From the IMG/VR virus record IMGVR_UViG_3300028283_000231: 64,000 nt of DNA; one strand, 5' to 3'. The DNA is from a virus. Its lineage: Duplodnaviria; Caudoviricetes. Numbering within the stretch: the stretch's first letter is position 1; every line of letters starts with the position of its first letter. The position numbers and the translations under genes were made by a program. This document shows, piece by piece, positions 1 through 64,000 of the stretch. The notes below the pieces were generated by a model, which ran no database searches, was not told the origin of the DNA, and worked only from the letters and a program-made list of their open reading frames with translations.

Positions 1-308
1 CCAAAATATTCGATGATATGATTAGAAATTATAGTAATATATGGAAAATTGAAAAATTGAGTTCTTTGGCATCTAAAGAATTTCCAAATAATTTTTTTGA
101 TTTCATATATATTGACGCCAATCACGATTACGATTCTGTTAAACAGGATATTATAAATTGGATCGATAAAATTAAAATTGATGGATATGTTGGTGGACAT
201 GACTATCACCAAGGATCTGGTGGAGTATATGAAGCAACGCAAGAATTATTTAAAGATAAAGATTTGAAAATATATCCAGATTCTAGTTGGATATTAAAAA
301 TAAATTAA
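1..308 (+). CDS. Class I SAM methyltransferase (Methyltransf_24-like), 5'-partial
   Basis: FDFIYIDANHDY...GGHDY motif. The frame is open from the window start (aaa ata ttc gat gat atg). Confidence 0.75.
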   Translation, partial: KIFDDMIRNYSNIWKIEKLSSLASKEFPNNFFDFIYIDANHDYDSVKQDIINWIDKIKIDGYVGGHDYHQGSGGVYEATQELFKDKDLKIYPDSSWILKIN

Positions 309-312
309 AACG

Positions 313-1482
313 ATGTTATTAGAAATAGCTAGGAAGTACAATGTAGATAAAGCCGAATTAGGACAATCGGGAGGGCATAATTATATCCCCTTCTACGAAC
401 AAATTTTAAGAGATAAGAAAGAATCAGCTAAAAATGTATTAGAAATAGGTGTGGCTGGAGGAGCATCATTGAAAATGTGGAGAGACTATTTTGAAAATGC
501 CACTATATATGGATGGGACATTTTAGACACATCACATTTAAACGAAGACAGAATAAAAACTTTTATTATCGATCAATCCAATATAAATAGTATAAATAAT
601 TTTTTCTTTAAAAATGATATAACATTTGATTATATTATAGATGATGGTAGTCATATGCTTAAAGATCAAATGATTAGTTTATTCGAATTATTTCCAAAAT
701 TAACGAAAGGTGGGATTTATATCATAGAGGATTTGTGGCATCATAATATAGATAGTTTTTTAAAATTGGGCAAAAAGGATGAATATATTGAATTAATTGA
801 TCCTGTTATTAAAAGTTTTGCGACAGAGGATAAAATAAAATTTTTACTGGATAATCTTATTTGTTGCCAAAAAAATAACGTCATTTTTTCTTCAGCTATA
901 GATAAAACAGATCATCATTTTTATACTTTCTATAAAAAAATAATATGTAATGTGGGTCTAAGATATAATATTTTTAATAAATATTTAAACGAATATTTCG
1001 TTGAAACTGGTAGTTTTAATGGTGGTGGGATATCGTGGGCTTTAGATTCTGGGTTTAAAAATGTGGTATCAATAGAACTATCTGAATTATATTATAATAA
1101 ATGCAAAGAATTATATAAAACTAAAGATAACGTTTTTTTATATTTGGGTGATAGTAGTATAATTTTAGGTGATATTATAAGGAGTATAAATACTCCAATG
1201 ACTTTCTGGTTAGATGGGCATTATTCTGGTGGTGATACAGCGATAGGTAAATATAATAGTCCATTAATGCAAGAGCTGGATATAATAAAAGATCATCCTA
1301 TAAAGACTCATACAATATTGATAGATGATATGAGGTGTTGGAATGACTTACATGAATTCAATAAAAATGATATTCTCAATAAATTAGAAGAGATCAATAA
1401 AGATTATGAAATAACTTACGAAGACGGATTTATAGATAAAGACATTTTAGTGGCAAAAATAAATAATAAAAATGTTTTATAG
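313..1482 (+). CDS. Tandem two-domain SAM methyltransferase-like protein
   Basis: N-half: VLEIGVAGGASLKMW, IIDDGSH, GGIYIIEDL. C-half: FVETGS, FWLDGHYSGG, ILIDD. Confidence 0.7.
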   Translation: MLLEIARKYNVDKAELGQSGGHNYIPFYEQILRDKKESAKNVLEIGVAGGASLKMWRDYFENATIYGWDILDTSHLNEDRIKTFIIDQSNINSINNFFFKNDITFDYIIDDGSHMLKDQMISLFELFPKLTKGGIYIIEDLWHHNIDSFLKLGKKDEYIELIDPVIKSFATEDKIKFLLDNLICCQKNNVIFSSAIDKTDHHFYTFYKKIICNVGLRYNIFNKYLNEYFVETGSFNGGGISWALDSGFKNVVSIELSELYYNKCKELYKTKDNVFLYLGDSSIILGDIIRSINTPMTFWLDGHYSGGDTAIGKYNSPLMQELDIIKDHPIKTHTILIDDMRCWNDLHEFNKNDILNKLEEINKDYEITYEDGFIDKDILVAKINNKNVL

Positions 1483-2077
1483 TCAACAAAAAGAAGATGA
1501 GATACTTTATAATAAGTATTTAAATTATAAAAATGGATTTTTTATTGAAATTGGGGCGATGAATGGTATAGACTATTCAAATACAAAATTTTTCGAAGAC
1601 AATCTTGTTTGGAATGGTATTTTAATTGAACCAACTAGTCAATTTATCGAATTGGAAAAGAATAGACCAAAGTGTTTAAATTTCAATCTTGCCATTTCTG
1701 AAAAAATTGGTGAAATTGAATTTATAGGGAAAGGAGCCCTTAGTGGATGTAAAGAAAGTATGAGTGATTCGTATAAAAAATTATGGGGAATAGATGAAAA
1801 ACTATCATATAAAGTAAAATCTGTCCCTTTCCATGTTCTGACAAGTAAAATAGATATAAAAAAAGTAGATCTATTTTCAATTGATGTAGAAGGCGGAGAG
1901 ATAGAAGTTTTAAATACATTTGATTGGAGAATACCAGTTTATATTATTCTTATTGAACTAGATACACACAATCCAGATAAAGATGAAAAATGTAGAGAAA
2001 TTTTAAGAAAAAGGGGATTTGAATTCAAATTGAGAATAGGGTCTAATGATGTTTGGATAAATAGAGAGAATATATGA
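1472..2077 (+). CDS. FkbM-family methyltransferase
   Basis: GFFIEIGAMNG..SNT, GILIEP, LFSIDVEGGEIEVL. Confidence 0.85.
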   Translation: MFYSQQKEDEILYNKYLNYKNGFFIEIGAMNGIDYSNTKFFEDNLVWNGILIEPTSQFIELEKNRPKCLNFNLAISEKIGEIEFIGKGALSGCKESMSDSYKKLWGIDEKLSYKVKSVPFHVLTSKIDIKKVDLFSIDVEGGEIEVLNTFDWRIPVYIILIELDTHNPDKDEKCREILRKRGFEFKLRIGSNDVWINRENI

Positions 2078-2946
2078 AAATAATTTACGTTATATTATTG
2101 GATGAAAGTGAAAGGCATCATTGTTATTTACCAGATGTTTTAAAAACTTGGATAGTGCCATCTATTAATCAGTGCCATAGATTAAATCCAGATTGTGAAA
2201 TAGTTGTCATAACTGATACTAAAATATTCGAAAATGAATTACCGTTTGTTAAATTTTTTGAAATTGAAGATTATGTGGATGATGATATTATGTGGTTCAA
2301 AAATAATTATATTCATTTGAGCACAAATCAATATCAATTTGAAAAAAATGCCATCCTTAGATTTTTATATCTTAAAAATTTCTGTGTTAAACATAAAATA
2401 GATCATTTTCTTCATTTGGAACCAGATGTATTAGTTTTTAGTGACATTTTGGAAGATATGATTTTTTTTAAAAATTATAATATTACATTGATACATCATA
2501 TAGGCGCTGGTGTTTGTTTCTTTAATAACGCTACAAATGTTTTACTCGAATTTTTTACATATATAAAAAATTCATATACTATTCCACAGTTAAATCCAAG
2601 AGCCTTTGACATTAAATCTGAAAAGGAATTTTATGATCACAATATAAAAAATGAAATTGGAGCAGGTGGTGTATCTGATATGCATTTTTGGAATCTTTAT
2701 AATTCTTTACACGAAAATGAATCGTTTTGCGAAATGGATAGAAATATAGATAATATTTTTTATCACACCTTTTTAGTGGATCAAACAAAAGAACAAAATT
2801 GGTTAAAGGAAAATAATTTGAAAAAATTATTTCTTGAAGAAGACAAATGTTACGGTTTTCACGTTGATAAAAAAGTTAGAATTAAATATTTACACTGCCA
2901 CGGAAATAACAAATTGTTGATACCAAAAATAATAAACAATGAATGA
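2074..2946 (+). CDS. Putative GT-A glycosyltransferase
   Basis: ILRFLYL..F, HLEPDVL (DxD-like), YLHCHG C-terminal motif, glycan-cluster context. Confidence 0.45.
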   Translation: MKIIYVILLDESERHHCYLPDVLKTWIVPSINQCHRLNPDCEIVVITDTKIFENELPFVKFFEIEDYVDDDIMWFKNNYIHLSTNQYQFEKNAILRFLYLKNFCVKHKIDHFLHLEPDVLVFSDILEDMIFFKNYNITLIHHIGAGVCFFNNATNVLLEFFTYIKNSYTIPQLNPRAFDIKSEKEFYDHNIKNEIGAGGVSDMHFWNLYNSLHENESFCEMDRNIDNIFYHTFLVDQTKEQNWLKENNLKKLFLEEDKCYGFHVDKKVRIKYLHCHGNNKLLIPKIINNE

Positions 2947-3860
2947 TATACAATTTAAAAAATGTTTACCTAAGTAGAAATGGATCTATATTAGATGAAG
3001 ATTTCAATCTGATAGAAGATGCGTCAGAATTGTTCATCAAATGGGATTCTTTTGGTTATGAAAATAATATACCACTTAAAGATTATACTGAAAATAAAAT
3101 AAAGAGCGGTAACTTAAAAAAATTAGATAATAAACAATATATTTATGCTTATCCGTATCATAACATATACGTATATGGCCATTTATGGGATTCTTTTAGA
3201 CAAATAAAAGAGATTGAGGAAAATAATATAAAAGGTAGTCTTTTATTGGGGATTGAATCGCGACATATAACTAATCTATATCATCATCTGGATATATTCG
3301 GATATGATAGGTCGAAGACCTTAAGTTGTGATTGTATGAATTATGTTTATTTTGTTCCAAATTTAATAGTGCCTGTTGATGGAGTCTACATGTCAAGATT
3401 GAATAAAGACGAATTTGAATGGCTAAGAAATAGATATTTTTATAAAAATAAATTAATGAATGTATCAAAGATTAACAACGATGATAAATTTAAATTGTAT
3501 TTATCAAGAGGATCTTCAAATTCAGATTATAGAAGTGTTATAAATGATAATGAGGTGTCTGACTTTTTATTAAAGAATGGATATATAAAAATAACAGGGA
3601 ACGAATCTTTAGAAGAACATATATACTATTTTTCTAATGCCACACATATCATTGGCTATCACGGTGCAATATTTAAAAATTGTATATTTTGCTGTAAACA
3701 ACCAATAATACATGAATTCTGTTCAAAAAATTGTGAAAAATGTTTTTTAAATGTTAGTGATACATGTGAAATAACAAAAAATCATCAGCAGATCAAAATA
3801 GATTCCGATGATAGATATAATACTACAATAGATATTGAAATAATAAAAAATATAATATGA
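2943..3860 (+). CDS. GT61 / DUF563-like glycosyltransferase
   Basis: YGHL.D, KLYLSRG...RSVIN..EV, FSNATHIIGYHGA. Confidence 0.7.
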   Translation: MIYNLKNVYLSRNGSILDEDFNLIEDASELFIKWDSFGYENNIPLKDYTENKIKSGNLKKLDNKQYIYAYPYHNIYVYGHLWDSFRQIKEIEENNIKGSLLLGIESRHITNLYHHLDIFGYDRSKTLSCDCMNYVYFVPNLIVPVDGVYMSRLNKDEFEWLRNRYFYKNKLMNVSKINNDDKFKLYLSRGSSNSDYRSVINDNEVSDFLLKNGYIKITGNESLEEHIYYFSNATHIIGYHGAIFKNCIFCCKQPIIHEFCSKNCEKCFLNVSDTCEITKNHQQIKIDSDDRYNTTIDIEIIKNII

Positions 3861-4627
3861 AAAAAATATCATTTATTCCAAATATGGGCGCCAGATTTGG
3901 TCATCAGTTCGTAGAATGGTTATATGGATATATCTATTGTAGAAATAATAATTATATATTCTATCATCATGAATTTATCGGTAAATCTCCAAAATTTGAT
4001 AATTTTTTAAATTTATCTCACGGTGAGAGAAATTTTAATTCCTACGGTGAAAAAATCATAACAATGAAAGATATGTCAATAGAGGAATATTTGTCTTCAA
4101 ATTGCATGGAACTATATCTTTATGATTATTATAATGATGATTCAAGAGTTTATGCTACAAACGATATGATGATAGAAGATGATATTAGAAATATATTAAG
4201 AAATAAATATTTCTCAAATCATAATAAAATTAATTATGATAATACTATATCAGTGCATATTAGAAGAGATGACGTTTTTAAAGATAGTCCTTATTGGGCC
4301 AGTAGATATATACCAATAGAATATTTTATTAATATTCTAAACGACTTGCATGATGAGTATCCATCATTTGATGTGAGAATTTTTTCGAGTAATGTAGACG
4401 AATCTTTTAAAGATATAAAAAATATTAAATATGAAAATATATATTATCACATAGATGACAGTATAGAGAACACATTAAATTATTTGATAAAATCTAAAAT
4501 ATTAATAACCAGTAACAGCGGTATATCTTTTATACCAACTTTATTATCGAAAGTGGATAACATTAAAATATGTCAGGATAATTTCTGGCTTAAATGGCCA
4601 AAAGAATGCATTATAAAAAATACTTAA
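3857..4627 (+). CDS. GT11-like (alpha-1,2-fucosyltransferase-like) glycosyltransferase
   Basis: GARFGHQF at the N-terminus, SVHIRRDD, ILITSNSGISF. Confidence 0.6.
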   Translation: MKKISFIPNMGARFGHQFVEWLYGYIYCRNNNYIFYHHEFIGKSPKFDNFLNLSHGERNFNSYGEKIITMKDMSIEEYLSSNCMELYLYDYYNDDSRVYATNDMMIEDDIRNILRNKYFSNHNKINYDNTISVHIRRDDVFKDSPYWASRYIPIEYFINILNDLHDEYPSFDVRIFSSNVDESFKDIKNIKYENIYYHIDDSIENTLNYLIKSKILITSNSGISFIPTLLSKVDNIKICQDNFWLKWPKECIIKNT

Positions 4628-4632
4628 ATTGA

Positions 4633-7600
4633 ATGAAAAAATTACAAAGGAAAATAATAGATGATACTGAACATCTTAGACCATTACCAAAATATCCTAC
4701 TTATCCACCATATCATGTTGGATATTACATAGAAGATTATTTTTTCAACTATTATTTGAAAAATAATGTGGAGACAGATAGAATTTATCTACCAATTTTC
4801 TGGACCAGTTGTTATAACAATACTTGGTATGATAATAATATAGTTATGCCAGATATACAATCTTTTTTAAATACGCTAGATCCAAATTTAAAATATTTTA
4901 CTGTTTGTCAACACGAACGCGCGCCTCAAGAAAAATTACCAAATAACACTTTAATTTTTTCTTCCAGTGGTAAAATTCACGCTGATAATAAAAGTAATAA
5001 TCATGTTCCTATTCCACTTGTTTGTTCACCTATAAAAAACATAAAATTGAACAAAAAAAGAGATATTTTTTGTTCTTTTATTGGGGCAAATACACATAAG
5101 ATAAGAAAGGATATGTTCAACGCATTAAAAAGTGAAGACAGATATTATCTATCTTTAAATGAATGGAATATTGACACACCAAAACCAAAAGAAGATGAAT
5201 TCAAAAATATTACAGAGAGATCTGTTTTCGCCTTATCACCAAGAGGAGATGGACCTACTAGTTTCAGAACTTATGAGGCTATGCAGTTAGGAGCAATACC
5301 CGTTTATATTTATGATTATAAATGGATACCATATGAAAATAAAATAAATTGGAATGATTTATGTATTTTTATACATGAAAACGAAATACCTCATTTGAAA
5401 GATATTTTAGAACATATACCCGAAGATAAAATAGAAAAAATGAGATTAGAAATTAAAAGGGTATATAACGATTTTTTCACATTGCAATCAGTGTCTAAAA
5501 ATATAATATCACATTTAAAGGAAGAAAAAATGAGATTGATCACATTTTATACAGAATCACATAAAGAACTCATAGAAAATTATTTTTTACCAACGATTGA
5601 AAAATTCAACGAATTTGATGTTAAAATAGAAAATTTCGATCAGAACTGTGAAGGTTATTACAGATGTGATGGTTGGGGTGATGCCATGTTAAATAAAGTA
5701 AATCTAATTATTAGAACTATAAAAGAAACATGGGGAGATTATTTTGTTTATTCTGATTGTGATATTATGTTTTTTGATAAAATAAAAGATCAATTATTGA
5801 AATCAATAAGAAATCATGATATATCATTTCAACACGATGGTAATAGTGTGTGTGCTGGATTTTTTATATGTAAATCAAATGAAAACACTTTAAAATTGTG
5901 GGAAACTGTGAAAGAAAATACATATAAATTTAATGACGATCAATTAACTTTAAATCAATATCTTGATATTATAAATTATAATAGACTACCAATATCGTTT
6001 TTTACTATTGGTAATGTTAACGGATTTAAGAGATGGGATGGAGAGAAAAGTTACTCCATACCAAAAAATATAGTTATGTTTCATGCCAATTGGACGATTG
6101 GAGTTAATAGAAAAATTGAACTTTTTAATTATATCATAGACAATATGAAACATAAAATTGATCTTTCGGACATGAAGATTGAATATTTCAATAAAAAAAC
6201 AGTACACAATTTTAATAATGGGAAAGTACTTATTGGCGATTTGGTTGATGGAAATATCACTAATCCAATATATTTGAACATTAATATAATTAGTGATATT
6301 GTTTTTAATGAGAAAGGTATTAATGTATTTTATAATTACTACGATGTAAAAAACAAAGATAGGAAAAAAGAGTTAAAATATTGTTTGGATATGTTATTAT
6401 CAAATAAAAAAATAAGTAACCTTTATATACTATGTAGTAATAAATTAGACATTGAACAAAATAACGTGACAAAAATAGATTTCAATTTTGAGCAACCATC
6501 GTTTAAAGATTATTTTAATATTATCAATTTTTATTCAAGTGATGAGAGTATTAATATTCTTTTGAATTCTGACTGTTTTGTTGATGAAAAGAATATAGAT
6601 TTAATATCAAAAAATATAAAAGAAAATGAAGTTTATTGTTTATCCAGATGGGATATAGTTTCGAATAAAGATTTTAAAAGTACTCATTATGATATAGAGT
6701 GTAGTCAAGACGCTTGGATTAAAATAGGTAAATTTTCTAATCGTATAGAGGGTAATTATAAAATGGGTGTACCAGGTTGTGATAACGCGATTGCCTACGA
6801 ATTTCAAAAAATTGGATATAAAATATCTAATCCTTCCAAAGATATTAAAATATACCATTACCATTTATCTGATGTTAGAACATATGGAGTATCACATGAT
6901 GATAAAGAAAGTCATAGAATTCGAAGACCTTATGTATTCGTTCAAAGTTCGAAACTCGATGAAAATACAATAACAAAAAAAATAATATCTGATGATGTAA
7001 CTGAGAAAAAAGAAAATTTCAACTCATCTACTTTGAATAAATTCGTTGATAATGTTTATCTTATAAATCTTAAAAGAAGAGATGATAGATTAAACCATAT
7101 GATAAATGAATTTGATAAAATAAATGTTTCTTTTAAAAGGTTCAACGCAATAGATGGTAAAATTATGGGTGATGGTCTTAAATCTTCTCAAGTGGCATGT
7201 TTAAGAAGTCATGTTGGAGTTATTAGAGACGCTTTAAGGATGGGATATAATAGGTTTGTTATTTTTGAAGATGACGTCATATTTTGTGACGATTTTGAAA
7301 AAAGGTTCAAGTATTATTCTGAGAATGTGCCAGACGATTGGGATATAATGTATCTTGGATGTAATTTACATAGTTCCAGCAATCCAAAATTCATTAAAAA
7401 TTTTATCTATAAAGTAGAAGAATGTTACGGGTGCTTTGCTATGATTTTAAATAATAAAAATGGATTGTTTGAAAAAATTATAGAAATAACTAAAGACGAA
7501 GAAAAACCAATAGATAATTATTATCACGAACAAATATTGAAAGAATTTAAAGCTTACGTATTTGCCCCATTTTTCGTTAAGACATTAAATACTATATCTG

Positions 7601-7935
7601 ATATAAGTGATAATAAAAACAAATTTTCTTACGAAGAGGTGGATAAATATTTTAAGAATGAAGTCGATCTTACTATATTTTCGAAAATACCTATTTTCCC
7701 TAAAACGTTTCCAACTCCACCTCCTCCTAAACCGCAAATAGACTATGTTAAAAGTAATCAAGATATATGTGAAGATTTTGTAAAAGGTAATTTACCTTTC
7801 CAAATATTCCATAATAATAGATTGATATTTGATAGTGATTCATCAGATAAAATGAACTTGAGATTCTTTAGAGATAGTTTTACACTATACGGAAGACAAT
7901 TTAACTACCAAGGCATGTTAATAAAAAGAAAATAA
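4633..7935 (+). CDS. Multidomain glycosyltransferase: GT47 exostosin-like + GT77-like + unknown domain + GT25-like
   Basis: FALSPRGDGPTSFRTYEAMQLGAIPVYI; YSDCDIMFF/DDQLTLN/FHANW; SRWD..SQDAW..GCDNAIAYE; VYLINLKRRDDR/RFNAIDG/CLRSH/IFEDD. Confidence 0.75.
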   Translation: MKKLQRKIIDDTEHLRPLPKYPTYPPYHVGYYIEDYFFNYYLKNNVETDRIYLPIFWTSCYNNTWYDNNIVMPDIQSFLNTLDPNLKYFTVCQHERAPQEKLPNNTLIFSSSGKIHADNKSNNHVPIPLVCSPIKNIKLNKKRDIFCSFIGANTHKIRKDMFNALKSEDRYYLSLNEWNIDTPKPKEDEFKNITERSVFALSPRGDGPTSFRTYEAMQLGAIPVYIYDYKWIPYENKINWNDLCIFIHENEIPHLKDILEHIPEDKIEKMRLEIKRVYNDFFTLQSVSKNIISHLKEEKMRLITFYTESHKELIENYFLPTIEKFNEFDVKIENFDQNCEGYYRCDGWGDAMLNKVNLIIRTIKETWGDYFVYSDCDIMFFDKIKDQLLKSIRNHDISFQHDGNSVCAGFFICKSNENTLKLWETVKENTYKFNDDQLTLNQYLDIINYNRLPISFFTIGNVNGFKRWDGEKSYSIPKNIVMFHANWTIGVNRKIELFNYIIDNMKHKIDLSDMKIEYFNKKTVHNFNNGKVLIGDLVDGNITNPIYLNINIISDIVFNEKGINVFYNYYDVKNKDRKKELKYCLDMLLSNKKISNLYILCSNKLDIEQNNVTKIDFNFEQPSFKDYFNIINFYSSDESINILLNSDCFVDEKNIDLISKNIKENEVYCLSRWDIVSNKDFKSTHYDIECSQDAWIKIGKFSNRIEGNYKMGVPGCDNAIAYEFQKIGYKISNPSKDIKIYHYHLSDVRTYGVSHDDKESHRIRRPYVFVQSSKLDENTITKKIISDDVTEKKENFNSSTLNKFVDNVYLINLKRRDDRLNHMINEFDKINVSFKRFNAIDGKIMGDGLKSSQVACLRSHVGVIRDALRMGYNRFVIFEDDVIFCDDFEKRFKYYSENVPDDWDIMYLGCNLHSSSNPKFIKNFIYKVEECYGCFAMILNNKNGLFEKIIEITKDEEKPIDNYYHEQILKEFKAYVFAPFFVKTLNTISDISDNKNKFSYEEVDKYFKNEVDLTIFSKIPIFPKTFPTPPPPKPQIDYVKSNQDICEDFVKGNLPFQIFHNNRLIFDSDSSDKMNLRFFRDSFTLYGRQFNYQGMLIKRK

Positions 7936-7939
7936 AATT

Positions 7940-8608
7940 ATGTTAAGTATAGTTACAGGTACATTAGATAGACTTGATTTACTCAAAGAAGTCATAAAGA
8001 ATACAGTAGATAGATCTGATAAAATAGAACTAGTTCTATTAGACGGTGGTTCAACTGACGGTACAATAGAATATGTTAAAAGTCTAGACAACGAAAGAAT
8101 AAATTTAATTGAAATAGGTGGAAGATCTACTTACCCGAGTTTTATGAACACTGGTATAAGAGCAGCAAAGTACGAATGGATAGTCCAATGGAACGATGAT
8201 GTACTTCTGATAAACGAATGGGACGATGTTATTAATATGTTAAACGACGGCAACGATGTTTATATATTCGACTGGAACAGAGGTACACTAGAAGAATACA
8301 CCAATAAAACGCATGAAAACCAATGGATATGTTTTCACGACTGTATGAATTTTGGTATTTACAGGAAAGAAATATTCAGAAAAATAGGTATGTATGATAG
8401 CCAATTTAAATATTACGAATGTGATCACGATATGGCAACACGTTGTTTATCATTTGGTTATAAAGTAGTTAACGCTCATAATATAAAGGTTATGGAAGTT
8501 AGAACAGAGAAAAGATGTATAGAATACGGTGGTGATAGATCTATATGGTTCAAGAATAGAGAGTTATATCACGCTGGTATAATACCAAATACAATTGAGA
8601 AATTATGA
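7940..8608 (+). CDS. GT2 family glycosyltransferase
   Basis: LSIVTGT, LLDGGSTDGT, WNDDV, YECDHDMATR. Confidence 0.8.
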   Translation: MLSIVTGTLDRLDLLKEVIKNTVDRSDKIELVLLDGGSTDGTIEYVKSLDNERINLIEIGGRSTYPSFMNTGIRAAKYEWIVQWNDDVLLINEWDDVINMLNDGNDVYIFDWNRGTLEEYTNKTHENQWICFHDCMNFGIYRKEIFRKIGMYDSQFKYYECDHDMATRCLSFGYKVVNAHNIKVMEVRTEKRCIEYGGDRSIWFKNRELYHAGIIPNTIEKL

Positions 8609-9285
8609 AGAAGGTTATAAGTTTTAGTATATATGGATCAGATCCTAAATACACAATTGGGTTATTAAGGAATTTAGAATTATCCAGTAAGATATATCCT
8701 GGTTGGGTAGTTTACGTTTATTATAATAGTACTGTTTCAGATTTTATGATTGAAGAATATAAGAAATTTAATAACGTTGAGTTAATAAATATGGACGGGA
8801 ATGATTTACCTGGAATGTTTTGGAGATTCACACCAAAGGAGGGAGTAGAGAGATTCATAAGTAGAGATGTTGATAGTAGATTATCTATAAGGGAAAAATT
8901 AGCTGTTGATGATTGGATAATTTCAAATAAAACTTTACATATTTTGAGAGATCACCCTCATCACGAACACGAGGTAAATGGAGGTATGTTTGGACTTGTT
9001 ATAAATGAAAAATTTGATATGTTGAGTGAAATCAATAAATGGTTAGAAGGTAAGCATTTAGATTTATTTAATAAATTTGGAGATCTAGATTTTTTAGATA
9101 ATGTTATGTTTGTTGAATTAAAAGACGACTTAATAGCTCACGATTCCGTGTGGAGAAGTAGAGTTGGTTCTGTTCCTTTTCCAACACCTATGGAAGATTA
9201 TAAATTTGTTGGTGAAATTTACGACGAGAACGAAAACAGGTATCATCAATATCAAGAATGGGTAAATAGAAAGGAAGTTAGATGA
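8605..9285 (+). CDS. Conserved glycan-cluster protein, putative GT-A fold
   Basis: VISFSIYG, YPGW, GMFWRF, ISRDVDSR, HILRDHPHH, GGMFG. Confidence 0.5.
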   Translation: MKKVISFSIYGSDPKYTIGLLRNLELSSKIYPGWVVYVYYNSTVSDFMIEEYKKFNNVELINMDGNDLPGMFWRFTPKEGVERFISRDVDSRLSIREKLAVDDWIISNKTLHILRDHPHHEHEVNGGMFGLVINEKFDMLSEINKWLEGKHLDLFNKFGDLDFLDNVMFVELKDDLIAHDSVWRSRVGSVPFPTPMEDYKFVGEIYDENENRYHQYQEWVNRKEVR

Positions 9286-10754
9286 AAGATAATATAGCGA
9301 TTGGCATAATGACTTCTATAAATCTTAAACAACGTTTTATGGCTTGTAAAAACACTTGGACCAAAGATTTCGATAACGTTTTCTTTTTTGGTGGAGATAA
9401 ACAAGACGATAATCTAATAAGATTGGAAGGAATAGGAGAAGATTATAGTAGTGCCTTTATGAAACAACAATTAGGCATGAAACGTATGTTCGAAGCTAGT
9501 CCGGAATTTGATTGGTACTGTATGATAGGTTGTGATCATATAATATTCAAAGATAGTCTTTTAGAGTCCTTGAAAAATTTTGATAGAAATGAAGATATAA
9601 TAATAAGTCAAGTGCGTGATAAAATCATCATAGATAATATTGAGACTGTAATATTTTCAGGAGGAGCTAGCTTTTTCATGAGTAATTCTTTAATGAAAAA
9701 AATATATCCAAAAATAGATGAGTTTAATGTTCATTGGGGGAATATAACTAACCCTACAACTTATTTTTCAAATGTTTCTTACGACTGGGCTGATATAGCT
9801 ATAGCCTATATAGTGAAAAAATATACTAATATAGACGCTACTAATGTGTTAGGTATGTATTCACAAAATCCGTCATTCTACGATGAGTATAACATTCAAG
9901 AAGGTATAAAATACGGAGGGTTAAAACAAGATAATGTTAGTCATCTTAAAAATCCAATTTCATTTCATTATATAAGACCAGATGAAATGAAATCAGTTTA
10001 CGAAAAATTTAGAAAGAAAAAGTACTTATTTTATCACATATATCTCTACGATAAAATAAACGATATAGTGGGTGATCAATTAAAGAAATTAAAAAATAGT
10101 GGATTATTAGATATATCTGAATTGCATGTTACTATAATGGATAATTATGATGGATCTTATAAAATAGATGACGCTAATATGGAAATTATAAATAAATACG
10201 CTACGGAAATATATTACGATAATAGTAACACTTTTGAATTATTCACTCTTCAAAAACTTCATCAACACGCTTTAACACACTGCGGTAATTATCTTTATTT
10301 TCACACAAAGGGATGTACAAGAGTTAACGACACTAATGTTGAAAATTTCGCCTTTGGTCCTTATGTTGGTAATTATTCTTACAAGAACGTAGAAAATTGG
10401 AGAAATATAATGGAACATTTTACAATAGAACATTGGTTGGAATGTGTGGAGTATCTTAATAATGGTAGTGATTTAGCTGGTTGTAATTATAACAGTAAAT
10501 GGAGTCCTCAACATTACTCTGGTAATTTTTGGTGGGCAAGTTCAGATTTTTTAAAAAAATTACCAGATCCTTTTTCTTTTGGAGTAGATAGAATGAACGC
10601 TGAAATGTGGATAGGTAGAATTAAACATAAAGCTACATGTTTATATCCCTTACCAATTAAAGAAGATGAACATAATAGATTTGTTGTATATACCGACCCA
10701 GAAGATTACTTAAACAAGATCGATATAAAAGAATATTATAATTATGATAAATAA
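9282..10754 (+). CDS. GT31/Fringe-like glycosyltransferase fused to a YFHxKG-GNFWW domain
   Basis: N-half: TWTKD, DWYCMIGCDH, FSGGASFFMS, ISFHY. C-half: YFHTKG...HYSGNFWWASSDFLKKLP. Confidence 0.6.
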   Translation: MKDNIAIGIMTSINLKQRFMACKNTWTKDFDNVFFFGGDKQDDNLIRLEGIGEDYSSAFMKQQLGMKRMFEASPEFDWYCMIGCDHIIFKDSLLESLKNFDRNEDIIISQVRDKIIIDNIETVIFSGGASFFMSNSLMKKIYPKIDEFNVHWGNITNPTTYFSNVSYDWADIAIAYIVKKYTNIDATNVLGMYSQNPSFYDEYNIQEGIKYGGLKQDNVSHLKNPISFHYIRPDEMKSVYEKFRKKKYLFYHIYLYDKINDIVGDQLKKLKNSGLLDISELHVTIMDNYDGSYKIDDANMEIINKYATEIYYDNSNTFELFTLQKLHQHALTHCGNYLYFHTKGCTRVNDTNVENFAFGPYVGNYSYKNVENWRNIMEHFTIEHWLECVEYLNNGSDLAGCNYNSKWSPQHYSGNFWWASSDFLKKLPDPFSFGVDRMNAEMWIGRIKHKATCLYPLPIKEDEHNRFVVYTDPEDYLNKIDIKEYYNYDK

Positions 10755-11967
10755 TAATATATGTCCTATAACAAATAGTAAAAAGAAATTAAAATATTTT
10801 GATCTTGGTGAAATGCCATTAGTTAATAATTTAACCGATACATTCGAGGAATCTTTATTCGTAAAAAAATATCCATTATCTGTATCTTTATTCGACGAAT
10901 CAAATCTTAGTGTACTCGATGTTATTATAGATCCAGACGAAATGTTTGAAAATTATACATTTAGATCAAGCACCAATAAACCGTATTTTTTTCATTGTAA
11001 AAAAATGTACCTGTACTTACAAGATTTCATAGATATTAAAAAAGAAGATTTGTGTATTGATATCGGTGGGAATGACGGTACTTTATTACTGGCGTTTAAC
11101 GAAGTAAGTAAAGATATGGATTTACCAATCTGTGATAAAATAAATATAGATCCAGCCAAAAATATATCAAAAATATCTATCAGTAAAGGCATCAACACGA
11201 TGGTAGAATATTTCGGTGAAAACACATATAAAAACATAGATAAAAAAGCCAAATTAATAATATCTACAAACGTATTCCAACACCTGTACGATATAAAGAG
11301 TTTTGTAAAAGGTATAAATAACTTATTAGATGATAATGGTATATGGTGTTTAGAATTTCCGTATTGGGCATATACAATGGAAACAAATCAGTTTGATCAA
11401 GTTTATCACGAACACATATATTATTATTTAGTTACACCACTTAAACAATTCTTTGAAAATAATAATTTGAAAATAATTAACATATCAGAACATTTCATTC
11501 ACGGTGGTTCATTAAGATTAATCATAACTAAAAAAGGATCAAATAGAGAACCAGATCATACCATACAACCTTATATAGACAAAGAAAAGAAATACGATAT
11601 AAATTATTACGATAATTGGTACGTTAAAGTTAACGAACATTTGGAAAAATGTAGAGAAGTTTTAAGAAATTTAAATGGTAATTTATTTGGTTTCGGTGCA
11701 GCGGCCAAAGGATGCATTTTTTTAAATACTTTAAATTTGAATTATAATGATATTCAATATGTTATAGATGATACAGTTTTAAAACAGAATAAATACATAC
11801 CTGGAACTGGAATTAAAATAATAGACAGATCAATCATTAAGGTTTACGATATAGATTACATACTTATATTAGCACATAATTTTGCTGATTATATTATGAA
11901 ATCTTTAAACGAATACGGTTATAAAGGAAAATATATTATTCTTCTACCTGAAATAAAAATAATTTAA
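10744..11967 (+). CDS. NDP-hexose C-methyltransferase (Methyltransf_13/14-type)
   Basis: DLGEMPLVN, IDIGGNDGTLL, FDQVYHEHIYYY, IHGGSLR, FGAAAKG, YILILAHNF. Confidence 0.85.
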   Translation: MINNNICPITNSKKKLKYFDLGEMPLVNNLTDTFEESLFVKKYPLSVSLFDESNLSVLDVIIDPDEMFENYTFRSSTNKPYFFHCKKMYLYLQDFIDIKKEDLCIDIGGNDGTLLLAFNEVSKDMDLPICDKINIDPAKNISKISISKGINTMVEYFGENTYKNIDKKAKLIISTNVFQHLYDIKSFVKGINNLLDDNGIWCLEFPYWAYTMETNQFDQVYHEHIYYYLVTPLKQFFENNNLKIINISEHFIHGGSLRLIITKKGSNREPDHTIQPYIDKEKKYDINYYDNWYVKVNEHLEKCREVLRNLNGNLFGFGAAAKGCIFLNTLNLNYNDIQYVIDDTVLKQNKYIPGTGIKIIDRSIIKVYDIDYILILAHNFADYIMKSLNEYGYKGKYIILLPEIKII

Positions 11968-11971
11968 TAAA

Positions 11972-12529
11972 ATGATAAGTTATATACCAACAAAAAGAGA
12001 AAATCCAAAAGTTATGACTGATATGCCATCAGCCTGGTGCGATATACCAACTATCCTTAAAGATATTATAGATAGATTTAATATTAAACAAAATAAAGCA
12101 CTAGAATTCGGCGTTGAATGGGGTTACTCCACATCAGCCTTATCTAACTACTTCGAAACAGTCACAGGAGTCGATACATTCACCGGCGACGTTAACTCCT
12201 ACCTCAAAGAAAATCACTTTGAAAAAACTAAAGATCTACTAAAAGATTATAAAAATATTCAACTTGTGGAGTCTGATTATCAAGATTTTATAAAAAATAA
12301 TAACGATATTTACGATTTAATTCACGTGGATATTGTGCATAATTATGACCAAACTTATAAATGTGGAGAGTGGTGTGTTCAACATTCTAAAATTACTATA
12401 TTCCACGACACCATATCTTTTGCGGAGGTTTATAAAGTATGTGAAGATTTATCCAATAAGTATAATTTAGAATTTTACAATTATCCAAATTCTAACGGTT
12501 TAGGTATATTAATTAATAACAGTATATGA
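11972..12529 (+). CDS. Class I SAM methyltransferase (Methyltransf_24-like)
   Basis: ALEFGVEWGYST, DLIHVDIVHNY, IFHDT. Confidence 0.7.
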   Translation: MISYIPTKRENPKVMTDMPSAWCDIPTILKDIIDRFNIKQNKALEFGVEWGYSTSALSNYFETVTGVDTFTGDVNSYLKENHFEKTKDLLKDYKNIQLVESDYQDFIKNNNDIYDLIHVDIVHNYDQTYKCGEWCVQHSKITIFHDTISFAEVYKVCEDLSNKYNLEFYNYPNSNGLGILINNSI

Positions 12530-13176
12530 GAGAACTTTACATCTATCATCACATGGGGCTAGGTGACCATTTAATTTGCCATGGCATCATTAGACACTAC
12601 GCTAATGAATACGATGTGGTGCATAATTTTGTAAAACCTCATAATTTTAAGAGTGTAAGTTTCATGTACAGAGATTTAAAGAACGTTGATTTAATTGAGG
12701 ATTACGATCAAGACGCTGAAAAATATACAAAAAATGTATTAAAAATAGGATTTGATAATTTGTTTTACGGTGGTAATACTTTTGATAAAGGGTTTTACGA
12801 ACAAATTGGTTTACCATTTGAAAATAGATGGGAATTATTTAAAATTGAAAGGGATATTAAGAAAGAAAAAACAATTTATAACGAATATAATATAACAGGC
12901 AATTATAATTTTGTACACGATGATAGTAGATTTCCTATTCCGTTGCAGTATAAAAACAATAGTGTTTCACCTAGAATTGGTTTAACAGAAAACATATTTG
13001 ATTATTTGACGTTAATAGAAAAGGCTGATGAAATACATTGTATAGAAAGTAGTTTTCTATTTATGATTGATTCCGTTATTAAAGGAAAAAAGGTTTTCGT
13101 ACACAGATCCTCAAGATGGAACCCAAGTAACGAAATACCACATTATAGTAATAAAAATGAATATATTATATTATGA
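12526..13176 (+). CDS. Conserved glycan-cluster protein, possibly GT-B fold
   Basis: HHMGLGDHL N-terminal loop (GxGD, as in GT9-like enzymes), ADEIHCIESSF. Confidence 0.4.
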   Translation: MRELYIYHHMGLGDHLICHGIIRHYANEYDVVHNFVKPHNFKSVSFMYRDLKNVDLIEDYDQDAEKYTKNVLKIGFDNLFYGGNTFDKGFYEQIGLPFENRWELFKIERDIKKEKTIYNEYNITGNYNFVHDDSRFPIPLQYKNNSVSPRIGLTENIFDYLTLIEKADEIHCIESSFLFMIDSVIKGKKVFVHRSSRWNPSNEIPHYSNKNEYIIL

Positions 13177-13703
13177 AATATAAACAAGCAATTATAGAAT
13201 CAATGGAATTACTATCCAAAGATACAAAAACACTGTTCCTTGGATACGGTATTAAATACGGCGGTAAAGCTGGTGGTACCTTATCAACAATAAATACTGA
13301 ACAATTAATAGAAACTCCGTTGGCTGAAAACTTAATGGCTGGTTTATCAGTAGGATTATCTATTGAAGGATATAAACCAGTTTTATTTGTGGAAAGATTC
13401 GATTTCATCTTAAACGCTTTAGACGCTATTGTTAATCACCTTGATAAATTTAAAATTATATCAGAAAATCAATATAAACCTAAAGTCATAATAAGAACCT
13501 GTATTGGTAGAAGATTATCTCCGTTTTTAACTGGACCAACTCATACTCAGGACTTTACAGATGCTATGAAAGAATTAGTATCTTTTCCCATATTAAGACC
13601 AAGAACAGCAAGTGAATTAATTGATTGTTACAAGATGGCTTATAATTATAATGATAGTGTTATGATTGTAGAGGAGTTGGACTTATATGATATTGATTTC
13701 TAA
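13173..13703 (+). CDS. ThDP-dependent E1 beta / transketolase pyrimidine-binding subunit (short, lacks the C-terminal domain)
   Basis: LIETPLAENLMAGLSVGLSIEGYKPV, DAIVNH, GPTHTQD; 176 aa. Confidence 0.8.
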   Translation: MKYKQAIIESMELLSKDTKTLFLGYGIKYGGKAGGTLSTINTEQLIETPLAENLMAGLSVGLSIEGYKPVLFVERFDFILNALDAIVNHLDKFKIISENQYKPKVIIRTCIGRRLSPFLTGPTHTQDFTDAMKELVSFPILRPRTASELIDCYKMAYNYNDSVMIVEELDLYDIDF

Positions 13704-13719
13704 AAAATAATGTAAAGAT

Positions 13720-14772
13720 GTGACTTCTAATAAATATGACGATAAGAAGATAGTTTGGTTTCCAGAGAAATTGTTCTCAATGAAAGATGATATAGTGAAA
13801 CCACCTATATATGTAAGAGTAAAACCTATAAATAGATGTTGCCATAAATGTTTCTTTTGTGTATATAACAGTGATTTTTCAAATATGCACGAAACAATGG
13901 ATAAGAAAGACATTTTAAGTAAAGATAAAATGTTTGAAATACTTGATGATTTTAAAGATATGGGAGTTAAAGCCATAACCTACTCTGGTGGTGGTGAACC
14001 ATTAATGCATCCAAATATATTAGATATAATAAGAAAAACAAAAGAAAATGGAATTGATTTATCAATAATAACTAACGGTCAATTATTGAAAGGTGAAATA
14101 GCTAAAGAATTTTACGATAGTAAATGGGTTAGAGTATCAGTAGATTATTTTAATAGTAAATTGTTTAGTGAATCAAGAGGAGTAAAAGAGAAATTCTTTT
14201 ACGAAATTGTTGAAAATATAAAAGATTTTGTTGAAAATAAAAATAAAGAATGTGAAATAACATTAAATTATATAATAACAAAAATTAATCACGACACTAT
14301 ATACGAAGCTTGTAAATTCTTTAAAGACTTAGGAATTGATAATATAAGACTATCACCAATGTGGACACCGGATTTTATGGAATATCATAAAGATATTAAG
14401 GACTTGGTGCTTAGTTCAATAGATAAAGCTAGGAATGATTTACAGGACGATAGTTATATGGTATATGATAGTTACAGAATAACACCAGATGCGACTAAAA
14501 GAACTTATCATAAATGTTACGTGATGCAGATAATACCTGTAATTGGGGCTGATGGTATTGTTTATAATTGTCACAATAAAGCTTACTCAGAAGATGGTGT
14601 GATAGGGGATATTAATAATCAATCGTTTAAAGAAATGTGGTTTAGTAAAGAAACAAATGAATATTTTAAGACGTTTGATCCAGTGGTACATTGTAATCAT
14701 CAGTGTTCGAACGATAATAAAAATATTATTATTCGTGACTTGGTAAATGTTTACGGTGATAATTTTGTATAA
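13720..14772 (+). CDS. Radical SAM protein with SPASM/twitch-like C-terminus
   Basis: CCHKCFFC (CxxxCxxC), SGGGEPLMHP, ITNG, GADG.VYNC...CNHQC. Confidence 0.85.
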   Translation: MTSNKYDDKKIVWFPEKLFSMKDDIVKPPIYVRVKPINRCCHKCFFCVYNSDFSNMHETMDKKDILSKDKMFEILDDFKDMGVKAITYSGGGEPLMHPNILDIIRKTKENGIDLSIITNGQLLKGEIAKEFYDSKWVRVSVDYFNSKLFSESRGVKEKFFYEIVENIKDFVENKNKECEITLNYIITKINHDTIYEACKFFKDLGIDNIRLSPMWTPDFMEYHKDIKDLVLSSIDKARNDLQDDSYMVYDSYRITPDATKRTYHKCYVMQIIPVIGADGIVYNCHNKAYSEDGVIGDINNQSFKEMWFSKETNEYFKTFDPVVHCNHQCSNDNKNIIIRDLVNVYGDNFV

Positions 14773-14785
14773 AATAAATATAAAT

Positions 14786-15391
14786 ATGAATAAAGAAGAT
14801 TTAATTAATTTTGAGAAAGAAGTCATAGAAATGTTTGAGGATGGTGACGTGCCTTATCTTTTACATATATGTGGGGGAAACGAAGAAGAGTTAATAAATA
14901 TATTTAAAAACATTAAACAGACTGATTATAAAATATCAACTCATAGAACGCACTATCATTATTTGCTTTCGGGTGGTGATCCAGTTAAATTAAAAGAAGA
15001 TATAAAGAGAGGTAAGAGTATGTTTATTTTTGATAAAGAATTAAATTTCTTATCTACTTCTATTGTAGCTGGTGGACCTTGTATAGCGGCCGGTATAGCT
15101 TACGGTTTAAAAATGAAAAATTCAGATCAAAAAGTTTGGTGTTTCTTGGGTGACGGAGCAGAGGATGAAGGACATTTTTACGAGGCAGTAAGATTTGTAG
15201 ATGGTTACGATTTACCGTGTACTTTTGTAATAGAAGATAACAATAGGAACGTATCTACAACAAGAGAACAAAGAATGGGTAAATCAACAATCGTTTGGCC
15301 TTCTTGTGTAGTCAGATATAACTACGTAGCAACGTTTCCACACACTGGGACAAATAGTGGTAAAAGAATAAATTTTAAATTCAATTCTTAA
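14786..15391 (+). CDS. ThDP-dependent E1 alpha subunit
   Basis: STHRTHYH, GDGAEDEGHFYEA...FVIEDNN ThDP-binding motif. The ATG at 14786 is preferred over the ORF-track start at 14747. Confidence 0.8.
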   Translation: MNKEDLINFEKEVIEMFEDGDVPYLLHICGGNEEELINIFKNIKQTDYKISTHRTHYHYLLSGGDPVKLKEDIKRGKSMFIFDKELNFLSTSIVAGGPCIAAGIAYGLKMKNSDQKVWCFLGDGAEDEGHFYEAVRFVDGYDLPCTFVIEDNNRNVSTTREQRMGKSTIVWPSCVVRYNYVATFPHTGTNSGKRINFKFNS

Positions 15392-15438
15392 ACAAACCCT
15401 TCTTTTTCTAGTATATTCTAAAAAACAATCATATAACG

Positions 15439-16665
15439 ATGAAAGAACTTTTTACGCTTGGTAAGTTAAACGTATCAGACTTTATTCCAACAAATAAAAT
15501 CACTTTATTCACTAAACCACACGAACTTAAATTGATGTTGGAAGAAGAAACTGGCGCTGTTAGATTAGAAAAACCAGCTCCAATGGACGCAATGTACGGT
15601 AAATACTGGTACAGAAGTGGTATCAATCAAACAATGCGAGACGAACTTAAAAATGTTGTAGAATCTGTATTAAAAGTACATAAATTAAAAGAGAATGATA
15701 TTTGGCTAGATATAGCTTGTAATGACGGCACGATGTTTGAATTTATGCCAAAGAATATAATAAAAGTTGGAGTTGATCCTTGTGACGATTCTTATAAAGA
15801 CGAGTCTGAAAAGAAGGCAGATTGTATAGTTCAAGATTATTTCAATTACGAAAATTATAGTAAATCTAAATTCGGTAAAATGAAAGCTAAAGTTATATCT
15901 ATCATAGCAATGTTCTACGATTTAGATAAACCAGATCCTTTCTTACAAGACGTCTTTAAAGTTTTAGATGACGATGGTTTATTGGTTATGCAAATGAGTT
16001 ATACACCATTAATGATAAAACAATTAGCATTTGATAATATTTGTCACGAACACATTTACTACTACTCTCTTTTCAATATAAAGAAAATACTTGAAAGAAA
16101 CGGATTTAGTGTAGTAGATTGTACATTAAACGATATTAACGGTGGTAGTTTCAGAGTCTTTATGAAGAAGACTGGGCACGAGAATGAATTTTACACACAA
16201 CCGTATCGAGACGTTGCTAATTTTAGAGTAGATTCTTTATTAGAGTATGAAAAGACATTGAAATTAGATAGTGAAGAAACTTGGTTAGATTTCTTTCGTA
16301 GAATAAATGAATTAAAAGTACAAACAGTTAAATTTATTAAAGAAGCAAAAGCTAATGGTAAAACTGTTTGGGGATACGGGGCGTCGACGAAAGGTAACAC
16401 TACACTTCAATATTTTGGTCTAGATGAAACATTAATCGATGGTATAGCAGAAAGAAGTACTTATAAATGGGGATTAAAGACAAGTGGCACTAATATTCCA
16501 ATTTATTCAGAAGAAGAGATGAGACACGCAAAACCCGATTATCTTTTAATTTTACCGTGGCATTTTATAAATGAATTTAAAGAAAGAGAAAAAGATTATT
16601 TGATAGGTGGAGGAAAATTCATTGTTCCTTGCCCAAAATTTGAAGTTGTGAGTTATGGAAAATGA
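15439..16665 (+). CDS. NDP-hexose C-methyltransferase, second copy
   Basis: YWYRSG.N..M, DIACNDGT, FDNICHEHIYYYS, NGGSFR, YGASTKGNT, LILPWHF. Confidence 0.85.
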   Translation: MKELFTLGKLNVSDFIPTNKITLFTKPHELKLMLEEETGAVRLEKPAPMDAMYGKYWYRSGINQTMRDELKNVVESVLKVHKLKENDIWLDIACNDGTMFEFMPKNIIKVGVDPCDDSYKDESEKKADCIVQDYFNYENYSKSKFGKMKAKVISIIAMFYDLDKPDPFLQDVFKVLDDDGLLVMQMSYTPLMIKQLAFDNICHEHIYYYSLFNIKKILERNGFSVVDCTLNDINGGSFRVFMKKTGHENEFYTQPYRDVANFRVDSLLEYEKTLKLDSEETWLDFFRRINELKVQTVKFIKEAKANGKTVWGYGASTKGNTTLQYFGLDETLIDGIAERSTYKWGLKTSGTNIPIYSEEEMRHAKPDYLLILPWHFINEFKEREKDYLIGGGKFIVPCPKFEVVSYGK

Positions 16666-16813
16666 ACAATTACCAATAGTTAAAAGATTATTGGATCAAA
16701 TAGGTGATAGAGATATCGTGGGGTACGGATCGTCTGTTAAAAAAGAACTCATAGTTGACGAAAATTATCATATTTTTCTATTTTTAAAACAAAAAGGTAG
16801 AAAAATAATATAA
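16655..16813 (+). CDS. Small hypothetical protein (52 aa, below the ORF-track cutoff)
   Basis: Read by eye: MENEQLPIVKRLLDQIGDRDIVGYGSS...; overlaps the 3' end of the upstream gene. Confidence 0.45.
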   Translation: MENEQLPIVKRLLDQIGDRDIVGYGSSVKKELIVDENYHIFLFLKQKGRKII

Positions 16814-16828
16814 AATAAAAAAAAGATT

Positions 16829-16990
16829 ATGGGAAGACCTAAGATAAAAGATAAGAAAGTTGTTATGTCGATAACAATCAACGAATTACTCAATGAAAAA
16901 TTAGATAAATATATAGGAGAGAAAAAACTAAGTAAATCGGAGTATGTTGAGTATCTTATCAAAAAAGATATTCATAAAGATGCATCCTAA
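16829..16990 (+). CDS. Ribbon-helix-helix (CopG/Arc-like) DNA-binding protein, 53 aa
   Basis: Read by eye: MGRPKIKDKKVVMSITINELLNEKLDKYIGEKKLSKSEYVEYLIKKDIHKDAS. Confidence 0.65.
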   Translation: MGRPKIKDKKVVMSITINELLNEKLDKYIGEKKLSKSEYVEYLIKKDIHKDAS

Positions 16991-17753
16991 TATTATTTCT
17001 GTCTCACGAAGAGAAGATATTCCGGGTTTTGATAACAGATCAGAATGGTTTATGCAAAAATTGAAAGAAGGTAAAATTGATCTTTCTAATTTTTACCAGA
17101 GTTATGAAGTATCTTTTGATAAGACTTACTTTGCTGTGTTCTGGACTAAAAATCCAAGACCCTTTATGAAACATATAAAGGATTTACCATTTAACTATTA
17201 TTTTCAATATACTCTAAATGATTATCCCGAATACGAACTTCGTGTTCCACCCTTAGAAGAAAGAATACAAACATTTAAAGATTTATCTACTGAAATAGGA
17301 CAAGAAAAAGTTATATGGAGATTCGATCCTATTATAGTCAATGACGATATAAGTGAAGACGAAATCGTTAAAAGAATTAAAAATATTGGCGATCAAATAT
17401 ATCAATACACCAATAAATTAGTCTTTAGTTACATTGATCCTTATAAAAAATTAGCTAAATATTTTAAAGAAATAGATGACAGAACCAAAATATCTATAGC
17501 AGAAAAACTCATAGAACTAAATAAAATATGGGGATTAACATTAGCAACATGTGCTGAAGTGATTAATTTAGATGGGATTGAACACAATAAATGTATTGAT
17601 CCTGTTTTAATAGAGCAGATTTGTGGTCCTAATAAATGGATAACAAGGAAAAAGGATAAGGCTCAGAGACCAGTTTGTGGTTGTATTGCTAGTGCTGATA
17701 TAGGAACATTTAAAACATGTAGACATTGCTGCACCTATTGCTACGCTAGTTAA
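16980..17753 (+). CDS. DUF1848 family protein (spore-photoproduct-lyase-related, putative DNA repair)
   Basis: IISVSRREDIP, VFWTKNP, QYTLNDY, VIWRFDPI, RPVCGC..S.DIG...CRHCCTYCYA. The ATG at 16980 is preferred. Confidence 0.8.
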   Translation: MHPNIISVSRREDIPGFDNRSEWFMQKLKEGKIDLSNFYQSYEVSFDKTYFAVFWTKNPRPFMKHIKDLPFNYYFQYTLNDYPEYELRVPPLEERIQTFKDLSTEIGQEKVIWRFDPIIVNDDISEDEIVKRIKNIGDQIYQYTNKLVFSYIDPYKKLAKYFKEIDDRTKISIAEKLIELNKIWGLTLATCAEVINLDGIEHNKCIDPVLIEQICGPNKWITRKKDKAQRPVCGCIASADIGTFKTCRHCCTYCYAS

Positions 17754-17768
17754 AAAATAAATAATATA

Positions 17769-18992
17769 ATGTATTACGCTGAAAATGAAACAGATAAATA
17801 TATAAGGGAAACTTATTTTCCTGATTTTTCTTATAGGGGGATTATGGTTGAAGTAGGTGCTGGTCCTCCAGAGTGGATTAGTATGTCAAAACATTTTAGG
17901 GAAGAAGGTTGGAGATGTATTTGTGTAGAGCCTAATCCTAAATTCGTAAAGATGCACAAAGAAGCTGGTAATGAAATATATCAATGTGCTTGTTCGAACG
18001 ATGATAAAGTTTCAAATTTTAAAATTGTAAATACACATAATTGGGACGAAGATAAAGAAGGAGTGAGCTATTCTTCACTAGGAATAAGATACATGCCGTT
18101 TGATCCTAATAAAAATGAAGTCGAAAATATACAAGTAGAAGTTAAAAAATTAAATACTATCTTAGAAAATGTTAATGTACAACACGTTGATTTTGTGTCT
18201 ATTGATACAGAGGGATGGGAGATTGATGTAATGATGGGGTTTGATGTAGTTAGATATAATCCTAAAGTTATATTACTTGAAAATTACGGTCATAATTCAA
18301 ATTATACAACTTATATGGAGAGTTTGGGTTATTATTTAGATAAAAAAATAGAATTTAATTATATGTATGTGAAAAAGAATATAAATTATTACGGACAGCA
18401 TGGTGAAGACAAGGTTATAGAAAAATATTTCCCAGGAGGATTTGTAGGAGGTTGTATAGATATTGGGGCCACAGATGGAGTATCCATTAGTAATACTTTA
18501 CATTTTGAACAGAACGGTTGGTATTGTTTGTGTGTTGAGCCAAATCCTAAATTCTATAATAATTTGAAGAATAATAGAAAGAACGCTTTAAATTTGGCTG
18601 TATCAGATCACAATGAGGATTTTGCTACTTTTAATATAGTTGTTTTGAATAATCAAATAGAGGACGCTATAAGCAGTTTGAAAATTGATGATAGATTAAT
18701 AAAAGATCACTCTCAATACGATATAAAAATAATACCTATAACTTGTGATATAAGAACTCTTGATTATTGTATTGATAATCATTATAAATATGATACAATT
18801 GATTTTGTAAGCGTTGACACAGAAGGGACAGAATTAGATGTTTTAAAGGGGTTTGATATTAATAAGTGGAGCCCTAAATTATTTATCATTGAGAACAATT
18901 ACGAAGATAAAAACATAGAGGAGTATATGAACAGTTTTGGTTACGTGAAAGATCAGAGATTAGCTGTTAACGATTTTTATATTAAAAAATAA
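17769..18992 (+). CDS. Tandem double FkbM methyltransferase
   Basis: Two repeats of (V/I)(E/D)(V/I)GA...CVEPNPKF...FVS(I/V)DTEG.E.DV..GFD. Confidence 0.85.
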   Translation: MYYAENETDKYIRETYFPDFSYRGIMVEVGAGPPEWISMSKHFREEGWRCICVEPNPKFVKMHKEAGNEIYQCACSNDDKVSNFKIVNTHNWDEDKEGVSYSSLGIRYMPFDPNKNEVENIQVEVKKLNTILENVNVQHVDFVSIDTEGWEIDVMMGFDVVRYNPKVILLENYGHNSNYTTYMESLGYYLDKKIEFNYMYVKKNINYYGQHGEDKVIEKYFPGGFVGGCIDIGATDGVSISNTLHFEQNGWYCLCVEPNPKFYNNLKNNRKNALNLAVSDHNEDFATFNIVVLNNQIEDAISSLKIDDRLIKDHSQYDIKIIPITCDIRTLDYCIDNHYKYDTIDFVSVDTEGTELDVLKGFDINKWSPKLFIIENNYEDKNIEEYMNSFGYVKDQRLAVNDFYIKK

Positions 18993-19001
18993 GATTAATT
19001 A

Positions 19002-19253
19002 ATGGAAACATTTGGAAATTTAGTGGACAAACTTACGATAGTAAATCTTAAAATATGGAAATATGAAGATATTAAAAGAGACTCTAAAGAGGATAGTGAA
19101 ATAGCTGAGGCCACTAGAAAAACAAATATATTAAATCAACAGAGAACAGATTTAATACAAGAAATTGACGAGATGTTGATTGAAGCTTCTAAAGGTAAAA
19201 TATCATTCAAGAATTATAAACAGGGTGATACAAAAAGTTACGGTAAGAAATGA
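19002..19253 (+). CDS. DUF4254-like helical protein
   Basis: LVDKLTIVNLKIWKYEDIKR...NQQRTDLIQEIDE. Confidence 0.55.
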   Translation: METFGNLVDKLTIVNLKIWKYEDIKRDSKEDSEIAEATRKTNILNQQRTDLIQEIDEMLIEASKGKISFKNYKQGDTKSYGKK

Positions 19254-19930
19254 CTACAAATTTCATAACATACTACGATGATAAAGGTGATAGTAGATAT
19301 TTAAGAGAGGCTAATAGGACTAAAAATAGTGCTGTTAAATTTTTTGACAGTGTTACTGTTTATAATAGAGATACTTTAATTAAAGAACCTTTTTACGAAG
19401 ATAATAAAACCATATTAGATCAAACTAGATACGCTGGTTGGTGTCTTTGGAAACCATTTTATATTCACAAAAAATTAATGGAAATGGAATATGGTGACGT
19501 TCTTTTTTATATGGATGTAGGTGATATATTACATTATAATATAAAAGGTTTTTTGTTAAGTATAATAGAACAAAATGACGGTTTCTTCTTAGTTCAGTCC
19601 ACTCACTCCAATAAAGTTTGGACAACCAAAGATTGTTTTGTTTTAATGGGGTGTGACGAACCTAAATACTGGGAAGCCAACCAATTAGAGGCGGGTGCTA
19701 TAGGATTTAAGAAAACTGATGAAACAATTAAATTTGTAGAAGAGTGGTTAATGTTTTGTAAAAATGAACATATTTTAACTAAAAATAATATAAATGAAAA
19801 CCATTCTGAATATTGTGGTGATAATAGGGCAGATCAATCTGTTTTAACTAATTTGAAAATTAAACACGATATTAAAACGGTATCTATTTTTTCCATCTTA
19901 ACGTTCATTCAACATAATATACCAGGATAA
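19250..19930 (+). CDS. Putative GT-A glycosyltransferase
   Basis: WCLWKPFYI, LFYMDVG, QLEAG, ADQSVL. Confidence 0.45.
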   Translation: MTTNFITYYDDKGDSRYLREANRTKNSAVKFFDSVTVYNRDTLIKEPFYEDNKTILDQTRYAGWCLWKPFYIHKKLMEMEYGDVLFYMDVGDILHYNIKGFLLSIIEQNDGFFLVQSTHSNKVWTTKDCFVLMGCDEPKYWEANQLEAGAIGFKKTDETIKFVEEWLMFCKNEHILTKNNINENHSEYCGDNRADQSVLTNLKIKHDIKTVSIFSILTFIQHNIPG

Positions 19931-19944
19931 AATAATGAAATTTA

Positions 19945-20907
19945 ATGAGAGTATTAATAACAGGAGGATTAGGTTTTATAGGTTCAAATTTAGCGACAAT
20001 TCTTTCTAACACTGGTAATGAAGTTACTGTGATAGACAATTTAAATCCGCTTTACGGTGGCAACGAATTTAATTTATTCGACGCCAATAAAGATAATATT
20101 AAAGTAGTTAAAGGCGACGTTAGAGATAAGGAATTATTAAATGAATTAATTAAAGACGTTGATGTAGTTTTTCATTTCGCTGCACAGGTTAGTTATATTG
20201 ATAGTTTGAGTATGGTATATGAAGACGCTGATGTTAATTCAGTTTCCACTTTAAATATACTTGAAAGTATTAAAAAAATAAATCCTAATATCCTTGTATT
20301 TTTCACTAGTTCTAGATTAGTTTACGGTAAAGTTGATGTTATGGTTAATGAAGAATACGCTACAGTGCCAACATCAATATACGGTACTCATAAATTAACG
20401 TCTGAAAGATATTTGGAAATATATCATAGAAATTTTGGTATTCCTTATGTCATATTAAGATTGGCTAATCCTTACGGTATTAAGCAACAAATGAAACACA
20501 GTAAGTATTCTATGGTTGGTTGGTTTATTCGACAAGCGATGGAAGGTAAGACTATAAATATATTTGGGGACGGTAATCAAAATAGAGATTATATTTATAT
20601 AGATGATATTATTTCAGCCATATTAAATCTTATAAATGAAAATTATTATAATAACATTTATAACTTGGGTTATGGTCATTCGATAAGATTTAAGGATATG
20701 GTGGAAAAAATTGTAAGTATTGTTAAATGTGGTGAAGTTAAATACGTTGAGTGGCCATCAAATTACGAAAAGATTGAAACTGGCAATTTTGAGATAGATA
20801 ATCGTAAATTAATAAGAATTGGATGGTACCCTAAAATAACTTTTGAAGAAGGTATATTTAAAACTTACGATTTTTATAAAAAATATAAAGAACATTATTT
20901 CACATGA
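19945..20907 (+). CDS. NAD-dependent nucleotide-sugar epimerase/dehydratase (extended SDR)
   Basis: LITGGLGFIGS, VFHFAAQ, TSS, YGTHK (YxxxK), RDYIYIDD. Confidence 0.9.
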   Translation: MRVLITGGLGFIGSNLATILSNTGNEVTVIDNLNPLYGGNEFNLFDANKDNIKVVKGDVRDKELLNELIKDVDVVFHFAAQVSYIDSLSMVYEDADVNSVSTLNILESIKKINPNILVFFTSSRLVYGKVDVMVNEEYATVPTSIYGTHKLTSERYLEIYHRNFGIPYVILRLANPYGIKQQMKHSKYSMVGWFIRQAMEGKTINIFGDGNQNRDYIYIDDIISAILNLINENYYNNIYNLGYGHSIRFKDMVEKIVSIVKCGEVKYVEWPSNYEKIETGNFEIDNRKLIRIGWYPKITFEEGIFKTYDFYKKYKEHYFT

Positions 20908-21713
20908 AAAATTTAATAATAGGTGAATCATCACAATTATCACATTTCTTCCCAGATGATTACGAAAAAATATCGTCCAGAAATATAGATGTGAGTTATC
21001 TTAGATATAATAAATGGGACTCAGTTTATATTACATTCGCGGAGCAGCGTGTTTACATGAGTGATATAGATTATATTACTCCAAATTTTATATATACTAG
21101 AGATATTATAGAAAATCTTGTAGGTTCTTCAAATAAAATAGTTATATACGGAACCTGCGACCTTTGGAACAATATAATAGGTTGTGTTTATCATGGTGAT
21201 GAATTCTTCTACTCTTACTCAAATGATTATTGTCTATCTAAAGAGAAGTTAATCAAATATATATGGGATAGGAGAGATAACGGATGGTGGAAGAACGTTA
21301 TTATAATTCAGCCATTTAATTTCAATTCTACTTATAGGAAACAAGAGTTTTTATTTGGTAAAATTTTTAATTCTATAATAACAAAAACCCCGGTTGAAAT
21401 AGGTAATACTTATTTTTACAGAGATTTAGTACACACTAAATATATGGTAGAAAGATCTATGAAAGCCACAGAAGATGAAATGGTTGGAAGTGGTAGATTG
21501 TTTTTTGTTAACGATTTTATTAAGGATTTATATAAATATTTTGGTATGGATTATGATAAATACGTTAAAGATAATAATGTGACTAAGAGCAGACATTCAG
21601 AGAAATTGTTTTATTCTTATCAAAAAAATATCTACACTTACGATATGTTATTAATGGACACGATTGAGGATATAGAAAAAAGAATTAAACAATTAAAAGA
21701 AAATAAAGTATAA
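20904..21713 (+). CDS. Atypical SDR-like protein with a degenerate NAD-binding motif
   Basis: IIGESSQLS replaces GxxGxxG. YCLSK, PFNFNS, FLFGKI and RDLVH are retained. Confidence 0.55.
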   Translation: MKNLIIGESSQLSHFFPDDYEKISSRNIDVSYLRYNKWDSVYITFAEQRVYMSDIDYITPNFIYTRDIIENLVGSSNKIVIYGTCDLWNNIIGCVYHGDEFFYSYSNDYCLSKEKLIKYIWDRRDNGWWKNVIIIQPFNFNSTYRKQEFLFGKIFNSIITKTPVEIGNTYFYRDLVHTKYMVERSMKATEDEMVGSGRLFFVNDFIKDLYKYFGMDYDKYVKDNNVTKSRHSEKLFYSYQKNIYTYDMLLMDTIEDIEKRIKQLKENKV

Positions 21714-21720
21714 TCGCGAT

Positions 21721-21924
21721 ATGAACAGAAAAAATACAATAGAAAGTTTTTTAAATCTAAAAGACCCCGAAATAGATATGTTATATAGATCTTGGGATAA
21801 AGGGGATTGTTCCGAAGTTGGACTTTGTGAAATACTTTTATATCAAATCATTAAAGAACATAAAGAAGAGAACGGTGTGTATTACGACACAGATTACGAT
21901 CAGATAGTATTAAGAATAAAATAA
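21721..21924 (+). CDS. Hypothetical protein
   Basis: ORF in a tandem run of small genes. Confidence 0.5.
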   Translation: MNRKNTIESFLNLKDPEIDMLYRSWDKGDCSEVGLCEILLYQIIKEHKEENGVYYDTDYDQIVLRIK

Positions 21925-21937
21925 AAGAATAAACAAA

Positions 21938-22294
21938 ATGGTAAAGATAAAGAAATACAAAAGCCTCATGGATGGTTGGACTCTTAAAAGATACGAGGAT
22001 TATAAAGATCCAAAATATGATAAAAAAAGAAGGACATCTGATGAGTTGACAAATGAAGAATTTAAAAACGTTGATTGGACAAAATTTAAAATTATAGTTC
22101 CAACACAAAAAGATAAAAAGGAATTAGAAGAAACATTACATTATCTTCACAACGCTGATATAGATACCGATTATATTACCGTTAATCAATTAGTACATGG
22201 GTATCTAAATGAAGATGAGGGTTATGAAAACAATATTATTGTGGATAAAGATTTGTACGATAAATTACCAGAGTATAAAAAAGTAAATGAATAA
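21938..22294 (+). CDS. Hypothetical protein
   Basis: ORF in a tandem run of small genes. Confidence 0.55.
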   Translation: MVKIKKYKSLMDGWTLKRYEDYKDPKYDKKRRTSDELTNEEFKNVDWTKFKIIVPTQKDKKELEETLHYLHNADIDTDYITVNQLVHGYLNEDEGYENNIIVDKDLYDKLPEYKKVNE

Positions 22295-22296
22295 AT

Positions 22297-22845
22297 ATGG
22301 AAAATAAATGGTACGTGATTAGATGTTCAAGTGGGAAAGAAAAGAAAGCCTACAAACATATAGAAAAAGAGTTTGAAAAACAAAATTTAAACGAATTTGT
22401 TACTAGAATGGTTATACCTACTAGGAAAGAAGTCTACGTTAAAAACGGTAAAAAAGTTAATAGGGAAGTAAATTACTATCCTGGTTATATTCTTATTGAA
22501 GCAGACCTAAGAGGTGAGATTCAACACATTATAAAAGAAACTTCTGGTGTTATAAGTATATTAGGTGGAAAAGATAAAAATGGTAAAGACGTACCAGATG
22601 CTATTCGTCCTGAAGAGGTTAAGAAGATTCTAGGTAAGATTGACGCTTTGGCTGAAGCGGGTGATAGTACCAAATTAGATTTTGTAACTGGTGAAAATAT
22701 AGTAATATCGGAAGGTCCTTTTGCTAATTTCAATGGTTGTATAGAAGAAATTAACGAAGAGAAGAAACGTCTTAAAGTTAGTATTAAGATTTTCGGAAGA
22801 AAAACTCCAGTTGAATTGGATTTTGCACAAGTAATTAAAAATTAA
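22297..22845 (+). CDS. nusG: Transcription termination/antitermination factor NusG
   Basis: KWYVIRCSSGKE, YPGYILIE, and KOW domain GPFANFNG.IEEIN.EK.RLKVSIKIFGRKTPVELDF. Confidence 0.92.
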   Translation: MENKWYVIRCSSGKEKKAYKHIEKEFEKQNLNEFVTRMVIPTRKEVYVKNGKKVNREVNYYPGYILIEADLRGEIQHIIKETSGVISILGGKDKNGKDVPDAIRPEEVKKILGKIDALAEAGDSTKLDFVTGENIVISEGPFANFNGCIEEINEEKKRLKVSIKIFGRKTPVELDFAQVIKN

Positions 22846-22849
22846 AGTT

Positions 22850-23194
22850 ATGAATTATTTTGAAGAAATAACAGGTAAGAAGTACTTTTTTGTAGAATGT
22901 GATGAGTTTTATTGGAACGTAGTTCACAAAGAGCCTTTTGGTAAAATAAGACCTAATGATTCTTTTGATCAATTTTTCTCTAATAATTTCACAAGGGCTC
23001 ATACAAAAGATATAGAAATAAATGATACATATACAATTGAAGACTTTCTAGAAGAGTCTGGTGATAATTATTTAGTATTCTGTTTGAACGGTGAAAGTAT
23101 TTATCATTACGGTAATCATAACGTGGCTTACTGTGAACATCCAGAGGGATGTACAAAAAAATTTATTAGAGTTTATATAGATTATAAAAATTAA
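22850..23194 (+). CDS. Hypothetical protein
   Basis: ORF in a tandem run. Confidence 0.55.
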   Translation: MNYFEEITGKKYFFVECDEFYWNVVHKEPFGKIRPNDSFDQFFSNNFTRAHTKDIEINDTYTIEDFLEESGDNYLVFCLNGESIYHYGNHNVAYCEHPEGCTKKFIRVYIDYKN

Positions 23195-23202
23195 TAATTA
23201 TT

Positions 23203-23415
23203 ATGAAAGTAAAAATAGGTAATAAAATTTACGATAGTAAAGATGAACCAATAATGCTCATCTTTTCTGATGACGATATGCGCAAAAATGTAGCTCAACA
23301 TTTAACTGATATGCCTGAAAAAGAAGGCATTAGAAAGTATGCTATATTTAATAACGAACATCCAAAGGAAGAAATAGATAAGTTTATGGATTTAAAAAAT
23401 AACGATGAATTATGA
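23203..23415 (+). CDS. Hypothetical protein
   Basis: ORF in a tandem run (MKVKIGNKIYDSKDEPIMLI). Confidence 0.55.
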   Translation: MKVKIGNKIYDSKDEPIMLIFSDDDMRKNVAQHLTDMPEKEGIRKYAIFNNEHPKEEIDKFMDLKNNDEL

Positions 23416-23639
23416 TGGAAAGTATTCAAGAAGAAGATGGTATATTATTTAATGTTGTTAGGGCTGATGTAAGTAGTTACGATCCTTATGATATAATGGA
23501 TTTCGTAAAAGGTGGATTTTGTAAAGTTATTTTAATTATTGATGAGATCACTATTAGAACGTATTATTTTAAAAACGGAGTGGAGACGTCGAAAGAGAAA
23601 ATACTTCAGGACGAGAGACTAAAACAATTAAGGAGATAA
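23412..23639 (+). CDS. Hypothetical protein
   Basis: ATGA overlap with the upstream gene. Confidence 0.5.
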   Translation: MMESIQEEDGILFNVVRADVSSYDPYDIMDFVKGGFCKVILIIDEITIRTYYFKNGVETSKEKILQDERLKQLRR

Positions 23640-23643
23640 ACAT

Positions 23644-25230
23644 ATGAATAGAAATTTTTATATCATTACAATTTTCAATAAAGAAAAATTAATATCTGAT
23701 GTAGTTTACGGGGTTATAAATAATTTAAGTGAAGACTCTAAAAATTACATCATTTGTGTGCTAGATGGGTGTAAGGATAATACTGAAAATATAATAGATG
23801 AAATCGCGTCTAAAAATTTAGCGAACATTATTAAATTAAAAGTGAACGACGTGCACGAGCTATTGTCTTTGAACGCCGCTTTTAAATATATTGATGATAA
23901 TTTCCCCATTTTACCTGAACCAGATAGATCTATATCTGAATTTGGTTATAATATTCCAAATGATATTTATTACTTGTTGCAAGACGATGTAATACTGGAT
24001 GAAAATTTTGAAAAACCATCAAGAGAAATATATAATGAATATCCCACTCTTGGTTATATTTCTTTTAGATGTGGAATGACTTTAAAATCTAACGGTGCTT
24101 CTATCGACGAGTACGAGTTTGTAGAATCAGAATTTGGGCATTGGAAACAAATGGGGTCCACAAATTTCAGAGAACTAAAACATGGCGAGATGATATTTTG
24201 TGAAAGTCTTATAAAAAGTCCAACAGCGATTAAAAGAGATGTTTTAAATCACGTTGGTTATTTCGATGAAAAACTCGCACCTTTCGGACACGACGATACT
24301 GACTTATGTATAAGATTAAACATGCTAGGTTACCAGAACGTTGTAAAAGGTGTTAAATTTAAAAGTTTATTATCATGGGGAGGCACAAGAGAACACGGTC
24401 GACCAGATCACGATAGAATCATTGTAAGAAATAACCAATATTTATCTAAAAAACACGCAAATTATTTTAAAAATAGAACACCATTAAAAGATTTATTATT
24501 AGAATACGAAAAATCTAAACAATGGGTAGATACTTACGAATATAACAATTTCATTTACGATTGGTATTTATCCAAAGTTGATTCTTACGATTTTCTATCA
24601 AATCACCATCAAATTGTTTTAAGTAGAGGATTAGGTTACGGTGAAAGAGCTTTCAGATATTTTTGGCTTCTAATAGGTGCTATGATGCGACCAAATAGTA
24701 AATTTCTAGAAATAGGTGTTTATAAAGGATCTATTCTTGCCCTGATGCAACTAATAAGTAATAAATTAAATAAATCATTTAAAATATACGGTGCCACACC
24801 TTTAGACTCAACAGGAGATAAATACGGTTCTTACGATAATACCAACTACTTAGAAGATATTAAAAATTTATATTCTTTGTTAGGATTAAATATTAGTAAT
24901 CTCACGTTAATAAAAGGATTATCCACTAGCGATGAAGTGAAAACAAATATTCATAATTTTGGAACATATGATTGTATGTACATTGACGGAGGACACGATT
25001 ACGAAACAGTTGTTAACGATTTACTAATAGCTGAAAAAGAACTAAAACCTGGTGGTTTTCTAATTTTAGACGACTCATCAAGTGATTTAAAATTATCTGG
25101 AAGAGAAGGCAGATTTAACGGTCATCCAGATGTAGCTAAAGCGATAAAAGATTACATAGATACCAACGATAATTATACACATTTATTCGCCTGTGGACAC
25201 AATAGATTATGGAGAAAGAAATATGAATAA
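23644..25230 (+). CDS. GT2 glycosyltransferase fused to a Methyltransf_24-like domain
   Basis: CVLDGCKD, LLQDDVI, FGHDDTDLCIR; FLEIGVYKG, MYIDGGHDYE, GGFLILDD. Confidence 0.8.
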   Translation: MNRNFYIITIFNKEKLISDVVYGVINNLSEDSKNYIICVLDGCKDNTENIIDEIASKNLANIIKLKVNDVHELLSLNAAFKYIDDNFPILPEPDRSISEFGYNIPNDIYYLLQDDVILDENFEKPSREIYNEYPTLGYISFRCGMTLKSNGASIDEYEFVESEFGHWKQMGSTNFRELKHGEMIFCESLIKSPTAIKRDVLNHVGYFDEKLAPFGHDDTDLCIRLNMLGYQNVVKGVKFKSLLSWGGTREHGRPDHDRIIVRNNQYLSKKHANYFKNRTPLKDLLLEYEKSKQWVDTYEYNNFIYDWYLSKVDSYDFLSNHHQIVLSRGLGYGERAFRYFWLLIGAMMRPNSKFLEIGVYKGSILALMQLISNKLNKSFKIYGATPLDSTGDKYGSYDNTNYLEDIKNLYSLLGLNISNLTLIKGLSTSDEVKTNIHNFGTYDCMYIDGGHDYETVVNDLLIAEKELKPGGFLILDDSSSDLKLSGREGRFNGHPDVAKAIKDYIDTNDNYTHLFACGHNRLWRKKYE

Positions 25231-26206
25231 TATAGTAATAACAACAATAAATCCACTAAACGATAATATTAAACAATTCACAAAAGTTCCTAATTTTAAA
25301 ACTATTATAGTTGGAGACGATAAAAGCACTATTTATCACTATAAAGATTTGATATTTTTATCGTTAGATGATCAATTAGATTTAAAATATAGATCTATAT
25401 CTACCACACCTGAAAATCATTATTCGAGAAAGAATATTGGTTATCTTTACGCTATGGTTAATGGGGCTGAGGTTATATATGAATCTGATGATGATACGTT
25501 TATAAATAACGATAATTTTCTTAAAGATTTCAAGTTTGAGTGTAATAATAAGATAAATTCATCTTCTAGTATTATCAATATTTATAAATTGTTTACTAAA
25601 GAGAATATATGGCATCGAGGATTTGATATAACTAAAATAAATGAAAATATAGATTATAAAGAAGAAAGATATTCTTCCAGTATAGGAGTATGGCAAGGTT
25701 TAATAAATAGGGACACTGATGTAGATGCCATATATAGATTAACAAATAAGAAAGTGGATATAAAATTCGATGAGGGTAAAGAAATTTCTTTAAACATGGG
25801 GTTGTATAGTCCATTTAACACGCAGAATACGCTATGGAGGAAAGAATGTTTCCCATTGATGTATTTACCCATGTCTGTTAATTTTAGATTTACTGATATT
25901 TTAAGAGGTTACGTAGCGCAAAGAATAATGTGGGAATACGGTTATAATTTAGGATTTCACAGTCCTGATACTTACCAGATAAGAAATAAACACGATTATT
26001 TGAAAGATTTTAAAGATGAAATGTCTATGTACCTAATTGTTCCAAGATTGATAGATATTTTAAATAATGTTAAATTATCTGGAATAAGTATGACTACCGA
26101 TTTGTGTTTAGTATATCATAAGTTATTTGACGAGGATATAGTATCGAAATACGAACTTCTCTCAATTAAAAATTGGGTGATGGATTTAAACTATCTTTTG
26201 AAATAA
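25223..26206 (+). CDS. STELLO/DUF288-like (GT75-related) protein
   Basis: YSRKNIGYLYAM, IYESDDD, QGL...DVDAIYRL, PFNTQNTLW, RFTDILRGYVAQ. The ATG at 25223 is preferred. Confidence 0.75.
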   Translation: MNNIVITTINPLNDNIKQFTKVPNFKTIIVGDDKSTIYHYKDLIFLSLDDQLDLKYRSISTTPENHYSRKNIGYLYAMVNGAEVIYESDDDTFINNDNFLKDFKFECNNKINSSSSIINIYKLFTKENIWHRGFDITKINENIDYKEERYSSSIGVWQGLINRDTDVDAIYRLTNKKVDIKFDEGKEISLNMGLYSPFNTQNTLWRKECFPLMYLPMSVNFRFTDILRGYVAQRIMWEYGYNLGFHSPDTYQIRNKHDYLKDFKDEMSMYLIVPRLIDILNNVKLSGISMTTDLCLVYHKLFDEDIVSKYELLSIKNWVMDLNYLLK

Positions 26207-27295
26207 GTACTGATTAGTTTCATCGTTGTAAAATTTGCATTTTACTATTGTTCCTGTCCTATAATATCCGTGAGGAGTTATCCAATGGAATATGCCCTTT
26301 TTAAATTCTGTTTTATAACTATAAAGTAACTCTTTATCCTGGTAAAAATCAATTCTTATTTTATGAGGAGCGTCTTCAAAAGGCGTGATTATTATTTTAT
26401 TATCTTTACTAACTACGTCAACTATATTGTTATAGTTATTCTGTTTTAATAATTCTCTTTTTATTGTTTCGTATATGTTATCAAATTCGTAATTATTTAT
26501 CCATACTTTTGAGCATAATGTTTGGTCGTACCAAGCACCGTCACTAAATATGTTGCAAATAAATATAAAAGTTTTATCAACGTCATCAAAGTTCTCTTTT
26601 ACTTCCGTAAATGAATAAGGACCCGACGCCCTACCTATAATGACAGTACAGAAAGTAGATAAATAAGAAATTTCATTTAAATCTGCGCCAGCTTTAATAA
26701 TATCGGAAGTATATAAAACATTTTCTCTTTCTATAACGTCTTTCTTATCAGTTAATATAAAATGAGTTTTTGGAAATTCGTCCGCTAATTTTTCAATTAA
26801 AGCTTTAAAATCAATAGGAAGAGATTGATTAGAATAAACGTCACCGTTACAAACAATGACTTTAGAGAAAGCTCTATTATTTTCAATATATTCATTGATT
26901 CCAGATATTTCAAATTGTTTATAATCTATTACTGGTAAGTAATGTTTTTTCTTTTCCATCGGCACTCTCAACTTATTAAAAATTATTTGAAAATAATCGT
27001 AAAATATTGGTAAACTAACGTCGTTAACTTTATCAACAAATATCTCGTAAACTCCAAGATGGGTATTAATATACGTTTCATTATTGATAATGTGAAAAGG
27101 TGAATCAATTTTACAATTTTCGTTTAGTTGTCCGTGTTGTAATTTTGGTATATCCATTAACAATTTAGGACTTCTTTTATGAAGAAAGTAATATTCGTCG
27201 TAATTAGTTTTTTGAACTATATCTCTAACGAATTCCCTAGTGAAATGTATATCACCGTTGTTATGATTATTATAAAAAATAAGTTTGTTTATCAT
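26186..27295 (-). CDS. Putative GT-B protein with a C-terminal beta-rich domain; paralog of 34866-35975
   Basis: KLIFYN..NGDIHFTR, NGDVYSNQS and ISYLSTFC.VIIGRASGPY align by eye with 34866-35975. Confidence 0.5.
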   Translation of the reverse strand: MINKLIFYNNHNNGDIHFTREFVRDIVQKTNYDEYYFLHKRSPKLLMDIPKLQHGQLNENCKIDSPFHIINNETYINTHLGVYEIFVDKVNDVSLPIFYDYFQIIFNKLRVPMEKKKHYLPVIDYKQFEISGINEYIENNRAFSKVIVCNGDVYSNQSLPIDFKALIEKLADEFPKTHFILTDKKDVIERENVLYTSDIIKAGADLNEISYLSTFCTVIIGRASGPYSFTEVKENFDDVDKTFIFICNIFSDGAWYDQTLCSKVWINNYEFDNIYETIKRELLKQNNYNNIVDVVSKDNKIIITPFEDAPHKIRIDFYQDKELLYSYKTEFKKGIFHWITPHGYYRTGTIVKCKFYNDETNQYLFQKIV

Positions 27296-27310
27296 ACGCT
27301 TTCTATATTT

Positions 27311-28027
27311 TTATTTCCAAAGGTTAACAATTTTATTCATTGTGCAAAATAGAACAAAGAATTTAAATCCCATAGGTACAAATCTTTTATGAATTAAGTC
27401 CTCCATTAAAGATTGATCAAGATTGTCGTGAAATTCAAAAGCTATTTTTCTAATACCTAATTTTTCAATTGTACTATCTGATAACCCCTTAAATATTTTA
27501 ACTTCACATCCTTCTGTATCAATTTTTAAGAAATCCACTTTTTCTATTAATCCACATTCATATAAATCATCAATGGTAGTTGTATAAATTTTCTCAGTAG
27601 AATAACATTCATCTATGTTAGATACGGTAGCACACCCTAAATGATTTATATTTGGTGTAGTAAGAGTTTCAACTCCTCTCTTATCAGATATAGCAAATTT
27701 ATAAGCTTCAGCGTTATCTGGAAGATTATCTAATAAACATTTAAAAGATAATTTTGATGGCTCCACACTTATTATTTTTGAAGCCCCGTCGTGGGCAGCT
27801 CTATTAGTAAATAATCCAACATTAGCACCTATATCTAACACTATATCCCCTTTTTCGATTTTACATCCGTGTCTTTGGTATATACATCCATTAGAATCAT
27901 AATCTGCATTTTTCCACATTTCTGAATAAATCAAATTATATTCATCGAAAATTATATTATCGTCTCTGAATATTCTTTTAACGTAAACCCCTTCTGGGGA
28001 TAAGACAGTATATTCTTTATCTTTCAT
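27311..28027 (-). CDS. FkbM-family methyltransferase
   Basis: VLDIGANVGLF, ISVEP, FLKIDTEGCE, IAFEFH. Confidence 0.85.
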   Translation of the reverse strand: MKDKEYTVLSPEGVYVKRIFRDDNIIFDEYNLIYSEMWKNADYDSNGCIYQRHGCKIEKGDIVLDIGANVGLFTNRAAHDGASKIISVEPSKLSFKCLLDNLPDNAEAYKFAISDKRGVETLTTPNINHLGCATVSNIDECYSTEKIYTTTIDDLYECGLIEKVDFLKIDTEGCEVKIFKGLSDSTIEKLGIRKIAFEFHDNLDQSLMEDLIHKRFVPMGFKFFVLFCTMNKIVNLWK

Positions 28028-31000
28028 ATGCTCTCTATGTTTTTTCTATCTATAAAATTACCGTAAGATTTAATATTGGTAAACACTTCATCGTTAACTT
28101 TTATAATTTTATTCTTCAACACCTCATTGCCATTAATAACTCTGAAATTGATTTCAAAATTATCACCTTTAGTGAATTTAACCTTTTTGTAATATATAAA
28201 CTTTTTATCAATTGGTTTAAGATCAGTTAATATGATATTACCATTCTTTCTCACTGCTATATTAAAATCTCTACTATCGAGTGAGTTTGCTGAGCTAAAC
28301 CATATAACGAATTTATCTGGTTCGTTCTCAACTGGTAATATAGTATTATATTCAATTAAAGAAAATAAATTAATTTGACTTGTTGGGAACAACTGATCCT
28401 CATTAATTTCCTCCAATAACAAATCTTTAGTTTTATTTTTTAAAGAATGATATACGAAATTTTCAAGACAATTGGTATTTGAACCCACTTTTTGCATTTC
28501 TTCTATGTAAAGTTTTTCGTTGGTTATGTATTTAAATGTATTAATAAAATAATCAACATCAGTTATAAAGAATATTGTTTTATAATGTACACCTTCTGTT
28601 TCAGGTGTGTTCATAAAGAATGCCTTTTTACCTTCCATTCTCATTCTATTTATTCTATCGTCTATTACTTTTTTATCTTCAGCACTAAACACCATATCAA
28701 AATTGGTACAAACAGCGGTGTTAAATCCTTGTGATTTAGCTAAAATTAAACTGTTATAATAATTTAAGAAGACGCCAAGAGCGTGATTAAAATTATTGTC
28801 TTCTTTAGTTATGTTTAAATGAGCGTGATAATCAGTTGCTGGAAACCAACTGTTTGTGTAAAAGTCGTGTTTTATAAGAGGATTATTCTTATCGTAAATA
28901 AAATAATCAGCTAATTTTTGTATATCTGTTGATACAGGACAATGTGCTGACAAAATAACTTTTTCACCAAATAATCTAATGTTTTCTAAAGTCTTTTTAG
29001 TTATGTCTTCTGACATTTTATAATTAGGGTGAGAAGTGATAATATAAACTGAATTTGGTTTTATGAATTCTATTGGTTCTGCAATAGATTCAACGATAAC
29101 TGGTTCATCTTCTTTCTGTTTAAAATCGTGAAAAATAACAGAGGTATCGTCCTTTAAACAATCTTTATATTCGTTTCTTAAATATAAAAAATCAAATTTC
29201 ATTCCGTTTATTTTACTTTTAGTATCTTTATCTTCAAGAATAAAAGTTAAATTATTGTATTCTTTATTTAATTTTCTAATTTGTTCAGTTTCTTCTTTAT
29301 CAATTAATACTACTTTATCGAATATATTACAGAAACAATAAGTAGATCCGTAATATTTAGATCCAATTTCTAAAACACTTTGATTTCCTTTTATCATTAA
29401 ACTTTTAATAAAGTCTTTATAGTCGTATTTATTTTCTTGTTCGCCATATTTTCTAAAAGACCAAGAAACTAATTCGTTGGCAAATTCTTCATGATCTGTT
29501 CTGTAAATTAAAGGATGGAACCATTGTAAATAAAGATTCTTATATCCTATTTTTTCGTAGTTGAAATTTTCATACACTTTCACGTTAGGATTGCTTGTTA
29601 TCCAGATTTCAGAAAGAAATCTATTTTCATTATTTTCTGGTTCGCCTAGTGTTCTAATATATTCAGATTTAGTCCAGAAGAAATGTCCACCTAAAACATA
29701 TCTTTGATGCATGTCGTTAAAATTCCAATCTACACAAACAACATCGTTATCTTTTAAATGTTCTATATTTTCTTTCCATTTATTTATAGTAAAGTAGTTA
29801 AGATATTTTCTCCACGTTGGTATTCCAACATTTGGATCTATTTCCTTACTTATAACACCTTTCAAATGAAAATAACAGATATAGGTGTGTTTATCTTCAC
29901 TATATTTTTTAAGATGCTTGAGAGCGTCGTACTCGTAATTATTCTGTTGTAACTCTATTATTTTCCATTTTTTAAGTGTATCTTCCTGTTCTATAATATT
30001 TCTAAATTCATTAATATTATTTTTATCGTCAGCGTAAATTGTGGCAAATATTTCTGTACATCCTTCATAAAGACCGTTATTTTTCATTAAAAATATTTGT
30101 TCTTCCAGTATATCTTTCCAACCATATCTTAGATAACAATGATGAACGATAACAATTCTTGGTATGACTTCACCAAAGAATCTATGACTTGCTAAAACAT
30201 CTGGAATATATTTAATTTTTAAATTTTGAGCGTTAACGACATTTTCACAAGCTTTAATATATCTATGATCGTGTCCAAAATAATCGTCCCAATTAAACAT
30301 TTTACCAATGTCCGCTTTAAATAATATTCCTAGTTGATCTATTTCACAATCTTGTATTCTATCAGCCAATGGTAGTACGTAGTTTGTCCATTCTTTATCG
30401 TTATAATGTATTCTACAAATAACCATTCCAGTTTTATTATCGATTTGAGCAATCATTTTTTCAAAATAATCTGGATAAATTATATTATCGTCGTCTAAAT
30501 GTAATATGTAATCACCAGTTACTTTCTCCAACATGAAATTTCTTTGAGCAGCACCGTAGTTATTCCTTCTTTCTATCTCATAATAAAATATCTTATCGTG
30601 TTTATTATCTTCTTTAAATTTATTATATTCGTCTGAAGGTCCGTCGTGACAAACAAGAATTTCAAAATTATCGTAGTTTTGATCTAACACAGATTTTATA
30701 GCTTCTTTTAAAAGATTAAACCTATTATAAGTTGGAATAAGAACACTAATCTTGTAATGAGAATCCCCCTTATAATCTTTAGCGTCTATTGGAGCGTAAT
30801 AAAAACCGTAATCTTTTGGAATATAAAAATTATAAAATTTATTAGGTATTCTATTTATCCATTTCTCACATTCAACTCTACACCAAGTCTTCGCTTCATC
30901 GTTGGGATCTGGATCGTTCTCTTTAACGTACTCGAGTTTTGGTAACTTCTTTATATACTTAGAGTTAGCCCACCAGAAATTACCGCTAAAGAGTGGTTCT

Positions 31001-33294
31001 TTTTCGTTATAGTTATAGAGTGCTCCGACTACCTCGTAACCTTCGTCTAATTTCTTTACACAATTTTTCCATTTTTCTATATTAAAATATTCAAGACATT
31101 CCCTCCAACTATCTATCGCTAATCTATTACCAGCGCTATTATAAATGCTCCAAACTCCTTTTAAATGGAAATATAAAATATAAGCGTTTTCGATTTTAAC
31201 GAATTCCTGTAAAGCTTGAAGTGTAGGATATTCAAAAAAGTTTTCTTCTATTCTAATTATATTAATTCTGAATAAATTATCGTAAGAATTTACCTTACCT
31301 TGAAATTTATTAAACTCTTTATCTTCTCCAAAAACGTACATGAATAAGATTGTGAGTTCGTCGTATAGTCCGCTTTCTTTTAATATTTTAAGTTGATTAT
31401 CTAATATAGAGTTCCAATTGTTCACAAGATAATTATGTGAAAAAGCGTAAATTGGTATAGTTTTATTTTCTTCACCTATAACTTGCACTGATTGGAAGTC
31501 ACATCTTTTATTAAAATCAGATATAGAAGTTAAACTAAAAGGTCTATTGTGTGAACCACAACCACCTGATAAATTCCAATCACTTAATCTATCAGCTACA
31601 CCAGCTGATCTTCTAGTCATGTATTTATGTGCTATCCATTTAAAATGTAAATGTTTTATATCTCTTGTTTCACTATATTTAACTGGACCTATTGGATCAC
31701 ATCCGTGACTACCTATATGATAGTTAATATCAATGGATGATTTGAATATTGATTTCTTATCTAAAAAGACTGAGTCTCTTACTCCCCTGTTTACGATATC
31801 TGGTAAATATTTCCCTTCTTCGAATTTTGGAATTTTTTTACTTATCATGTCATAACCCTCTGTTAATGGTATAGTTACACCGTTTTTATCGTATTCTTTA
31901 AGTTTTTCTTTAAGATTTGGGTGATATATAAATTCATCTATATCGCAGACTATTATCCAGTCGTATTGTTCCCTGTATGGTTTCCAACCATCGTTTCTAA
32001 GATCGTTTAAATGTCTATCGTCTAATTTTTCTTGTATATCTATGATTAATTCAGCTTTAGGATTTGATTTAATTATTTCTTGTGATTTATCTGAGCTACC
32101 ACCGTCAATAACTACTATTTTATCTACCCCTATGAAATTAGAATAATAGTCGAGATAGAATGGTAACATTTGTTCCTCGTTGAAACAGCAGGAAAAAACT
32201 AATATTTTAATGTCTTGTTTTTTAGCAAAAAGGAATTGCCACTCTTTTAATAATAATTCATATTTTTTATCTATTAGATATGGTATAACTAGATGGCCTT
32301 TACCGATATAAGTTTCTTGATCAGCTATATCGTCTATTAGAACTAATGCTTTTGGTGTCAGGAATTTTTCTGCTTTTAAATATGCCTCTAAGTGCTTTTC
32401 CTCTGATATTCTTTTGTCCTCTTCTGTTCCTCTATAATCCCAAGCGTCTAGATAAAGAAGATCTATATTATCTTCAAATGTGTCGAAAAATTCAATTCCG
32501 TCTGCACAAACTAGATTTACTCTATCTGTGAGCATTCCTTTATTATTCAATTGAATTTTACCATTTTCTATATAAGTATTCTCGATGTCTATTGAATATA
32601 ATTTACCTCCATACGTGTTAACAAACCAACTAAAAACACTAGTTGAACAACCATCTCCAGTATTATCGAAATTTCTTTGTGTTCCTATTTCAACTATAAC
32701 TGGATTTTTAATATTATTTTCTTTTATATAATTAATAGCTGGTAAAAATCCACCTCTACCGTGTTCTGGTATTTCATTTAATTTATTATAAAAGTTCAAA
32801 AGTTCATCTTTATTATTTGAAGTCATTACATGTATATTATTTTTTATCACTTCGTGTGGTAAATCCCACCATTTCAATTTTAATAAAATATCAACCACGT
32901 CTTTACTGAACCTTGTGAATAAGAACTCTGCTGGATTTCCACCAACAACAGTATATGGTTTTACATTTTTAGTCACGTACGATTTAGCTGATATGATGGC
33001 ACCATCTCCTATCGTTACACCGTAAGCTATAGTTGCTCCGTCACCTATCCAAACATCGTTACCAACTGTTATTTTACCTCTTACTAAATGATCATTCACT
33101 GGAAACATATCTTTTGTTTCCGCCGTATGACCAAATGGGTAAGTAGAAAATAAATTTGTTTTATGCCCCCATAATATAAACTTAACGTCCTCAGCGATAG
33201 AGCAAAATTTACCAATTTTTAATATTCCCTCACCGTTTGTTCTTGGTACTCCATAAGAGTAATCACCGTATTCGTAATCTATTTTTGGTTGCAT
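28024..33294 (-). CDS. 1756-aa multidomain glycan-modifying protein: hexapeptide O-acetyltransferase + methyltransferase + GT2-like + YFHxKG domain + GT2 + YFHxKG domain + truncated methyltransferase + unknown C-terminal region
   Basis: IGKFCSIA/VGNDVWIG/VVGGNPA; VEIGTQR/LYLDAWD; CFNEEQMLPFY/CDIDEF; YFHLKG..GNFWW; SVLIPTYNR/HLDDDN; YFHLKG..GHFFW; VLEIGS. Confidence 0.75.
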   Translation of the reverse strand: MQPKIDYEYGDYSYGVPRTNGEGILKIGKFCSIAEDVKFILWGHKTNLFSTYPFGHTAETKDMFPVNDHLVRGKITVGNDVWIGDGATIAYGVTIGDGAIISAKSYVTKNVKPYTVVGGNPAEFLFTRFSKDVVDILLKLKWWDLPHEVIKNNIHVMTSNNKDELLNFYNKLNEIPEHGRGGFLPAINYIKENNIKNPVIVEIGTQRNFDNTGDGCSTSVFSWFVNTYGGKLYSIDIENTYIENGKIQLNNKGMLTDRVNLVCADGIEFFDTFEDNIDLLYLDAWDYRGTEEDKRISEEKHLEAYLKAEKFLTPKALVLIDDIADQETYIGKGHLVIPYLIDKKYELLLKEWQFLFAKKQDIKILVFSCCFNEEQMLPFYLDYYSNFIGVDKIVVIDGGSSDKSQEIIKSNPKAELIIDIQEKLDDRHLNDLRNDGWKPYREQYDWIIVCDIDEFIYHPNLKEKLKEYDKNGVTIPLTEGYDMISKKIPKFEEGKYLPDIVNRGVRDSVFLDKKSIFKSSIDINYHIGSHGCDPIGPVKYSETRDIKHLHFKWIAHKYMTRRSAGVADRLSDWNLSGGCGSHNRPFSLTSISDFNKRCDFQSVQVIGEENKTIPIYAFSHNYLVNNWNSILDNQLKILKESGLYDELTILFMYVFGEDKEFNKFQGKVNSYDNLFRINIIRIEENFFEYPTLQALQEFVKIENAYILYFHLKGVWSIYNSAGNRLAIDSWRECLEYFNIEKWKNCVKKLDEGYEVVGALYNYNEKEPLFSGNFWWANSKYIKKLPKLEYVKENDPDPNDEAKTWCRVECEKWINRIPNKFYNFYIPKDYGFYYAPIDAKDYKGDSHYKISVLIPTYNRFNLLKEAIKSVLDQNYDNFEILVCHDGPSDEYNKFKEDNKHDKIFYYEIERRNNYGAAQRNFMLEKVTGDYILHLDDDNIIYPDYFEKMIAQIDNKTGMVICRIHYNDKEWTNYVLPLADRIQDCEIDQLGILFKADIGKMFNWDDYFGHDHRYIKACENVVNAQNLKIKYIPDVLASHRFFGEVIPRIVIVHHCYLRYGWKDILEEQIFLMKNNGLYEGCTEIFATIYADDKNNINEFRNIIEQEDTLKKWKIIELQQNNYEYDALKHLKKYSEDKHTYICYFHLKGVISKEIDPNVGIPTWRKYLNYFTINKWKENIEHLKDNDVVCVDWNFNDMHQRYVLGGHFFWTKSEYIRTLGEPENNENRFLSEIWITSNPNVKVYENFNYEKIGYKNLYLQWFHPLIYRTDHEEFANELVSWSFRKYGEQENKYDYKDFIKSLMIKGNQSVLEIGSKYYGSTYCFCNIFDKVVLIDKEETEQIRKLNKEYNNLTFILEDKDTKSKINGMKFDFLYLRNEYKDCLKDDTSVIFHDFKQKEDEPVIVESIAEPIEFIKPNSVYIITSHPNYKMSEDITKKTLENIRLFGEKVILSAHCPVSTDIQKLADYFIYDKNNPLIKHDFYTNSWFPATDYHAHLNITKEDNNFNHALGVFLNYYNSLILAKSQGFNTAVCTNFDMVFSAEDKKVIDDRINRMRMEGKKAFFMNTPETEGVHYKTIFFITDVDYFINTFKYITNEKLYIEEMQKVGSNTNCLENFVYHSLKNKTKDLLLEEINEDQLFPTSQINLFSLIEYNTILPVENEPDKFVIWFSSANSLDSRDFNIAVRKNGNIILTDLKPIDKKFIYYKKVKFTKGDNFEINFRVINGNEVLKNKIIKVNDEVFTNIKSYGNFIDRKNIESI

Positions 33295-33303
33295 TAATCA
33301 TAA

Positions 33304-33991
33304 TCATTTTTTTGGAATTGATATGTAATCAATGTCATGCACTTGTTTAAGAGAATAGGATATACTTTTAAAAAATTTAACAATATCATCAGTAGATTTA
33401 TTATACATATTTAAATGTGCTTCAGCTATTTCAATCAAAATAATTGGTTTATTTCTTAATATTGTCCCCATCAAGTACAAATGGTTCGTAACCTTGTACG
33501 TCCATTTTAATTAAACTCACATTATCGTAACGCAAATCGTCTAATCTCACCTCATCCACTAATTCACCTTCGTTTGATATATGTGTATCACCTATATTTA
33601 ATAATCCATCCAAATAAAAATTCTGTCTTTCTATATGTGTTATACCATTCTTATCAGATAAGGCTTTATTAATAGCAATAATGTTATCAAATCCGTTTGC
33701 TATTATATTTGCACACAACTGGTAATAAACTATACGTTGTGGTTCGAACGCGTAGACTTTACCTTCTTCACCAACCATTTCTGCAAATTCAAGAGTATGA
33801 GCACCCAGATTAGCACCAATGTCTATTATATTGGTGCCCTTAAAATTATAATCTTTAATTGCTTCGTATAGATGAGGTTCCCATAATCTTCCTTCTCTTA
33901 TACAACTTGTTAATCCTATATCTTGTTTAAAAAGAAAATAATGTTTATCTCTAGATGAAACGTAGTCAATAGGTAATCTTTTCATAAACAA
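33304..33991 (-). pseudogene. FkbM-family methyltransferase with an apparent frameshift near 33466
   Basis: The ORF stops after KMDVQGYEPFVLDG-DNIKK. The +1 frame continues TILRNKPIILIE...IPKK for 53 aa to a TGA at 33304-33306, 9 nt before the next ATG. Confidence 0.7.
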
Positions 33992-34021
33992 TTTTGTTTT
34001 TTCGTTATATTATGTTTTAGT

Positions 34022-34888
34022 ATGAATGTTTTAATAATTAACATAGGGCCACATGGTGACGTATTGAGAACCACAATACTCTTGAACCAATTTAAACACG
34101 ATAATATATATTGGTTAACATCAGTCCGTAACAAAGATATTCTTAACTCTAAACTCATTAGAAAAATATTTTATATAGAAGAACTATCACATTATTATAA
34201 CATAACAAATTACGATCTAGTCATAAGTCTCAACGAAGAACACCCATTCGACGAGCGTCCTCTATATGGAAAACTTATTGGAATTGATAAACACGGAACA
34301 TATTCAATAGAAAGTAAATACTGGTTCGATATGTCTCTTATAAGTAATTACGGAGACTGTATCGCTAACAAATTAAAAAAAGAAAATAGAAAATCTTATA
34401 ACCAAATTCTTATAGAAATGGTTGGGGGAAAATGGGAAGAACAAGAATATATCCTTGATCACGAACCAATTAAGTCAAATAAAATAGGATTAATAAAAAC
34501 AGTTAACGGTGTTTGGAAAAGTAAACAATGGAACGGATTTGATGAATTATACAATTTACTTAAAAAAGATCACGATGTTAGTTTCTTAGATATTAAACCA
34601 ACAGTTAAAGAACATATAGATGATATAAATAATTGTGGATTAATAGTTTGTCCTGATACGTTTGGAATGCATATAGCTATAGCTCTTAAAAAGAAGGTGG
34701 TAGCTTTATTTAATAGTACTTCACCTCACGAGATATATGATTACGGAAGAATGATAAAGATAACTAGTCCGTTGCAAGATAAGTATTTTTATACTAAGGA
34801 TTACAATGAAGAATTGTGTGATTCCATAGATGTCAATTACGTTTATAAAAAAATAAAAGAATTATATGGGGAAATTAATATTTTATAA
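34022..34888 (+). CDS. GT9 (heptosyltransferase-like) glycosyltransferase
   Basis: GPHGDVLRTT, IYWLT, KQW, IVCPDTFGMHIAIALKKKVVALF. Confidence 0.8.
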   Translation: MNVLIINIGPHGDVLRTTILLNQFKHDNIYWLTSVRNKDILNSKLIRKIFYIEELSHYYNITNYDLVISLNEEHPFDERPLYGKLIGIDKHGTYSIESKYWFDMSLISNYGDCIANKLKKENRKSYNQILIEMVGGKWEEQEYILDHEPIKSNKIGLIKTVNGVWKSKQWNGFDELYNLLKKDHDVSFLDIKPTVKEHIDDINNCGLIVCPDTFGMHIAIALKKKVVALFNSTSPHEIYDYGRMIKITSPLQDKYFYTKDYNEELCDSIDVNYVYKKIKELYGEINIL

Positions 34889-35975
34889 TTTATGGCATAA
34901 TGGTGATATTCATTTCACTAGGTCGTATATTAGAGATATAATGAAAAAAACAAATTTTGACGAATATCAATATTTGCATAACAATAATCCAGGTATATTA
35001 AGAGACATTCCTAATTTAGTATATGGTAAAACAAATGAATATTGTCAAGATACTACAATTGTATTAAGAGTTAATAACGATTTGTACATAAATGTTTGGA
35101 TAGGTTTTTATAATTCTTTATTTAACGAAGAAGTGGATTCACCGGTACGTACTGTATCTGGTGTTCTTTATAGATTTTTCACACACATATACGAAAAATT
35201 GGGAATAAAACTTGGAGACGAAAGAGATTACGTGCCTTTTATAGAATTTGATTCATTTGATAAAACTAAAATAGATACCTTTATTGAAACTAATAAATAT
35301 CCAAAAGTTCTTGTCGTAAACGGTCCTGTATTTGCCTACCAATCTGTGATAGAAATCAATTTCATGGATATAATAAACAGATTATCAGAAGATTATCCAT
35401 ATGTTCAATTTCTTTTAACTGAGCGAATAGCGTTAGATAAACCTAATGTTTTATTCACGTCGGATATAGCACCTGAGTTAATGGATATATCTTATTTATC
35501 GATGTTTTGTGACGTGATATTTGGGAGATCAACGGGTCCCTATGTTTTTAGTTGGATGGAAAAGAATTTAAAAGATACACAGAAAACTTACATTTGTGCT
35601 TCTTCAAAATTAAGGCATATAACTTGGGGGACTAAATCAAATTGTAAAAATGTTTGGATAGAAGATTATAATGAAATTTATAATATAGTTAAAGACGAGT
35701 TAAAATTTCTATCACCCATAACAGTAAATGATTTTACAATTAGATGTGTAGTTGATAGAATATATGTAAAGCCTAATATAGATATTACCCCGGAACACGA
35801 CGTGAGTTTTTATTTCTATACAGGAGATAGGAAAAATTGGGAACATAAGAATTACGTGGCATTAGCTGGAATGGAAAGCTGGTATATTCCTTATCACGGT
35901 TATAATTGTGAACATAATCGTATAAAAATGGAATTTAGAACCGCTAAAAATTTATTATTCTTTTTAGATTTATAA
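34866..35975 (+). CDS. Putative GT-B protein with a C-terminal beta-rich domain; paralog of 26186-27295
   Basis: KLIFYN..HNGDIHFTR, ISYLSMFCDVIFGRSTGPY. Confidence 0.5.
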   Translation: MGKLIFYNLWHNGDIHFTRSYIRDIMKKTNFDEYQYLHNNNPGILRDIPNLVYGKTNEYCQDTTIVLRVNNDLYINVWIGFYNSLFNEEVDSPVRTVSGVLYRFFTHIYEKLGIKLGDERDYVPFIEFDSFDKTKIDTFIETNKYPKVLVVNGPVFAYQSVIEINFMDIINRLSEDYPYVQFLLTERIALDKPNVLFTSDIAPELMDISYLSMFCDVIFGRSTGPYVFSWMEKNLKDTQKTYICASSKLRHITWGTKSNCKNVWIEDYNEIYNIVKDELKFLSPITVNDFTIRCVVDRIYVKPNIDITPEHDVSFYFYTGDRKNWEHKNYVALAGMESWYIPYHGYNCEHNRIKMEFRTAKNLLFFLDL

Positions 35976-36605
35976 CTTCTTCAAGATGTAATTATTAAGA
36001 GTGCCAAGTGAATCGTAAATTTTTACCACTTTGCCTTCTACCATTTTATAATCGTAATAAATAGGTATATGTTGTTCCAAACTACCAATTATTTCGAACC
36101 CTTTAAAGTTATCTATATTTCTCATGTAGTCTACGGCTTTTTTAACATCGGGTGAATATTTATCCATGTAATCATCAAATACAATGTAACCACCAACTTC
36201 TACTAGCTCTTTATAAACAGAATAATCTTTAATAACGTCAAAATAGTTATGACTTCCGTCAATGAAAATCAAATCAAATTTGCCTTGAATTATTTCTAAA
36301 ATGGATTTATCAGTAGAATTAGTTTGAAATATACCAGCGTTGATTTTATATTTATCTAAATTTTTATATAATAATTCTCTCACTTTAATGTCTATACCAT
36401 ATACCTCTTTTACTTTTGGATGCTGAGCAACGTAACAAAAACTAGCACCGTCCCATAATCCAATTTCTAAATATCTTATATCTCTATCTAATTGATCTAT
36501 AAGATATTCTAAGATAAAATAATGTTCGTGGAATCTTTCTCCTTCGAAATCTTCGAGATATGGTTGCATTTTATCTAAATAATATTGTTGTTTTTCTTTA
36601 GTCAT
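35970..36605 (-). CDS. Class I SAM methyltransferase (Methyltransf_24-like)
   Basis: YLEIGLWDGAS, LIFIDGSHNY, GGYIVFDDY. Confidence 0.8.
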   Translation of the reverse strand: MTKEKQQYYLDKMQPYLEDFEGERFHEHYFILEYLIDQLDRDIRYLEIGLWDGASFCYVAQHPKVKEVYGIDIKVRELLYKNLDKYKINAGIFQTNSTDKSILEIIQGKFDLIFIDGSHNYFDVIKDYSVYKELVEVGGYIVFDDYMDKYSPDVKKAVDYMRNIDNFKGFEIIGSLEQHIPIYYDYKMVEGKVVKIYDSLGTLNNYILKKL

Positions 36606-37651
36606 TTTGCCTTTAAGTAATTTATTATATAATCTAAATCGCTATTGTTCATATCAGCATTCAAAGGGAAACAAACGATCTCTTCGTATAATTTATTAGA
36701 GTTAGTAAATCCGATTAAAGGTTCGTAATATTTCTTATATTCTACGTCTTTAATGTCTATTTCTTCTTTAAATGATTTGATAGGTAAACATGATATTAAA
36801 CTATTATCGTAAGGTTTAATTAATTCAAATCTAGTTTCTCTTAATCTGTTTTCGAAATATTTTGCCAATTCTTTATGAATATGATCAATGGCGTAAAAAT
36901 TGTCTAAATGTTGAAGAATGAAGGCAGCAGATATATCGCTCATTCTCCAGTTAGATCCGTGTACAGACCATTTCTTAATTGATTTAGTATATCCAAAATT
37001 TATTGATTTTCTAACATCTGCTTCGTATTCTCTATCAACTATAATAACTCCGCCTTCACCGAAACCGAGTGGTTTCGTGTGATGTAAACTAATTATAGAA
37101 CCAACTCCGAAATTATTTATATTTAAAAAATTGTAAAAAGTGTATGGGGCAGTAGCACTATCAAAGATAAGGTATTTATCGTTATCTACACTCCATTTAA
37201 TAAATTTTTCAACTTCACTAGCAAATCCAAACATATTAGTAACTATAACACCGTTAATGTTATCTTTGATATGTTCTAAAGAATTTAGATCTGGTGATAT
37301 ATCATTATAGTCTATATCTACTATAACAGAATTTCTCAGCACACCTTGAGCTGAAACTGGGAATGTATAATCTTGGGTCGCCCATCGTGTTTCAACTCCA
37401 AGTTTATTATTTATACCTGAAACAAGAGCGTGTAGTGCGGCGGTTCCGCTACAAGTTGGAATTACAACTTTACTGGAACTAATTTTTAATATAGATCTAA
37501 GTCTATCGCTTAGCATTTTTTGCAAAGGCCCGTCGTTACTAAATTGATTTTCTTTAATAGAAAATTCCATATAGTGTTTAACTCTATCCCAGTTTATTTC
37601 TTTCTTATTTACCCAATTTATTCTCATTTTGTCCAGTCTATTGTTGCACAA
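36602..37651 (-). CDS. DegT/DnrJ/EryC1/StrS-family sugar aminotransferase
   Basis: CSGTAALHAL, TFPVS, IFDSA, SLHHTKPLGFGEGG (PLP lysine), NWRMSDISAA. Confidence 0.85.
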   Translation of the reverse strand: MCNNRLDKMRINWVNKKEINWDRVKHYMEFSIKENQFSNDGPLQKMLSDRLRSILKISSSKVVIPTCSGTAALHALVSGINNKLGVETRWATQDYTFPVSAQGVLRNSVIVDIDYNDISPDLNSLEHIKDNINGVIVTNMFGFASEVEKFIKWSVDNDKYLIFDSATAPYTFYNFLNINNFGVGSIISLHHTKPLGFGEGGVIIVDREYEADVRKSINFGYTKSIKKWSVHGSNWRMSDISAAFILQHLDNFYAIDHIHKELAKYFENRLRETRFELIKPYDNSLISCLPIKSFKEEIDIKDVEYKKYYEPLIGFTNSNKLYEEIVCFPLNADMNNSDLDYIINYLKAK

Positions 37652-38340
37652 TATCCTTCAGCTAAATGATAAGCAGTAGCTTTGGGTATATGATAAGTAT
37701 CTAATTTGCCTTCTTTTACGTCTTTATATATTCTGTCCCAAAGATCAGCGTCAGAAGCTTTTTTCTCACCTTTATCTATCATATTAATATATCTATGTTT
37801 TATTTTACTTATATTAAAAGTTACAGTCTGGTGAATGACTTGTCTGCCTTTTGGAGGTAAATTGTTAATAACATCGTCAGTTAAATTAGGTGGGAAAAGG
37901 TTTTTAGGCCTTACGTAGTGAGCCTTTGAATAAACAAAAGATACTGTTGGATATTTAAGATAGGTTTTATTGTGTAGTTCAAGGTGATTAACTTCCCATT
38001 TGTCCTCGTAATCAAAATGAGCGTAATAATCTATTCCTTCTTTTTCTAATAACTCTATCCCTTTATTAAGAGCGTTTGTGCCACTACATAACCAAAGATC
38101 GTTACCAGTATAACGACTTCTTTCGTCTGCTACGGGTAAATTCACATATGTTATCATACTTGATGGAACGCGCGAAGTAATAAATTCTAGTTCTTCTGGT
38201 TTATCGTAATCGTCTCCAATTAGAAATAGTTTCCAATCAGAGTGTGTTTGCATCATTATATTTTGTATGGCTCTATATAAGAAGACTATTGTTTGTCCGT
38301 CTTTTCTATAATAAGTGGGTAGTACTATTCCGAATTTCAT
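37624..38340 (-). CDS. GT2 family glycosyltransferase
   Basis: GIVLPTY, LIGDD, ALNKG, AHFDYEDKW..NHL. Confidence 0.7.
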   Translation of the reverse strand: MKFGIVLPTYYRKDGQTIVFLYRAIQNIMMQTHSDWKLFLIGDDYDKPEELEFITSRVPSSMITYVNLPVADERSRYTGNDLWLCSGTNALNKGIELLEKEGIDYYAHFDYEDKWEVNHLELHNKTYLKYPTVSFVYSKAHYVRPKNLFPPNLTDDVINNLPPKGRQVIHQTVTFNISKIKHRYINMIDKGEKKASDADLWDRIYKDVKEGKLDTYHIPKATAYHLAEGYCATIDWTK

Positions 38341-39071
38341 TGTTTAGTTAATTCAATTTTGATGAATATTTTATCCCCGTTATCGTTAATAAAATAAGCA
38401 TTTTTAAAATCCCCGTGCGATAAAGCCTTCAATTTAGTTATATGATTAAAAAATGTGTCTTTATCGTTTATATCAATCTTTCCAAGATCGTTAAAATCTT
38501 TCTTGTAATTTATATTTCCTTCATCTGGTATTCTAACGAAAGAATAATTCTTATTAATTATATCTATCAGATTTCTATCAAGGAGTTTCATTTCAACGTC
38601 AACTACTTTTTCGTAAACTGAAAGAGAAGTGTCGTGTGGTTCTATATATATTCGCTCTTGGGTTATAATGGGCCCGTGATCAATCTTATTATCTATTTCG
38701 TGTATAGTTACACCAAAAGGTAGTCCATTTAATATGGAAAACACTTGTGGGTACCATCCTCTATTATAAGGGTTATAACCTGGATGTATATTAATACATC
38801 TTACTTTTTCTATGAGTTCTTTTGGAAATAATTGTTTACAATGTAACGAGAAGATAATTTCGTATTTATATAAACTTTTATCTCTAACGTCAATTGGTTC
38901 AACTGGTTTGTACATCCAAGAGTTAAAAGATTTATGATAATCAGCACAAAAGTCGTAATTATTATAGCTCCAACCGTAATCAAAGTCTTCTCTAAGTTTT
39001 TTAGATACGACTATTTGATTAAATCTTGCTAATAATTCTATTTTATCCGTGATTAAAAGGAATTTTCTCAT
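38337..39071 (-). CDS. Sugar N-formyltransferase (VioF/WbtJ-like dTDP-4-amino-4,6-dideoxyhexose formyltransferase)
   Basis: SLHCKQLFP, CINIHPGYNPYNRGWYPQVFSI, GVTIHEID..IDHGPII, ALSHGDFKNAYF. Confidence 0.85.
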   Translation of the reverse strand: MRKFLLITDKIELLARFNQIVVSKKLREDFDYGWSYNNYDFCADYHKSFNSWMYKPVEPIDVRDKSLYKYEIIFSLHCKQLFPKELIEKVRCINIHPGYNPYNRGWYPQVFSILNGLPFGVTIHEIDNKIDHGPIITQERIYIEPHDTSLSVYEKVVDVEMKLLDRNLIDIINKNYSFVRIPDEGNINYKKDFNDLGKIDINDKDTFFNHITKLKALSHGDFKNAYFINDNGDKIFIKIELTKQ

Positions 39072-39110
39072 TGATTAATATAATGAGAAAAGATTAAAAA
39101 GTTTATTCAA

Positions 39111-39905
39111 TTATCCTCTACGGTGCATTGATGGAGGTCCCGATTTTTTAAGAAAATCCTCTATTGTTTTATAAAATCCTTTCTTTTTAGGTTTTTCAGG
39201 TGGAGGGTTATGTCTTCTAGCTTGTTCTTCTTCGAAGTTTCTTCTATGTAAGGCTTCAATATTAGCTTCCCTACCTCTTTCGAATTCTCTGACTCTACGT
39301 TCCTGGTCTCTTTGTAACATTGCTATAACATCTGCTGGTGGTATATGACGATGAGCCATTCTTGCTCTACCAGCGTCTCTTACATCTGGTGCTGGAATAG
39401 GTTCTACCATATCATCTTCAACGTCCCAATCCTCTTCACCGTAGGCTGCTTCCACTGGATCTCTTTCTGGTTTTTTAACTTTTTCTGGGGTATCCCATAC
39501 TTCTTCACCATAAGGATCAACGTCTGCATGTACTTTTCTTTCTAAATCTTCGTGATAACGAGCACATATATTTAATATAACATCTAAATATTTAGTTCTA
39601 TTATAAATATCACTTTTAAATTTTCTACTATGTGTAGTATTACCTTGTTTGTCTTTTATTATCAATTCGTAAATCTCTGAAAATTCATCGGGACAAGTTT
39701 TAATTATTTCAAAATCGCAATAGGTGTCCTCACACGTGGCAGATTTATTGATGATAACAAACCCTTCATCTTCTAATAATTTCTTTTCTGCCAGTCCAAA
39801 ACTTTTTCCTTTTTCTGGATCAAAAGGCATAAAGGTATCGCCTATTTCGAAATTAGCAGGAGCTTTTCTTTTTAGTTCTTCAAATAATTTAAAACTCTTT
39901 ATCAT
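39111..39905 (-). CDS. Putative virion internal protein with a capsid-targeting-like N-terminus and two YGEExW motifs
   Basis: MIKSFKLFEE; DPYGEEVW and AAYGEEDW; TTAATATATAC upstream. Confidence 0.5.
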   Translation of the reverse strand: MIKSFKLFEELKRKAPANFEIGDTFMPFDPEKGKSFGLAEKKLLEDEGFVIINKSATCEDTYCDFEIIKTCPDEFSEIYELIIKDKQGNTTHSRKFKSDIYNRTKYLDVILNICARYHEDLERKVHADVDPYGEEVWDTPEKVKKPERDPVEAAYGEEDWDVEDDMVEPIPAPDVRDAGRARMAHRHIPPADVIAMLQRDQERRVREFERGREANIEALHRRNFEEEQARRHNPPPEKPKKKGFYKTIEDFLKKSGPPSMHRRG

Positions 39906-39986
39906 AGTAACTGTATATATTAAAATAAACTTTTAATATTTTTATCTATAAATAGTACAACACATTAAAAAATAATTGACTATGAA

Positions 39987-40238
39987 ATGAAAATTATAGA
40001 AATAAAGAACGGTGATGAATTATCAAAGTTTATAGAAGAGTATAAACAATTTCACTCTGAAAGAGGAATAGCTGAAAGTTCAAATATTTTAGTTGGAAAC
40101 TATAATCAAGATAAAGGTAAATTTCTTGTTGTTGATAAAAATGATGACTTGGTTTATGAAGTCAATAAAATATATATTTGTCGACATCAAAATACACACA
40201 TGTTAGATTATAAAATTGAATATTGTGAAATTGGATAA
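39987..40238 (+). CDS. Hypothetical protein
   Basis: ORF behind an AAACTT-N14-TATAAATA motif. Confidence 0.5.
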   Translation: MKIIEIKNGDELSKFIEEYKQFHSERGIAESSNILVGNYNQDKGKFLVVDKNDDLVYEVNKIYICRHQNTHMLDYKIEYCEIG

Positions 40239-40300
40239 TTTACCATAAAATTTCTTGAAATGATTTCAAGTGTAAATATTCAAAAAGAATATTCCTATAA

Positions 40301-41374
40301 ATGGAATTTAAAAAGCAATTAGAATGTATGAAAAAAAGGGCGTTAATAACAGGTATAACAGGAATGGATGGTTCTCACTTATCAGAGCTTCTTTTAGAAA
40401 AAGGTTACGAAGTACACGGTATAATTAGACGTTCCAGTTCATTTAATACTGGAAGAATTGATCATATTTACCCCCAATTAAAACTTCATTACGGTGACGT
40501 TACTGATACTCTTTCAATAGAACACGTCATTCAAGACATTAAACCAGATGAATTATATAATCTGGCAGCCCAATCCCACGTAGCAGTTTCTTTTGAACTC
40601 CCTGAATATACAGGTCAAGTAGACGCATTAGGTGTACTTAGAATATTAGAAACAGTTAGACGTTACTCTCCACATACAAAGATATATCAAGCATCTACAT
40701 CAGAATTGTTTGGTAAAGTAGAAGAAGTACCACAAAAAGAAACAACACCATTCCATCCCAGATCTCCTTACGGTGTAGCTAAACTTTACGCTTACTGGAT
40801 TTGTAAAAATTACAGAGAAGCTTATAACTTATTCATCTCTAACGGTATATTATTTAATCACGAAGGCGAGCGTAGAGGTGAAACATTCGTAACAAGAAAA
40901 ATTACAAAAGGTTTGGTTGAGTGGACAAAAACAAAAACCCCTATACATTTAGGTAATTTAAATGCTAAAAGAGATTGGGGTTACGCTAAAGATTTTGTAT
41001 ATGGTATGTATCTCATGTTACAACAAGATAAACCAGATGATTTCGTTTTAGCTACAGGTGAAGCACATTCGAATAAAGAATTTATTGAAGAAGCTTGTAA
41101 ATACGTTAATATTGATATAGTATGGCGTGGAGAAGGAGTTAATGAAATTGGGGTAGATAAAAATTCTGGTGACGCTATTGTGATACAAGTTGATCCAAAA
41201 TATTTCAGACCAGCAGAAGTTGATCTTTTACTTGGTGATCCAACAAAGGCCAAGGAAGTTCTTGGTTGGGAAGCTAAAACTAAATTTAAAGATTTGGTTA
41301 AACTCATGATGGAAAGTGATTTAGATAAATATGGTGAAAAAAATCTATGGCAAAAATTTTTTAAGAAGGGATAA
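40301..41374 (+). CDS. gmd: GDP-mannose 4,6-dehydratase
   Basis: ALITGITGMDGSHL, YNLAAQSHV, YQASTSELFG, PRSPYGVAKLY, LFNHEGERRGETFVTRKIT, RPAEVDLLLGD. The start may be 40328. Confidence 0.95.
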   Translation: MEFKKQLECMKKRALITGITGMDGSHLSELLLEKGYEVHGIIRRSSSFNTGRIDHIYPQLKLHYGDVTDTLSIEHVIQDIKPDELYNLAAQSHVAVSFELPEYTGQVDALGVLRILETVRRYSPHTKIYQASTSELFGKVEEVPQKETTPFHPRSPYGVAKLYAYWICKNYREAYNLFISNGILFNHEGERRGETFVTRKITKGLVEWTKTKTPIHLGNLNAKRDWGYAKDFVYGMYLMLQQDKPDDFVLATGEAHSNKEFIEEACKYVNIDIVWRGEGVNEIGVDKNSGDAIVIQVDPKYFRPAEVDLLLGDPTKAKEVLGWEAKTKFKDLVKLMMESDLDKYGEKNLWQKFFKKG

Positions 41375-41378
41375 GTTA

Positions 41379-42242
41379 ATGAAAATACCAACCGAAAATG
41401 ATTTTTATGTTAGAATAGAAAAAGAGCCTAATAAGGTTATTATTAATTCTGTTAATTTAAATGACGCTGGTGGTAGTGAGCATTTAAATAAAATATTAAA
41501 AATAGATTTTATTTTAAATGGCAACATTTCTTATTCACTTTCATGTAATTTTTCTGATCCGAATATTAATCATTGGATAGTACCATATGGTTATTCAAAT
41601 GATAATGACGATTTAATATTAAATTTTTACGACGAATCTAGACATTTATTTGATATAAAAATTGATAAATTATATGGTAATCACATTTATAATAAAATAG
41701 ATGGTTGGTTTGATTTCCAAAGTGTTTATAAAGAAGCTGTTCAAAACGGAAAAGACGGAGATCATTTTGTTGAAATAGGTTCTTGGTTAGGGCGTTCTGG
41801 TTCTTTTATGGCGACTGAAATAAAAAATTCAGGCAAAAAAATAAAATTTGATTGTATAGACACTTGGCAAGGATCAGGTGAAGTATATCACGAAGAATAT
41901 TTGAAAGATAATAGTTTATACGATAATTTTTTAAAAAACATATCACCTTTAAAAGAGTACATAAATCCAATAGTAGAATATTCTTATATAGCTCCAAAAT
42001 ATTACGAAGATTTGTCTTTAGATTTTGTTTTTATAGACGCTGATCATAGTTACGAGATAGCTAAAAAAGATATAACAGAATGGTACCCAAAAGTAAAAAT
42101 AGGCGGAACAATCGCTGGTCACGATTATTATAATTCATGGCACGTTCAAAAAGCTGTGAATGAAATATTTGGAGAAAATATAACACAAAATAGATTATCA
42201 TGGATTCATAAAAAAGAGAGCGATCTCTTTCCACTAAATTGA
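41379..42242 (+). CDS. N-terminal beta-rich domain plus Methyltransf_24-like domain
   Basis: FVEIGSWLGRS, CIDTW.G, FVFIDADHSYE, GGTIAGHDY. The ATG at 41379 is preferred over 41331. Confidence 0.8.
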   Translation: MKIPTENDFYVRIEKEPNKVIINSVNLNDAGGSEHLNKILKIDFILNGNISYSLSCNFSDPNINHWIVPYGYSNDNDDLILNFYDESRHLFDIKIDKLYGNHIYNKIDGWFDFQSVYKEAVQNGKDGDHFVEIGSWLGRSGSFMATEIKNSGKKIKFDCIDTWQGSGEVYHEEYLKDNSLYDNFLKNISPLKEYINPIVEYSYIAPKYYEDLSLDFVFIDADHSYEIAKKDITEWYPKVKIGGTIAGHDYYNSWHVQKAVNEIFGENITQNRLSWIHKKESDLFPLN

Positions 42243-42306
42243 TAATCAGTGTATTATAAATAACAAGATTAAAAATTTATATATAGGTAAAAAATATAAT
42301 ACGAAA

Positions 42307-42738
42307 ATGAAAAAGGTTTACGAGAATTTAACGAAGGAGAATATCAACAAGAATTTGTTTGATGTTGATTTTGAATTTGATGATTTGAATAGTATTGAAA
42401 AACAATTATTAAAGGATTATATAAATAAGATAACTGATAATATGATGGAGTTTGAACTTATGTCTGTTGATAAGACTGTTCAACCACTTGATATATTGAT
42501 CAGATTGAAGAATAATAAATTGACTGGTGATGTTTTGGTTAAAATGAAAGATAAGGATGATCATATTCTTGGTGTTTTTAAATTTAAGACATTAAAAGTG
42601 ACTGAAATTAATAATTTAATTGATTTTGATTTTGGTGAAGCTGATTTTAGAGGAAGTCAGAAGACTCTGACGATAAATTTTATCTACGATGATATTCTTT
42701 ATTCTAATGACGGAAAAGAATATGAGAAACTCACATAA
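42307..42738 (+). CDS. Putative virion protein, possibly tail-tube (gp19-like) fold
   Basis: GVFKF..L.VTEI...DF......LTINFIYD resembles T4 gp19-like C-termini. TTTATATATAG lies upstream. Confidence 0.3.
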   Translation: MKKVYENLTKENINKNLFDVDFEFDDLNSIEKQLLKDYINKITDNMMEFELMSVDKTVQPLDILIRLKNNKLTGDVLVKMKDKDDHILGVFKFKTLKVTEINNLIDFDFGEADFRGSQKTLTINFIYDDILYSNDGKEYEKLT

Positions 42739-42797
42739 TTCGAATTTTTAAACTTAAAATTTATATTCACGTATAAATAAAAAAAGAATATTATTTT

Positions 42798-43325
42798 ATG
42801 CAAATACTCATTACACCCGAAGACATTATAAGACGTTGTTTATGGTTGGATTATAAAAGATTTTGTCTAAAGGAAAAAGGCGAAGAAGAATTAAGGAAAG
42901 TTATAGAAGAAAATAAACCAGTCGCTTTAAAGGAAGACGACGCCTATGTGATAGGTTTATTAAAGATTGTAGAAACTCCAAATCTAGTTCACAGACTAAA
43001 AGAGCACATGGATGAAGTATTAAAAATAAGAAGTAATATTTTCAATAATAAGTTGTTCATTATAAAATCAGTAGCTTTAAAAGAAATAGGACAATTCGTA
43101 CAAAGATTCCCAGAAGGTTTTAAAGCTCCTTTTGAATATAAAAAGGGGATAGAGGATTTGAAAGTTTTCTCTGAAAAAATATACGGTGAAGTGGATAGAT
43201 TACCAACTCAAACTTTCCAAAACGGTGATAAAACTTACACATATGTTTCATCTAATAGTGTTAAAAATATAGTGGATGAAAAAGATAAAGAGAAAGAAAA
43301 AGACAAGGTTGAAAAAATACTATAA
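42798..43325 (+). CDS. Hypothetical protein
   Basis: 175-aa ORF behind an AAACTT-N16-TATAAATA motif. Confidence 0.55.
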   Translation: MQILITPEDIIRRCLWLDYKRFCLKEKGEEELRKVIEENKPVALKEDDAYVIGLLKIVETPNLVHRLKEHMDEVLKIRSNIFNNKLFIIKSVALKEIGQFVQRFPEGFKAPFEYKKGIEDLKVFSEKIYGEVDRLPTQTFQNGDKTYTYVSSNSVKNIVDEKDKEKEKDKVEKIL

Positions 43326-43651
43326 TGGCTAGACTTTTCACATACGGTGAATTACAAAGGTCTGATGTTCAGATTAAAATTTTAGGTAAAGAGATTCCTG
43401 GAACATTTGACAGTATTAGTAATTGGATGGTACTGAACGATTTCGATAAAGGTAAATATTATTTACAATTAGCTAGTCAGCCAAGTGGAATAGTATTCGG
43501 TAAAATATTAGAATTAACAGACGAAGATATAAAAATCCTAGATAATTACGAAAAAAATTATTTCAGATACACCTTAAAAACAGATAATGACGTCACAGTC
43601 GAAACTTACGTCAAGAACAACGATAAATATAAAGATGATTACGCTTTTTAA
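43325..43651 (+). CDS. Gamma-glutamylcyclotransferase (GGCT/AIG2-like)
   Basis: LFTYGELQ, VFGKILELT..DIKILDNYE..Y. Confidence 0.75.
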   Translation: MARLFTYGELQRSDVQIKILGKEIPGTFDSISNWMVLNDFDKGKYYLQLASQPSGIVFGKILELTDEDIKILDNYEKNYFRYTLKTDNDVTVETYVKNNDKYKDDYAF

Positions 43652-44874
43652 ATAGTTCTAAATACTACAGCGTCTTTGAATTTCCAATAAACAATGATTC
43701 CTTGATCAAAAGAATATTTACCAGTCAATTCTTTTGAGTCTGATGCTCTTACTTTTGTTTTAGTTTTCAATAAATCTACATTCTCAATTTGTTCAACTGT
43801 TCTATATACTGGAAGTTCTTTGCCTATTTTATTAATAAGGAACTGATAATAAGATTCTATTATTTCTAATGTACCCAAGCTCCTCTCTAAGAAAGCTTTT
43901 TTCATTTTTGGATAATCTGGACTCTCAAGCGCCTTTTCGTATTTAGCTTTATTTGCCAATAAATCTTCGTGTGTAGATATTTTTTCCTCTAAAAGGAAAT
44001 CCTTATAAGAAAATTCTAAAAGATCCTCTTTCTTAAAAGGCACTACATTTTTTGCTATAACTACGTCTTCGTCGTCGTCCTCTTCTTCGCTAATTTCAAC
44101 TTTTGTATCACCTTCCTTTGGTCCATTTACTGGTATATTAAATCCAGCTTTCTTTTTAGCGTATTCAGATATTTTAATTTCACTAGCACTCATGTATATA
44201 CTAGTTGTAGTTCCATCCTCTTCAAGAAAATCTACCATACAACTATTATCGTTGTCCCATACATTAGTTACTTCACCAACTTTATTATAATATTCACTTG
44301 CTTGATCTACACATAAAACCTTATCACCCATGTTGAAAATAACATCAGCAGAAGGCTCGTCTGACGATGTAACAAATTCTTTTTTAACTAACATAGAATG
44401 CTTACTTTGATTTTTAGAATCATCTTCATCAAATTCAATAAGGTAAGCGTCTTTATTTACTTTCTTAACTGTTCCCTTGGCGTCTTTCCATTCAGTCTTG
44501 CCTTCTACGCCGTTCACAATGACTCTCTTACCTATACTGATATCGTCGTCTGATGTTTCAGTTTCTTTTTTAGGTTCTTTAGGTTTGAATTGATTTTCGA
44601 TATAACTTGATTGTTTTTTAGCTTCTGTTTCTACTGGTGCTGGTTCGTTTTCAAATCTTAATTCTGATTCTAATGCCATTATAGAAGCACCAGATGGAGT
44701 TTTGATACTGTACTCACCTTTGTTAGTTGAAAAAACAAATGCCACATCACATAAAGCGCCTTTATGTATATTATAATAAGATCTATTTGATAAAGGCGTG
44801 AATATAACCTTATCTCCTTTTTTAAATTTAGAGTCTTCTGTCGATTCTTTTATGTAATCAAAATATTTTAACAT
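43648..44874 (-). CDS. Putative virion internal protein with three SH3/KOW-like modules
   Basis: MLKYFDYIKES N-terminus; KFKKGDKVIF, ISIGKRVIV and FNMGDKVLC modules. Confidence 0.45.
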   Translation of the reverse strand: MLKYFDYIKESTEDSKFKKGDKVIFTPLSNRSYYNIHKGALCDVAFVFSTNKGEYSIKTPSGASIMALESELRFENEPAPVETEAKKQSSYIENQFKPKEPKKETETSDDDISIGKRVIVNGVEGKTEWKDAKGTVKKVNKDAYLIEFDEDDSKNQSKHSMLVKKEFVTSSDEPSADVIFNMGDKVLCVDQASEYYNKVGEVTNVWDNDNSCMVDFLEEDGTTTSIYMSASEIKISEYAKKKAGFNIPVNGPKEGDTKVEISEEEDDDEDVVIAKNVVPFKKEDLLEFSYKDFLLEEKISTHEDLLANKAKYEKALESPDYPKMKKAFLERSLGTLEIIESYYQFLINKIGKELPVYRTVEQIENVDLLKTKTKVRASDSKELTGKYSFDQGIIVYWKFKDAVVFRTI

Positions 44875-44876
44875 AC

Positions 44877-45764
44877 TTACAAATTTATTTTCCTTTTCAC
44901 ATTTAAAAATTTCAATATTATAGATTTTATTCCATCTATATTATATACCCAGTCCTTTTCCCACACATGTAACAATTTAATATTATTATCTTTACATCTA
45001 TTAGATTTATTATCGTGATAGTCCAGTTTTCTAAATTTTTCACTATGCCAATATGTTCCATTAAATTCAAATGCTATTTGTAATTCTGGTAAATAAATAT
45101 CTAACTCCAATGGTGGTATTATTTTTCTACTATTTAAAATTATTATACCATTATAATGTGTTTTTATAAAATCCTGCAGTTGTATTTCATATCCGCTTGT
45201 GTGATTATCAACTGGATTACAAACAGTGCACAATATAGTTTTATATTTATTTTTCCTTGTTATAAACACTTTTTTATTGATTCTATATATCGATCCACAT
45301 TTATCACACTTTAAAATATATTCATTTTTATCATAGTCAACATCAATTATATTTAGATTTGAATATTTATCGATCACGAATTTTTTAAAACTTGACCTCA
45401 AAAAACTTTCATTTCCATATCTTTCAGTATTGGTCTTTTTAATTTTTTCTTTTATTTCATCATTTTGAAAAACATTATCAAAACCATATATATGTTTTAC
45501 AGTTTTATCCATTTTGATTTTTTGACAATTCGAACAACAATAGTACCCACCGTTATTAAAACTCAATAAGTATCTTCTATATTGTAATTTTTTTTCTTTA
45601 CCGCAAATATCACATTTAACATTTATAATATGATGACTTGTTGGTAAAAGATGCTCTATCGGAACACTTATCACGTCGTGCTCTTTTACCACATAACCAA
45701 GATCTTTGTAATGTTTTATACAATAATTGTTTATATTAATATCTACGGTTTTATCTATTATCAT
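44877..45764 (-). mobile_element. Free-standing putative homing endonuclease (zinc ribbons + C-terminal DUF559/PD-(D/E)XK-like domain)
   Basis: CDICG, CCSNC, CDKCG, CTVCN; KTNTERYG repeat; ELDIYLPELQIAFEFNGTYWHS...LLHVWE. Confidence 0.7.
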
Positions 45765-47209
45765 ATATTAATTTTCCTTATTTGATTCATCATCATTACT
45801 TTTTTGTTAATCTCTTTTTCTTTTGGTTCTTGCTTTTCCTGTTGGTTCTCATTCCATATGAGATTTAGTTTCCATTTGATTCCGGTAATATCGTGTATAA
45901 TCCAATTCTTCATCAAATCCATAAACTTAAGACCGTAAAAAGTTCCTTGCTTTTCACATCTGCCTAACACGTTTGAAAGATTCCCTATTCCAGGGTGTCC
46001 TCCGCTTTTAGCTCCAGCATATTTGAAACCAAATTGTCTTGGTAAAACAAAATTCATTAAAAACCTCGTATATTTATCCAAATCATCTAACACTTCACCA
46101 CCTTTTAAAACTGGTAATTTTTCTGCTGCATCTATATTTCTGTAAGCAGCCAACTGTAAAGAAGCACCATAATCAAGAAGAATAAATTGAATATTCTTAT
46201 CGTGTTTACCAAGTGCCATTTCTATTAAAGCTCTTGCTCTCAAAGCGTTGGCCCAAGTTCCAACTGGTACATATACTAAATTCTTTATAACAACGAAACC
46301 GTCGAATTTAAATTTATTTTCTTCCATATTCCAGTAGAATGTTTCGAAATCTTCGATATTATATATTGTTGGTTTATCATATTGGCCAAGTGTTTTGCCC
46401 ATCATTTTACCTAGTCTTTCTGTTGAATCTGGCACAAATTCGGGTATTGCTTTTAATTCTTCGTCGTCTTCTAGAGGTATTCTGTTTAGTACTCTATGTC
46501 TTATATCTTCTTTATCTGCTCCTCTTTTTACTGATAGGTTATTCAAAGGATAAAGAATTTTAAATAATTTGAATATTTTATATATGGAAAGTGTGCCGTT
46601 GGCTACAACTTCTATAATAGTTCTATAATCACTTCTTTTAACTAATTGATTGAAAGCCCCAGCAAATACAAGTCTTGGGTCTTTTTCTTTCATTATATCT
46701 CTAAGATTAAAATTTAAAATCGTTTTAATATCAACGTTATATTCGTCATATTTTGCTGCGTCAATCATAGATATAACAGACAGAATGTATTTATCTGTTG
46801 GCATTCCAAGAACTCTTACTATTAAACCGTAACATGAGTCACTTTTCATTTTAATAGAAAATTCGCTTTTCTTATATAAATCGCCTTCTTCCATGTGGTG
46901 ATCTATATAGAGATCAAGGTCAGCGTTATCTTCAGCGTAATCAACACAAACATTTATATATGTTTTATCTATCGTTATATCTCTCCAGCCAGATTCGTAA
47001 TCCATTACACAATATCCGCATATAGTAAATCCTCTATTAGATAAATATTCTTTCATCGCTATCGCGCTGAATATGCCATCCATGTCATTGTGTGTGTAAA
47101 TTATAACATCCTTATCACGTTTGCCTTTCTTCTTCCAGTATCCCAAATCATTTGGAAATTTTACAGAAGCCTCTTCATTTAATATATATTCATTAAATTT
47201 TATTTTCAT
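45761..47209 (-). CDS. DHH/DHHA1-family phosphoesterase with a capsid-targeting-like N-terminus
   Basis: THNDMDGIFSA, CVDY, YIDHH, SGGHPGIG; starts MKIKFNEYILNEE. Confidence 0.65.
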   Translation of the reverse strand: MKIKFNEYILNEEASVKFPNDLGYWKKKGKRDKDVIIYTHNDMDGIFSAIAMKEYLSNRGFTICGYCVMDYESGWRDITIDKTYINVCVDYAEDNADLDLYIDHHMEEGDLYKKSEFSIKMKSDSCYGLIVRVLGMPTDKYILSVISMIDAAKYDEYNVDIKTILNFNLRDIMKEKDPRLVFAGAFNQLVKRSDYRTIIEVVANGTLSIYKIFKLFKILYPLNNLSVKRGADKEDIRHRVLNRIPLEDDEELKAIPEFVPDSTERLGKMMGKTLGQYDKPTIYNIEDFETFYWNMEENKFKFDGFVVIKNLVYVPVGTWANALRARALIEMALGKHDKNIQFILLDYGASLQLAAYRNIDAAEKLPVLKGGEVLDDLDKYTRFLMNFVLPRQFGFKYAGAKSGGHPGIGNLSNVLGRCEKQGTFYGLKFMDLMKNWIIHDITGIKWKLNLIWNENQQEKQEPKEKEINKKVMMMNQIRKINI

Positions 47210-48104
47210 TTAATATATTTTTTATTTTGTTTTCTATATTTTCTTTATGATTTATTCTCACTAATCTGATGTTATTCTCTTTACAATAGATGTTTTTTAT
47301 TTCATCATGGTTTTTGATAATTTCAAAATATTTAGTTCCTCCAAATATCTTCACTGGTCTTGAATGTTGTTTACCATCAAACTCTATGCAGATATTTTGT
47401 TCTGGTAGATAAAAATCAAATGGTAATTTTAATTTATCTTTACATTTTTCAAAAGTATATTGTGAATGGTGTCTTATATTATATTTTTCTAATAACAACT
47501 TAACTTTATTTTCTCCTTTACTTTTTTTACAAAACGGACACCCTTTTCCATCGTATATATGAGAAGATGCAGTTTGCTCAAATGGTCCGTGTTTAGGACA
47601 AATAATTTTTACTTTTTTCTGCGAATTGATGTATTCCACTAAAGAGTAGTCATACTTATTATAATGAACTTTTTGTGATTTCCCGATAAATTCTTTATCA
47701 GTCAATTTTTTTGTCATAGAACATTTCGAACATCCACATCCTTTTAAATGATTACTTGGTGATTGCTCAAATATACCATGTTCGTTACAGACAATTTTTA
47801 CTTTTCTTTTATTGTTTCTATATTCAACGAAACAATAGTCATACTTGTTACCATGTATCTTTTGTGATTTCTCAATAAAATTAATAGTATTAGACTCATT
47901 ATATTTTATTTTTTCGTCACTACATTTTTTACAAGCGTGTCCATTCAAATGATGACTGGCTCTAATTTCAAATGGTCCGTGGTTAGGACAAATAATTTTA
48001 ACATTTTTTAAAGAACCAATATACTTTACCATAGAATAATCATACCAATCTCCGTGTATTTTTTTAGATTCTATAATAAATTCATGTGTATCGCTTTTAA
48101 TCAT
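47193..48104 (-). mobile_element. Free-standing putative homing endonuclease (DUF723-like repeats + PD-(D/E)XK-like domain)
   Basis: Three FI.KS.K.H...YDY...KVKI.C..HG.FE repeats; LPFDFYLPEQNICIEFDGKQH. Confidence 0.75.
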
Positions 48105-48169
48105 TAAAAGTATTATTTTTTGTTATATATAAATTTTTTATTCTCGTTTTGTAATTTGCCTTTTTTGTA

Positions 48170-49042
48170 TCATCTTATTCTTTCTACTGGTTCTGGTTTA
48201 GAATACGTGCCCCCTTTTCTTTTAAATAATAAAAGTGTTTCAGGTACCCATTTAGTATTACCATCTTTGAATTTAATTCTATATTCTGTAACGTGCATAT
48301 ATGCTTTAAATTCTAATATTTCAACTTCTACTGCGTCAGGTATATATAAACATATATCACCATATTTAAATTTATCGTCTTTGCCTTCATTTAACAATTT
48401 ACCTTTTTTGTACCATCTTATTTTCACTGGTTTTTCTGGTTCTAAATCTTCCATGAAATAAAAATGTTTTCTAGCGTAAGAATCAACATGTCCGTTGTCC
48501 CATTTTATTGTATATGGGAGACCGTCGTATTCTTCCTCATCGTAAGGGTTATAATTTTGTATTACACCACAACCGCTATCTCCTCCTTTAAATCCATAGG
48601 CCTGATTTAGATAATCTTTTGGACAATCTTCTTTCATTTTTACTCTTTTACCAATAAACTCTTTAGATTCGTTTAATTTACCTTTTTTGTACCATCTTAC
48701 TCTTGTTGGTTTCTTATTATCATTGATATATTCATCAATAAAATCAACCCCTTCCATAAAATCGTAACTGTTATAATCATTACCTGGTCCTATTAAACCA
48801 CCTTTTCTACCGTACCCTAAAGCTCCTGGTTCGTGTAATATGAAGCAAAAATCGGGTGATTCATTTTTAAAACAATTATAATCTTTATTCAATGTCTTTA
48901 CTCTTTCTTCCCCCCACGTGAATCCCTCAAAATCCAAAAATTCGGCTATAACATTATAGTCTTCTATACTGTGAATACAAATAATTAATTTAGTTAAACC
49001 ATTTGATGATTCTTTAATATATGTCCAATAGTTTTTCAACAT
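48170..49042 (-). CDS. Putative packaged polyprotein: three modules joined by RWYKKGKL-(L)NE linkers
   Basis: MLKNYWTYIKES; RVRWYKKGKLNES; KIRWYKKGKLLNEG; ends RIR*YKKGKLQNE. Confidence 0.5.
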   Translation of the reverse strand: MLKNYWTYIKESSNGLTKLIICIHSIEDYNVIAEFLDFEGFTWGEERVKTLNKDYNCFKNESPDFCFILHEPGALGYGRKGGLIGPGNDYNSYDFMEGVDFIDEYINDNKKPTRVRWYKKGKLNESKEFIGKRVKMKEDCPKDYLNQAYGFKGGDSGCGVIQNYNPYDEEEYDGLPYTIKWDNGHVDSYARKHFYFMEDLEPEKPVKIRWYKKGKLLNEGKDDKFKYGDICLYIPDAVEVEILEFKAYMHVTEYRIKFKDGNTKWVPETLLLFKRKGGTYSKPEPVERIR

Positions 49043-49117
49043 AACGCTATATATTAAAATTTTTAAACAAAACTTTTAAGGAATAAATTCGTATAAAATA
49101 AAACATTAATTATTGAT

Positions 49118-49900
49118 ATGCCTGTCGTAGATAGAAATACAAATATTACATTCACAATATCAACCGATCAATTATCAAATCTTCTAAAGAAAATAAAAGA
49201 TTTGACTTCAATTGATCAACGTATAGTCATGAAAATAGACGCCAATAACGTTTTATTGTTCTCTTTTGTAGGTGAGACTTTCAAAAATATACACGCCTTC
49301 AAAAGTTACATCTTCTCTCTTGAGGAAGTTTTTACTATTAAAAAAGGCGAACTAGAAGAACCTCTTTTCTTTATAGCAAGAGACGGTAAGAAACTATACA
49401 GAATATTAGAAAATTTCCTTATCTATAAAGAAGAAATAAATTGTAAAATTTCAGCCAACGACGAAAACTACGTTAATTACATCGCTTTCGATACTAAAAA
49501 GATGAGCGAGAAAGTTATTGGTAGTGACCCTATTGCTATTGGTTCTCAGATTAGTATAGACGATATTAATTTCCTTATGAATATTGATAATTCTAAATTC
49601 AATTTCAGATTAGATAGAGCTGATTTCTTACAAATTAAAAAAAGAGGAGTCATAGAAAACGAACCAAAAAGTGTTCTATATATCAACGTAGTTAATAAGG
49701 CGTTAACTATTGGTGAAACCAAATGGCATCTAAACATTTTAGATGAAGTTGAAAGTGAAGATATTATGCTGTCTTTCCCCAAAGCGTATTTTAATACAAT
49801 AAATCCAACAGAGTATATACAGATATACGTATTTGAAGATTTCATACTCGCTAAGTATGACGATTACAATCTCATGATTATTTTAGAAACAACAATTTAA
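49118..49900 (+). CDS. Possible DNA sliding clamp / processivity factor (gp45/PCNA-like)
   Basis: 260 aa with a two-fold helix-plus-beta pattern (FTISTDQLSNLLKKI; FRLDRADFLQIKKR; LSFPKAYF). No diagnostic motif. Confidence 0.35.
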   Translation: MPVVDRNTNITFTISTDQLSNLLKKIKDLTSIDQRIVMKIDANNVLLFSFVGETFKNIHAFKSYIFSLEEVFTIKKGELEEPLFFIARDGKKLYRILENFLIYKEEINCKISANDENYVNYIAFDTKKMSEKVIGSDPIAIGSQISIDDINFLMNIDNSKFNFRLDRADFLQIKKRGVIENEPKSVLYINVVNKALTIGETKWHLNILDEVESEDIMLSFPKAYFNTINPTEYIQIYVFEDFILAKYDDYNLMIILETTI

Positions 49901-49947
49901 ATTTTCATTTTTCCATATTAATATATAGAAGAAAATAAGTTAGAGTT

Positions 49948-50556
49948 ATGACCAAGAATTATAAATCCTTTGTTGAAGCTGCTAAATGGTATAGTAGTCC
50001 TGAGGAATTAGACGCTGAAGAACGTAGAAATAGTTTTAGTGGTTATCACGATTACGATGAAGGTGGCGACGGTGGTGATTACTACGATGACGATGGTGAT
50101 CCCGATGAATATGGCAAAATTCAGGAGTTTCAAATACAATCCGGCAGAGAACCAGATGAAGATATGGAAGAAAGAGAACTTGATTTAGATATGGATTTTG
50201 ATAGAGATGAAGATCCTAAAACCCCAATAAATGTTGGAGAAGAAGTAGTTTATCTCGGTAATACTGGTGGCAGACGTTATCAATTAGGTTCAGTTCATAA
50301 ATTGAGAGAAGATGGTAAAATTGTAGTTAGGTTTGACGATAAGAAACTTGTTGCTGTGAGTAAACCACATCTAAGACATAAACTTAGCGAAGAAGAAATT
50401 GTGAAAAAGAAAGCTGAATTAGAAATAAAAAAACAAGAAAGAAAGACTAAAAGAGCTGAACAAGAAGCTAAGAGATTAGCACAAGAAGAAGAGGCTAAAA
50501 AGAATCCACCTCCAGTAACTGGCGCAAGATGGTGGGAAAAAAATAAAAAAGAATAA
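49948..50556 (+). CDS. Putative virion internal protein: acidic region + SH3-like module + coiled coil
   Basis: MTKNYKSFVEA; D/G/Y-rich stretch; VGEEVVY...EDGKIVVRFDDKKL. Confidence 0.45.
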   Translation: MTKNYKSFVEAAKWYSSPEELDAEERRNSFSGYHDYDEGGDGGDYYDDDGDPDEYGKIQEFQIQSGREPDEDMEERELDLDMDFDRDEDPKTPINVGEEVVYLGNTGGRRYQLGSVHKLREDGKIVVRFDDKKLVAVSKPHLRHKLSEEEIVKKKAELEIKKQERKTKRAEQEAKRLAQEEEAKKNPPPVTGARWWEKNKKE

Positions 50557-51575
50557 TGGTAAAAAGATATAAACAATTCATCAACGAAGGAGTAGACGAA
50601 AAAGCAAAAATGGACGAACTCCTCGATAAAGGTTTAGAAAATTTAACACCAGATGAAAAGATACTCCTTGATAAACTTAGCAAAGGTGGTACTCTAGATC
50701 CAGATAATAAACCTGGTAATAGTCCTGTTCATCAAGATGATGATGATTTAGATTATCTTAATAAAATGTTAGGAAATCACGCTGATGAAGAAATTCCTGT
50801 TAAACCTGTGGTTAAAGGTGGACCAGTGAATGACGACGGACCAACAGAAGGCGATAGAATTGTTTATTATAAAGAAGGTTCAGAGCACGATGGTAAAACT
50901 GGTATTTTTGCTGGTATTAGAGAAGATGACGGTAAATATAGAATAGTCTTTGATGATAAGAAAAAATTAGCAGCCAACGCTAAAAATGTTTACGCTGCTG
51001 GTACACCAAGACCTGCACCAAAGAAAAAATTACCTGAGGGTTATCATGAAATTCCAGAAGAAAAATTGGGTAGAGCAGAATGGGGACCAGGTACATTCGA
51101 TGTACCAGATACATTCTACGGTGGTAAAGCACCTGAAAAACCAAAATCTAATTTCAAAAAAGGGGATAAAGTTTTATACAAGAACGATAAATCTGAGCAT
51201 AATAACAAACAAGCAACTTTTGTAGAACAAAAAGAAGACGGCAAATTATCAATCAGATTTGAAGGTGGTGGTAAATTGGCTTGTAATCCAAAGAACGTAG
51301 TTCCTTTCTCAATAGAATTACCTAAACAAGATTTTATTATTCGTCTTGGAACAATACCAGAGAATAATTCGATAGGTGCTGGGGTATTCCTTGATAGTGG
51401 TGAAATGTATGACGAACACATTCTAAATCAATACCCAGAGTTACAAAGAATGGGATTTGAAGAACCCGCTGAAGGTGATTTACGTTATAACGGAGATCTT
51501 GATATAGAAGAATTACACATCGAGTTACAAGAGAGAGATTTCAGAGTTGAAGTTGTTAACGGAAATTTATACTAA
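50556..51575 (+). CDS. Putative virion internal protein with two SH3-like repeats
   Basis: MVKRYKQFINE; GDRIVY..SEHDGK..DGKYRIVFDDKKKL and GDKVLY..SEHNNK..DGKLSIRFEGGGKL. Confidence 0.5.
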   Translation: MVKRYKQFINEGVDEKAKMDELLDKGLENLTPDEKILLDKLSKGGTLDPDNKPGNSPVHQDDDDLDYLNKMLGNHADEEIPVKPVVKGGPVNDDGPTEGDRIVYYKEGSEHDGKTGIFAGIREDDGKYRIVFDDKKKLAANAKNVYAAGTPRPAPKKKLPEGYHEIPEEKLGRAEWGPGTFDVPDTFYGGKAPEKPKSNFKKGDKVLYKNDKSEHNNKQATFVEQKEDGKLSIRFEGGGKLACNPKNVVPFSIELPKQDFIIRLGTIPENNSIGAGVFLDSGEMYDEHILNQYPELQRMGFEEPAEGDLRYNGDLDIEELHIELQERDFRVEVVNGNLY

Positions 51576-51603
51576 AATATTTTTTTAGTAAATAAAACTT
51601 TCG

Positions 51604-51611
51604 TATCTTTG
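51604..51611 (+). promoter_or_regulatory. Bacteroidota-type -7 promoter element (TAnnTTTG)
   Basis: Intergenic cgTATCTTTGtg 18 nt before the ATG at 51630, heading a run of small genes. The -33 TTTG is imperfect. Confidence 0.5.
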
Positions 51612-51629
51612 TGTTAGAAAAATACGAAT

Positions 51630-51947
51630 ATGAAAGTACAATCCTATATTATTAAGAAAGAAGTCCTTGTGGATTCAGAATACGAATTACTAACGAACGT
51701 TAGTGGTGCATTCAACGCGGAATCCCCCTTTGCAGTTAAAGTAGCAGATATTAAAGAATGTTTAGAAATTACCAACGATCTAAACACTGGTGAAGAAGTT
51801 ATGGATTGTGCTGGTAGGACATGGATTCCCGACTACGATGGCGATATTAACTTCATGACTAAAATCCTCAAAGAAGCTGAAGGTTGTGAATACATCATTG
51901 TTGAATTTGATAATTATTACGAACTATATACGATTGAAACAGATTAA
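51630..51947 (+). CDS. Hypothetical protein
   Basis: First ORF after the TATCTTTG element. Confidence 0.55.
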   Translation: MKVQSYIIKKEVLVDSEYELLTNVSGAFNAESPFAVKVADIKECLEITNDLNTGEEVMDCAGRTWIPDYDGDINFMTKILKEAEGCEYIIVEFDNYYELYTIETD

Positions 51948-51970
51948 TTAACCCCTTAACACTTAAACAA

Positions 51971-52081
51971 ATGGCAAACGAAAAAGTTTACATCGAGATT
52001 GATGGTGAAGTTATCTTTTTGAACCCCGATATGGAAGATGTTATCCGTTGGGCTAATAGTGATTATACAACTGAGGACTAA
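51971..52081 (+). CDS. Small hypothetical protein (36 aa)
   Basis: Read by eye: MANEKVYIEIDGEVIFLNPDMEDVIRWANSDYTTED; TAATG coupling to the next ORF. Confidence 0.5.
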   Translation: MANEKVYIEIDGEVIFLNPDMEDVIRWANSDYTTED

Positions 52082-52254
52082 TGGAATACATTAAGATTAA
52101 AACTGGTGACGATGTAATTCGTCTTGAGTTTGTTATGAGTGCTGAAGAAATGAAAGCAGTATATAATCTTCTTATAGAACAGCACAAAGATATGATTTCA
52201 TATAAGAAAGTAGCAAAAAGAATGGAAAAACAATTAAAGACTTTAGAAAAATGA
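52081..52254 (+). CDS. Small hypothetical protein (57 aa)
   Basis: Read by eye: MEYIKIKTGDDVIRLEFVMSAEEMKAVYNLL...; ATGA overlap downstream. Confidence 0.55.
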   Translation: MEYIKIKTGDDVIRLEFVMSAEEMKAVYNLLIEQHKDMISYKKVAKRMEKQLKTLEK

Positions 52255-52616
52255 AAAGAATTAAACTTTGCAATTTAGTATTTTTAGGACTTGTTGTCCT
52301 TTCAATGTTTGGATTATTTGCTTCTTGCACTGATCCTGGAACAACTGAAAAATTTACTGGATGTGGTAGTGATAGCGCTAAGATCAAACCTTGTATTATA
52401 AATGGTGACACTTTGGAACTTTATCAGTATTACTACGCCACTGGTTCAGCAATTTGGATTGCTAAATCTAAAAATTATTCTACCACAAATCTTACTTACA
52501 GAGTCGGTAAGCATGACGAATCTGTTATTATTCTGAATGGTGATCCTTATAGGAGAATTCAGGGAACTGTTATTATGGAAAATGATAGTATGGTTTTAAT
52601 CAAGAAAAAACTGTAA
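52251..52616 (+). CDS. Putative lipoprotein
   Basis: Basic N-terminus, hydrophobic stretch, lipobox-like FASC. Confidence 0.5.
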   Translation: MKRIKLCNLVFLGLVVLSMFGLFASCTDPGTTEKFTGCGSDSAKIKPCIINGDTLELYQYYYATGSAIWIAKSKNYSTTNLTYRVGKHDESVIILNGDPYRRIQGTVIMENDSMVLIKKKL

Positions 52617-52617
52617 T

Positions 52618-52803
52618 ATGTTACATTGGGCATTCAAATATTTTACATTTTTTATTGACGCTTGTCTTTTGGGGATGGGGTTAGTTGTCCTAATCTTCGG
52701 AGCAAATGGTTACGCTAAACCATTAGGTATAATAGTAATAATCGCGTCAATCCTTATGATTTTATACGATATTAAATACGTTAAAGATAATAAAACTGAA
52801 TAA
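52618..52803 (+). CDS. Small two-TM membrane protein
   Basis: Two hydrophobic segments. Confidence 0.5.
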   Translation: MLHWAFKYFTFFIDACLLGMGLVVLIFGANGYAKPLGIIVIIASILMILYDIKYVKDNKTE

Positions 52804-52805
52804 CT

Positions 52806-52997
52806 ATGAACCAATTTTTAAAAGAAACATTCACCGCTATTGCCTGTTTCCCAGCTTTACTTTACGTATTATTTTCATTTGGAAACGGATCTTTTGATAT
52901 ATCAACATGGACTGAAGGAGCTAGAGGATCACTTGCTGCTTTTGGAGCACTTTTATCAGCCGTAATCACAATTATTCAGGGACTTAGATATTTTTAA
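52806..52997 (+). CDS. Small two-TM membrane protein
   Basis: Two hydrophobic segments. Confidence 0.5.
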   Translation: MNQFLKETFTAIACFPALLYVLFSFGNGSFDISTWTEGARGSLAAFGALLSAVITIIQGLRYF

Positions 52998-53101
52998 TTT
53001 AACATTTTGTTAATCTTGAAACTTAAACTTCACCCCGTTTTCCTTAATATATATATATAATAGCAACCTTAGGCATTCTTTCTATAATCTTTTAAGCAAA
53101 A

Positions 53102-53126
53102 AAAATCCCAATTAAGTTGGGATTTT
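53102..53126 (-). terminator. Intrinsic terminator, possibly bidirectional
   Basis: aaaatcccaa-ttaag-ttgggatttt stem, followed by a long T run on the minus strand, between convergent genes. Confidence 0.7.
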
Positions 53127-53147
53127 CTGTTTAAAATAAGCCTTAAC

Positions 53148-53387
53148 TTATTTCTTCTTTCCTAATTTCTTCACAGGAAGCTTAGCAATTGAGTCAGCTT
53201 TCTTAATTGAGTCAGCTTTTGCAATTGAATCAGCTACTAATTGAGCGGCTTGAACTTTTGCGCAAGAATCAGCTACAAATGTTGAATCCTGAATTCTCTT
53301 AGCTTCAATTTCCTTAGCGGATGGACCACAAGATACAGCCAAAAATGTAACGGCTGCGATTACCAAAATACCAAATAATTTTTTCAT
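53148..53387 (-). CDS. Bacteroidota-style lipoprotein with DSI(A/K)K repeats
   Basis: MKKLFGILVIAAVTFLAVSC lipobox; ADSIAKADSIKKADSIAK. Confidence 0.7.
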   Translation of the reverse strand: MKKLFGILVIAAVTFLAVSCGPSAKEIEAKRIQDSTFVADSCAKVQAAQLVADSIAKADSIKKADSIAKLPVKKLGKKK

Positions 53388-53537
53388 GTTTACTTTCTTT
53401 TATTTTTTAAAAATGTTATATTTCTTATCCCCCAATTTAATCAAAGTTTAAAAAAATTTTAACATTTTTTAACGATTTTATATATTCATTTAAAAAAGTC
53501 TATTTTTTCCAAATTGATTTTTTATATATAGAAAGGT

Positions 53538-54413
53538 ATGATAAATATAATAAAATATTCTTTATTTGAATCTAAGAAATATAAAAAGTATAACAATATG
53601 CTTAAGAATCTTGGTGTTATGGACGATAAAGGAGATATCAACCTTAAAGACATGACTGAGAAGATCAATCAGTTCCTTTCTAAAGACGGTAACAAGGATA
53701 AATTTATGAAAGATTACGACGATAAGATTTCTCCAGATGTTAAAGTGAAGAATGAAAAATTTAAAGCCATCGATTTAAAACCAAGTCAAACTGAAATATT
53801 CCTTGATCACGTTCTTTCCAGATTAGTTGTAAACGACGGTGATAGAAAACAAATACTTAAAGGTGGATTTAAAGATCACGATATTCTCATTAGCTCAGAC
53901 GGTCATATTATAGACGGACATCATAGATGGTTATGTGCCTTCATATTAAATCCAGAATGTGAATTAGATTGCACAGAAATAGAAATACCAATAGAATACG
54001 CTCTTCCTGTTATCAACGCCATAATAGAAGCTTCTGAAAAAGAAACAGATACTTTAAAAGATACTTATAAAATTAATATCTTTGACGCTATGGATTGGAA
54101 GAAGGAGAAGTTATTTAAGAAGATGAATTCGATTATTAAGAAGGCTATAAAGAGTGGAGTTGGTATAGGTGAAGAGAAGAAGAAATCTAATAAATATCCG
54201 AAAACAATTGAAGGTTTAGATAATATAAGTACAGACGTCACTAAACCTTTTTATAAGAAACTTAGAAAGAAATTAAAGTTACAGAATCATCCTCTTAAAC
54301 ACATAAGAGAGAATATGAAACAAATTCCGAAACCAAAGGAGTTATTTAGTGATAGAAAAGATATGCCACAATTAAAGAAGAAGGACGCTAAAAACTTTTA
54401 TGATACCTATTGA
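53538..54413 (+). CDS. ParB/Sulfiredoxin-like domain protein with a capsid-targeting-like N-terminus
   Basis: LKPSQTEI, ILISSDGHIIDGHHRW; starts MINIIKYSLFES; TTTATATATAG upstream. Confidence 0.6.
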   Translation: MINIIKYSLFESKKYKKYNNMLKNLGVMDDKGDINLKDMTEKINQFLSKDGNKDKFMKDYDDKISPDVKVKNEKFKAIDLKPSQTEIFLDHVLSRLVVNDGDRKQILKGGFKDHDILISSDGHIIDGHHRWLCAFILNPECELDCTEIEIPIEYALPVINAIIEASEKETDTLKDTYKINIFDAMDWKKEKLFKKMNSIIKKAIKSGVGIGEEKKKSNKYPKTIEGLDNISTDVTKPFYKKLRKKLKLQNHPLKHIRENMKQIPKPKELFSDRKDMPQLKKKDAKNFYDTY

Positions 54414-54819
54414 AATTTTAAAGATTAAAGACGACCTAAGAAATGGTTATCATATTTTATGCCGTGTCCACATCAATGGTAAAGAATTTAGAATGCTTGT
54501 AGATACTGGTTCTTCTATGACTTTGTTTGATATGAAAAAACAAAAGGAAATAAGTCAGTACGAAGCAGAAAATAACGACCAACATATAGTAGCTGTTGGT
54601 AGTGGTAATATTAAAAGTAAATATATCGTTATAGATGAAATGAGAATAGGTAATGTAATCATAAGAGATTATAAAACTATGTTACTTAATTTAGAATTCA
54701 TTAACGAACATTTTAGAACTAATGGTAATCCAACGATTGATGGTATAATTGGCGGAGATATATTAGCTGATCATAAGGCTGTTATAGATTACGAAAAGCG
54801 TGAAATGAAGTTATCATAG
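54400..54819 (+). CDS. Retropepsin-like aspartyl protease
   Basis: FRMLVDTGSS, DGIIGGDIL, VIDY. Confidence 0.85.
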   Translation: MIPIEILKIKDDLRNGYHILCRVHINGKEFRMLVDTGSSMTLFDMKKQKEISQYEAENNDQHIVAVGSGNIKSKYIVIDEMRIGNVIIRDYKTMLLNLEFINEHFRTNGNPTIDGIIGGDILADHKAVIDYEKREMKLS

Positions 54820-56209
54820 ATTCGTTATATAATTTCCCCTTTTTGTACCATCTTACCTTACCAGCTTCTTCTTTTTCTTCTTTTTTTCTCGATAAATATC
54901 TCACATCACAAGGGTGATCGTTCCACTCGGGGTCGTCTAAAAATCTATAATGGACTGTTTCTGCGTCTCTTTGTTGTCTGGTTATCATAACCTCGGCACC
55001 AACTTTATCTTTGTAATTTTTTCCTTTATAAATTAGGATTTCACCAACTTTAAAAAAATCTCCTTTATCCTCGTTGATTTTATTTTCTTCCAACCAATCT
55101 TCTTCACCGTAAGGATCGTGATGTAAATGTAATTTATTTAATTCGTCTCTTTTTATTTTTAATAGATTCGGTCTATCTTTTACGTAGTTTTCAATATCTT
55201 TAAAATTATCAATAAATTCATCAACAGTTACAGTTACGTCATTATCTGCTGTTCTACTCTGGTAAATTCTTTTTCCATCGTTATCTATTCCTATACCAAC
55301 ATTATAATGTGGGCATAAATAACCTCTATAAGTTCCATCATGATACCAAGACGGAAACCATCTCTCAAGCTCTTCTCCGCCACCTCCCCAAACAAACCAA
55401 TTCTTTTTAAGGAAATTGATTAATTCGTGATATTTTTCTTTAGAATCTACTTTTACGTAAAGACTATCTATACTTAAATAACTTTCATTTATCTTACTTT
55501 CGTTTTCCCAGTCTTCTTCGCCATATGGATCTACGTCTTTAGTTTTGAGATATAGTTGTTTAAGTCTTCTTATTTCTTTTTTAGTTTTTCTAATTTTATC
55601 TACTTTTTTCAAATTCCCTCTTTCGAACCAAATACCATCTACTTGCCAATATCTATCATTATTTGGGTTCAGATTCACTTTAAATTGTGTTCTATTATTC
55701 CTAAAATCAGTGATAACTCCTACTCTACTATTATATCTATCTACGTATCCATGTATAATTTCAACATCATCACCAACATATAAATCTTTTTTACTTTCAT
55801 TGACTACACTTTCATATTCCCATTCTTCTTCACCGTATGGGTCCCAAGGTGATACAGGATCTGGTTTATCTTCGTAATATATTACATTTGTAACACCACT
55901 ACCTATATGTAATATAACATCATAATCATTATCAGCAACCATGTGAACTTTCTGATTTTCATCTAAATATATCTTAACAATCTTCCAATGTCCTGCTCCA
56001 TGTATTTCATTCCCACCATCTTTATTCTTACCTAAAACTGGGAAACTACACACCTTACCTATCAATCTCTTTTTAAGGTATTCAGTAAATCTTCCCCACA
56101 ATTCTTTACCGTCTCTTATTCTATCTATTCTTTGAATATCGTGTAAAATATTAAGAGGAACAATCTCCTTAATAATATATCCTTCGGGTGTGAATTTACT
56201 TATACGCAT
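54782..56209 (-). CDS. Putative packaged polyprotein: four modules joined by DPYGEExW..xNE and RWYKKGKL-YNE linkers
   Basis: DPYGEEEWEYESVVNES; DPYGEEDWENESKINES; DPYGEEDWLEENKINED; KVRWYKKGKLYNES. Confidence 0.5.
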   Translation of the reverse strand: MRISKFTPEGYIIKEIVPLNILHDIQRIDRIRDGKELWGRFTEYLKKRLIGKVCSFPVLGKNKDGGNEIHGAGHWKIVKIYLDENQKVHMVADNDYDVILHIGSGVTNVIYYEDKPDPVSPWDPYGEEEWEYESVVNESKKDLYVGDDVEIIHGYVDRYNSRVGVITDFRNNRTQFKVNLNPNNDRYWQVDGIWFERGNLKKVDKIRKTKKEIRRLKQLYLKTKDVDPYGEEDWENESKINESYLSIDSLYVKVDSKEKYHELINFLKKNWFVWGGGGEELERWFPSWYHDGTYRGYLCPHYNVGIGIDNDGKRIYQSRTADNDVTVTVDEFIDNFKDIENYVKDRPNLLKIKRDELNKLHLHHDPYGEEDWLEENKINEDKGDFFKVGEILIYKGKNYKDKVGAEVMITRQQRDAETVHYRFLDDPEWNDHPCDVRYLSRKKEEKEEAGKVRWYKKGKLYNESMITSFHAFRNL

Positions 56210-56295
56210 AACTCGACTATATATTAAAAATTAAAAACAATTTACTCGATATTGATTATATATGATAACAAACCTTAAAAAATAATAGCCTATGA

Positions 56296-56970
56296 ATGAT
56301 CAAAACAATTGCCCACTTCGCGGACATACACGTTTATAAGTCTTTAGATAGACACGATGAATACAGAAAAGTCTTACAACAAGTTTACAAGAAATTAGAA
56401 GAACAAAAACCCGATAGAATAATAGTCGCTGGTGATACATATAGTGATTATATCGACCTCGAAGGCGAAGCTCTCATTCTTATAGGTGAAATACTTAATC
56501 GCTTCGCTAAAATTGCTCCCGTTATTATTACACGAGGCAACCACGAAATTAGAAAGAAAAATAGAAGTAGAATAGATACAGTTAAAACTGTTACAGACCT
56601 CCTCCAAAACCCAAAAGTTACATATTATAACCAATCTGGTTTCTACCCAGACGATAACGTCATGTGGGTGGTATGGGACCACGTTGATCATAGATATAAC
56701 AACATTAACCCTTGGAAAAATATAACACATTCAAGAGATAAGAAACTTACTTATATAGATTTATACCACGATCCAATAGATGGTTGTGTATATCATAACG
56801 GTTACAATCCAGGTAATAGAACCTTTCCTAGTCCGTCAGATTTTAAAGGAGAATTTGGTTTCTTCGGTGATATTCATTTAAGACAATATTTTAATTTTAA
56901 AGAGGTTGAATTAGAAATAGATGAAGAAGATCTTGATAAATATCTAAAAGATGGATGGAAAATAGTTTAA
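56296..56970 (+). CDS. sbcD: Mre11/SbcD-like metallophosphoesterase, N-terminal fragment of a split gene
   Basis: ADIH, AGD, RGNHE, YHDP, GDIH. Stops before the SSLIQQNFGE motif. Confidence 0.8.
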   Translation: MIKTIAHFADIHVYKSLDRHDEYRKVLQQVYKKLEEQKPDRIIVAGDTYSDYIDLEGEALILIGEILNRFAKIAPVIITRGNHEIRKKNRSRIDTVKTVTDLLQNPKVTYYNQSGFYPDDNVMWVVWDHVDHRYNNINPWKNITHSRDKKLTYIDLYHDPIDGCVYHNGYNPGNRTFPSPSDFKGEFGFFGDIHLRQYFNFKEVELEIDEEDLDKYLKDGWKIV

Positions 56971-56981
56971 TTTCCCCTGTG

Positions 56982-57034
56982 TTTTTGTTGTTTTAGACAT
57001 TTAGATTTTTATATATACAATAAAACAACAAAAA
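56982..57034 (+). promoter_or_regulatory. 14-bp inverted repeat masking the endonuclease leader, with a putative late promoter in its loop
   Basis: tttttgttgtttta (56982-56995) pairs with taaaacaacaaaaa (57021-57034). TTTATATATAC is at 57008-57018 and the ATG at 57039. Confidence 0.65.
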
Positions 57035-57038
57035 TTAT

Positions 57039-57926
57039 ATGAAATGTTTAATTTGTGGAAAAGAACATAACAATAAGAAGTACTGTTCAGAACAATGTCA
57101 ATATGAAGCTTATAGAGTTAAGAAAGTGGAAAGAGTTAATATAAAGTGTTTAAATTGTGGCGAAGAATTTGAAATATTGAAAACTAAACAAAAAAAATAT
57201 TGTAGTAGAAAATGTGTAGATGAACATAAAAAGATAACATATTTAGGTGAAAATAACCCTATGTTCAATTATGATGTATCAGATGACACTAGAAAAAAAC
57301 ATTCTGAAGCGTCAAAAATGATGTGGAGAAATCAAGATGTGTCAGATAGAATAAAAAAAAGAATGAAAGAACATAATGAAAATAGTGAATATCCAAATGG
57401 ATGGTCTAATGAATCAAGGGAAAGAAGAATTAAAACTACTATCGAAAAATTTGGAGTAGTTCACAACTTCATGAACGAAGGAGTTAGAGATCAAGCGAAT
57501 AAAACATGTATGGAAAGATATGGGAAAATGTCATACGAACTGATGTTGGATGGATTACATAAAACTAATATAACATCAATAGAAAAAATATTTGAAAATT
57601 TCTTAATAATTAATGATATAAAATATGAAAAACAATTTAGAATATATTTTAAAAATGAAAAAAGTGAATTGAAATTCAGATCATATGATTTTTATTTAAT
57701 AGACAAAAAAACAATTGTTGAAATAGATGGTGATTATTGGCACGGTAATCCAATGTTTTTTAAGAAATTAAACGAAACTCAACTGAAAAATAAAGCCAAT
57801 GATATATTTAAAGATGAATTAGTTATAATTAAAAATTTAAATATCATAAGGTTTTGGGAAGTTGATATACATAATAACAACTACGAGCAAAAGATATTAA
57901 GTTTATATGGCAAAAATAAAGATTAA
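57039..57926 (+). mobile_element. Free-standing putative homing endonuclease (zinc-finger repeats + DUF559-like nuclease) inserted in the mre11-rad50 gene
   Basis: CLICG..KKYCS.QC and CLNCG..KKYCSRKC; YDFYL...IVEIDGDYWHGNP...IIRFWE. Confidence 0.75.
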
Positions 57927-60900
57927 GAAAAAAATCCCCAGCGCTGGATTCGCATCGTCGCTTATTCAACAGAACTTTGGTGAAGATCCATTCGGACATG
58001 GTTATCTTCTATGGAATATAGAAGAAGGAACGGTTCAAGATATTAACATTGATAACGAACATAGATTCATTAAATTTGAGATCAGTCCGAATACAGATTA
58101 CGATAAATTACATTTAATTTCTAAATACGTTGGTAAATACAACAAATTTAGAGTTGAATGGAACGAACACGCGGCTTTCATTACAAACGAAAATGAAACG
58201 AAAATAAAAAAATATCTTAAAGAAAAATACGGCGCAGAAGATATTGAAATTAAACCAAATAGAATTTATACAGATATTAAAGACGGTAAAATGCTGTCTG
58301 AAATTATTGATATAAATGATAAAGACGTACAACAAGGTATTATAAAACAATTCCTTAAAGAAAATAAATTTAAAGATGATTTTGTCAATCAGGTAATAGA
58401 AATAGATAACGTTATAAATGATAGATTACAATTAAGTGATACTAGAAATATTATTTGGAACATTGATAAGTTTTGGTTTAGTAATTTCAAATCCTACGGT
58501 GACGATAATATAATTGAATGGGATAACATAAATGGTGTTATTCAAATTGGCGGTGAGAACCAACAAGGTAAAACTACCATCATTGATGCGATATGTTTTA
58601 TACTTTACGGTACAACTATATCTACACAGAAAACAGAAAAGAACGGTAATAATAGATATATCAACAAAAATAGAAATAAGAATGCTTGTGACGGTGGTGC
58701 CGTCATAGATGTTAACGGTGAAAAGTACATAATGTACAGAAAAGTAGAAAGAGAATTTAAGAAGGGAAGAGAGATTAAATCTGTACCTATGACTCTTGAT
58801 TACTATAAGGGAACTGAAATGTCTGACGAAAATAAATTAACAGGTGAAAGAAAAGCGTCTACACAAAAATTACTGGACGAGGTACTTGGTAATTTTGATG
58901 ATTTTGTAAGATTGGCATTAACAAATGCTGATAACTTAAACTCTCTTCTTTCAATGGATAGAAGTGTTTTCATTGATTCTATCATAAAGGACGCTGGTTA
59001 CGATATATTTGAAAAGAAATTATCTGAATTTAAAGAATATAAAAAGGAATTAAATCTTGAGAAAATAAATGTTAACCAGATTGAATTACAAAACGAAATC
59101 AAAAAAATATCAGATGATTTAAAAGATAAAGAAGATTTTTTATCTGATACTAATATTGATATAGAAGATATAGATAAACAAATAGTAGATAATGTTAATG
59201 AAAAGGAAGACTGTTTAAGAAGATTACACAAGATGGACGAAACAGTAATGAATATTAATGTGAACGACGTTAAAACACAAATAAGAGTATCTAAAACAGA
59301 AAAGGAAGAGATAAGAAAAGAAATTGACGAATTGGAAAAGGACATAACTCTTTTACCAGAAGAATTCGATTATGATAACTTTGAAAAATTAACAGGCCAA
59401 CACGAAAAATATGTTACAGAGAAGAATAAAAGAGATATCGAACTATTACAGTTGAAGAATGTTTTTAAACAGAACGAAGAGAAAATTCTCAACGTTGATA
59501 AGGATATTAACATTGAAAAAACAAAGTATGTTGATTATTTAAGGAATAATATTGCTGGTTTGAGAATTGAATTAAGGGAAACTATTAACGAGATAAATAA
59601 TAATTCCAACGTTAAAAGAAATGAGTTAGAAAATCAAAAGAATAAATATAGAAATGAATTAAATCTTCTTAAGCAAAATGGTATTGACGAAAAACAAAAA
59701 ATCGTTGATTATACAAACATGCTTAATGGTGATAATCAAATCTGTGTTACCTGTAATCAACCTATTGTTACAAAGGACGAAGAACATATGAACGGACTTA
59801 TAACAGATAGTAAAAAGAAAATAGAAGATATTACTAAAACTGGTAAACAGAAACTTGATTTCTTAAATGAATGCAATACAAAATTAGAAGCCTTATCTAC
59901 TCTTTCAGATAAATTAATTGATGAAAAAACTATCGAATTTACAGATAAAATAAAGGAGATTCAAAACAAAGTAGATAACTTCAACATCGCCTATATACAA
60001 GATCGAATTGAAGAAGTGATGAAAAATAAAGAGAAAGCAGAACTCGAAAACGTTTCTTACGATACAAAAATAGAAGAGAGAAAGAAATACGTTTCTAAAC
60101 TAGACACAGAAATTAAAAGACTATCTCTCACTATAACCAGTCTTAAAGTAGACAAGGCTCTCTTCGAAAAATGTAGAACTTTAACTCATAAGAGAGATCT
60201 ATTAACTTCACAATATAAAGACGCTCAAAGATCTTTCGATGATAACACTAAATTATTAAATGAATATCTTAAAAACGAAGCTCTTATAACTGAGAACGAA
60301 CGCATCAACACCTCACTAAAATCTATTAAAGAACAGATTGATACGCTCACTTCTAAGAGGAGCGAACTTTTAGATGATAAACTATCTTATTCTAATGAGA
60401 TCACTCTGTCTAAGAAGGTTATAGTAGATTTAAAGGATAAATTAGAGCGTTATATTGAGCAGGAAAAGAGAGAAGAACTTCATAACGTTTATTTAAAATT
60501 AATGCACAGAACAGGTCTTCCTACTTATCTTTTAACAAAGAATATTGATATATTGAACGAAGAGTTGAACTCCTTGTTAACAAACATTAATTTCACTTTA
60601 TTCTTTGACGAGGATCTGAATTTGAAGTTACAACACGATGGGTTAGATGATATTATAAATGTTATTGAAACATCTGGTATGGAAAGAACATTTAGTGCTA
60701 TTATTTTGAAGATGGTTTTAAGAATTATAAACTTTAAGAGTAAACCTAACTTTATGTTTTTAGACGAGGTTATCAATAGACTTGTGAATAAGTCAGTAGA
60801 TAAGTTTATGGAATTGCTTGAGGTATTGAAAAATAAAATTGATAAATTAATAGTCATCGAACACGATAATGAAATAGCTAGTGATATGATTATCAATGTA

Positions 60901-60942
60901 GTTAAGAGTGAAAATGGTATAAGTAGTTTTGAAATAATATAG
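57907..60942 (+). CDS. sbcC: Mre11/SbcD C-terminal fragment fused to Rad50/SbcC ATPase
   Basis: SSLIQQNFGE..HGYLLW; Walker A GENQQGKTT; long coiled coil with CVTC hook; TSGME signature; Walker B FMFLDE; IEHD. Confidence 0.85.
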   Translation: MAKIKIKKKIPSAGFASSLIQQNFGEDPFGHGYLLWNIEEGTVQDINIDNEHRFIKFEISPNTDYDKLHLISKYVGKYNKFRVEWNEHAAFITNENETKIKKYLKEKYGAEDIEIKPNRIYTDIKDGKMLSEIIDINDKDVQQGIIKQFLKENKFKDDFVNQVIEIDNVINDRLQLSDTRNIIWNIDKFWFSNFKSYGDDNIIEWDNINGVIQIGGENQQGKTTIIDAICFILYGTTISTQKTEKNGNNRYINKNRNKNACDGGAVIDVNGEKYIMYRKVEREFKKGREIKSVPMTLDYYKGTEMSDENKLTGERKASTQKLLDEVLGNFDDFVRLALTNADNLNSLLSMDRSVFIDSIIKDAGYDIFEKKLSEFKEYKKELNLEKINVNQIELQNEIKKISDDLKDKEDFLSDTNIDIEDIDKQIVDNVNEKEDCLRRLHKMDETVMNINVNDVKTQIRVSKTEKEEIRKEIDELEKDITLLPEEFDYDNFEKLTGQHEKYVTEKNKRDIELLQLKNVFKQNEEKILNVDKDINIEKTKYVDYLRNNIAGLRIELRETINEINNNSNVKRNELENQKNKYRNELNLLKQNGIDEKQKIVDYTNMLNGDNQICVTCNQPIVTKDEEHMNGLITDSKKKIEDITKTGKQKLDFLNECNTKLEALSTLSDKLIDEKTIEFTDKIKEIQNKVDNFNIAYIQDRIEEVMKNKEKAELENVSYDTKIEERKKYVSKLDTEIKRLSLTITSLKVDKALFEKCRTLTHKRDLLTSQYKDAQRSFDDNTKLLNEYLKNEALITENERINTSLKSIKEQIDTLTSKRSELLDDKLSYSNEITLSKKVIVDLKDKLERYIEQEKREELHNVYLKLMHRTGLPTYLLTKNIDILNEELNSLLTNINFTLFFDEDLNLKLQHDGLDDIINVIETSGMERTFSAIILKMVLRIINFKSKPNFMFLDEVINRLVNKSVDKFMELLEVLKNKIDKLIVIEHDNEIASDMIINVVKSENGISSFEII

Positions 60943-60948
60943 AATATT

Positions 60949-61149
60949 ATGTTAAACATAGATAAATTAACTAGGGATGAACTACAAAAAGAATTTTTTG
61001 AATTTGAAGGGGATCACCCAGGAAATTGGGAGAAATGGATCAAATGTTTATTAAGTAAGGAGTATTTCAAGGATAGTAGTTTTTATAATTATCTTCTTAA
61101 TAAGGAAAGAACAGAATTAATTGATAAAACATTAAATGATAATAACTGA
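60949..61149 (+). CDS. Small protein with the shared C-terminal motif
   Basis: Ends NKERTELIDKTLNDNN. Confidence 0.6.
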   Translation: MLNIDKLTRDELQKEFFEFEGDHPGNWEKWIKCLLSKEYFKDSSFYNYLLNKERTELIDKTLNDNN

Positions 61150-61447
61150 TACATACGAAGATAAAGCTGGATATAGCGTGACAATTGGAGATATACAACA
61201 ATGTTGTCCTAAATGTGGGAAACACGAAATGTTTCATCTCATTTGTAAAGGTAAGGATGATAGAGGATTTAGAAATGGTATGTCCTTTATAAAATGTCAA
61301 GAATGTAACTGGAGAGGACTTAGTAAGTATTTAGTAGATCCTTATGAATTTAAAGTTAAAAAGAGAACAGAATTAATCGATAGGATGATTTATGAAGGGA
61401 AAATGGAAAAAAATATGGAACGACGACTTACCAGGATTTCACGATAG
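61136..61447 (+). CDS. Zinc-ribbon protein with the shared motif
   Basis: CPKC...CQEC; EFKVKKRTELIDRMIYE. Confidence 0.6.
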   Translation: MIITDTYEDKAGYSVTIGDIQQCCPKCGKHEMFHLICKGKDDRGFRNGMSFIKCQECNWRGLSKYLVDPYEFKVKKRTELIDRMIYEGKMEKNMERRLTRISR

Positions 61448-61661
61448 ATTTCACTGTCCAGAATGTTTTGGTTTTGAATTATTTATAGGAAAAGATCACG
61501 TTCAATATTATCATTATCAACAACCAACAGTAGTAAATAATACTCCATCTAGAATGAAATGTAAATGTGGATGGACAGGATTATCGACAGAGTTATTAGA
61601 CAAAGATGAAATGAAGAACACTAAAAGGGTAAAATTAATTGATGAAATGTGCAAAGAATAG
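61392..61661 (+). CDS. Zinc-ribbon protein with the shared C-terminal motif
   Basis: CPEC...CKCGW; EMKNTKRVKLIDEMCKE. Confidence 0.6.
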   Translation: MKGKWKKIWNDDLPGFHDRFHCPECFGFELFIGKDHVQYYHYQQPTVVNNTPSRMKCKCGWTGLSTELLDKDEMKNTKRVKLIDEMCKE

Positions 61662-61891
61662 AAACTATATACAAAGGGGAAGAATTAATAATTGAAGTAT
61701 CTGATGGTGCAAGATCTATTGGTAGCGGTTCAAATTTTGGAATAAACGGAGTTCAAATAAATTTTCATAAAGGCATCTTTGACGAAGATACAAATTCTTT
61801 TGTTGAAGATATTTTATGCGAAAGAATCAATATCAATAGAAACAAATTAATTGACGATATACTATATGGGAAGAAAGAAACTAAAATTTAA
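61649..61891 (+). CDS. Small protein with the shared C-terminal motif
   Basis: GTG start; ININRNKLIDDILYG. Confidence 0.55.
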   Translation: MQRIETIYKGEELIIEVSDGARSIGSGSNFGINGVQINFHKGIFDEDTNSFVEDILCERININRNKLIDDILYGKKETKI

Positions 61892-62192
61892 AACTAAACA
61901 TAGATGTCCCAAAAGCACTTGGGGTGGTTATATAGAAGGAAGATTGTTCGATTACGATTATACTAAATGGCCTGGTTGGATGCCTGATTATTATAAACTA
62001 TATCTCGATATGGAAGAAATAGAAGAACTAGGCAAAAAAGAAGATATAGACGAATTCTCATTGGAAATGGCTAAATTAATCAGAAACAAAGAAGAGATAG
62101 ATTTCCCAGTAGCCGTAAACTTTACAGAAGACGAATTCAAAAACTTTAGAAGAATGGTCCTAATGGATAATATGCTCAATTGTCAGAAATGA
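61866..62192 (+). CDS. Small protein with the shared C-terminal motif
   Basis: The ATG at 61866 is preferred; EFKNFRRMVLMDNMLNCQK. Confidence 0.55.
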   Translation: MGRKKLKFKTKHRCPKSTWGGYIEGRLFDYDYTKWPGWMPDYYKLYLDMEEIEELGKKEDIDEFSLEMAKLIRNKEEIDFPVAVNFTEDEFKNFRRMVLMDNMLNCQK

Positions 62193-62238
62193 TAAAAATG
62201 ACAATATTTATATTAATATATACAAATAAAAAAGAGTT

Positions 62239-62370
62239 ATGAATTTAATAATAGATAAAAACAGAGTATTTTACCATAGTTCTATTAGTAGAGCTAGATG
62301 TGGTAAATGGGTACATGTAAGTAATAGTGATCCAAAACTAAAGAATCAAAAGGAATCAGGAATCTTATAG
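62239..62370 (+). CDS. Small hypothetical protein (43 aa)
   Basis: Read by eye: MNLIIDKNRVFYHSSISRARCGKW...; preceded by TTAATATATAC and a gagttATG leader like other genes with this motif. Confidence 0.4.
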   Translation: MNLIIDKNRVFYHSSISRARCGKWVHVSNSDPKLKNQKESGIL

Positions 62371-62380
62371 TAGTGGTATT

Positions 62381-62614
62381 CTACCAGATTACGCTGAAAT
62401 GGAAAGAGAAGACATTATGCCAAGTTTGTTGACTGGTGTTATCGTACCAATCTGTTACTGTTATATTTATATGTCTATTAACTATTTCCATAATTACCTT
62501 ATCAAGAGTATCTTTATCTTGTGTCGGGTATTTATATATCGACCCTTTCTCTTTTTTCCCAAAAGTATATCTGGGACTTTTTTCAAGTTTAGTAGAATAT
62601 TTATCTGGTTTCAT
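62381..62614 (-). CDS. Hypothetical protein, last gene of the minus-strand run
   Basis: ATG embedded in the LNE codons of the upstream gene. Confidence 0.5.
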   Translation of the reverse strand: MKPDKYSTKLEKSPRYTFGKKEKGSIYKYPTQDKDTLDKVIMEIVNRHINITVTDWYDNTSQQTWHNVFSFHFSVIW

Positions 62615-62873
62615 TTAAAGATCTATCAATTATTTTTATTCTCTTATAGTTCTTTGCTTCGTATTCATCTAACGTCTTATTCCAATCACCCATCCATCCA
62701 CAAGATTTACATTTTGGAAGAATGGCTCTATTATCTTTTGTGACTTCATATCCTAATATATCGTAACAAACTGGACAATAATCATAATGAATTAGTCTAG
62801 CCTGTTGTTCAGCTCTGTCTAATTGATATTTAAGGGTTTCTATAAATTCTTGTTCCTTTTCTATGCTATTCAT
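62601..62873 (-). CDS. Zinc-ribbon protein with the shared C-terminal motif
   Basis: CPVC...CKSCGW; EAKNYKRIKIIDRSLNETR. Confidence 0.6.
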   Translation of the reverse strand: MNSIEKEQEFIETLKYQLDRAEQQARLIHYDYCPVCYDILGYEVTKDNRAILPKCKSCGWMGDWNKTLDEYEAKNYKRIKIIDRSLNETR

Positions 62874-63102
62874 TTAACATTTCGTCAATTAATTTTGTTC
62901 TTTTTAAATTTTTCCATTCTTCTTGGACATAAAATTTATCATGAAAATCTTCTAATTTCAATAATGTATTAAATGGGGCTTTTATCGGCGCTTCAACATG
63001 CACTAATCCTTTTAGTATTACGAAACTATACCATTTATTTTTTTCATAACAATTGGAGTTCTTATTAAAACTTTCTTTAGCTTTTTCTATTTTATTTTTC
63101 AT
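62866..63102 (-). CDS. Small protein with the shared C-terminal motif
   Basis: EWKNLKRTKLIDEMLNE. Confidence 0.6.
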   Translation of the reverse strand: MKNKIEKAKESFNKNSNCYEKNKWYSFVILKGLVHVEAPIKAPFNTLLKLEDFHDKFYVQEEWKNLKRTKLIDEMLNE

Positions 63103-63373
63103 TTAACATTTCGTCCATTAGTTTTGTTCTTTGCCAATTTTTATATTCTTCTTTTGTAAATTCCACGATATAAGTATCATCGCCCATCATTTCTTTTCCA
63201 CCAAGTTTATATTTATCGTTATCTTCTTTACTCACACAACCAACATATTCTTTAAATTCAGACATACTATGATATATTATCCACCCGCCCTCTTTTCTGG
63301 TATGTATCCATTTTCTTCCATCAATATCAATAATATCATACTTGCCCTTCCACTTATTATCTATCACATTCAT
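63092..63373 (-). CDS. Small protein with the shared C-terminal motif
   Basis: EYKNWQRTKLMDEMLNEK. Confidence 0.6.
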   Translation of the reverse strand: MNVIDNKWKGKYDIIDIDGRKWIHTRKEGGWIIYHSMSEFKEYVGCVSKEDNDKYKLGGKEMMGDDTYIVEFTKEEYKNWQRTKLMDEMLNEK

Positions 63374-63692
63374 TTAACATTTTATCTATTAATTCTATTC
63401 TTTCGTTACACTTAATTTCATTCTTATCAAAATAAAAACGCTTTTTATCATAACCAAAAGCACATTCTACTCCATAAATAGTAATTTCATCGCTCCCATT
63501 GGCTTTATTTATAAGGTAAATGCCATCATAGTATTCACCCTCTTTAAAATTAGAACCTGGTCCTACATATTTCCCACTTACTGTATATCTATCAGGTGTT
63601 GAAAAATCCTTTATACAAAGTACTTTTATTTTTTCATAATAACAAGTCGGATATACTTCAGCGTCGGGATAATCGTCAATTACTCTCTTCAT
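63357..63692 (-). CDS. Small protein with the shared C-terminal motif
   Basis: EIKCNERIELIDKMLNECDR. Confidence 0.6.
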   Translation of the reverse strand: MKRVIDDYPDAEVYPTCYYEKIKVLCIKDFSTPDRYTVSGKYVGPGSNFKEGEYYDGIYLINKANGSDEITIYGVECAFGYDKKRFYFDKNEIKCNERIELIDKMLNECDR

Positions 63693-64000
63693 TATACCAC
63701 ATTACTTCTTTTCTATTATGCTTCTGCCCTTTTAAATCTACCAGATCCTCAAATGGAAGCCAATCAGCCCCAGCATTTTCACAAACTATAACTTGTCCAC
63801 TTCTATCTATACACCAAGCACCAAGTGAAGTATAATCAATCTTATTGTTGGTGTAATACTTACCACCATTACCAGAGTAAGGCGGATCTACAAACCAAGT
63901 GGCTTTCATATTTAACGCGTTTTCATAACTCTCGTTCTTTATGGTCCAATGTTTTACCTTATATAACTCTTCTGATAAAAGTTTGCGATGTTTTTCATCC
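63676..64000 (-). CDS. DNA adenine methyltransferase (Dam/D12-like), C-terminal part, 5'-partial
   Basis: FVDPPY motif. The frame is open to the window edge (DEKHRKLLSEELYKVKHWTIKNESYENALNMKATWFVDPPY). Confidence 0.75.
   Translation of the reverse strand, partial: DEKHRKLLSEELYKVKHWTIKNESYENALNMKATWFVDPPYSGNGGKYYTNNKIDYTSLGAWCIDRSGQVIVCENAGADWLPFEDLVDLKGQKHNRKEVMWYNEESN

What the first reader, a model, noticed from the sequence alone, without database searches (positions are those of the whole stretch)
1..42242. A >42-kb glycan-building locus with no export machinery, in an apparent jumbo phage
Seen: roughly 40 contiguous sugar genes (GT2 several times; GT9, GT11, GT25, GT31, GT47, GT61, GT77 and STELLO-like; Gmd; SDR epimerase; aminotransferase; formyltransferase; acetyltransferase; about 15 methyltransferase domains). 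The locus extends past the left edge. No multi-pass Wzx, Wzy or ABC exporter and no WbaP/WecA-type initiating transferase is recognisable. Known: bacterial O-antigen and capsule loci need these; mimivirus and chlorovirus glycosylate their virions with virus-encoded sugar pathways; some mycobacteriophages glycosylate their capsids. Inference: this is a cytoplasmic assembly line for a complex, heavily methylated glycan on the virion (or on phage DNA or host surface), much larger than the few-gene systems I know of in phages.
Basis: partly seen in the sequence, partly recalled or inferred. Interest (0 to 1): 0.8.

Follow-up and report, generated by a model that had tools for sequence, protein, structure and literature searches.

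The report
Giant sugar-chain factory in a megaphage
A giant lake-water phage, close kin of the 735-kb record-size phage, devotes about 44 kb (some 42 genes, about 20 sugar-transferring domains and 14 methylating domains) to building a complex sugar chain entirely inside the host cell with no export machinery, most likely to coat its own particle, which would make it the largest virus-encoded glycosylation system I could find described.

Summary
Window 1-42242 is a dense block of soluble glycosyltransferases, methyltransferases and rare-sugar enzymes. Only GT11 could not be confirmed; a GT10 gene lies just left of the window. The window is 88% identical in DNA and syntenic to the 735,411-bp uncultured phage LR756501.1, which has a T4-type portal, capsid protein and terminase. 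No real ORF in the locus has a membrane segment. The whole 735-kb relative has no Wzx, Wzy, WbaP/WecA-type or ABC-2 exporter gene.

New here:
- The locus starts only 1.65 kb left of the window, so it spans about 43.9 kb.
- An 8.8-kb cassette at its left end is swapped between the two phages, while the flanking genes stay 94-99% identical.
- The phage's only NusG gene sits inside the locus in five related phages.
- In the relative, two further GT2 genes lie in the capsid and terminase operons.

Best reading (confidence about 0.5): a cytoplasmic, giant-virus-like assembly line that glycosylates virion proteins. Main rival (about 0.3): it remodels the host envelope glycan using host carriers and flippases. 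The acceptor is not shown.

This scan has noted similar all-soluble loci in other jumbo phages. I found no published description.

The parts
1..308 (+). C-terminal part of a 177-aa Methyltransf_24 methyltransferase. The gene starts left of the window. Upstream of it lie a 183-aa ORF and the GT10 fucosyltransferase that opens the operon, 1646 bp left of window base 1.
   Evidence: Pfam. L009 gene table. L009 is 100% identical to the window over 3333 bp.
313..4627 (+). Variable cassette genes: a 389-aa protein with weak methyltransferase matches, an FkbM methyltransferase (1472-2077), a 290-aa protein with a weak DXD-type GT match (2074-2946), GT61 (2943-3860) and a 256-aa unknown (3857-4627). 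The genes at 1472-4627 have no counterpart in the 735-kb relative.
   Evidence: Pfam. tblastn against the relative.
4633..7935 (+). 1100-aa triple glycosyltransferase (GT47 exostosin-like, GT77 Nucleotid_trans, GT25). It is only 56% identical to the relative's copy, while the next gene is 94% identical.
   Evidence: Pfam. tblastn. Only about 20 metagenomic homologues.
7940..10754 (+). GT2 (7940-8608), a 226-aa unknown (8605-9285), and Fringe/GT31 fused to a DUF8361 GT-A-like domain (9282-10754).
   Evidence: Pfam. Atlas feature and structure matches to DUF8361, a mainly viral family.
10744..16665 (+). Branched-sugar module: C-methyltransferase (10744-11967), Methyltransf_24 (11972-12529), a 216-aa unknown (12526-13176), a short E1-beta-like ThDP subunit (13173-13703), radical SAM/SPASM (13720-14772), a short E1-alpha-like subunit (14747-15391) and a second C-methyltransferase (15439-16665).
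   Evidence: Pfam. NCBIfam. 90-98% identical in the relative.
16944..21713 (+). DUF1848 (16944-17753), a double FkbM methyltransferase (17769-18992), a 226-aa unknown (19250-19930), an SDR closest to dTDP-glucose 4,6-dehydratase (19945-20907) and a divergent SDR epimerase/reductase (20904-21713).
   Evidence: Pfam. NCBIfam. Atlas (score 0.99, TM 0.8-0.9 to SDR clusters).
21938..23194 (+). NusG unit: a 118-aa ORF, NusG (22297-22845, 182 aa) and a 114-aa ORF. This is the only NusG in the 735-kb relative. It sits inside the glycan locus in five related phage loci.
   Evidence: TIGR00922 165 bits against a cut-off of 135.7; UpxY, RfaH and LoaP models all below their cut-offs. Single copy. Synteny in L011, L027 and L028. 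50-55% identical to Bacteroidales NusG.
23644..26206 (+). GT2 fused to Methyltransf_24 (23644-25230) and a STELLO-like glycosyltransferase (25193-26206).
   Evidence: Pfam.
26186..28027 (-). 369-aa GT-B glycosyltransferase with a C-terminal beta-sandwich (26186-27295), and an FkbM methyltransferase (27311-28027).
   Evidence: AF2 model, pLDDT 93. Foldseek best matches are GT9 heptosyltransferases and POMGNT2. Pfam.
28024..33294 (-). 1756-aa multi-enzyme: hexapeptide acyltransferase, Methyltransf_24, GT2, DUF8361-like, GT2, DUF8361-like, and a C-terminal GT-A (glycogenin/GT8-like) plus beta-sandwich.
   Evidence: Pfam. Internal paralogy. AF2 of residues 1400-1756, pLDDT 93. Foldseek.
33449..35975 (.). 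FkbM methyltransferase (33449-33991, minus strand), GT9-like (34022-34888, plus strand) and a second 369-aa GT-B paralogue (34866-35975, plus strand).
   Evidence: Pfam. Paralogy 37-39%.
35970..39071 (-). Amino-sugar module: Methyltransf_24 (35970-36605), DegT-type aminotransferase (36602-37651), a weak GT2-like protein (37624-38340) and a dTDP-4-amino-4,6-dideoxyglucose (viosamine) N-formyltransferase (38337-39071).
   Evidence: Pfam. NCBIfam (NF005755, 260 bits against a cut-off of 238).
39111..39905 (-). 264-aa non-enzymatic protein carrying DPYGEEVW and AAYGEEDW tags. It is fast-evolving (56% identical to the relative) and looks like an interloper, not a sugar enzyme.
   Evidence: Translation. 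tblastn. The tag family was noted earlier in this scan.
40301..42242 (+). GDP-mannose 4,6-dehydratase (40301-41374) and Methyltransf_24 (41331-42242). This is the right end of the locus.
   Evidence: TIGR01472 517 bits against a cut-off of 415. Pfam. The genes to the right have no sugar domains.

Best explanation
This is a megaphage-encoded, wholly cytoplasmic glycan assembly line of about 43.9 kb and about 42 genes.

Proposed mechanism:
1. It draws on host primary nucleotide sugars (GDP-mannose, dTDP- or UDP-glucose).
2. It tailors them with its own enzymes into rare donors. Gmd gives GDP-4-keto-6-deoxymannose and hence 6-deoxyhexoses. A dehydratase-like SDR, a DegT aminotransferase and a VioF-type formyltransferase give dTDP-N-formylviosamine. 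Two C-methyltransferases, a stand-alone E1 alpha/beta pair and a radical SAM enzyme give C-branched sugars.
3. About 20 soluble glycosyltransferase domains, many fused into 1100-aa and 1756-aa multi-enzymes, join the sugars.
4. At least a dozen O-methyltransferase domains and an acyltransferase domain decorate the chain.
5. The acceptor is most likely the phage's own virion proteins, glycosylated in the cytoplasm before or during assembly, as in chloroviruses, Megavirinae and mycobacteriophages.
6. The exposed end of the glycan is set by an 8.8-kb cassette that differs between strains.
7. A phage NusG inside the locus probably keeps RNA polymerase processive across the long operons.

Shown: gene content, solubility, absence of export genes, phage origin, the cassette swap, NusG linkage, and GT genes in the head and packaging operons of the relative.

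Inferred: the pathway products, the acceptor and the role of NusG.
For: (1) Domain inventory.

(2) No hydrophobic segment in any real ORF of the locus.

(3) The complete 735-kb relative has no Polysacc_synt/Wzx, Bac_transf, Glycos_transf_4, Wzy_C or ABC2_membrane match, while the control genomes do. Its one strong ABC ATPase belongs to a TauB/NitT-type importer with a BPD-type permease.

(4) Phage identity: about 88% DNA identity and synteny with LR756501.1. That record has a T4-type portal, prohead protease, gp23-like capsid protein and gp17-like terminase.

(5) In that relative a GT2 gene starts about 116 nt after the capsid gene on the same strand. A strain with 99% identical capsid protein keeps the pair, with about 0.9 kb between the two genes. 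Another GT2, with a radical SAM gene, lies directly upstream of terL in one operon.

(6) The left-end cassette (window about -831 to 7935) is replaced or diverged (no hit to 58%), between GT10 at 95% and GT2 at 94% identity. This is the pattern of a surface-exposed, diversifying glycan.

(7) The GT families are largely virus-specific. DUF8361 and the 369-aa GT-B family have mostly viral clusters. The GT-B family was found in only 2 MAG contigs among 185,579 species genomes.

(8) Architecture parallels validated giant-virus enzymes and clusters: PBCV-1 A064R is GT-GT-MT (PMC9614988); Megavirinae have clade-specific clusters of 6-33 genes with multi-GT proteins and viosamine (PMC10117803).

(9) NusG sits inside the locus in five phage loci, at NusG identities down to 62%. 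Eleven contig-length coincidences link the NusG and GT-B homologue lists.
Against: - No glycan, glycoprotein or acceptor site has been observed. All function is inferred from sequence and predicted folds.
- Most bacterial O-antigen and LPS-core glycosyltransferases are also soluble or peripheral, so solubility does not discriminate.
- GT9 and GT25 are classic LPS-core/LOS families.
- The capsid-GT2 adjacency is seen only in the closest relatives. GT2 homologues at 33% identity are not next to a recognisable gp23-type capsid gene.
- The head-operon GT2 genes were seen in the relative and in a near-identical strain, not in the window itself.
- The big locus is not next to structural genes: about 220 kb from the capsid gene in the relative.
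- The lead that the 369-aa GT-B proteins resemble TibC-type protein heptosyltransferases was not borne out by the fold search.
- NusG scores as a housekeeping-type NusG, and its position could be inherited synteny with no functional link.
Confidence: 0.5

Rival explanations
1. Host-envelope remodelling. The phage enzymes extend host lipid A-core (LOS-type, flipped by host MsbA) or host undecaprenyl-linked O-antigen, capsule or O-glycan precursors. Host initiating transferases, flippases and ligases do the rest. The result is a changed cell surface during a long infection, for example to block superinfection.
For: - GT9-like and GT25 domains are typical of LPS-core/LOS synthesis.
- LOS-type assembly needs no Wzx, Wzy or initiating phosphoglycosyl transferase, so the missing export genes are compatible with it.
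- The published reading of cyanophage sugar clusters is host-surface modification against competing phages (PMC7824862).
- Al-Shayeb et al. suggest that huge-phage surface proteins alter susceptibility to other phages (PMC7162821).
- A strain-variable cassette would also fit a host-surface antigen.
Against: - About 20 GT domains building a new glycan would have to be accepted by host flippases and ligases.
- Not one lipid-carrier-linked or membrane protein is encoded, in the locus or in 735 kb.
- GT2 genes sit in the capsid and terminase operons of the relative.
- The GT families are mostly virus-specific, not copies of Bacteroidota envelope loci.
Confidence: 0.3
2. DNA hypermodification. The locus glycosylates modified bases of the phage genome to evade restriction and CRISPR.
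For: Phage GTs that put one to a few sugars on 5-hydroxymethylpyrimidines are known (bioRxiv 10.1101/2023.12.21.572611, listed; summarised in PMC12619734). All enzymes here are cytoplasmic.
Against: - No base-hydroxymethylating enzyme, DNA kinase or T4-type DNA glucosyltransferase domain appeared in the Pfam scans of the window.
- About 20 GT domains, rare branched and N-formylated sugars and heavy O-methylation far exceed any known DNA glycan.
- GT families such as GT47, GT61, GT31 and GT10 act on glycans or proteins.
Confidence: 0.04
3. The product is a free or small-molecule-linked oligosaccharide: a glycosylated secondary metabolite, a storage or osmoprotective glycan, or a decoy. It is not attached to virion or envelope.
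For: C-methyltransferases, a stand-alone E1 alpha/beta pair, a radical SAM enzyme, DegT and O-methyltransferases are hallmarks of antibiotic deoxysugar pathways. Iyer et al. propose a sugar-derived metabolite for one cyanophage cluster (PMC7824862).
Against: No aglycone-building genes (PKS, NRPS, terpene) and no efflux pump are in the window. The number of GT domains points to a long heteroglycan. The strain-specific swap of terminal transferases fits an exposed antigen better.
Confidence: 0.06

Closest known systems
Megavirinae (Mimivirus, Moumouvirus, Tupanvirus) fibril glycosylation gene clusters (Notaro et al. 2022, PMC10117803)
   Same: Virus-encoded and clustered. They combine nucleotide-sugar tailoring enzymes for rare bacterial-type amino sugars (including viosamine) with multi-domain glycosyltransferases (three or four GT domains in one protein) and methyltransferases. 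Gene content is clade- or strain-specific, and no export machinery is involved.
   Different: Those are Nucleocytoviricota of amoebae with 6-33 genes; here it is a tailed phage of a predicted Bacteroidota host with about 42 genes. There the acceptor (fibril proteins) and the glycan structures are known experimentally; here they are not. Mimivirus makes UDP-N-acetylviosamine; the enzyme here matches the dTDP-viosamine N-formyltransferase model.
Chlorovirus PBCV-1 capsid (Vp54) glycosylation, e.g. A064R (Speciale et al. 2022, PMC9614988)
   Same: Soluble virus-encoded enzymes. GT and methyltransferase domains are fused in one protein. The glycans contain methylated 6-deoxyhexoses. Antigenic variants map to the terminal transferases, which compares with the GT2+Methyltransf_24 fusion, the 1756-aa protein and the swapped cassette here.
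   Different: The host is a eukaryotic alga and the chlorovirus gene set is far smaller. Activities there are proven biochemically.
Mycobacteriophage virion O-glycosylation (Freeman et al. 2023, as summarised in PMC12619734)
   Same: A tailed phage whose own GT genes glycosylate capsid and tail-tube subunits. In the relative of this window, GT2 genes lie in the capsid and terminase operons.
   Different: Those are few-gene cassettes. I detected no sequence relationship. Here there are 44 kb and dedicated sugar-tailoring pathways.
Cyanomyovirus sugar/LPS clusters (P-SSM2 type; Iyer, Anantharaman, Krishnan, Burroughs, Aravind 2021, PMC7824862)
   Same: T4-related large phages with polymorphic clusters of SDR epimerases/dehydratases, several GT families and O-methyltransferases. 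The nearest cultured-phage homologues of two proteins here are in the freshwater cyanophages S-CRM01 and S-SRM01.
   Different: Those clusters have about 15 genes and include sugar kinases and nucleotidyltransferases, which the 735-kb relative lacks. They are interpreted, without experiment, as modifying the host surface.
Bacterial O-antigen and capsule loci, and their NusG-family regulators (RfaH, UpxY)
   Same: The same enzyme families. Very long co-directional operons. A NusG-family gene is physically tied to a polysaccharide locus.
   Different: No initiating transferase, flippase, polymerase, ligase or ABC exporter. The NusG here passes the housekeeping NusG model and fails the UpxY, RfaH and LoaP models. 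It sits in the middle of the locus, not at its 5' end.

Membership tests
Wzx/Wzy-dependent O-antigen or capsule locus | Initiating phosphoglycosyl transferase (WbaP/Bac_transf or WecA/Glycos_transf_4) | tested here: not met
   No TM protein in the locus. No PF02397 or PF00953 match in the 735-kb relative, while controls were positive.
Wzx/Wzy-dependent O-antigen or capsule locus | Wzx flippase and Wzy polymerase / O-antigen ligase type membrane proteins | tested here: not met
   No PF01943 or PF04932 match in the relative. No multi-pass ORF in the locus.
ABC-transporter-dependent polysaccharide locus | Wzm-type ABC-2 permease with a Wzt ATPase | tested here: not met
   No PF01061 match. The only strong ABC ATPase, about 310 kb away in the relative, is paired with a BPD-type importer permease and lipoproteins.
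Synthase-dependent polysaccharide system | Processive GT2 with integral membrane channel domains | tested here: not met
   None of the GT2-bearing proteins has a hydrophobic segment.
Virus-encoded autonomous glycosylation (giant-virus type) | Virus genome encodes soluble glycosyltransferases together with nucleotide-sugar tailoring enzymes, clustered | tested here: met
   Viral origin.
Virus-encoded autonomous glycosylation (giant-virus type) | The glycan is attached to virion structural proteins | not testable with these tools
   Only indirect evidence: GT2 genes in the capsid and terminase operons of the relative.
Tailed phage (Caudoviricetes), Mahaphage-type huge phage | Large terminase, portal and HK97/T4-fold major capsid protein in the genome | tested here: met
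   Found in the syntenic relative LR756501.1, about 88% identical in DNA: Portal_T4 (E 1e-69), Gp23 (E 2e-25) and gp17-like TerL (E 4e-26). The window itself carries SbcC/SbcD and homing-endonuclease-like genes. That LR756501.1 is the 735-kb genome of Al-Shayeb et al. 2020 is inferred from its length alone.
Specialised NusG paralogues of polysaccharide operons (RfaH, UpxY, LoaP) | Sequence membership in the paralogue family as opposed to housekeeping NusG | tested here: not met
   TIGR00922 NusG 165 bits (cut-off 135.7). UpxY 59 (cut-off 100), RfaH 49 (144.5), LoaP 92 (125).
Specialised NusG paralogues of polysaccharide operons (RfaH, UpxY, LoaP) | Conserved physical linkage to a long glycan operon | tested here: met
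   Window, LR756501.1, L011, L027 and L028.
Phage DNA glycosylation system | Base-hydroxymethylating or base-modifying enzyme next to a DNA glycosyltransferase | tested here: inconclusive
   No such Pfam domain among the window ORFs. The rest of the genome was not scanned for these families.

The most novel reading that the evidence does not exclude
The largest known phages coat their capsids with a strain-variable, heavily methylated heteroglycan containing N-formylviosamine and C-branched sugars. Transferases encoded in the head and packaging operons start it, and a 44-kb locus with about 20 GT domains completes it. That locus is larger than any giant-virus glycosylation cluster. It carries its own captured NusG as an operon-dedicated processivity factor, an independent reinvention of the RfaH/UpxY principle by a virus.
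Probability: 0.3. Interest if true: 0.85.

Novelty: new variant of a known kind. Interest (0 to 1): 0.66.

Why it matters
- If the glycan sits on the virion, autonomous and elaborate virion glycosylation would no longer be special to giant eukaryotic viruses and a few mycobacteriophages. It would extend to the largest phages, on a scale (about 6% of a 735-kb genome) above the biggest giant-virus cluster.
- A sugar coat could explain how very large particles persist in lake water, avoid grazing or adsorption to decoys, or recognise hosts.
- The strain-specific cassette would be a phage 'serotype' locus.
- The locus is a rich source of soluble, multi-domain glycosyltransferases and rare-sugar enzymes, including virus-specific GT families (DUF8361 and a GT9-like GT-B with a beta-sandwich).
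- A housekeeping-type NusG captured from Bacteroidota and fixed inside the locus gives a testable case of a virus supplying its own elongation factor for very long operons.

Tried and rejected
- An exact-pattern search for the window in IMG/VR found nothing. No whole genome is held for the window. The left flank came from an ENA contig instead.
- tRNA and Rfam scans of the window were empty.
- The sigma-70 promoter and terminator scan was no better than shuffles in this 28% GC DNA. I did not attempt a late-promoter comparison with the head operon.
- The Atlas lead that the 369-aa proteins are TibC-like protein heptosyltransferases was not supported. The fold search gave generic GT9 and POMGNT2 matches, and no TibC in the top 50.
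- PDB sequence searches of six unknown ORFs gave nothing useful.
- A search for NusG relatives in IMG/VR by peptide patterns found none. The protein database search did find them.
- Capsid-GT2 adjacency was not seen in more distant phages.
The metatranscriptome run whose contigs hold 0.33 of the sampled words of 4633-12000 was therefore never laid. It is a hint of transcription, not evidence.
- I rejected a bacterial chromosome or plasmid origin, given synteny with a phage genome that carries portal, capsid and terminase genes.
- I rejected recent capture of a host locus. GC is uniform at 0.26-0.31 across the locus and its flanks, and the GT families are mostly viral.

Full report
**What the DNA is**

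The window has 26-35% GC throughout and no tRNA or Rfam match. A tblastn of its SbcC-like protein found LR756501.1/LR756503.1, an uncultured phage of 735,411 bp, at 93% identity. Megablast of 50 kb of the window found the same record at about 88% DNA identity in one syntenic block, record 278.5-333.4 kb. The record length matches the 735-kb genome, the largest reported by Al-Shayeb et al. 2020. They placed it in the Mahaphage clade and predicted a Bacteroidetes host (PMC7162821). I infer that identity from the length alone; the paper does not list the accession.

That record has a T4-type portal (E 1e-69), a prohead-protease-like protein, a gp23-like capsid protein (E 2e-25) and a gp17-like terminase (E 4e-26). 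The right third of the window (42.3-64 kb) holds SbcC/SbcD, homing-endonuclease-like genes, a DHH protein and many unknowns. The window's own proteins lie on a 208,481-bp contig. DNA runs that hold the stretch are lake-water metagenomes.

**The observation**

Pfam, NCBIfam, Atlas and two high-confidence AlphaFold models give the inventory listed under 'parts'. Of the 39 ORFs of at least 100 aa in 1-42242:
- 31 carry sugar- or methyl-transfer domains.
- 5 are unknown.
- 3 form a NusG unit.
- 1 is a tagged non-enzymatic protein.

The apparent intergenic gaps hold further small ORFs of 52-83 aa.

I count 19-20 glycosyltransferase-like domains:
- GT10, just left of the window.
- GT61.
- GT47, GT77 and GT25 in one 1100-aa protein.
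- Stand-alone or fused GT2 (7940-8608 and in 23644-25230).
- GT31 plus DUF8361 (9282-10754).
- STELLO-like.
- GT9.
- Two GT9-like GT-B paralogues with a C-terminal beta-sandwich.
- A weak GT2-like protein (37624-38340).
- Five in the 1756-aa protein.

There are 14 methyltransferase domains and one hexapeptide acyltransferase domain.

**Boundaries**

An ENA contig (L009) is 100% identical to the window over 3333 bp and adds 4965 bp on the left. The plus-strand operon starts with a GT10 fucosyltransferase 1646 bp left of window base 1, followed by a 183-aa ORF and the methyltransferase whose end is window 3-308. Beyond GT10 lie a divergently transcribed DeoC-type aldolase and a homing endonuclease. 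In the relative, DUF2828/VWA and RtcB follow. On the right the last sugar gene ends at 42242. The locus therefore spans about 43.9 kb, in five transcription blocks. The longest block is about 27.9 kb on the plus strand.

**No export or initiation machinery**

A hydropathy scan found no membrane-like segment in any real ORF of the locus. The complete 735-kb relative has no match to Wzx (Polysacc_synt), WbaP (Bac_transf), WecA/MraY (Glycos_transf_4), Wzy_C or ABC2_membrane, although 10-14 of the 14 control genomes matched each family. Its one good ABC ATPase belongs to a TauB/NitT-type importer.

The relative also has no NTP_transferase. This lineage therefore seems to depend on host primary nucleotide sugars. 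A more distant relative (L028) does carry a HAD plus NTP_transferase fusion.

**Predicted chemistry (inference from family assignments)**

- Gmd passes its equivalog cut-off (517 bits against 415).
- The formyltransferase passes the cut-off of the dTDP-4-amino-4,6-dideoxyglucose formyltransferase model (260 bits against 238).
- The adjacent DegT enzyme is closest to 4-aminotransferases of dTDP-4-keto-6-deoxyglucose.
- The SDR at 19945-20907 is closest to dTDP-glucose 4,6-dehydratase, but below the cut-off.

Together these predict 6-deoxyhexoses derived from GDP-4-keto-6-deoxymannose, and N-formylviosamine. Two NDP-hexose C-methyltransferases, a stand-alone short E1 alpha/beta pair and a radical SAM/SPASM enzyme predict C-branched sugars. 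The many Methyltransf_24, FkbM and TylF-like domains predict heavy O-methylation.

**Comparison with relatives**

Gene-by-gene tblastn against the relative shows 90-98% protein identity for almost all genes from 7940 to 42242; exceptions are listed below. The left end differs:
- GT10 is 95% identical.
- The 183-aa ORF and the genes at 1472-4627 have no counterpart in the relative.
- The 177-aa methyltransferase matches only paralogues, at 31-36%.
- The gene at 313-1482 matches at 58% over half its length.
- The triple GT is 56% identical.
- GT2 at 7940 is 94% identical again.

In the relative, the same slot holds GT2+MT, MT, GT2 and MT genes. This is an 8.8-kb cassette swap between conserved flanks, as at a serotype locus. 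The 1756-aa protein (83%) and the tagged protein at 39111-39905 (56%) are also less conserved.

More distant phage contigs keep the same kind of locus with different content: L011, L012, L027 and L028, from lake, groundwater and other metagenomes. They carry GT47, GT25, GT10, GT9, DUF8361, FkbM, C-methyltransferases, split transketolase/E1 genes, SDRs, DegT and mega-GT proteins of 1720-2165 aa.

The 369-aa GT-B family and DUF8361 fall in mostly viral clusters. The GT-B family was found in only two MAG contigs among 185,579 species genomes, though with a single search pattern. The triple GT has about 20 metagenomic homologues and no named relative except one partial 'Gracilibacteria' entry.

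**NusG**

The 182-aa protein at 22297-22845 passes the housekeeping NusG model and fails the UpxY, RfaH and LoaP models. It is the only NusG in the 735-kb relative. It lies inside the glycan locus in the window, LR756501.1, L011, L027 and L028, at NusG identities down to 62%. Eleven contigs in the NusG homologue list have the same lengths as contigs in the GT-B homologue list. From about 55% identity downward, the hits are Bacteroidales/Bacteroidetes NusG. This fits capture from the predicted host phylum.

I infer that it supports processive, Rho-resistant transcription of the long operons, working like RfaH or UpxY without belonging to those families. Inherited synteny without a functional link is the alternative.

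**The acceptor**

This is the open point. In favour of virion proteins:
- In the relative, 4 of 10 GT2 matches lie outside the locus.
- One of them starts about 116 nt after the capsid gene, in the portal-protease-capsid operon. It is kept in a strain with 99% identical capsid protein, there about 0.9 kb after the capsid gene.
- Another lies with a radical SAM gene directly upstream of terL. Earlier notes of this scan report that arrangement in other phages.
- The swapped terminal cassette suggests an exposed structure under diversifying selection.
- The multi-domain GT and methyltransferase architecture matches validated giant-virus enzymes.
- Two GT types end in beta-sandwich modules that could bind an acceptor.

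Against:
- LPS-core/LOS assembly and extension of lipid-linked host glycans also use soluble transferases and host flippases.
- GT9 and GT25 are LPS-core families.
- The capsid-GT2 adjacency does not extend to distant homologues.
- The big locus itself is not next to structural genes.

I put virion glycosylation at about 0.5, host-envelope remodelling at about 0.3, DNA at 0.04, a free or small-molecule glycoside at 0.06, and the rest on other acceptors.

**Literature and novelty**

- The Nature paper on huge phages does not contain 'glycosyl', 'polysaccharide' or 'NusG' in its main text.
- A 2025 preprint lists glycosyltransferase among the ten most abundant huge-phage structure clusters, under 'host manipulation', without describing loci.
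- Iyer et al. 2021 describe cyanophage clusters of about 15 genes and read them as host-surface modification.
- Megavirinae clusters reach 33 genes.
- Searches for megaphage/huge phage with glycan terms and for phage-encoded NusG found no description of this locus.

Earlier notes of this scan report comparable all-soluble loci in other jumbo phages, of 39 kb and 16.6 kb. The kind is therefore recurrent in this scan though unpublished. I rate it a new variant of a known kind: virus-encoded autonomous glycosylation.

Noticed in passing
window 44877-45764 and 47193-48104 (minus strand); 57039-57926: Homing-endonuclease-like genes (DUF7487, DUF723, DUF4379 treble-clef, NUMOD3). The first two have no counterpart in the 735-kb relative, while their neighbours are 88-94% identical, so they look like mobile insertions.
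   Followed up: partly
L027 3548-5806 and L028 10798-13401: In related phage loci the sugar C-methyltransferase (L027) is interrupted by LAGLIDADG-type domains, and the DegT aminotransferase (L028) by intein and LAGLIDADG-type domains. These look like inteins inside sugar-pathway enzymes.
   Followed up: no
window 16829-16990 (+): A 53-aa ORF just upstream of DUF1848 looks by eye like a ribbon-helix-helix DNA-binding protein. A 56-aa ORF sits at the matching place in L011, so it may be a small regulator inside the locus.
   Followed up: no
window 39111-39905 (-): A non-enzymatic 264-aa protein inside the sugar locus carries DPYGEEVW and AAYGEEDW motifs. This is the tag family that earlier notes report on about a tenth of the relative's proteins. 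It is only 56% identical to the relative's copy, although the flanking genes are 94-95% identical. Whether tagged proteins relate to the glycan is unknown.
   Followed up: partly
window 52251-52997 (+): Three adjacent small ORFs (121, 61 and 63 aa) with one to three strongly hydrophobic segments each. They are the only credible membrane proteins seen in the window, and could be a holin-like or other small membrane protein set.
   Followed up: no
LR756501.1 612.5-613.9 kb (L026 7546-9939, minus strand): An operon of a 240-aa unknown, a 234-aa GT2, a 317-aa radical SAM protein (weak viperin/anSME-like matches) and then the gp17-like terminase. It has the same layout as the radical SAM/GT islands upstream of terL noted in other phages by this scan.
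   Followed up: partly
LR756501.1 645.9-649.3 kb (L002): The relative encodes a TauB/NitT-type ABC importer (ATPase with a long acidic N-terminal extension, BPD-type permease) next to two lipoprotein-like ORFs. This is a nutrient uptake system in a phage.
   Followed up: no
L009 2430-3221 (minus strand; 1.7-2.5 kb left of window base 1): A DeoC/LacD-family aldolase, 99.6% identical in the relative, is transcribed divergently from the GT10 gene that opens the glycan operon. It may feed or belong to the sugar pathway.
   Followed up: no

Follow-up and report, generated by a model that had tools for sequence, protein, structure and literature searches.

A leader resembling the T4 capsid-targeting sequence is shared by many unrelated proteins of a huge-phage lineage and matches its scaffold repeat

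Introduction

Engineered T4 can package foreign proteins by means of capsid targeting, and virion-delivered proteins are the first phage factors that meet the host defences. The capsid-targeting sequence (CTS) of T4 is MKTYQEFIAE (PMC8442874), and in the internal proteins IPII and IPIII it is cut off by the prohead protease gp21 (Mullaney and Black 1996; PMC8442874; PMC3012670; PMC5694885). Propeptides have also been described for head, inner-body and ejection proteins of the giant phages phiKZ, 201phi2-1 and SPN3US (Thomas, Black and co-workers; PMC5694885, PMC10052503). A preliminary description of a 64,000-nt stretch of Caudoviricetes DNA (IMG/VR record IMGVR_UViG_3300028283_000231, called the window below) had listed nine CTS-like N-termini on otherwise unrelated proteins and proposed a genome-wide packaging tag, and here we report the computational analysis that followed.

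The window shares ~88% identity with a section of the 735-kb phage LR756501, from which all genome-wide leader counts were taken (960 ORFs from a crude greedy call). As head genes are missing within the 64-kb window, we infer the head machinery of its phage from this 88%-identical relative. Four leader-bearing phages were compared, namely LR756501 and the IMG/VR phages G001, G004 and G005. The leader matrix was trained only on LR756501 leaders and is thus circular within LR756501, but independent for T4 and the IMG/VR phages.

Results

Leaders in the window

Two leader classes were distinguished, class A with the pattern M-[ILV]-K-x-[YF]-x-x-[FY]-[ILV]-x-E and a second class, class B, exemplified by M-I-K-K-F-K-[IL]-F-E. 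All nine listed N-termini are indeed found at their starts in the window (Table 1). Three of them fit the leader strongly (44874, 49042 and 50556) and four moderately or as variants (47209, 39905, 53538 and 49948), whereas 42307 and 56209 fit neither class. A matrix scan led to no further ORF of at least 3 bits in the window, and the glycan gene cluster at 1-39 kb, described as devoid of the leader, likewise contains no ORF scoring at least 3 bits with the LR756501 matrix.

Table 1. Window genes with listed N-termini; a slash marks the predicted cut site, codon positions stand in brackets and scores refer to the LR756501 matrix
Position	Strand	Product	N-terminus	Leader fit	Score	Promoter motif
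39111..39905	-	264-aa orphan protein	MIKSFKLFE/E (39879-39905)	class B		39913-39922
42307..42738	+	143-aa orphan protein	MKKVYENLTKE	not fitted	<3 bits	42277-42286, late-type, 30 nt upstream
43648..44874	-	408-aa orphan protein	MLKYFDYIKE/S (44845-44874)	strong	23.2 bits at residue 0	
45761..47209	-	482-aa DHH/DHHA1 phosphoesterase	MKIKFNEYILNEE/AS (47171-47209)	moderate, longer leader	8.8 bits	
48170..49042	-	290-aa orphan protein	MLKNYWTYIKE/S (49010-49042)	strong	23.0 bits	49047-49056, late-type, begins 14 nt from ATG
49948..50556	+	202-aa orphan protein	MTKNYKSFVE/A (49948-49977)	off-register variant		49919-49928
50556..51575	+	339-aa protein	MVKRYKQFINE/G (50556-50588)	strong	23.8 bits	
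53538..54413	+	291-aa protein	MINIIKYSLFE/S (53538-53570)	class B		53522-53531
54782..56209	-	475-aa multi-module protein	MRISKFTPE	not fitted	<3 bits	56217-56226

The leaders are well kept in LR756501. The ortholog of the 408-aa protein, for which no Pfam family was found above the cut-off, is 94% identical and begins with MLRYFDYIKE, and the ortholog of the 290-aa protein shares an identical leader at 74% identity of the whole proteins. Similarly, the first 16 residues of the 202-aa protein are identical in LR756501 versus 83% identity over the whole protein, although this leader matches neither regex class nor the matrix. The 291-aa protein (phrog_2859, function unknown) is listed under class B via its LR756501 ortholog, which is 98% identical. 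At the LR756501 counterpart of the 264-aa gene, two copies of the 24-nt leader coding sequence enclose an additional gene of 103 aa.

The claim that the bodies are unrelated holds, as BLAST revealed no similarity among those in the window and the tagged proteins of LR756501 are mostly unrelated as well (see below). Of the body assignments proposed earlier, the DHH enzyme is confirmed by a Pfam match, the predicted fold and Foldseek, and no support was found for the ParB-like label. The SH3-like label is weakly hinted at in the 339-aa protein, where the leader is followed by a low-complexity linker and then by two possible SH3/Tudor-like repeats. Metagenomic homologues of this protein keep the leader type in 11 of 12 cases, with F8 and E11 nearly invariant. 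The paralog family to which it belongs has nine members in LR756501, and two of these genes (62965 and 65144, LR756501) lie beside the head module.

In the 482-aa protein the Pfam DHH match begins at residue 35. The AlphaFold model has a mean pLDDT of 90.1, with residues 1-10 at pLDDT 51 and a short separate helix (residues 4-11) followed by coil, and Foldseek matches were to RecJ, NrnA and pGpG-phosphodiesterase folds. The family has 381 metagenomic homologues; among the 120 listed, nearly all keep such a leader, nearly always of the form aromatic-x-x-aromatic...[IL][NK]E(E)/[AS][AS]PR[IL]P, and a few are naturally leaderless and begin at the predicted cut site (e.g. P0101, M-SAPKIP). The family is a candidate for a conserved packaged enzyme. 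The low-confidence helix of the DHH model, the leaderless homologues and the duplicated-leader cassette of LR756501 indicate that the leader is a separable module.

Upstream of the window genes, the motif TWATATATAV was found at 14-30 nt in six of nine cases, in line with the preliminary description. The gene starting at 44874 lies downstream of another gene in an operon and has no motif of its own, while the gene at 49948 heads an operon that runs on into the gene at 50556. In LR756501 the proposed association was likewise observed, with the motif before 32/77 leader genes versus 132/883 others (odds ratio 4.0, p = 9e-8). The leader is enriched on genes behind this late-looking TATATATA promoter; as a gp55-like late sigma factor was looked for and not found, 'late promoter' is meant as an analogy.

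Genome-wide occurrence in LR756501

A scan of all N-termini in LR756501 agreed with a genome-wide tag that is strictly N-terminal, as both classes together occur at ~77 of 960 ORFs (~8%) versus 2-3 expected; a 476-kb phage has 30 tagged ORFs. The strict pattern was found at 44 ORF starts, compared with 2.0 expected from internal Met residues and 1.06 +/- 1.07 from composition-keeping shuffles, and class B, [FY]-x-[ILV]-[FY]-E, at 17 ORF starts versus 0.75 expected. With the matrix, which is circular within this genome, 56 matches of at least 12 bits were located at residue offsets 0-6, eight at offsets 7-40 (five of them directly after an internal Met) and three in 186,390 positions beyond residue 40. 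The leader is amphipathic, with aromatics at P7 and P4, I/L/V at P3 and Glu at P1, where P1 and P3 are set by the construction of the pattern; Asn or Lys is usual at P2. From Met to Glu the modal length is 9-11 residues (52/70 leaders). P1' is Ala, Ser or Gly in 35/70 leaders versus a background of 17.6%, and this preference is independent of the pattern construction. The end of the leader agrees with the gp21 cleavage motif (L/I)-x-E, and [ILV]-[FY]-E is retained in class B.

The genome has a G+C content of 28-32%, so that the residues K, N, I, Y and F occur often, and M-I-K-K starts are typical of AT-rich genomes. The likeness might thus stem from codon bias at AT-rich N-termini, from a signal for translation initiation or, given the one true 9-member paralog family, from common descent; as two tagged proteins are radical-SAM enzymes, the leader might also be a radical-SAM recognition tag, but a serine-rich 16-mer tag of the radical-SAM-linked kind is absent from LR756501. 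An explanation of this sort without a functional capsid tag is largely refuted and hardly credible: the shuffle and internal-Met controls gave 1-2 instead of 44 starts, and the tagged proteins fall into 52 BLAST components per 77 proteins, with 49 of the 77 bodies being singletons. In addition, synonymous codons at the conserved positions follow the genome-wide usage, indicating that selection acts on the leader amino acids.

The leader genes are clustered along the genome. Recognisable enzymes among their products are PPK2 (1e-76), two radical-SAM proteins, a methyltransferase and a nucleotidyltransferase; in most tagged proteins an enzyme domain could not be recognised. As virion cargo, the Fe-S radical-SAM enzymes and PPK2 are unexpected, which counts against a capsid-loading reading. 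A second peptide tag that is spread genome-wide, DPYGEExW, was detected in 25/77 leader proteins versus 60/883 others. In the window the 264-aa protein has a single internal DPYGEEVW tag and the 475-aa protein has three DPYGEExW tags, with VNE after the one at residue 122 and INE after those at residues 226 and 364.

This co-occurrence shows a wide use of short linear motifs in the lineage; metabolic enzymes form part of the putative cargo, and a retroviral-type aspartyl protease gene shares an operon with a leader gene. The leader could consequently be a sorting, docking or activation tag unrelated to the capsid, either a handle for a chaperone or hub or a propeptide removed in the cytoplasm to time enzyme activity, with the phage protease or the retropepsin-like protease at 54400-54819 as the remover. 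However, the aspartyl protease and DPYGEExW are both absent from the three IMG/VR phages, which all bear the leader. As the results with T4 and the head protease given below also speak against it, we consider this combined possibility improbable.

Likeness to the T4 sequence and to the scaffold repeat

The suggested likeness to the T4 CTS was borne out by the LR756501-trained matrix, an independent measure in this case. When run over all positions of 255 T4 ORFs, it placed gp61.1, IPIII and IPII first to third, with 18.7 bits for each of the IPIII and IPII N-termini, and so recovered the T4 CTS. The relaxed core pattern also matches residues 59-65 of T4 gp23, FGSFLTE, and this match ends exactly at the end of the 65-residue propeptide (PMC5694885).

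LR756501 encodes a Gp23-family capsid protein (PF07068, 6.4e-24), a gp20-like portal protein (phrog_213, 1.7e-66) and a head protease (phrog_207, 4.9e-27), and the T4-type capsid and portal genes are also present in the three IMG/VR phages. The S77 Pfam matches of the protease are below the curated cut-off; BLASTP against T4 gp21 (E = 4e-7) led to 26% identity, and the motifs of the catalytic His and Ser align as GEFDHP/GELNHP and VSSRAAG/VSSRGLG. A diverged protease paralog at 11314-11850 of LR756501 has lost both catalytic residues.

In 4/4 leader-bearing phages the S77-like domain forms the N-terminus of a protease-scaffold protein that adjoins the capsid gene and carries 10-13 tandem Y-S-E-Y-[IL]-A-E repeats. 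They have a 14-residue period, Y-S-E-Y-I-A-E-N-L-D-K-N-I-x, in the helical scaffold part (fold prediction of low confidence, pLDDT 44), and the heptad Y-S-E-Y-I-A-E compares with Y-Q-E-F-I-A-E in the T4 tag. Internal core matches, 0.28 per 1000 aa genome-wide, are concentrated in this protein, which with 10-14 matches has the most of any protein, versus a background of 0.3-0.5 per 1000 aa (four phages). As these repeats occur in all four phages, the leader looks like one scaffold repeat plus a cut site. At the level of sequence, the leader core amounts to the unit that is repeated in the protease-scaffold protein, an observation that appears to be new. A gp21-like protease-scaffold with a matching repeat in every leader-bearing phage is difficult to reconcile with a tag unrelated to the capsid.

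The identity of leader core and scaffold repeat may also be explained if the leader is a mark of accessory proteins of the prohead core or scaffold, which after cleavage are for the most part lost from the head or broken down, being assembly material or transient residents instead of delivered effectors. T4 has such proteins in gp22, gp67 and gp68, most of whose material is expelled or degraded once the protease has cut it. The two paralogs by the head module and the many tagged proteins that lack a recognisable enzyme domain fit this explanation. However, most tagged proteins have a single N-terminal site and not the many internal sites of a degradable scaffold, and some are folded enzymes (DHH with pLDDT 90, PPK2 with 1e-76, the methyltransferase). 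As T4 proteins that are cut only once remain in the head (PMC8442874), we regard a purely structural role as rather unlikely.

Discussion

From the N-terminal position, the recovery of the T4 CTS and the matching repeat in the protease-scaffold protein, the shared N-terminus is likely a T4-type capsid-targeting and prohead-protease propeptide that has been greatly expanded in a huge-phage lineage, and as judged from sequence the tag probably serves to bring a large set of proteins into the capsid. The leader would act as one scaffold repeat unit and dock its protein on the scaffold core during prohead assembly. The protease would then cut both scaffold and leaders after Glu, scaffold fragments and leaders would exit the head, and the mature proteins would remain inside with the DNA. 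At least some tagged proteins may reach the host at infection, candidates being the DHH phosphoesterase of the window and, in LR756501, PPK2, the radical-SAM enzymes, the methyltransferase and the nucleotidyltransferase. The tag may have been gained by, or swapped between, genes via recombination within the leader coding sequence.

A more specific and still tentative idea, to which we give somewhat less than even weight, is that the leader mimics the scaffold: with an N-terminal unit of the 14-residue coiled-coil repeat, any protein may become part of the core, and the cleavage by which the scaffold is taken apart may also free it. A tag equal to a scaffold repeat suggests a concrete mechanism for capsid targeting. 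If true, this would explain how the T4 CTS works and would give huge phages a route to an injected kit of 30-80 proteins, with the enzymes named above among them, by simple leader recombination. Our literature search revealed no description of such a link between repeat and leader core for T4 and no published description of the leader family.

If the tag works as in T4, ~5-8% of huge-phage genes would encode capsid-carried proteins; the three internal proteins of T4 are far fewer. The tag would also provide a sequence-only way of listing candidate virion-delivered proteins in uncultured phages. No cultured phage with the leader family was found: Tenacibaculum phage PTm1, whose capsid protein is the closest among cultured relatives, lacks the family, and Lak-B5 and LR756500 gave no matches to the fixed leader pattern.

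As in phiKZ-type phages, many head-internal proteins would be cut after Glu by a gp21-related protease, which is deduced here from the genes, and a role in directing proteins into the prohead has been proposed for the propeptides, as we propose for the leader. A diverged protease paralog is also common to both. However, phiKZ, 201phi2-1 and SPN3US belong to a different phage lineage, and their propeptides are mostly longer than 100 residues without a single shared short motif, with cleavage at AXE in SPN3US and SXE in phiKZ. In SPN3US eight proteins were cleaved in earlier studies and 42 head proteins were uncleaved, far fewer cleaved proteins than the leader set. Encapsulin cargo-loading peptides resemble the leader in that a short terminal peptide sends unrelated enzymes into an HK97-fold protein shell. 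They differ in being C-terminal, in binding the shell protein directly and in staying uncleaved, and encapsulins are cellular nanocompartments, not virions, with neither scaffold nor protease.

The T4 CTS has most in common with the leader, as both are N-terminal, comprise ~10 residues with the core aromatic-x-x-aromatic-I/L-x-E followed by a small residue (M-K-T-Y-Q-E-F-I-A-E/A), are borne by otherwise unrelated proteins, and sit on genes that swap as cassettes, in lineages with a T4-type capsid protein, portal and gp21-like serine protease. The differences concern scale (~77 tagged ORFs in the 735-kb LR756501 and 30 in the 476-kb phage, versus two exact tag copies in T4), a cargo that includes enzyme-sized proteins (DHH, PPK2, radical SAM, methyltransferase), P2, which is usually Asn or Lys instead of Ala, and the second class M-I-K-K-F-K-L-F-E. 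Unlike in T4, a single fusion protein combines protease and scaffold, and the leader core lies within its 14-residue repeat.

Leader family and its likeness to the T4 capsid targeting sequence

The complete genome LR756501.1 ('uncultured phage', 735,411 bp) served as proxy for the window (G+C 28-30%) in genome-wide tests. It shows 87.8% identity to window 39000-57000 with 81% of the length covered, and its region at 277-336 kb is collinear with the window in gene order, the proteins being mostly 83-99% identical. ORF calling was crude (longest ATG ORFs of at least 60 aa, greedy selection) and led to 960 ORFs with 92% coding. The largest of the huge-phage genomes of Al-Shayeb et al. (2020; PMC7162821) belong to the Mahaphage clade, with Bacteroidetes as predicted hosts.

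The strict T4-like pattern M-x(2-5)-[FY]-x-x-[FYW]-[ILV]-x-E matched 44 ORF starts of LR756501, with 2.0 expected from internal methionines (8/3840) and 1.06 +/- 1.07 from shuffled N-termini, and the consensus of these leaders is M-[IVL]-K-[KN]-[YF]-N-x-[FY]-[ILV]-[NK]-E-[AS]. A matrix of 11 columns made from the strict matches detected, at 12 bits or more, 56 sites at residue offsets 0-6 versus 3 in 186,390 positions past residue 40; five of the eight matches at offsets 7-40 come straight after an internal methionine, indicating that those starts were mis-called. Besides this main class A, a class B, M-x(1-6)-[FY]-x-[ILV]-[FY]-E (e.g. MIKKFKLFE), was found at 17 ORF starts (0.75 expected), and both classes combined mark about 77 ORFs (8%). 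The leader family is real. Its modal length is 9-11 residues, the helical hydrophobic moment is raised (1.24 versus 0.87 for shuffled leaders and 0.93 for other N-termini; p = 8e-7), and Ala, Ser or Gly occupies the P1' position after the leader Glu in 35/70 leaders versus a background of 17.6%. Synonymous codon use at the conserved positions equals that of the genome (Glu: GAA 38 and GAG 14 versus 82% and 18% genome-wide; F, Y and N codons likewise match the rest), which places selection on the peptide.

After removal of the first 20 residues, the 77 tagged proteins fell into 52 BLAST components, among them a true paralog family of nine members, one loose net linked by short motifs and 49 singletons. 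Most had no match in Pfam; the enzymes recognised were a SAM methyltransferase, PPK2 (1e-76), two radical-SAM proteins, DeoC, GNAT and a nucleotidyltransferase. Composition, an RNA signal and paralogy as the source of the leader were largely ruled out by the controls, the codon use and the BLAST components.

In the window, all nine N-termini quoted in the preliminary description are present at their gene starts, and they are of different quality. Those at 44874, 49042 and 50556 are strong matches to the leader matrix (23-24 bits) and that at 47209 is moderate; 39905 and 53538 carry class B leaders and 49948 an off-register variant, and the N-termini at 42307 and 56209 do not fit the leader. 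As described, the glycan cluster is free of leaders (no ORF there reaches 3 bits) and the bodies are unrelated, with nothing but short tags common to the nine proteins. PHROGs and Pfam searches of the window leader proteins returned mostly orphans and gave no support for the label 'ParB-like'.

The proposed likeness to the T4 capsid targeting sequence (CTS) was borne out when a matrix trained only on LR756501 was scored at each position of 255 T4 ORFs: the best three matches were all N-terminal, namely gp61.1 (MKTFKEFIKED), IPIII and IPII (both MKTYQEFIAE). The latter sequence is the experimentally defined T4 CTS, which is removed by the prohead protease (PMC8442874; PMC5694885). A relaxed leader core pattern also matches residues 59-65 of T4 gp23, FGSFLTE, whose last residue is exactly where the gp23 propeptide of 65 residues ends (PMC5694885). 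The leader is very probably a T4-type capsid-targeting propeptide cleaved by a protease; one main rival is that it tags proteins for some non-capsid destination. T4 gene 61.1 encodes a 54-aa hypothetical protein that scored 21.3 bits versus 18.7 for IPII and IPIII, and this may be a further T4 protein with a CTS, so far unrecognised.

The exact pattern M-I-K-K-[YF]-x-x-[YF]-I-N-E occurred at 54 IMG/VR loci, 48 of them with an ORF starting at the leader. Counts of class A + B were 48+17 in 960 ORFs of LR756501, 19+11/603 and 7+3/132 in the IMG/VR phages G005 and G001, and 3+1/245 in T4, and a third IMG/VR phage, G004, had 7 leaders in 174 ORFs, with 0-2.5 expected across these genomes. One fixed-spacing pattern matched 15 times in LR756501, four times in a 634-kb and five times in a 636-kb relative, with zero matches in LR756500, Lak-B5 and the reversed-pattern controls. 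The leader family was looked for and is absent in Tenacibaculum phage PTm1, the nearest cultured relative by capsid protein (28% identity), which has the protease-scaffold fusion dealt with below. We found no account of leader families expanded in this way in the literature on the capsid targeting sequence and Mahaphage.

Head module and scaffold repeat

By sequence, the head module of LR756501 is T4-like, with portal, head maturation protease and Gp23-family capsid protein. The protease part of the 807-aa protease-scaffold protein shares 26% identity with T4 gp21 (E = 4e-7), and GEFDHP aligns over GELNHP and VSSRAAG over VSSRGLG, which we take to be the catalytic His and Ser motifs. Beyond the protease part the protein contains 13 tandem 14-residue repeats, Y-[SAT]-E-Y-[IV]-A-E-N-[LV]-D-K-[SN]-I-x, of which the segment Y-S-E-Y-I-A-E is the leader core and nearly the T4 CTS core Y-Q-E-F-I-A-E.

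When LR756501 was compared with the leader-bearing phages G005 (476 kb), G004 (177 kb) and G001 (116 kb), the protein with most internal leader-core matches in each of the four genomes was the protease-scaffold protein beside the capsid gene (14, 11, 10 and 10 matches, the background rate being 0.3-0.5 per 1000 residues), with an S77-like domain at its N-terminus in 4/4. AlphaFold led to one long helix for the repeat region, at low confidence (pLDDT 44, two sequences; rest of the model unusable). At the sequence level the leader core is the scaffold repeat unit, a newly found link, and the docking partner of the leader and the enzyme that would cut it are likely one protein, the protease-scaffold protein. 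Tagged proteins would be packaged, cleaved and injected; the other main rival regards them as core-assembly proteins that are not delivered.

Two further LR756501 proteins are of note. A 1691-aa protein, second in the genome for internal leader-core matches, contains F-V-K-Y-[IL]-[IA]-E, which matches the leader core, in each of seven repeats spaced at about 58-61 residues. A small prohead-protease paralog has GELGYP and FRPRAAG in place of the two catalytic motifs; for SPN3US-like giant phages, too, a diverged paralog of the protease has been reported (PMC5694885).

Coordinates of features in the window, LR756501 and T4
Feature	Sequence	Position (strand)	Match or motif
Gene with DPYGEExW	window	39111-39905	residue 129
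Tagged DHH/DHHA1 phosphoesterase	window	45761-47209	
Homing-endonuclease-type gene	window	47193-48104 (-)	phrog_559, HNH, 4e-73
Gene with DPYGEExW-like motif	window	48170-49042	NPYDEEEY
Leader gene	window	53538-54413	
Retroviral-type aspartyl protease	window	54400-54819 (+)	Pfam Asp_protease_2, 1.5e-12
Gene with DPYGEExW	window	54782-56209	residues 122, 226, 364
Homing-endonuclease-type gene	window	57039-57926 (+)	
Prohead-protease paralog	LR756501	11314-11850 (-)	
1691-aa repeat protein	LR756501	21458-26533 (-)	
Portal	LR756501	71969-73795	phrog_213, 1.7e-66
807-aa protease-scaffold protein	LR756501	73913-76336	N-terminal head maturation protease, phrog_207 4.9e-27; weak Pfam S77
Gp23-family capsid protein	LR756501	76415-78166	6.4e-24
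Gene 61.1	T4 (AF158101)	18966-19130 (-)	

Promoter motif and gene clustering

Of the 247 copies of the motif TWATATATAV in LR756501, 164 lie no more than 60 nt ahead of an ORF start, the usual distances being 14 or 24-32 nt. The suggested association with leader genes was confirmed: the motif precedes 32/77 leader genes versus 132/883 others (odds ratio 4.0, p = 9e-8). In the window, 8/13 copies precede genes, namely six genes from the nine quoted and two homing-endonuclease genes. Sequences like TATATATA also lie upstream of the portal, protease and capsid genes of LR756501. Leader genes are clustered, 41/77 being within two ORFs of another one versus 21.8 +/- 5.1 at random. T4 gp55 gave no match in LR756501, and 'late' promoter is therefore an analogy, with no tie to a T4-type late sigma factor.

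The motif-ATG distance in LR756501 is two-peaked, sharp at 14 nt (33 genes) and broad at 24-32 nt, and transcripts of the genes in the 14-nt peak would be nearly devoid of a 5' leader. Both homing-endonuclease-type genes share the TATATATA motif with the leader genes and have it 28-30 nt upstream. The first (47193-48104) is absent at the matching position of LR756501; the second has no match there and interrupts the window Mre11-Rad50 gene, which in LR756501 is a single ORF of 1202 aa.

A second peptide tag

A second genome-wide tag, D-P-Y-G-E-E-x-W, is present in 99 copies in 85/960 ORFs of LR756501, of which 39 are C-terminal (within about four residues of the end) and 19 fall among the first 40 residues, and is enriched on leader proteins (25/77). 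Seven of 60 internal copies have [ILVF]-N-E within the next 12 residues (0.9 expected). The tag is absent from G005, G004, G001 and T4. In the window, the aspartyl protease gene overlaps the end of the leader gene that starts at 53538, in one operon. As this protease and DPYGEExW both occur in the LR756501 lineage and neither in G005, G004 and G001, they may belong together. The retropepsin-like protease was rejected as the leader's protease owing to its absence from these three leader-bearing phages, and a radical-SAM-linked tag was rejected as the identity of the leader, being a different, serine-rich sequence absent from LR756501.

The leader as a separable module

The model of the window DHH protein has a mean pLDDT of 90.1, with only 51 for residues 1-10; a short helix (4-11) is followed by coil, and the body, whose fold matches the RecJ, NrnA and pGpG-phosphodiesterase DHH-DHHA1 enzymes, begins at about residue 21. 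Nearly all of 120 listed metagenomic homologues (P0013-P0132; 38-85% identical) have a variable leader ending [IL]-[NK]-E-(E) directly before a conserved [AS]-[AS]-P-R-[IL]-P, and a few of them start at the leader-body boundary (e.g. P0101, M-SAPKIP). The LR756501 ortholog keeps its leader behind a TTG start, and 11/12 homologues of the 50556 protein have a leader of the same type. The leader is a separable module. The tagged DHH family itself is large and conserved and comprises 381 metagenomic proteins on contigs up to 669 kb, with [AS][AS]PR[IL]P...YW..KGK..GK conserved behind the leader, and is a candidate for a conserved virion enzyme of these phages.

Compared with the window, LR756501 carries one more gene (103 aa) at the 39905 locus, as an insert directly behind the leader. 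The 24-nt leader coding sequence flanks the insert on both sides, the second copy behind a GTG start, an arrangement suggestive of cassettes exchanged through recombination inside the leader. Cassette exchange has been described for the internal-protein genes of T-even phages, whose products have only the CTS in common (PMC3012670), and the leader-flanked insert resembles it, in a leader family that is expanded about twentyfold over T4.

Follow-up and report, generated by a model that had tools for sequence, protein, structure and literature searches.

Portable peptide motifs, shuffled modules and candidate cut sites in two open reading frames of a giant lake-water phage

Introduction

Does a giant phage make strings of small modules, joined by recurring peptides, and have them cut at the joints by its own head protease? 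Two open reading frames in the 64,000-nucleotide stretch of viral DNA analysed here (the window) raise this question. A first-pass annotation had read them as polyproteins, in which one packaging tag would carry several small effectors and the prohead protease would release these at sites ending in x-N-E, each effector keeping a DPYGEExW or RWYKKGKL docking peptide. In the largest known phages, most genes are of no known function. A close point of reference is T4, where the CTS has the sequence MKTYQEFIAE. Positions 4 and 7 of the CTS serve targeting and positions 8 and 10 processing, and gp21 cuts after L/I-x-E (PMC9026906).

The phage and its head genes

Judged by its sequence, the window phage is a giant phage from lake water and kin of the 735-kb "Mahaphage" LR756501.1, whose homologue of the 475-aa ORF described below shows 85% amino-acid identity with all 475 residues covered. 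The phage is uncultivated, and its matches in public runs are DNA contigs only. The head genes were taken from this relative, not from the window phage's own genome. They comprise a T4-type portal gene (PF07230, 1e-69), a gp23-like capsid protein gene (PF07068, 2e-25) and a gp21-like head maturation protease (phrog_207, 5e-27), which scores 22.9-24.7 bits against PF03420, under the Pfam cut-off of 27 bits. Read from the LR756501.1 genes only, a predicted gp21-type (S77) prohead protease is present together with T4-type portal and capsid genes.

Two strings of modules

The 475-aa ORF (54782..56209, minus strand) holds four modules, of which one is alpha/beta, one is an SH3/KOW-like barrel and two are weaker. 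The first three are parted by DPYGEExW linkers, namely DPYGEEEW (55820..55843) followed by EYESVVNES, DPYGEEDW (55508..55531) followed by ENESKINES, and DPYGEEDW (55094..55117) followed by LEENKINED, all on the minus strand. The last module ends RWYKKGKL-YNES-MITSFHAFRNL, with RWYKKGKL at 54830..54853 (RWYKKGK part 54833-54853, minus strand) modelled by AF2 as a beta-hairpin at a pLDDT of about 60. In the AF2 model residues 1-125 exceed a pLDDT of 90, residues 141-200 lie at 81-89 and the linkers fall below 50; Foldseek searches with this model matched KOW, Spindlin and Tudor folds.

The 290-aa ORF (48170..49042, minus strand) begins with a CTS-like tag (MLKNYWTYIKES) and has three modules with RWYKKGKL at each module end. 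Copy 1 lies at 48674..48697 (RWYKKGK part 48677-48697) and is followed by NES, copy 2 at 48395..48418 (48398-48418), followed by LNEG, and copy 3, R*YKKGKL, at 48152..48175 (R*YKKGK part 48155-48175), where TGA replaces the Trp codon and QNEN follows, all on the minus strand. The middle module (residues 131-200) was modelled at a pLDDT of 84-96 and the linkers at below 50. The LR756501.1 homologue has 488 aa and five RWYKKGKL-type copies.

Every motif copy that the first-pass annotation had placed in the window is there, and its strings of modules are matched by confidently modelled modules alternating with linkers of pLDDT below 50. In the models both ORFs are mosaics of small, independently folding units, mostly SH3/Tudor/KOW-like barrels, joined by flexible joints that bear either the acidic DPYGEExW or the basic RWYKKGKL, so that one predicted ORF carries several such units, as a polyprotein does.

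Shuffling at the joints was also suspected at first pass, and the order and number of modules do differ among relatives: the three-module window ORF has five modules in its LR756501.1 homologue, and module 1 of the 475-aa ORF occupies six different positions among homologues, in which modules stand alone or are reordered. The protein P0017 ends 2 residues past the motif, while P0018 continues for ~270 residues at the same point. Sequence comparison shows modules being acquired, dropped and rearranged at the motif joints. Internal modules retain a Met directly behind ..xE, two fusion fossils were found (e.g. DPYGEEIW-EG-MKNYTEFVNE), and C-terminal tags adjoin or overlap the start of the next gene.

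The two motifs across proteomes

Exact DPYGEE.W occurs 100 times in LR756501.1, where ~1e-4 copies are expected, and the reversed motif was not found in that genome; a genome-wide count of both motifs had been proposed at first pass. RWYKKGK gave 12 DNA-pattern matches against 0 for the control. At least 241 DPYGEExW copies lie in at least 117 IMG/VR stretches and at least 34 low-GC contigs. In LR756501.1, 40 copies stand at the extreme C-terminus, typically W, then 2 residues, then the protein end, and about 18-19 are N-proximal, after a T4-CTS-like tag; a single protein may have up to 6. The 150 modules flanked by motifs fell into 146 BLAST clusters. After every motif the AF2 models drop below a pLDDT of 50, the adjoining modules being at 81-97.

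Both motifs are portable peptide tags on otherwise unrelated proteins, about a tenth of the predicted proteome in the clade; they may directly follow the N-terminal tag, separate two modules or close the protein. Since synonymous codons vary at every DPYGEExW and RWYKKGKL position where codon choice exists, the repeats are selected as protein and not as DNA. They are short conserved peptides in disordered regions of unrelated proteins under protein-level selection, as is usual for short linear motifs, whose docking role here is putative.

The carriers are diverse. DPYGEExW is borne by 10 of 98 small proteins with membrane-like segments and by 112 of 1041 proteins in the whole proteome, an equal rate; the motif also forms the link between a CCA-adding enzyme and a dCMP-deaminase domain, and a phosphoribosyltransferase-like protein bears it as well. 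Because membrane-like proteins are tagged at the proteome-wide rate and metabolic enzymes are included, a purely capsid-docking role of DPYGEExW is doubtful, and to call it a capsid tag would be too simple. A small second protease paralogue of LR756501.1 and its IMG/VR homologues also have DPYGEExW at the C-terminus.

N-terminal tags and tagged neighbours

The N-terminal tags have an aromatic, an aromatic, I/L/V and E spaced as positions 4, 7, 8 and 10 of the T4 CTS. This pattern is found at 8.2% of N-termini vs 2.0% of internal Met positions and co-occurs with the motifs (odds ratio 6.2, p = 1.5e-10). In the window, a CTS-like tag of ~10 residues (aromatics at 4/7, I/L and Glu at 8/10) is present in 48170-49042, 43648-44874, 45761-47209 and 50556-51575 and absent in 54782-56209. 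The 408-aa ORF (43648..44874, minus strand) has MLKYFDYIKES with SH3-like modules directly after it, and the DHH-family protein (45761..47209, minus strand) has MKIKFNEYILNE. Two tagged ORFs with Tudor/SH3-like modules (49948..51575, plus strand) begin MTKNYKSFVEA..., ending ARWWEKNKKE, and MVKRYKQFINEG..., respectively. The 264-aa ORF (39111..39905, minus strand) has the tag MIKSFKLFEE, a promoter-like element upstream and two YGEExW copies, DPYGEEVW (39495-39518, minus strand) and YGEEDW (39426-39443, minus strand).

The idea of one packaging tag for several effectors does not hold for the 475-aa ORF, which lacks a true N-terminal tag: its N-terminus, MRISKFTPEGYIIKE, lies inside the confidently folded first AF2 module and is internal in homologues.

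Candidate cut sites at the joints

The x-N-E that had been thought to end each linker follows 29 of the 56 internal motif copies in this multi-module family, against a background of 4%. Elsewhere the rule breaks down, as x-N-E/NE[SGA] follows internal DPYGEExW in 6 of 38 cases in LR756501.1 and in 2 of 80 among the IMG/VR matches listed. Its suspected likeness to the ends of the N-terminal tags was borne out, since it equals their processing half, and it is concentrated in the LR756501.1 protease-scaffold protein. Per 100 aa, [LIVMFYT][NK]E[SGA] amounts to 0.87 in the protease-scaffold protein, 0.86 over the 14 residues that follow a motif, 0.28 over residues 1-20 and 0.068 elsewhere; hydrophobic-[N/K]-E-[S/G/A] is ~13x denser in linkers and the protease-scaffold protein than elsewhere. 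This protein (807 aa) consists in part of ~12 tandem 14-residue repeats with EYIAE in each, and also carries KKINEAV, RTINESL, GEINEAV, KQINESK and AMNESK. At the joint of modules 1 and 2, x-[N/Y]-E is kept in 8/8 homologues and a hydrophobic P3 in 7/8, while the flanks drift. Where T4 has L/I at P3, the candidate sites may also have V, T, F, Y, Q or E.

Proposed processing and its alternatives

Cutting of the strings by the head protease into separately tagged pieces seems plausible, a shade below an even chance, because portable tags, module shuffling and cut-site enrichment occur with a T4-type head module. The explanation that we consider best as a whole, and hold with slightly less than even confidence, is that the ORFs are fusion-derived mosaics, cut by protease at their joints, with the motifs as docking peptides. 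In-frame fusion of adjacent tagged small genes would have produced the strings. The internal tags would then have lost their aromatic 'targeting' half to decay and retained the 'processing' half, with the pattern hydrophobic-[N/Y/K]-E then S/G/A. A T4 gp21-type head protease would probably cut after that Glu in the linkers, and would also chop its own scaffold at the YIAE and INE(S/A) sites. Each module set free would have DPYGEExW or RWYKKGKL and a short remainder at its C-terminus, as the small proteins that stand alone do, and both motifs may be docking peptides for one common partner, not necessarily the capsid. Against cleavage, the dCMP-deaminase/CCA-adding and phosphoribosyltransferase-like carriers are not obvious capsid cargo; and since the 475-aa ORF has no real N-terminal tag, the proposal leaves its entry into the prohead unexplained.

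A possible, though doubtful, alternative is that the strings stay uncleaved and act as multivalent scaffolds, in which SH3/Tudor-like barrels, sticky motifs and singly tagged clients would form a hub, network or condensate, e.g. a factory for replication or assembly. The x-N-E would then belong to the linker or be what is left of N-terminal tags that were fused in. Low-confidence linkers that join SH3/Tudor/KOW-like modules do hold the motifs, at high valency (<=6 copies per protein), and tags are found at either end of proteins, on membrane-like proteins and on metabolic enzymes; most internal motifs outside the multi-module family have no NE[SGA], and a CTS-like tag is missing from the 475-aa ORF. 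However, binding between module and motif is purely hypothetical, and a scaffold gives no account of why the processing half should survive in 29/56 linkers vs 4% background, why sites are ~13x enriched in the protease-scaffold protein, or why internal modules have a Met directly after Glu.

That these are ordinary tandem-repeat proteins, the motifs being terminal strands or hairpins of domains and the copy change repeat expansion or contraction, is improbable: the motif-flanked modules are unrelated (150 modules in 146 clusters), the motifs stand at the extreme C-terminus or right past the start of unrelated small proteins, and both RWYKKGKL segments in the 290-aa model have a pLDDT below 50 beside a module at 84-96. 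Such a reading would suit GxKVKxxxD...RWYKKGKL, a true repeat unit in the 290-aa family, the three paralogous modules of the LR756501.1 488-aa protein, the hairpin modelled in the 475-aa ORF and the tandem RWY-like hairpins of P0030-P0032.

A second protease lies next door. A retropepsin-like aspartic protease gene (139 aa, 54400..54819, plus strand; PF13650, E 1.5e-12) runs towards the 475-aa ORF, and the two share 38 nt at their 3' ends (54782..54819), the last 12 codons of the ORF (..SMITSFHAFRNL, stop) lying opposite the protease end (..DYEKREMKLS, stop). The overlap is also present in two relatives, LR756501.1 and contig L160. MITSFHAF (ESMITSFHAFRNL), at first pass a 'tag-like stub', was rejected as a tag, as it is dual-coding DNA inside this overlap. 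Processing of the 475-aa protein by this enzyme in retroviral fashion, instead of by the head protease, is very improbable. Three related genomes share the pairing, but as syntenic relatives they are not independent evidence; LR756501.1 has one match, its sole such gene, against tagged multi-module proteins spread over 735 kb, and the conserved P1 Glu suits gp21-type proteases, not retropepsins.

We give almost no credence to the repeats as elements that act at the DNA level, in recombination, homing or regulation, and are translated by accident, a role touched on at first pass, for although the RWYKKGKL copies are indeed a DNA repeat family (four copies of 58 nt that are 64-74% identical and share a 24-nt core with hardly any variation), DPYGEExW codons are skewed (CCT 67% vs 35% genome-wide, TAC 75% vs 36%) and modules are exchanged at the joints, synonymous codons vary wherever choice exists, the motifs keep to one reading frame within ORFs with the reversed motif absent, and their placement tracks protein ends, not gene spacing.

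Comparison with known systems

A close parallel is the T4 CTS of IPI-III and Alt, which is removed by gp21. The window phage has a ~10-residue tag with the T4 spacing, e.g. MVKRYKQFINE, and LR756501.1 has T4-type portal, protease and capsid genes and a scaffold with repeated YIAE sites. In T4, however, one tag serves one protein, while here there are several modules with processing-type sites repeated internally; the candidate site favours N at P2 and tolerates V/T/F/Y at P3; and processing here is predicted from sequence. We know of no T4 counterpart of DPYGEExW or RWYKKGKL.

The giant phages phiKZ, 201phi2-1 and SPN3US have diverged gp21-like proteases that act after Glu on many proteins of the head and inner body, often at multiple sites (PMC9026906; PMC10052503). 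Short Glu motifs and several sites per protein are common to both cases, but the extra cuts in those phages destroy long propeptides, whereas here the pieces between sites are folded, shuffled modules with a conserved end peptide. The polyproteins of retroviruses and of eukaryotic RNA viruses likewise combine one ORF, several units, conserved joint sites and a virus-encoded protease, and a retropepsin-like gene is adjacent here; unlike them, this is a DNA phage with small accessory modules instead of a replication or structural core, unfixed order and cleavage that is only predicted.

HK97-fold shells use short targeting peptides, such as encapsulin cargo-loading peptides and the C-terminal tail of the HK97 protease. 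Here too unrelated proteins share a short terminal peptide, and the second protease paralogue of LR756501.1 ends in it; in contrast, DPYGEExW is also N-proximal or internal, occurs on membrane-like proteins and enzymes, and its shell binding is putative. Eukaryotic signalling employs multivalent scaffolds of SH3 domains and linear motifs. The alternation of SH3/Tudor-like barrels with conserved motifs in disordered linkers at high valency is similar, but the present motif is acidic-aromatic, not proline-rich, and module-motif binding is hypothetical.

A wider proposal, which we regard as tentative and rather unlikely, is that DPYGEExW and RWYKKGKL form a proteome-wide addressing code of Mahaphage-clade phages with one common receptor, which could be the inside of the prohead or a hub or condensate that the phage builds, and that new cargo is added by fusing and re-cutting tagged genes. 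To our knowledge such a self-extending protein-sorting system has not been described for any virus of bacteria. If the peptide code and the site code hold, hundreds of orphan proteins could be sorted in one step by common destination and cut point, and probable packaged or co-localised proteins of uncultivated megaphages could be listed from sequence. If the head protease cuts the strings, they would be a modular polyprotein form of T4 capsid targeting and processing; if they stay uncut, the tags would still define an undescribed linear-motif pair with a missing receptor. Either way the tags may be usable for loading or co-localising proteins, and fusion and fission of tagged genes at motifs would be a visible way in which such genomes invent multi-domain proteins.

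Upstream element and lost tail

Both ORFs share an upstream element, with one copy (TTGTTTAAAAATTTTAATATATAG; 49047..49070, minus strand; repeat D9) just 5' of the ATG of the 290-aa ORF and the other (56217..56240, minus strand) 5' of the 475-aa ORF. In sequence it resembles a late promoter. [AT]ATATATA is found upstream of the portal, protease and capsid genes in LR756501.1, and the TAATATATAG element, common to the upstream DNA of both ORFs, precedes 42% of tagged genes vs 19% of others.

The asterisk in R*YKKGKL is a TGA at 48170-48172, the end of the 290-aa ORF, and on the sequence evidence it is a real stop codon. TGA terminates 20 of the 67 called ORFs of >=80 aa in the window, and identical letters are found in contigs from three lake-water runs (X1-X3). 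LR756501.1 has TGG at this site and reads RWYSNGKLRNENKKFIYNKK, onward to ...NKKFIYNKK. Since the window has TGA where LR756501.1 has TGG with read-through, the final 18 codons of the 290-aa ORF have been lost; the frame past the TGA is still intact (48113..48169, minus strand; YKKGKLQNENKKFIYNKK, then TAA).

The motifs as portable peptides

The phage of the window is present in lake-water metagenomes (public runs) and its own contig is 208 kb long; the G+C content of the window is 26-35% and its genes are tightly packed. The 475-aa ORF (54782-56209, minus strand) has a full-length counterpart of 85% identity in LR756501.1, an uncultured phage genome of 735,411 bp, which is the largest in the "Mahaphage" clade; the largest members of this clade are predicted to infect Bacteroidetes (PMC7162821). 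The complete LR756501.1, in which 1041 ORFs were called, was used in place of the genome of the window phage. A 33-residue linker had no counterpart among the GenBank phages by tblastn, and no cultivated carrier was found.

All copies of the acidic DPYGEExW and the basic RWYKKGKL motif listed in the first-pass annotation were recovered at their places, and the four RWYKKGKL copies do form one DNA repeat family as well. Both motifs recur across the LR756501.1 proteome; the observation is confirmed and goes further than first noted. DPYGEE.W is present there in 100 exact copies and the reversed motif in none, the chance expectation estimated from the residue composition being about 1e-4. Forty of the copies are C-terminal (28 with exactly two residues past the Trp), approx. 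19 come directly after the start or after a MIKKFxxF(I)xE-type N-terminal tag, and approx. 40 are internal; RWYKKGK-like copies are placed likewise in about 20 ORFs. BLAST sorted the 150 motif-flanked segments into 146 clusters. Since the codons vary at all motif positions with synonymous choice, selection acts on the peptide. The possibility that the Trp plus two residues is imposed by overlap with the ATGATTAA start of the next gene was rejected, as it holds in only 4-5 of 40 cases. An IMG/VR scan gave at least 117 stretches with DPYGEExW from at least 34 low-GC contigs, and the stretches listed contained at least 241 copies, at least 84 of them C-terminal. Full-text literature searches returned unrelated matches only for DPYGEE and no matches for YGEENW, YGEEDW, YGEEEW, PYGEEE and WYKKGK, and no Pfam or PHROG family covering the motifs was found. 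The view of these motifs as portable docking-type peptides is well supported.

A strictly capsid-directed role of DPYGEExW is doubtful. The 1179-aa ORF of LR756501.1 (154863-158402, minus strand) combines a dCMP/cytidine deaminase domain, SH3-like modules and a CCA-adding enzyme with an HD domain, and its joints are four DPYGEExW linkers. Ten tag carriers have membrane-like segments, a share equal to that of the whole proteome. A further carrier is a second, free-standing and small head-protease paralogue (11314-11850 of LR756501.1, minus strand; phrog_207, 3e-19). It is 161-178 aa long in LR756501.1 and in the phages of the IMG/VR loci L077 and L085, and DPYGEExW is its C-terminal end in all three.

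Module structure, shuffling and fusion

AF2 modelled module 1 of the 475-aa ORF (residues 1-125) with pLDDT above 90 and an SH3-like barrel (141-200) with 81-89, while each linker after a motif remained below 50. In the 290-aa ORF (48170-49042, minus strand) the pLDDT is 84-96 for the middle barrel and under 50 for the two RWYKKGKL segments. Foldseek related the 475-aa ORF to KOW, Spindlin and Tudor folds, and the matches of the 290-aa ORF to Tudor, YorP and PsaE were all weak; searched as whole models, both ORFs showed no more than a generic similarity to SH3, KOW and Tudor folds. An Atlas search with module 1 gave weak leads only, and in Pfam and PHROGs the 475-aa ORF matched no family, the 290-aa ORF having chance-level matches only.

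An invariant module order among the relatives, named in the first-pass annotation as a refuting result, was not found, which favours the original proposal. The LR756501.1 homologue of the 290-aa ORF contains five RWYKKGKL-type units versus three, and module 1 of the 475-aa ORF lies at positions 79, 109, 138, 155, 162 and 390 in other proteins. The predicted protein P0017 stops two residues past the motif, and the near-identical P0018 continues for approx. 270 residues. C-terminal tags mostly abut or overlap the start of the next gene; the internal copies of module 1 retain their Met, which stands directly after Glu in four out of six, and in two fusion fossils a C-terminal tag plus two residues is joined to a whole N-terminal tag. 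Both the derivation of the module strings by fusion and shuffling at the joints are well supported.

The Mre11/SbcD-Rad50/SbcC fusion is a single 1202-aa ORF in LR756501.1 (8307-11915 of locus L001), whereas in the window (56296-60942) the gene is split into ORFs of 224 and 1011 aa by a 295-aa ORF (57039-57926) missing from LR756501.1. A 303-aa HNH/homing-type endonuclease gene (47193-48104; phrog_559, 4e-73) sits between the 290-aa ORF and a DHH gene and is not at this place in LR756501.1.

The candidate cut site and the head protease

The modules had been proposed to be carried by one packaging tag and released by the prohead protease. LR756501.1 encodes a T4-type portal, a gp23-like capsid protein and a gp21-like protease. 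T4 gp21 cleaves after L/I-x-E, and in the T4 capsid targeting sequence (CTS) positions 4 and 7 serve targeting, and positions 8 and 10 processing (PMC9026906). The N-terminal tags here share the T4 CTS spacing. The head protease of LR756501.1 (73913-76336; 13913-16336 of locus L007) has as its fusion partner a long scaffold-like region, which contains about 12 tandem 14-residue repeats, each with EYIAE, as well as several INE(S/A) sites. The EYIAE repeats look like a built-in array of T4-type cut sites, similar to the end of the T4 CTS.

The candidate site, scored as [LIVMFYT][NK]E[SGA], occurs 0.87 times per 100 aa in the protease-scaffold protein, 0.86 times in the 14 residues past the motif, 0.28 times in the first 20 residues of the ORFs and 0.068 times elsewhere. 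At the joint of modules 1 and 2, x-[N/Y]-E is kept in 8/8 homologues, with a hydrophobic residue at P3 (the third before the cut) in 7/8, while the flanks drift. These findings are what chiefly speaks for cleavage, and they do so indirectly. Other observations count against it. NE[SGA] follows the internal motifs in 29 of 56 cases in the multi-module ORF family versus 6 of 38 in LR756501.1 and 2 of 80 in the IMG/VR contigs; the P3 residue is not always L or I; and the 475-aa ORF has no real N-terminal tag. Cleavage of the module strings by the head protease would be a plausible, putative step, to be held tentatively. The window has a large glycosyltransferase cluster, which prompted the idea that N-E-S is a glycosylation sequon. 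This reading was rejected, as G, A, D, E or N often comes after the Glu and the N-terminal tags have NEG, NEA or KES at their end.

The portal, protease and capsid genes of LR756501.1 are preceded, at a distance of a few kb, by five similarly sized ORFs (60755-66169; 332-361 aa), several of them N-terminally tagged, which are candidate internal head proteins.

The C-terminal stub and the in-frame TGA

MITSFHAF, at the C-terminal end of the 475-aa ORF, had been taken for a tag-like stub. It lies, however, in a 38-nt convergent overlap with the gene of a retropepsin-like aspartic protease (54400-54819; PF13650, 1.5e-12), placed tail to tail with the 475-aa ORF. This overlap is preserved in three genomes and accounts for the conservation of the stub better than a C-terminal tag, no tag role being needed. 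LR756501.1 has only one retropepsin-like aspartic protease.

At the position of R*YKKGKL in the 290-aa ORF, LR756501.1 has TGG, followed by the same ...NKKFIYNKK end. Decoding of TGA as Trp was rejected: of the 67 ORFs of at least 80 aa called in the window, 20 stop at TGA, no opal-suppressor tRNA was found in LR756501.1, and the same TGA is present in contigs from three runs. Since TGA is a normal stop in the window, R*YKKGKL contains a real nonsense codon. The rarest window stop is TAG (5/67 of the same ORFs), and two adjoining tRNAs with CTA anticodon (amber suppressor type) are located at 690585-690738 of LR756501.1. In a contig from run X4 the 290-aa ORF is shorter by 42 nt (14 codons, in frame) within its middle module (48519-48560), which is a strain variant.

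The upstream element

The 290-aa and 475-aa ORFs have the upstream element TAATATATAG in common; TAATATATA stands before tagged genes. Similar elements precede the head genes of LR756501.1, where they were detected upstream of 42% of the tagged genes versus 19% of the others. These elements lend mild support to the suggestion that the tagged genes may be co-expressed late.
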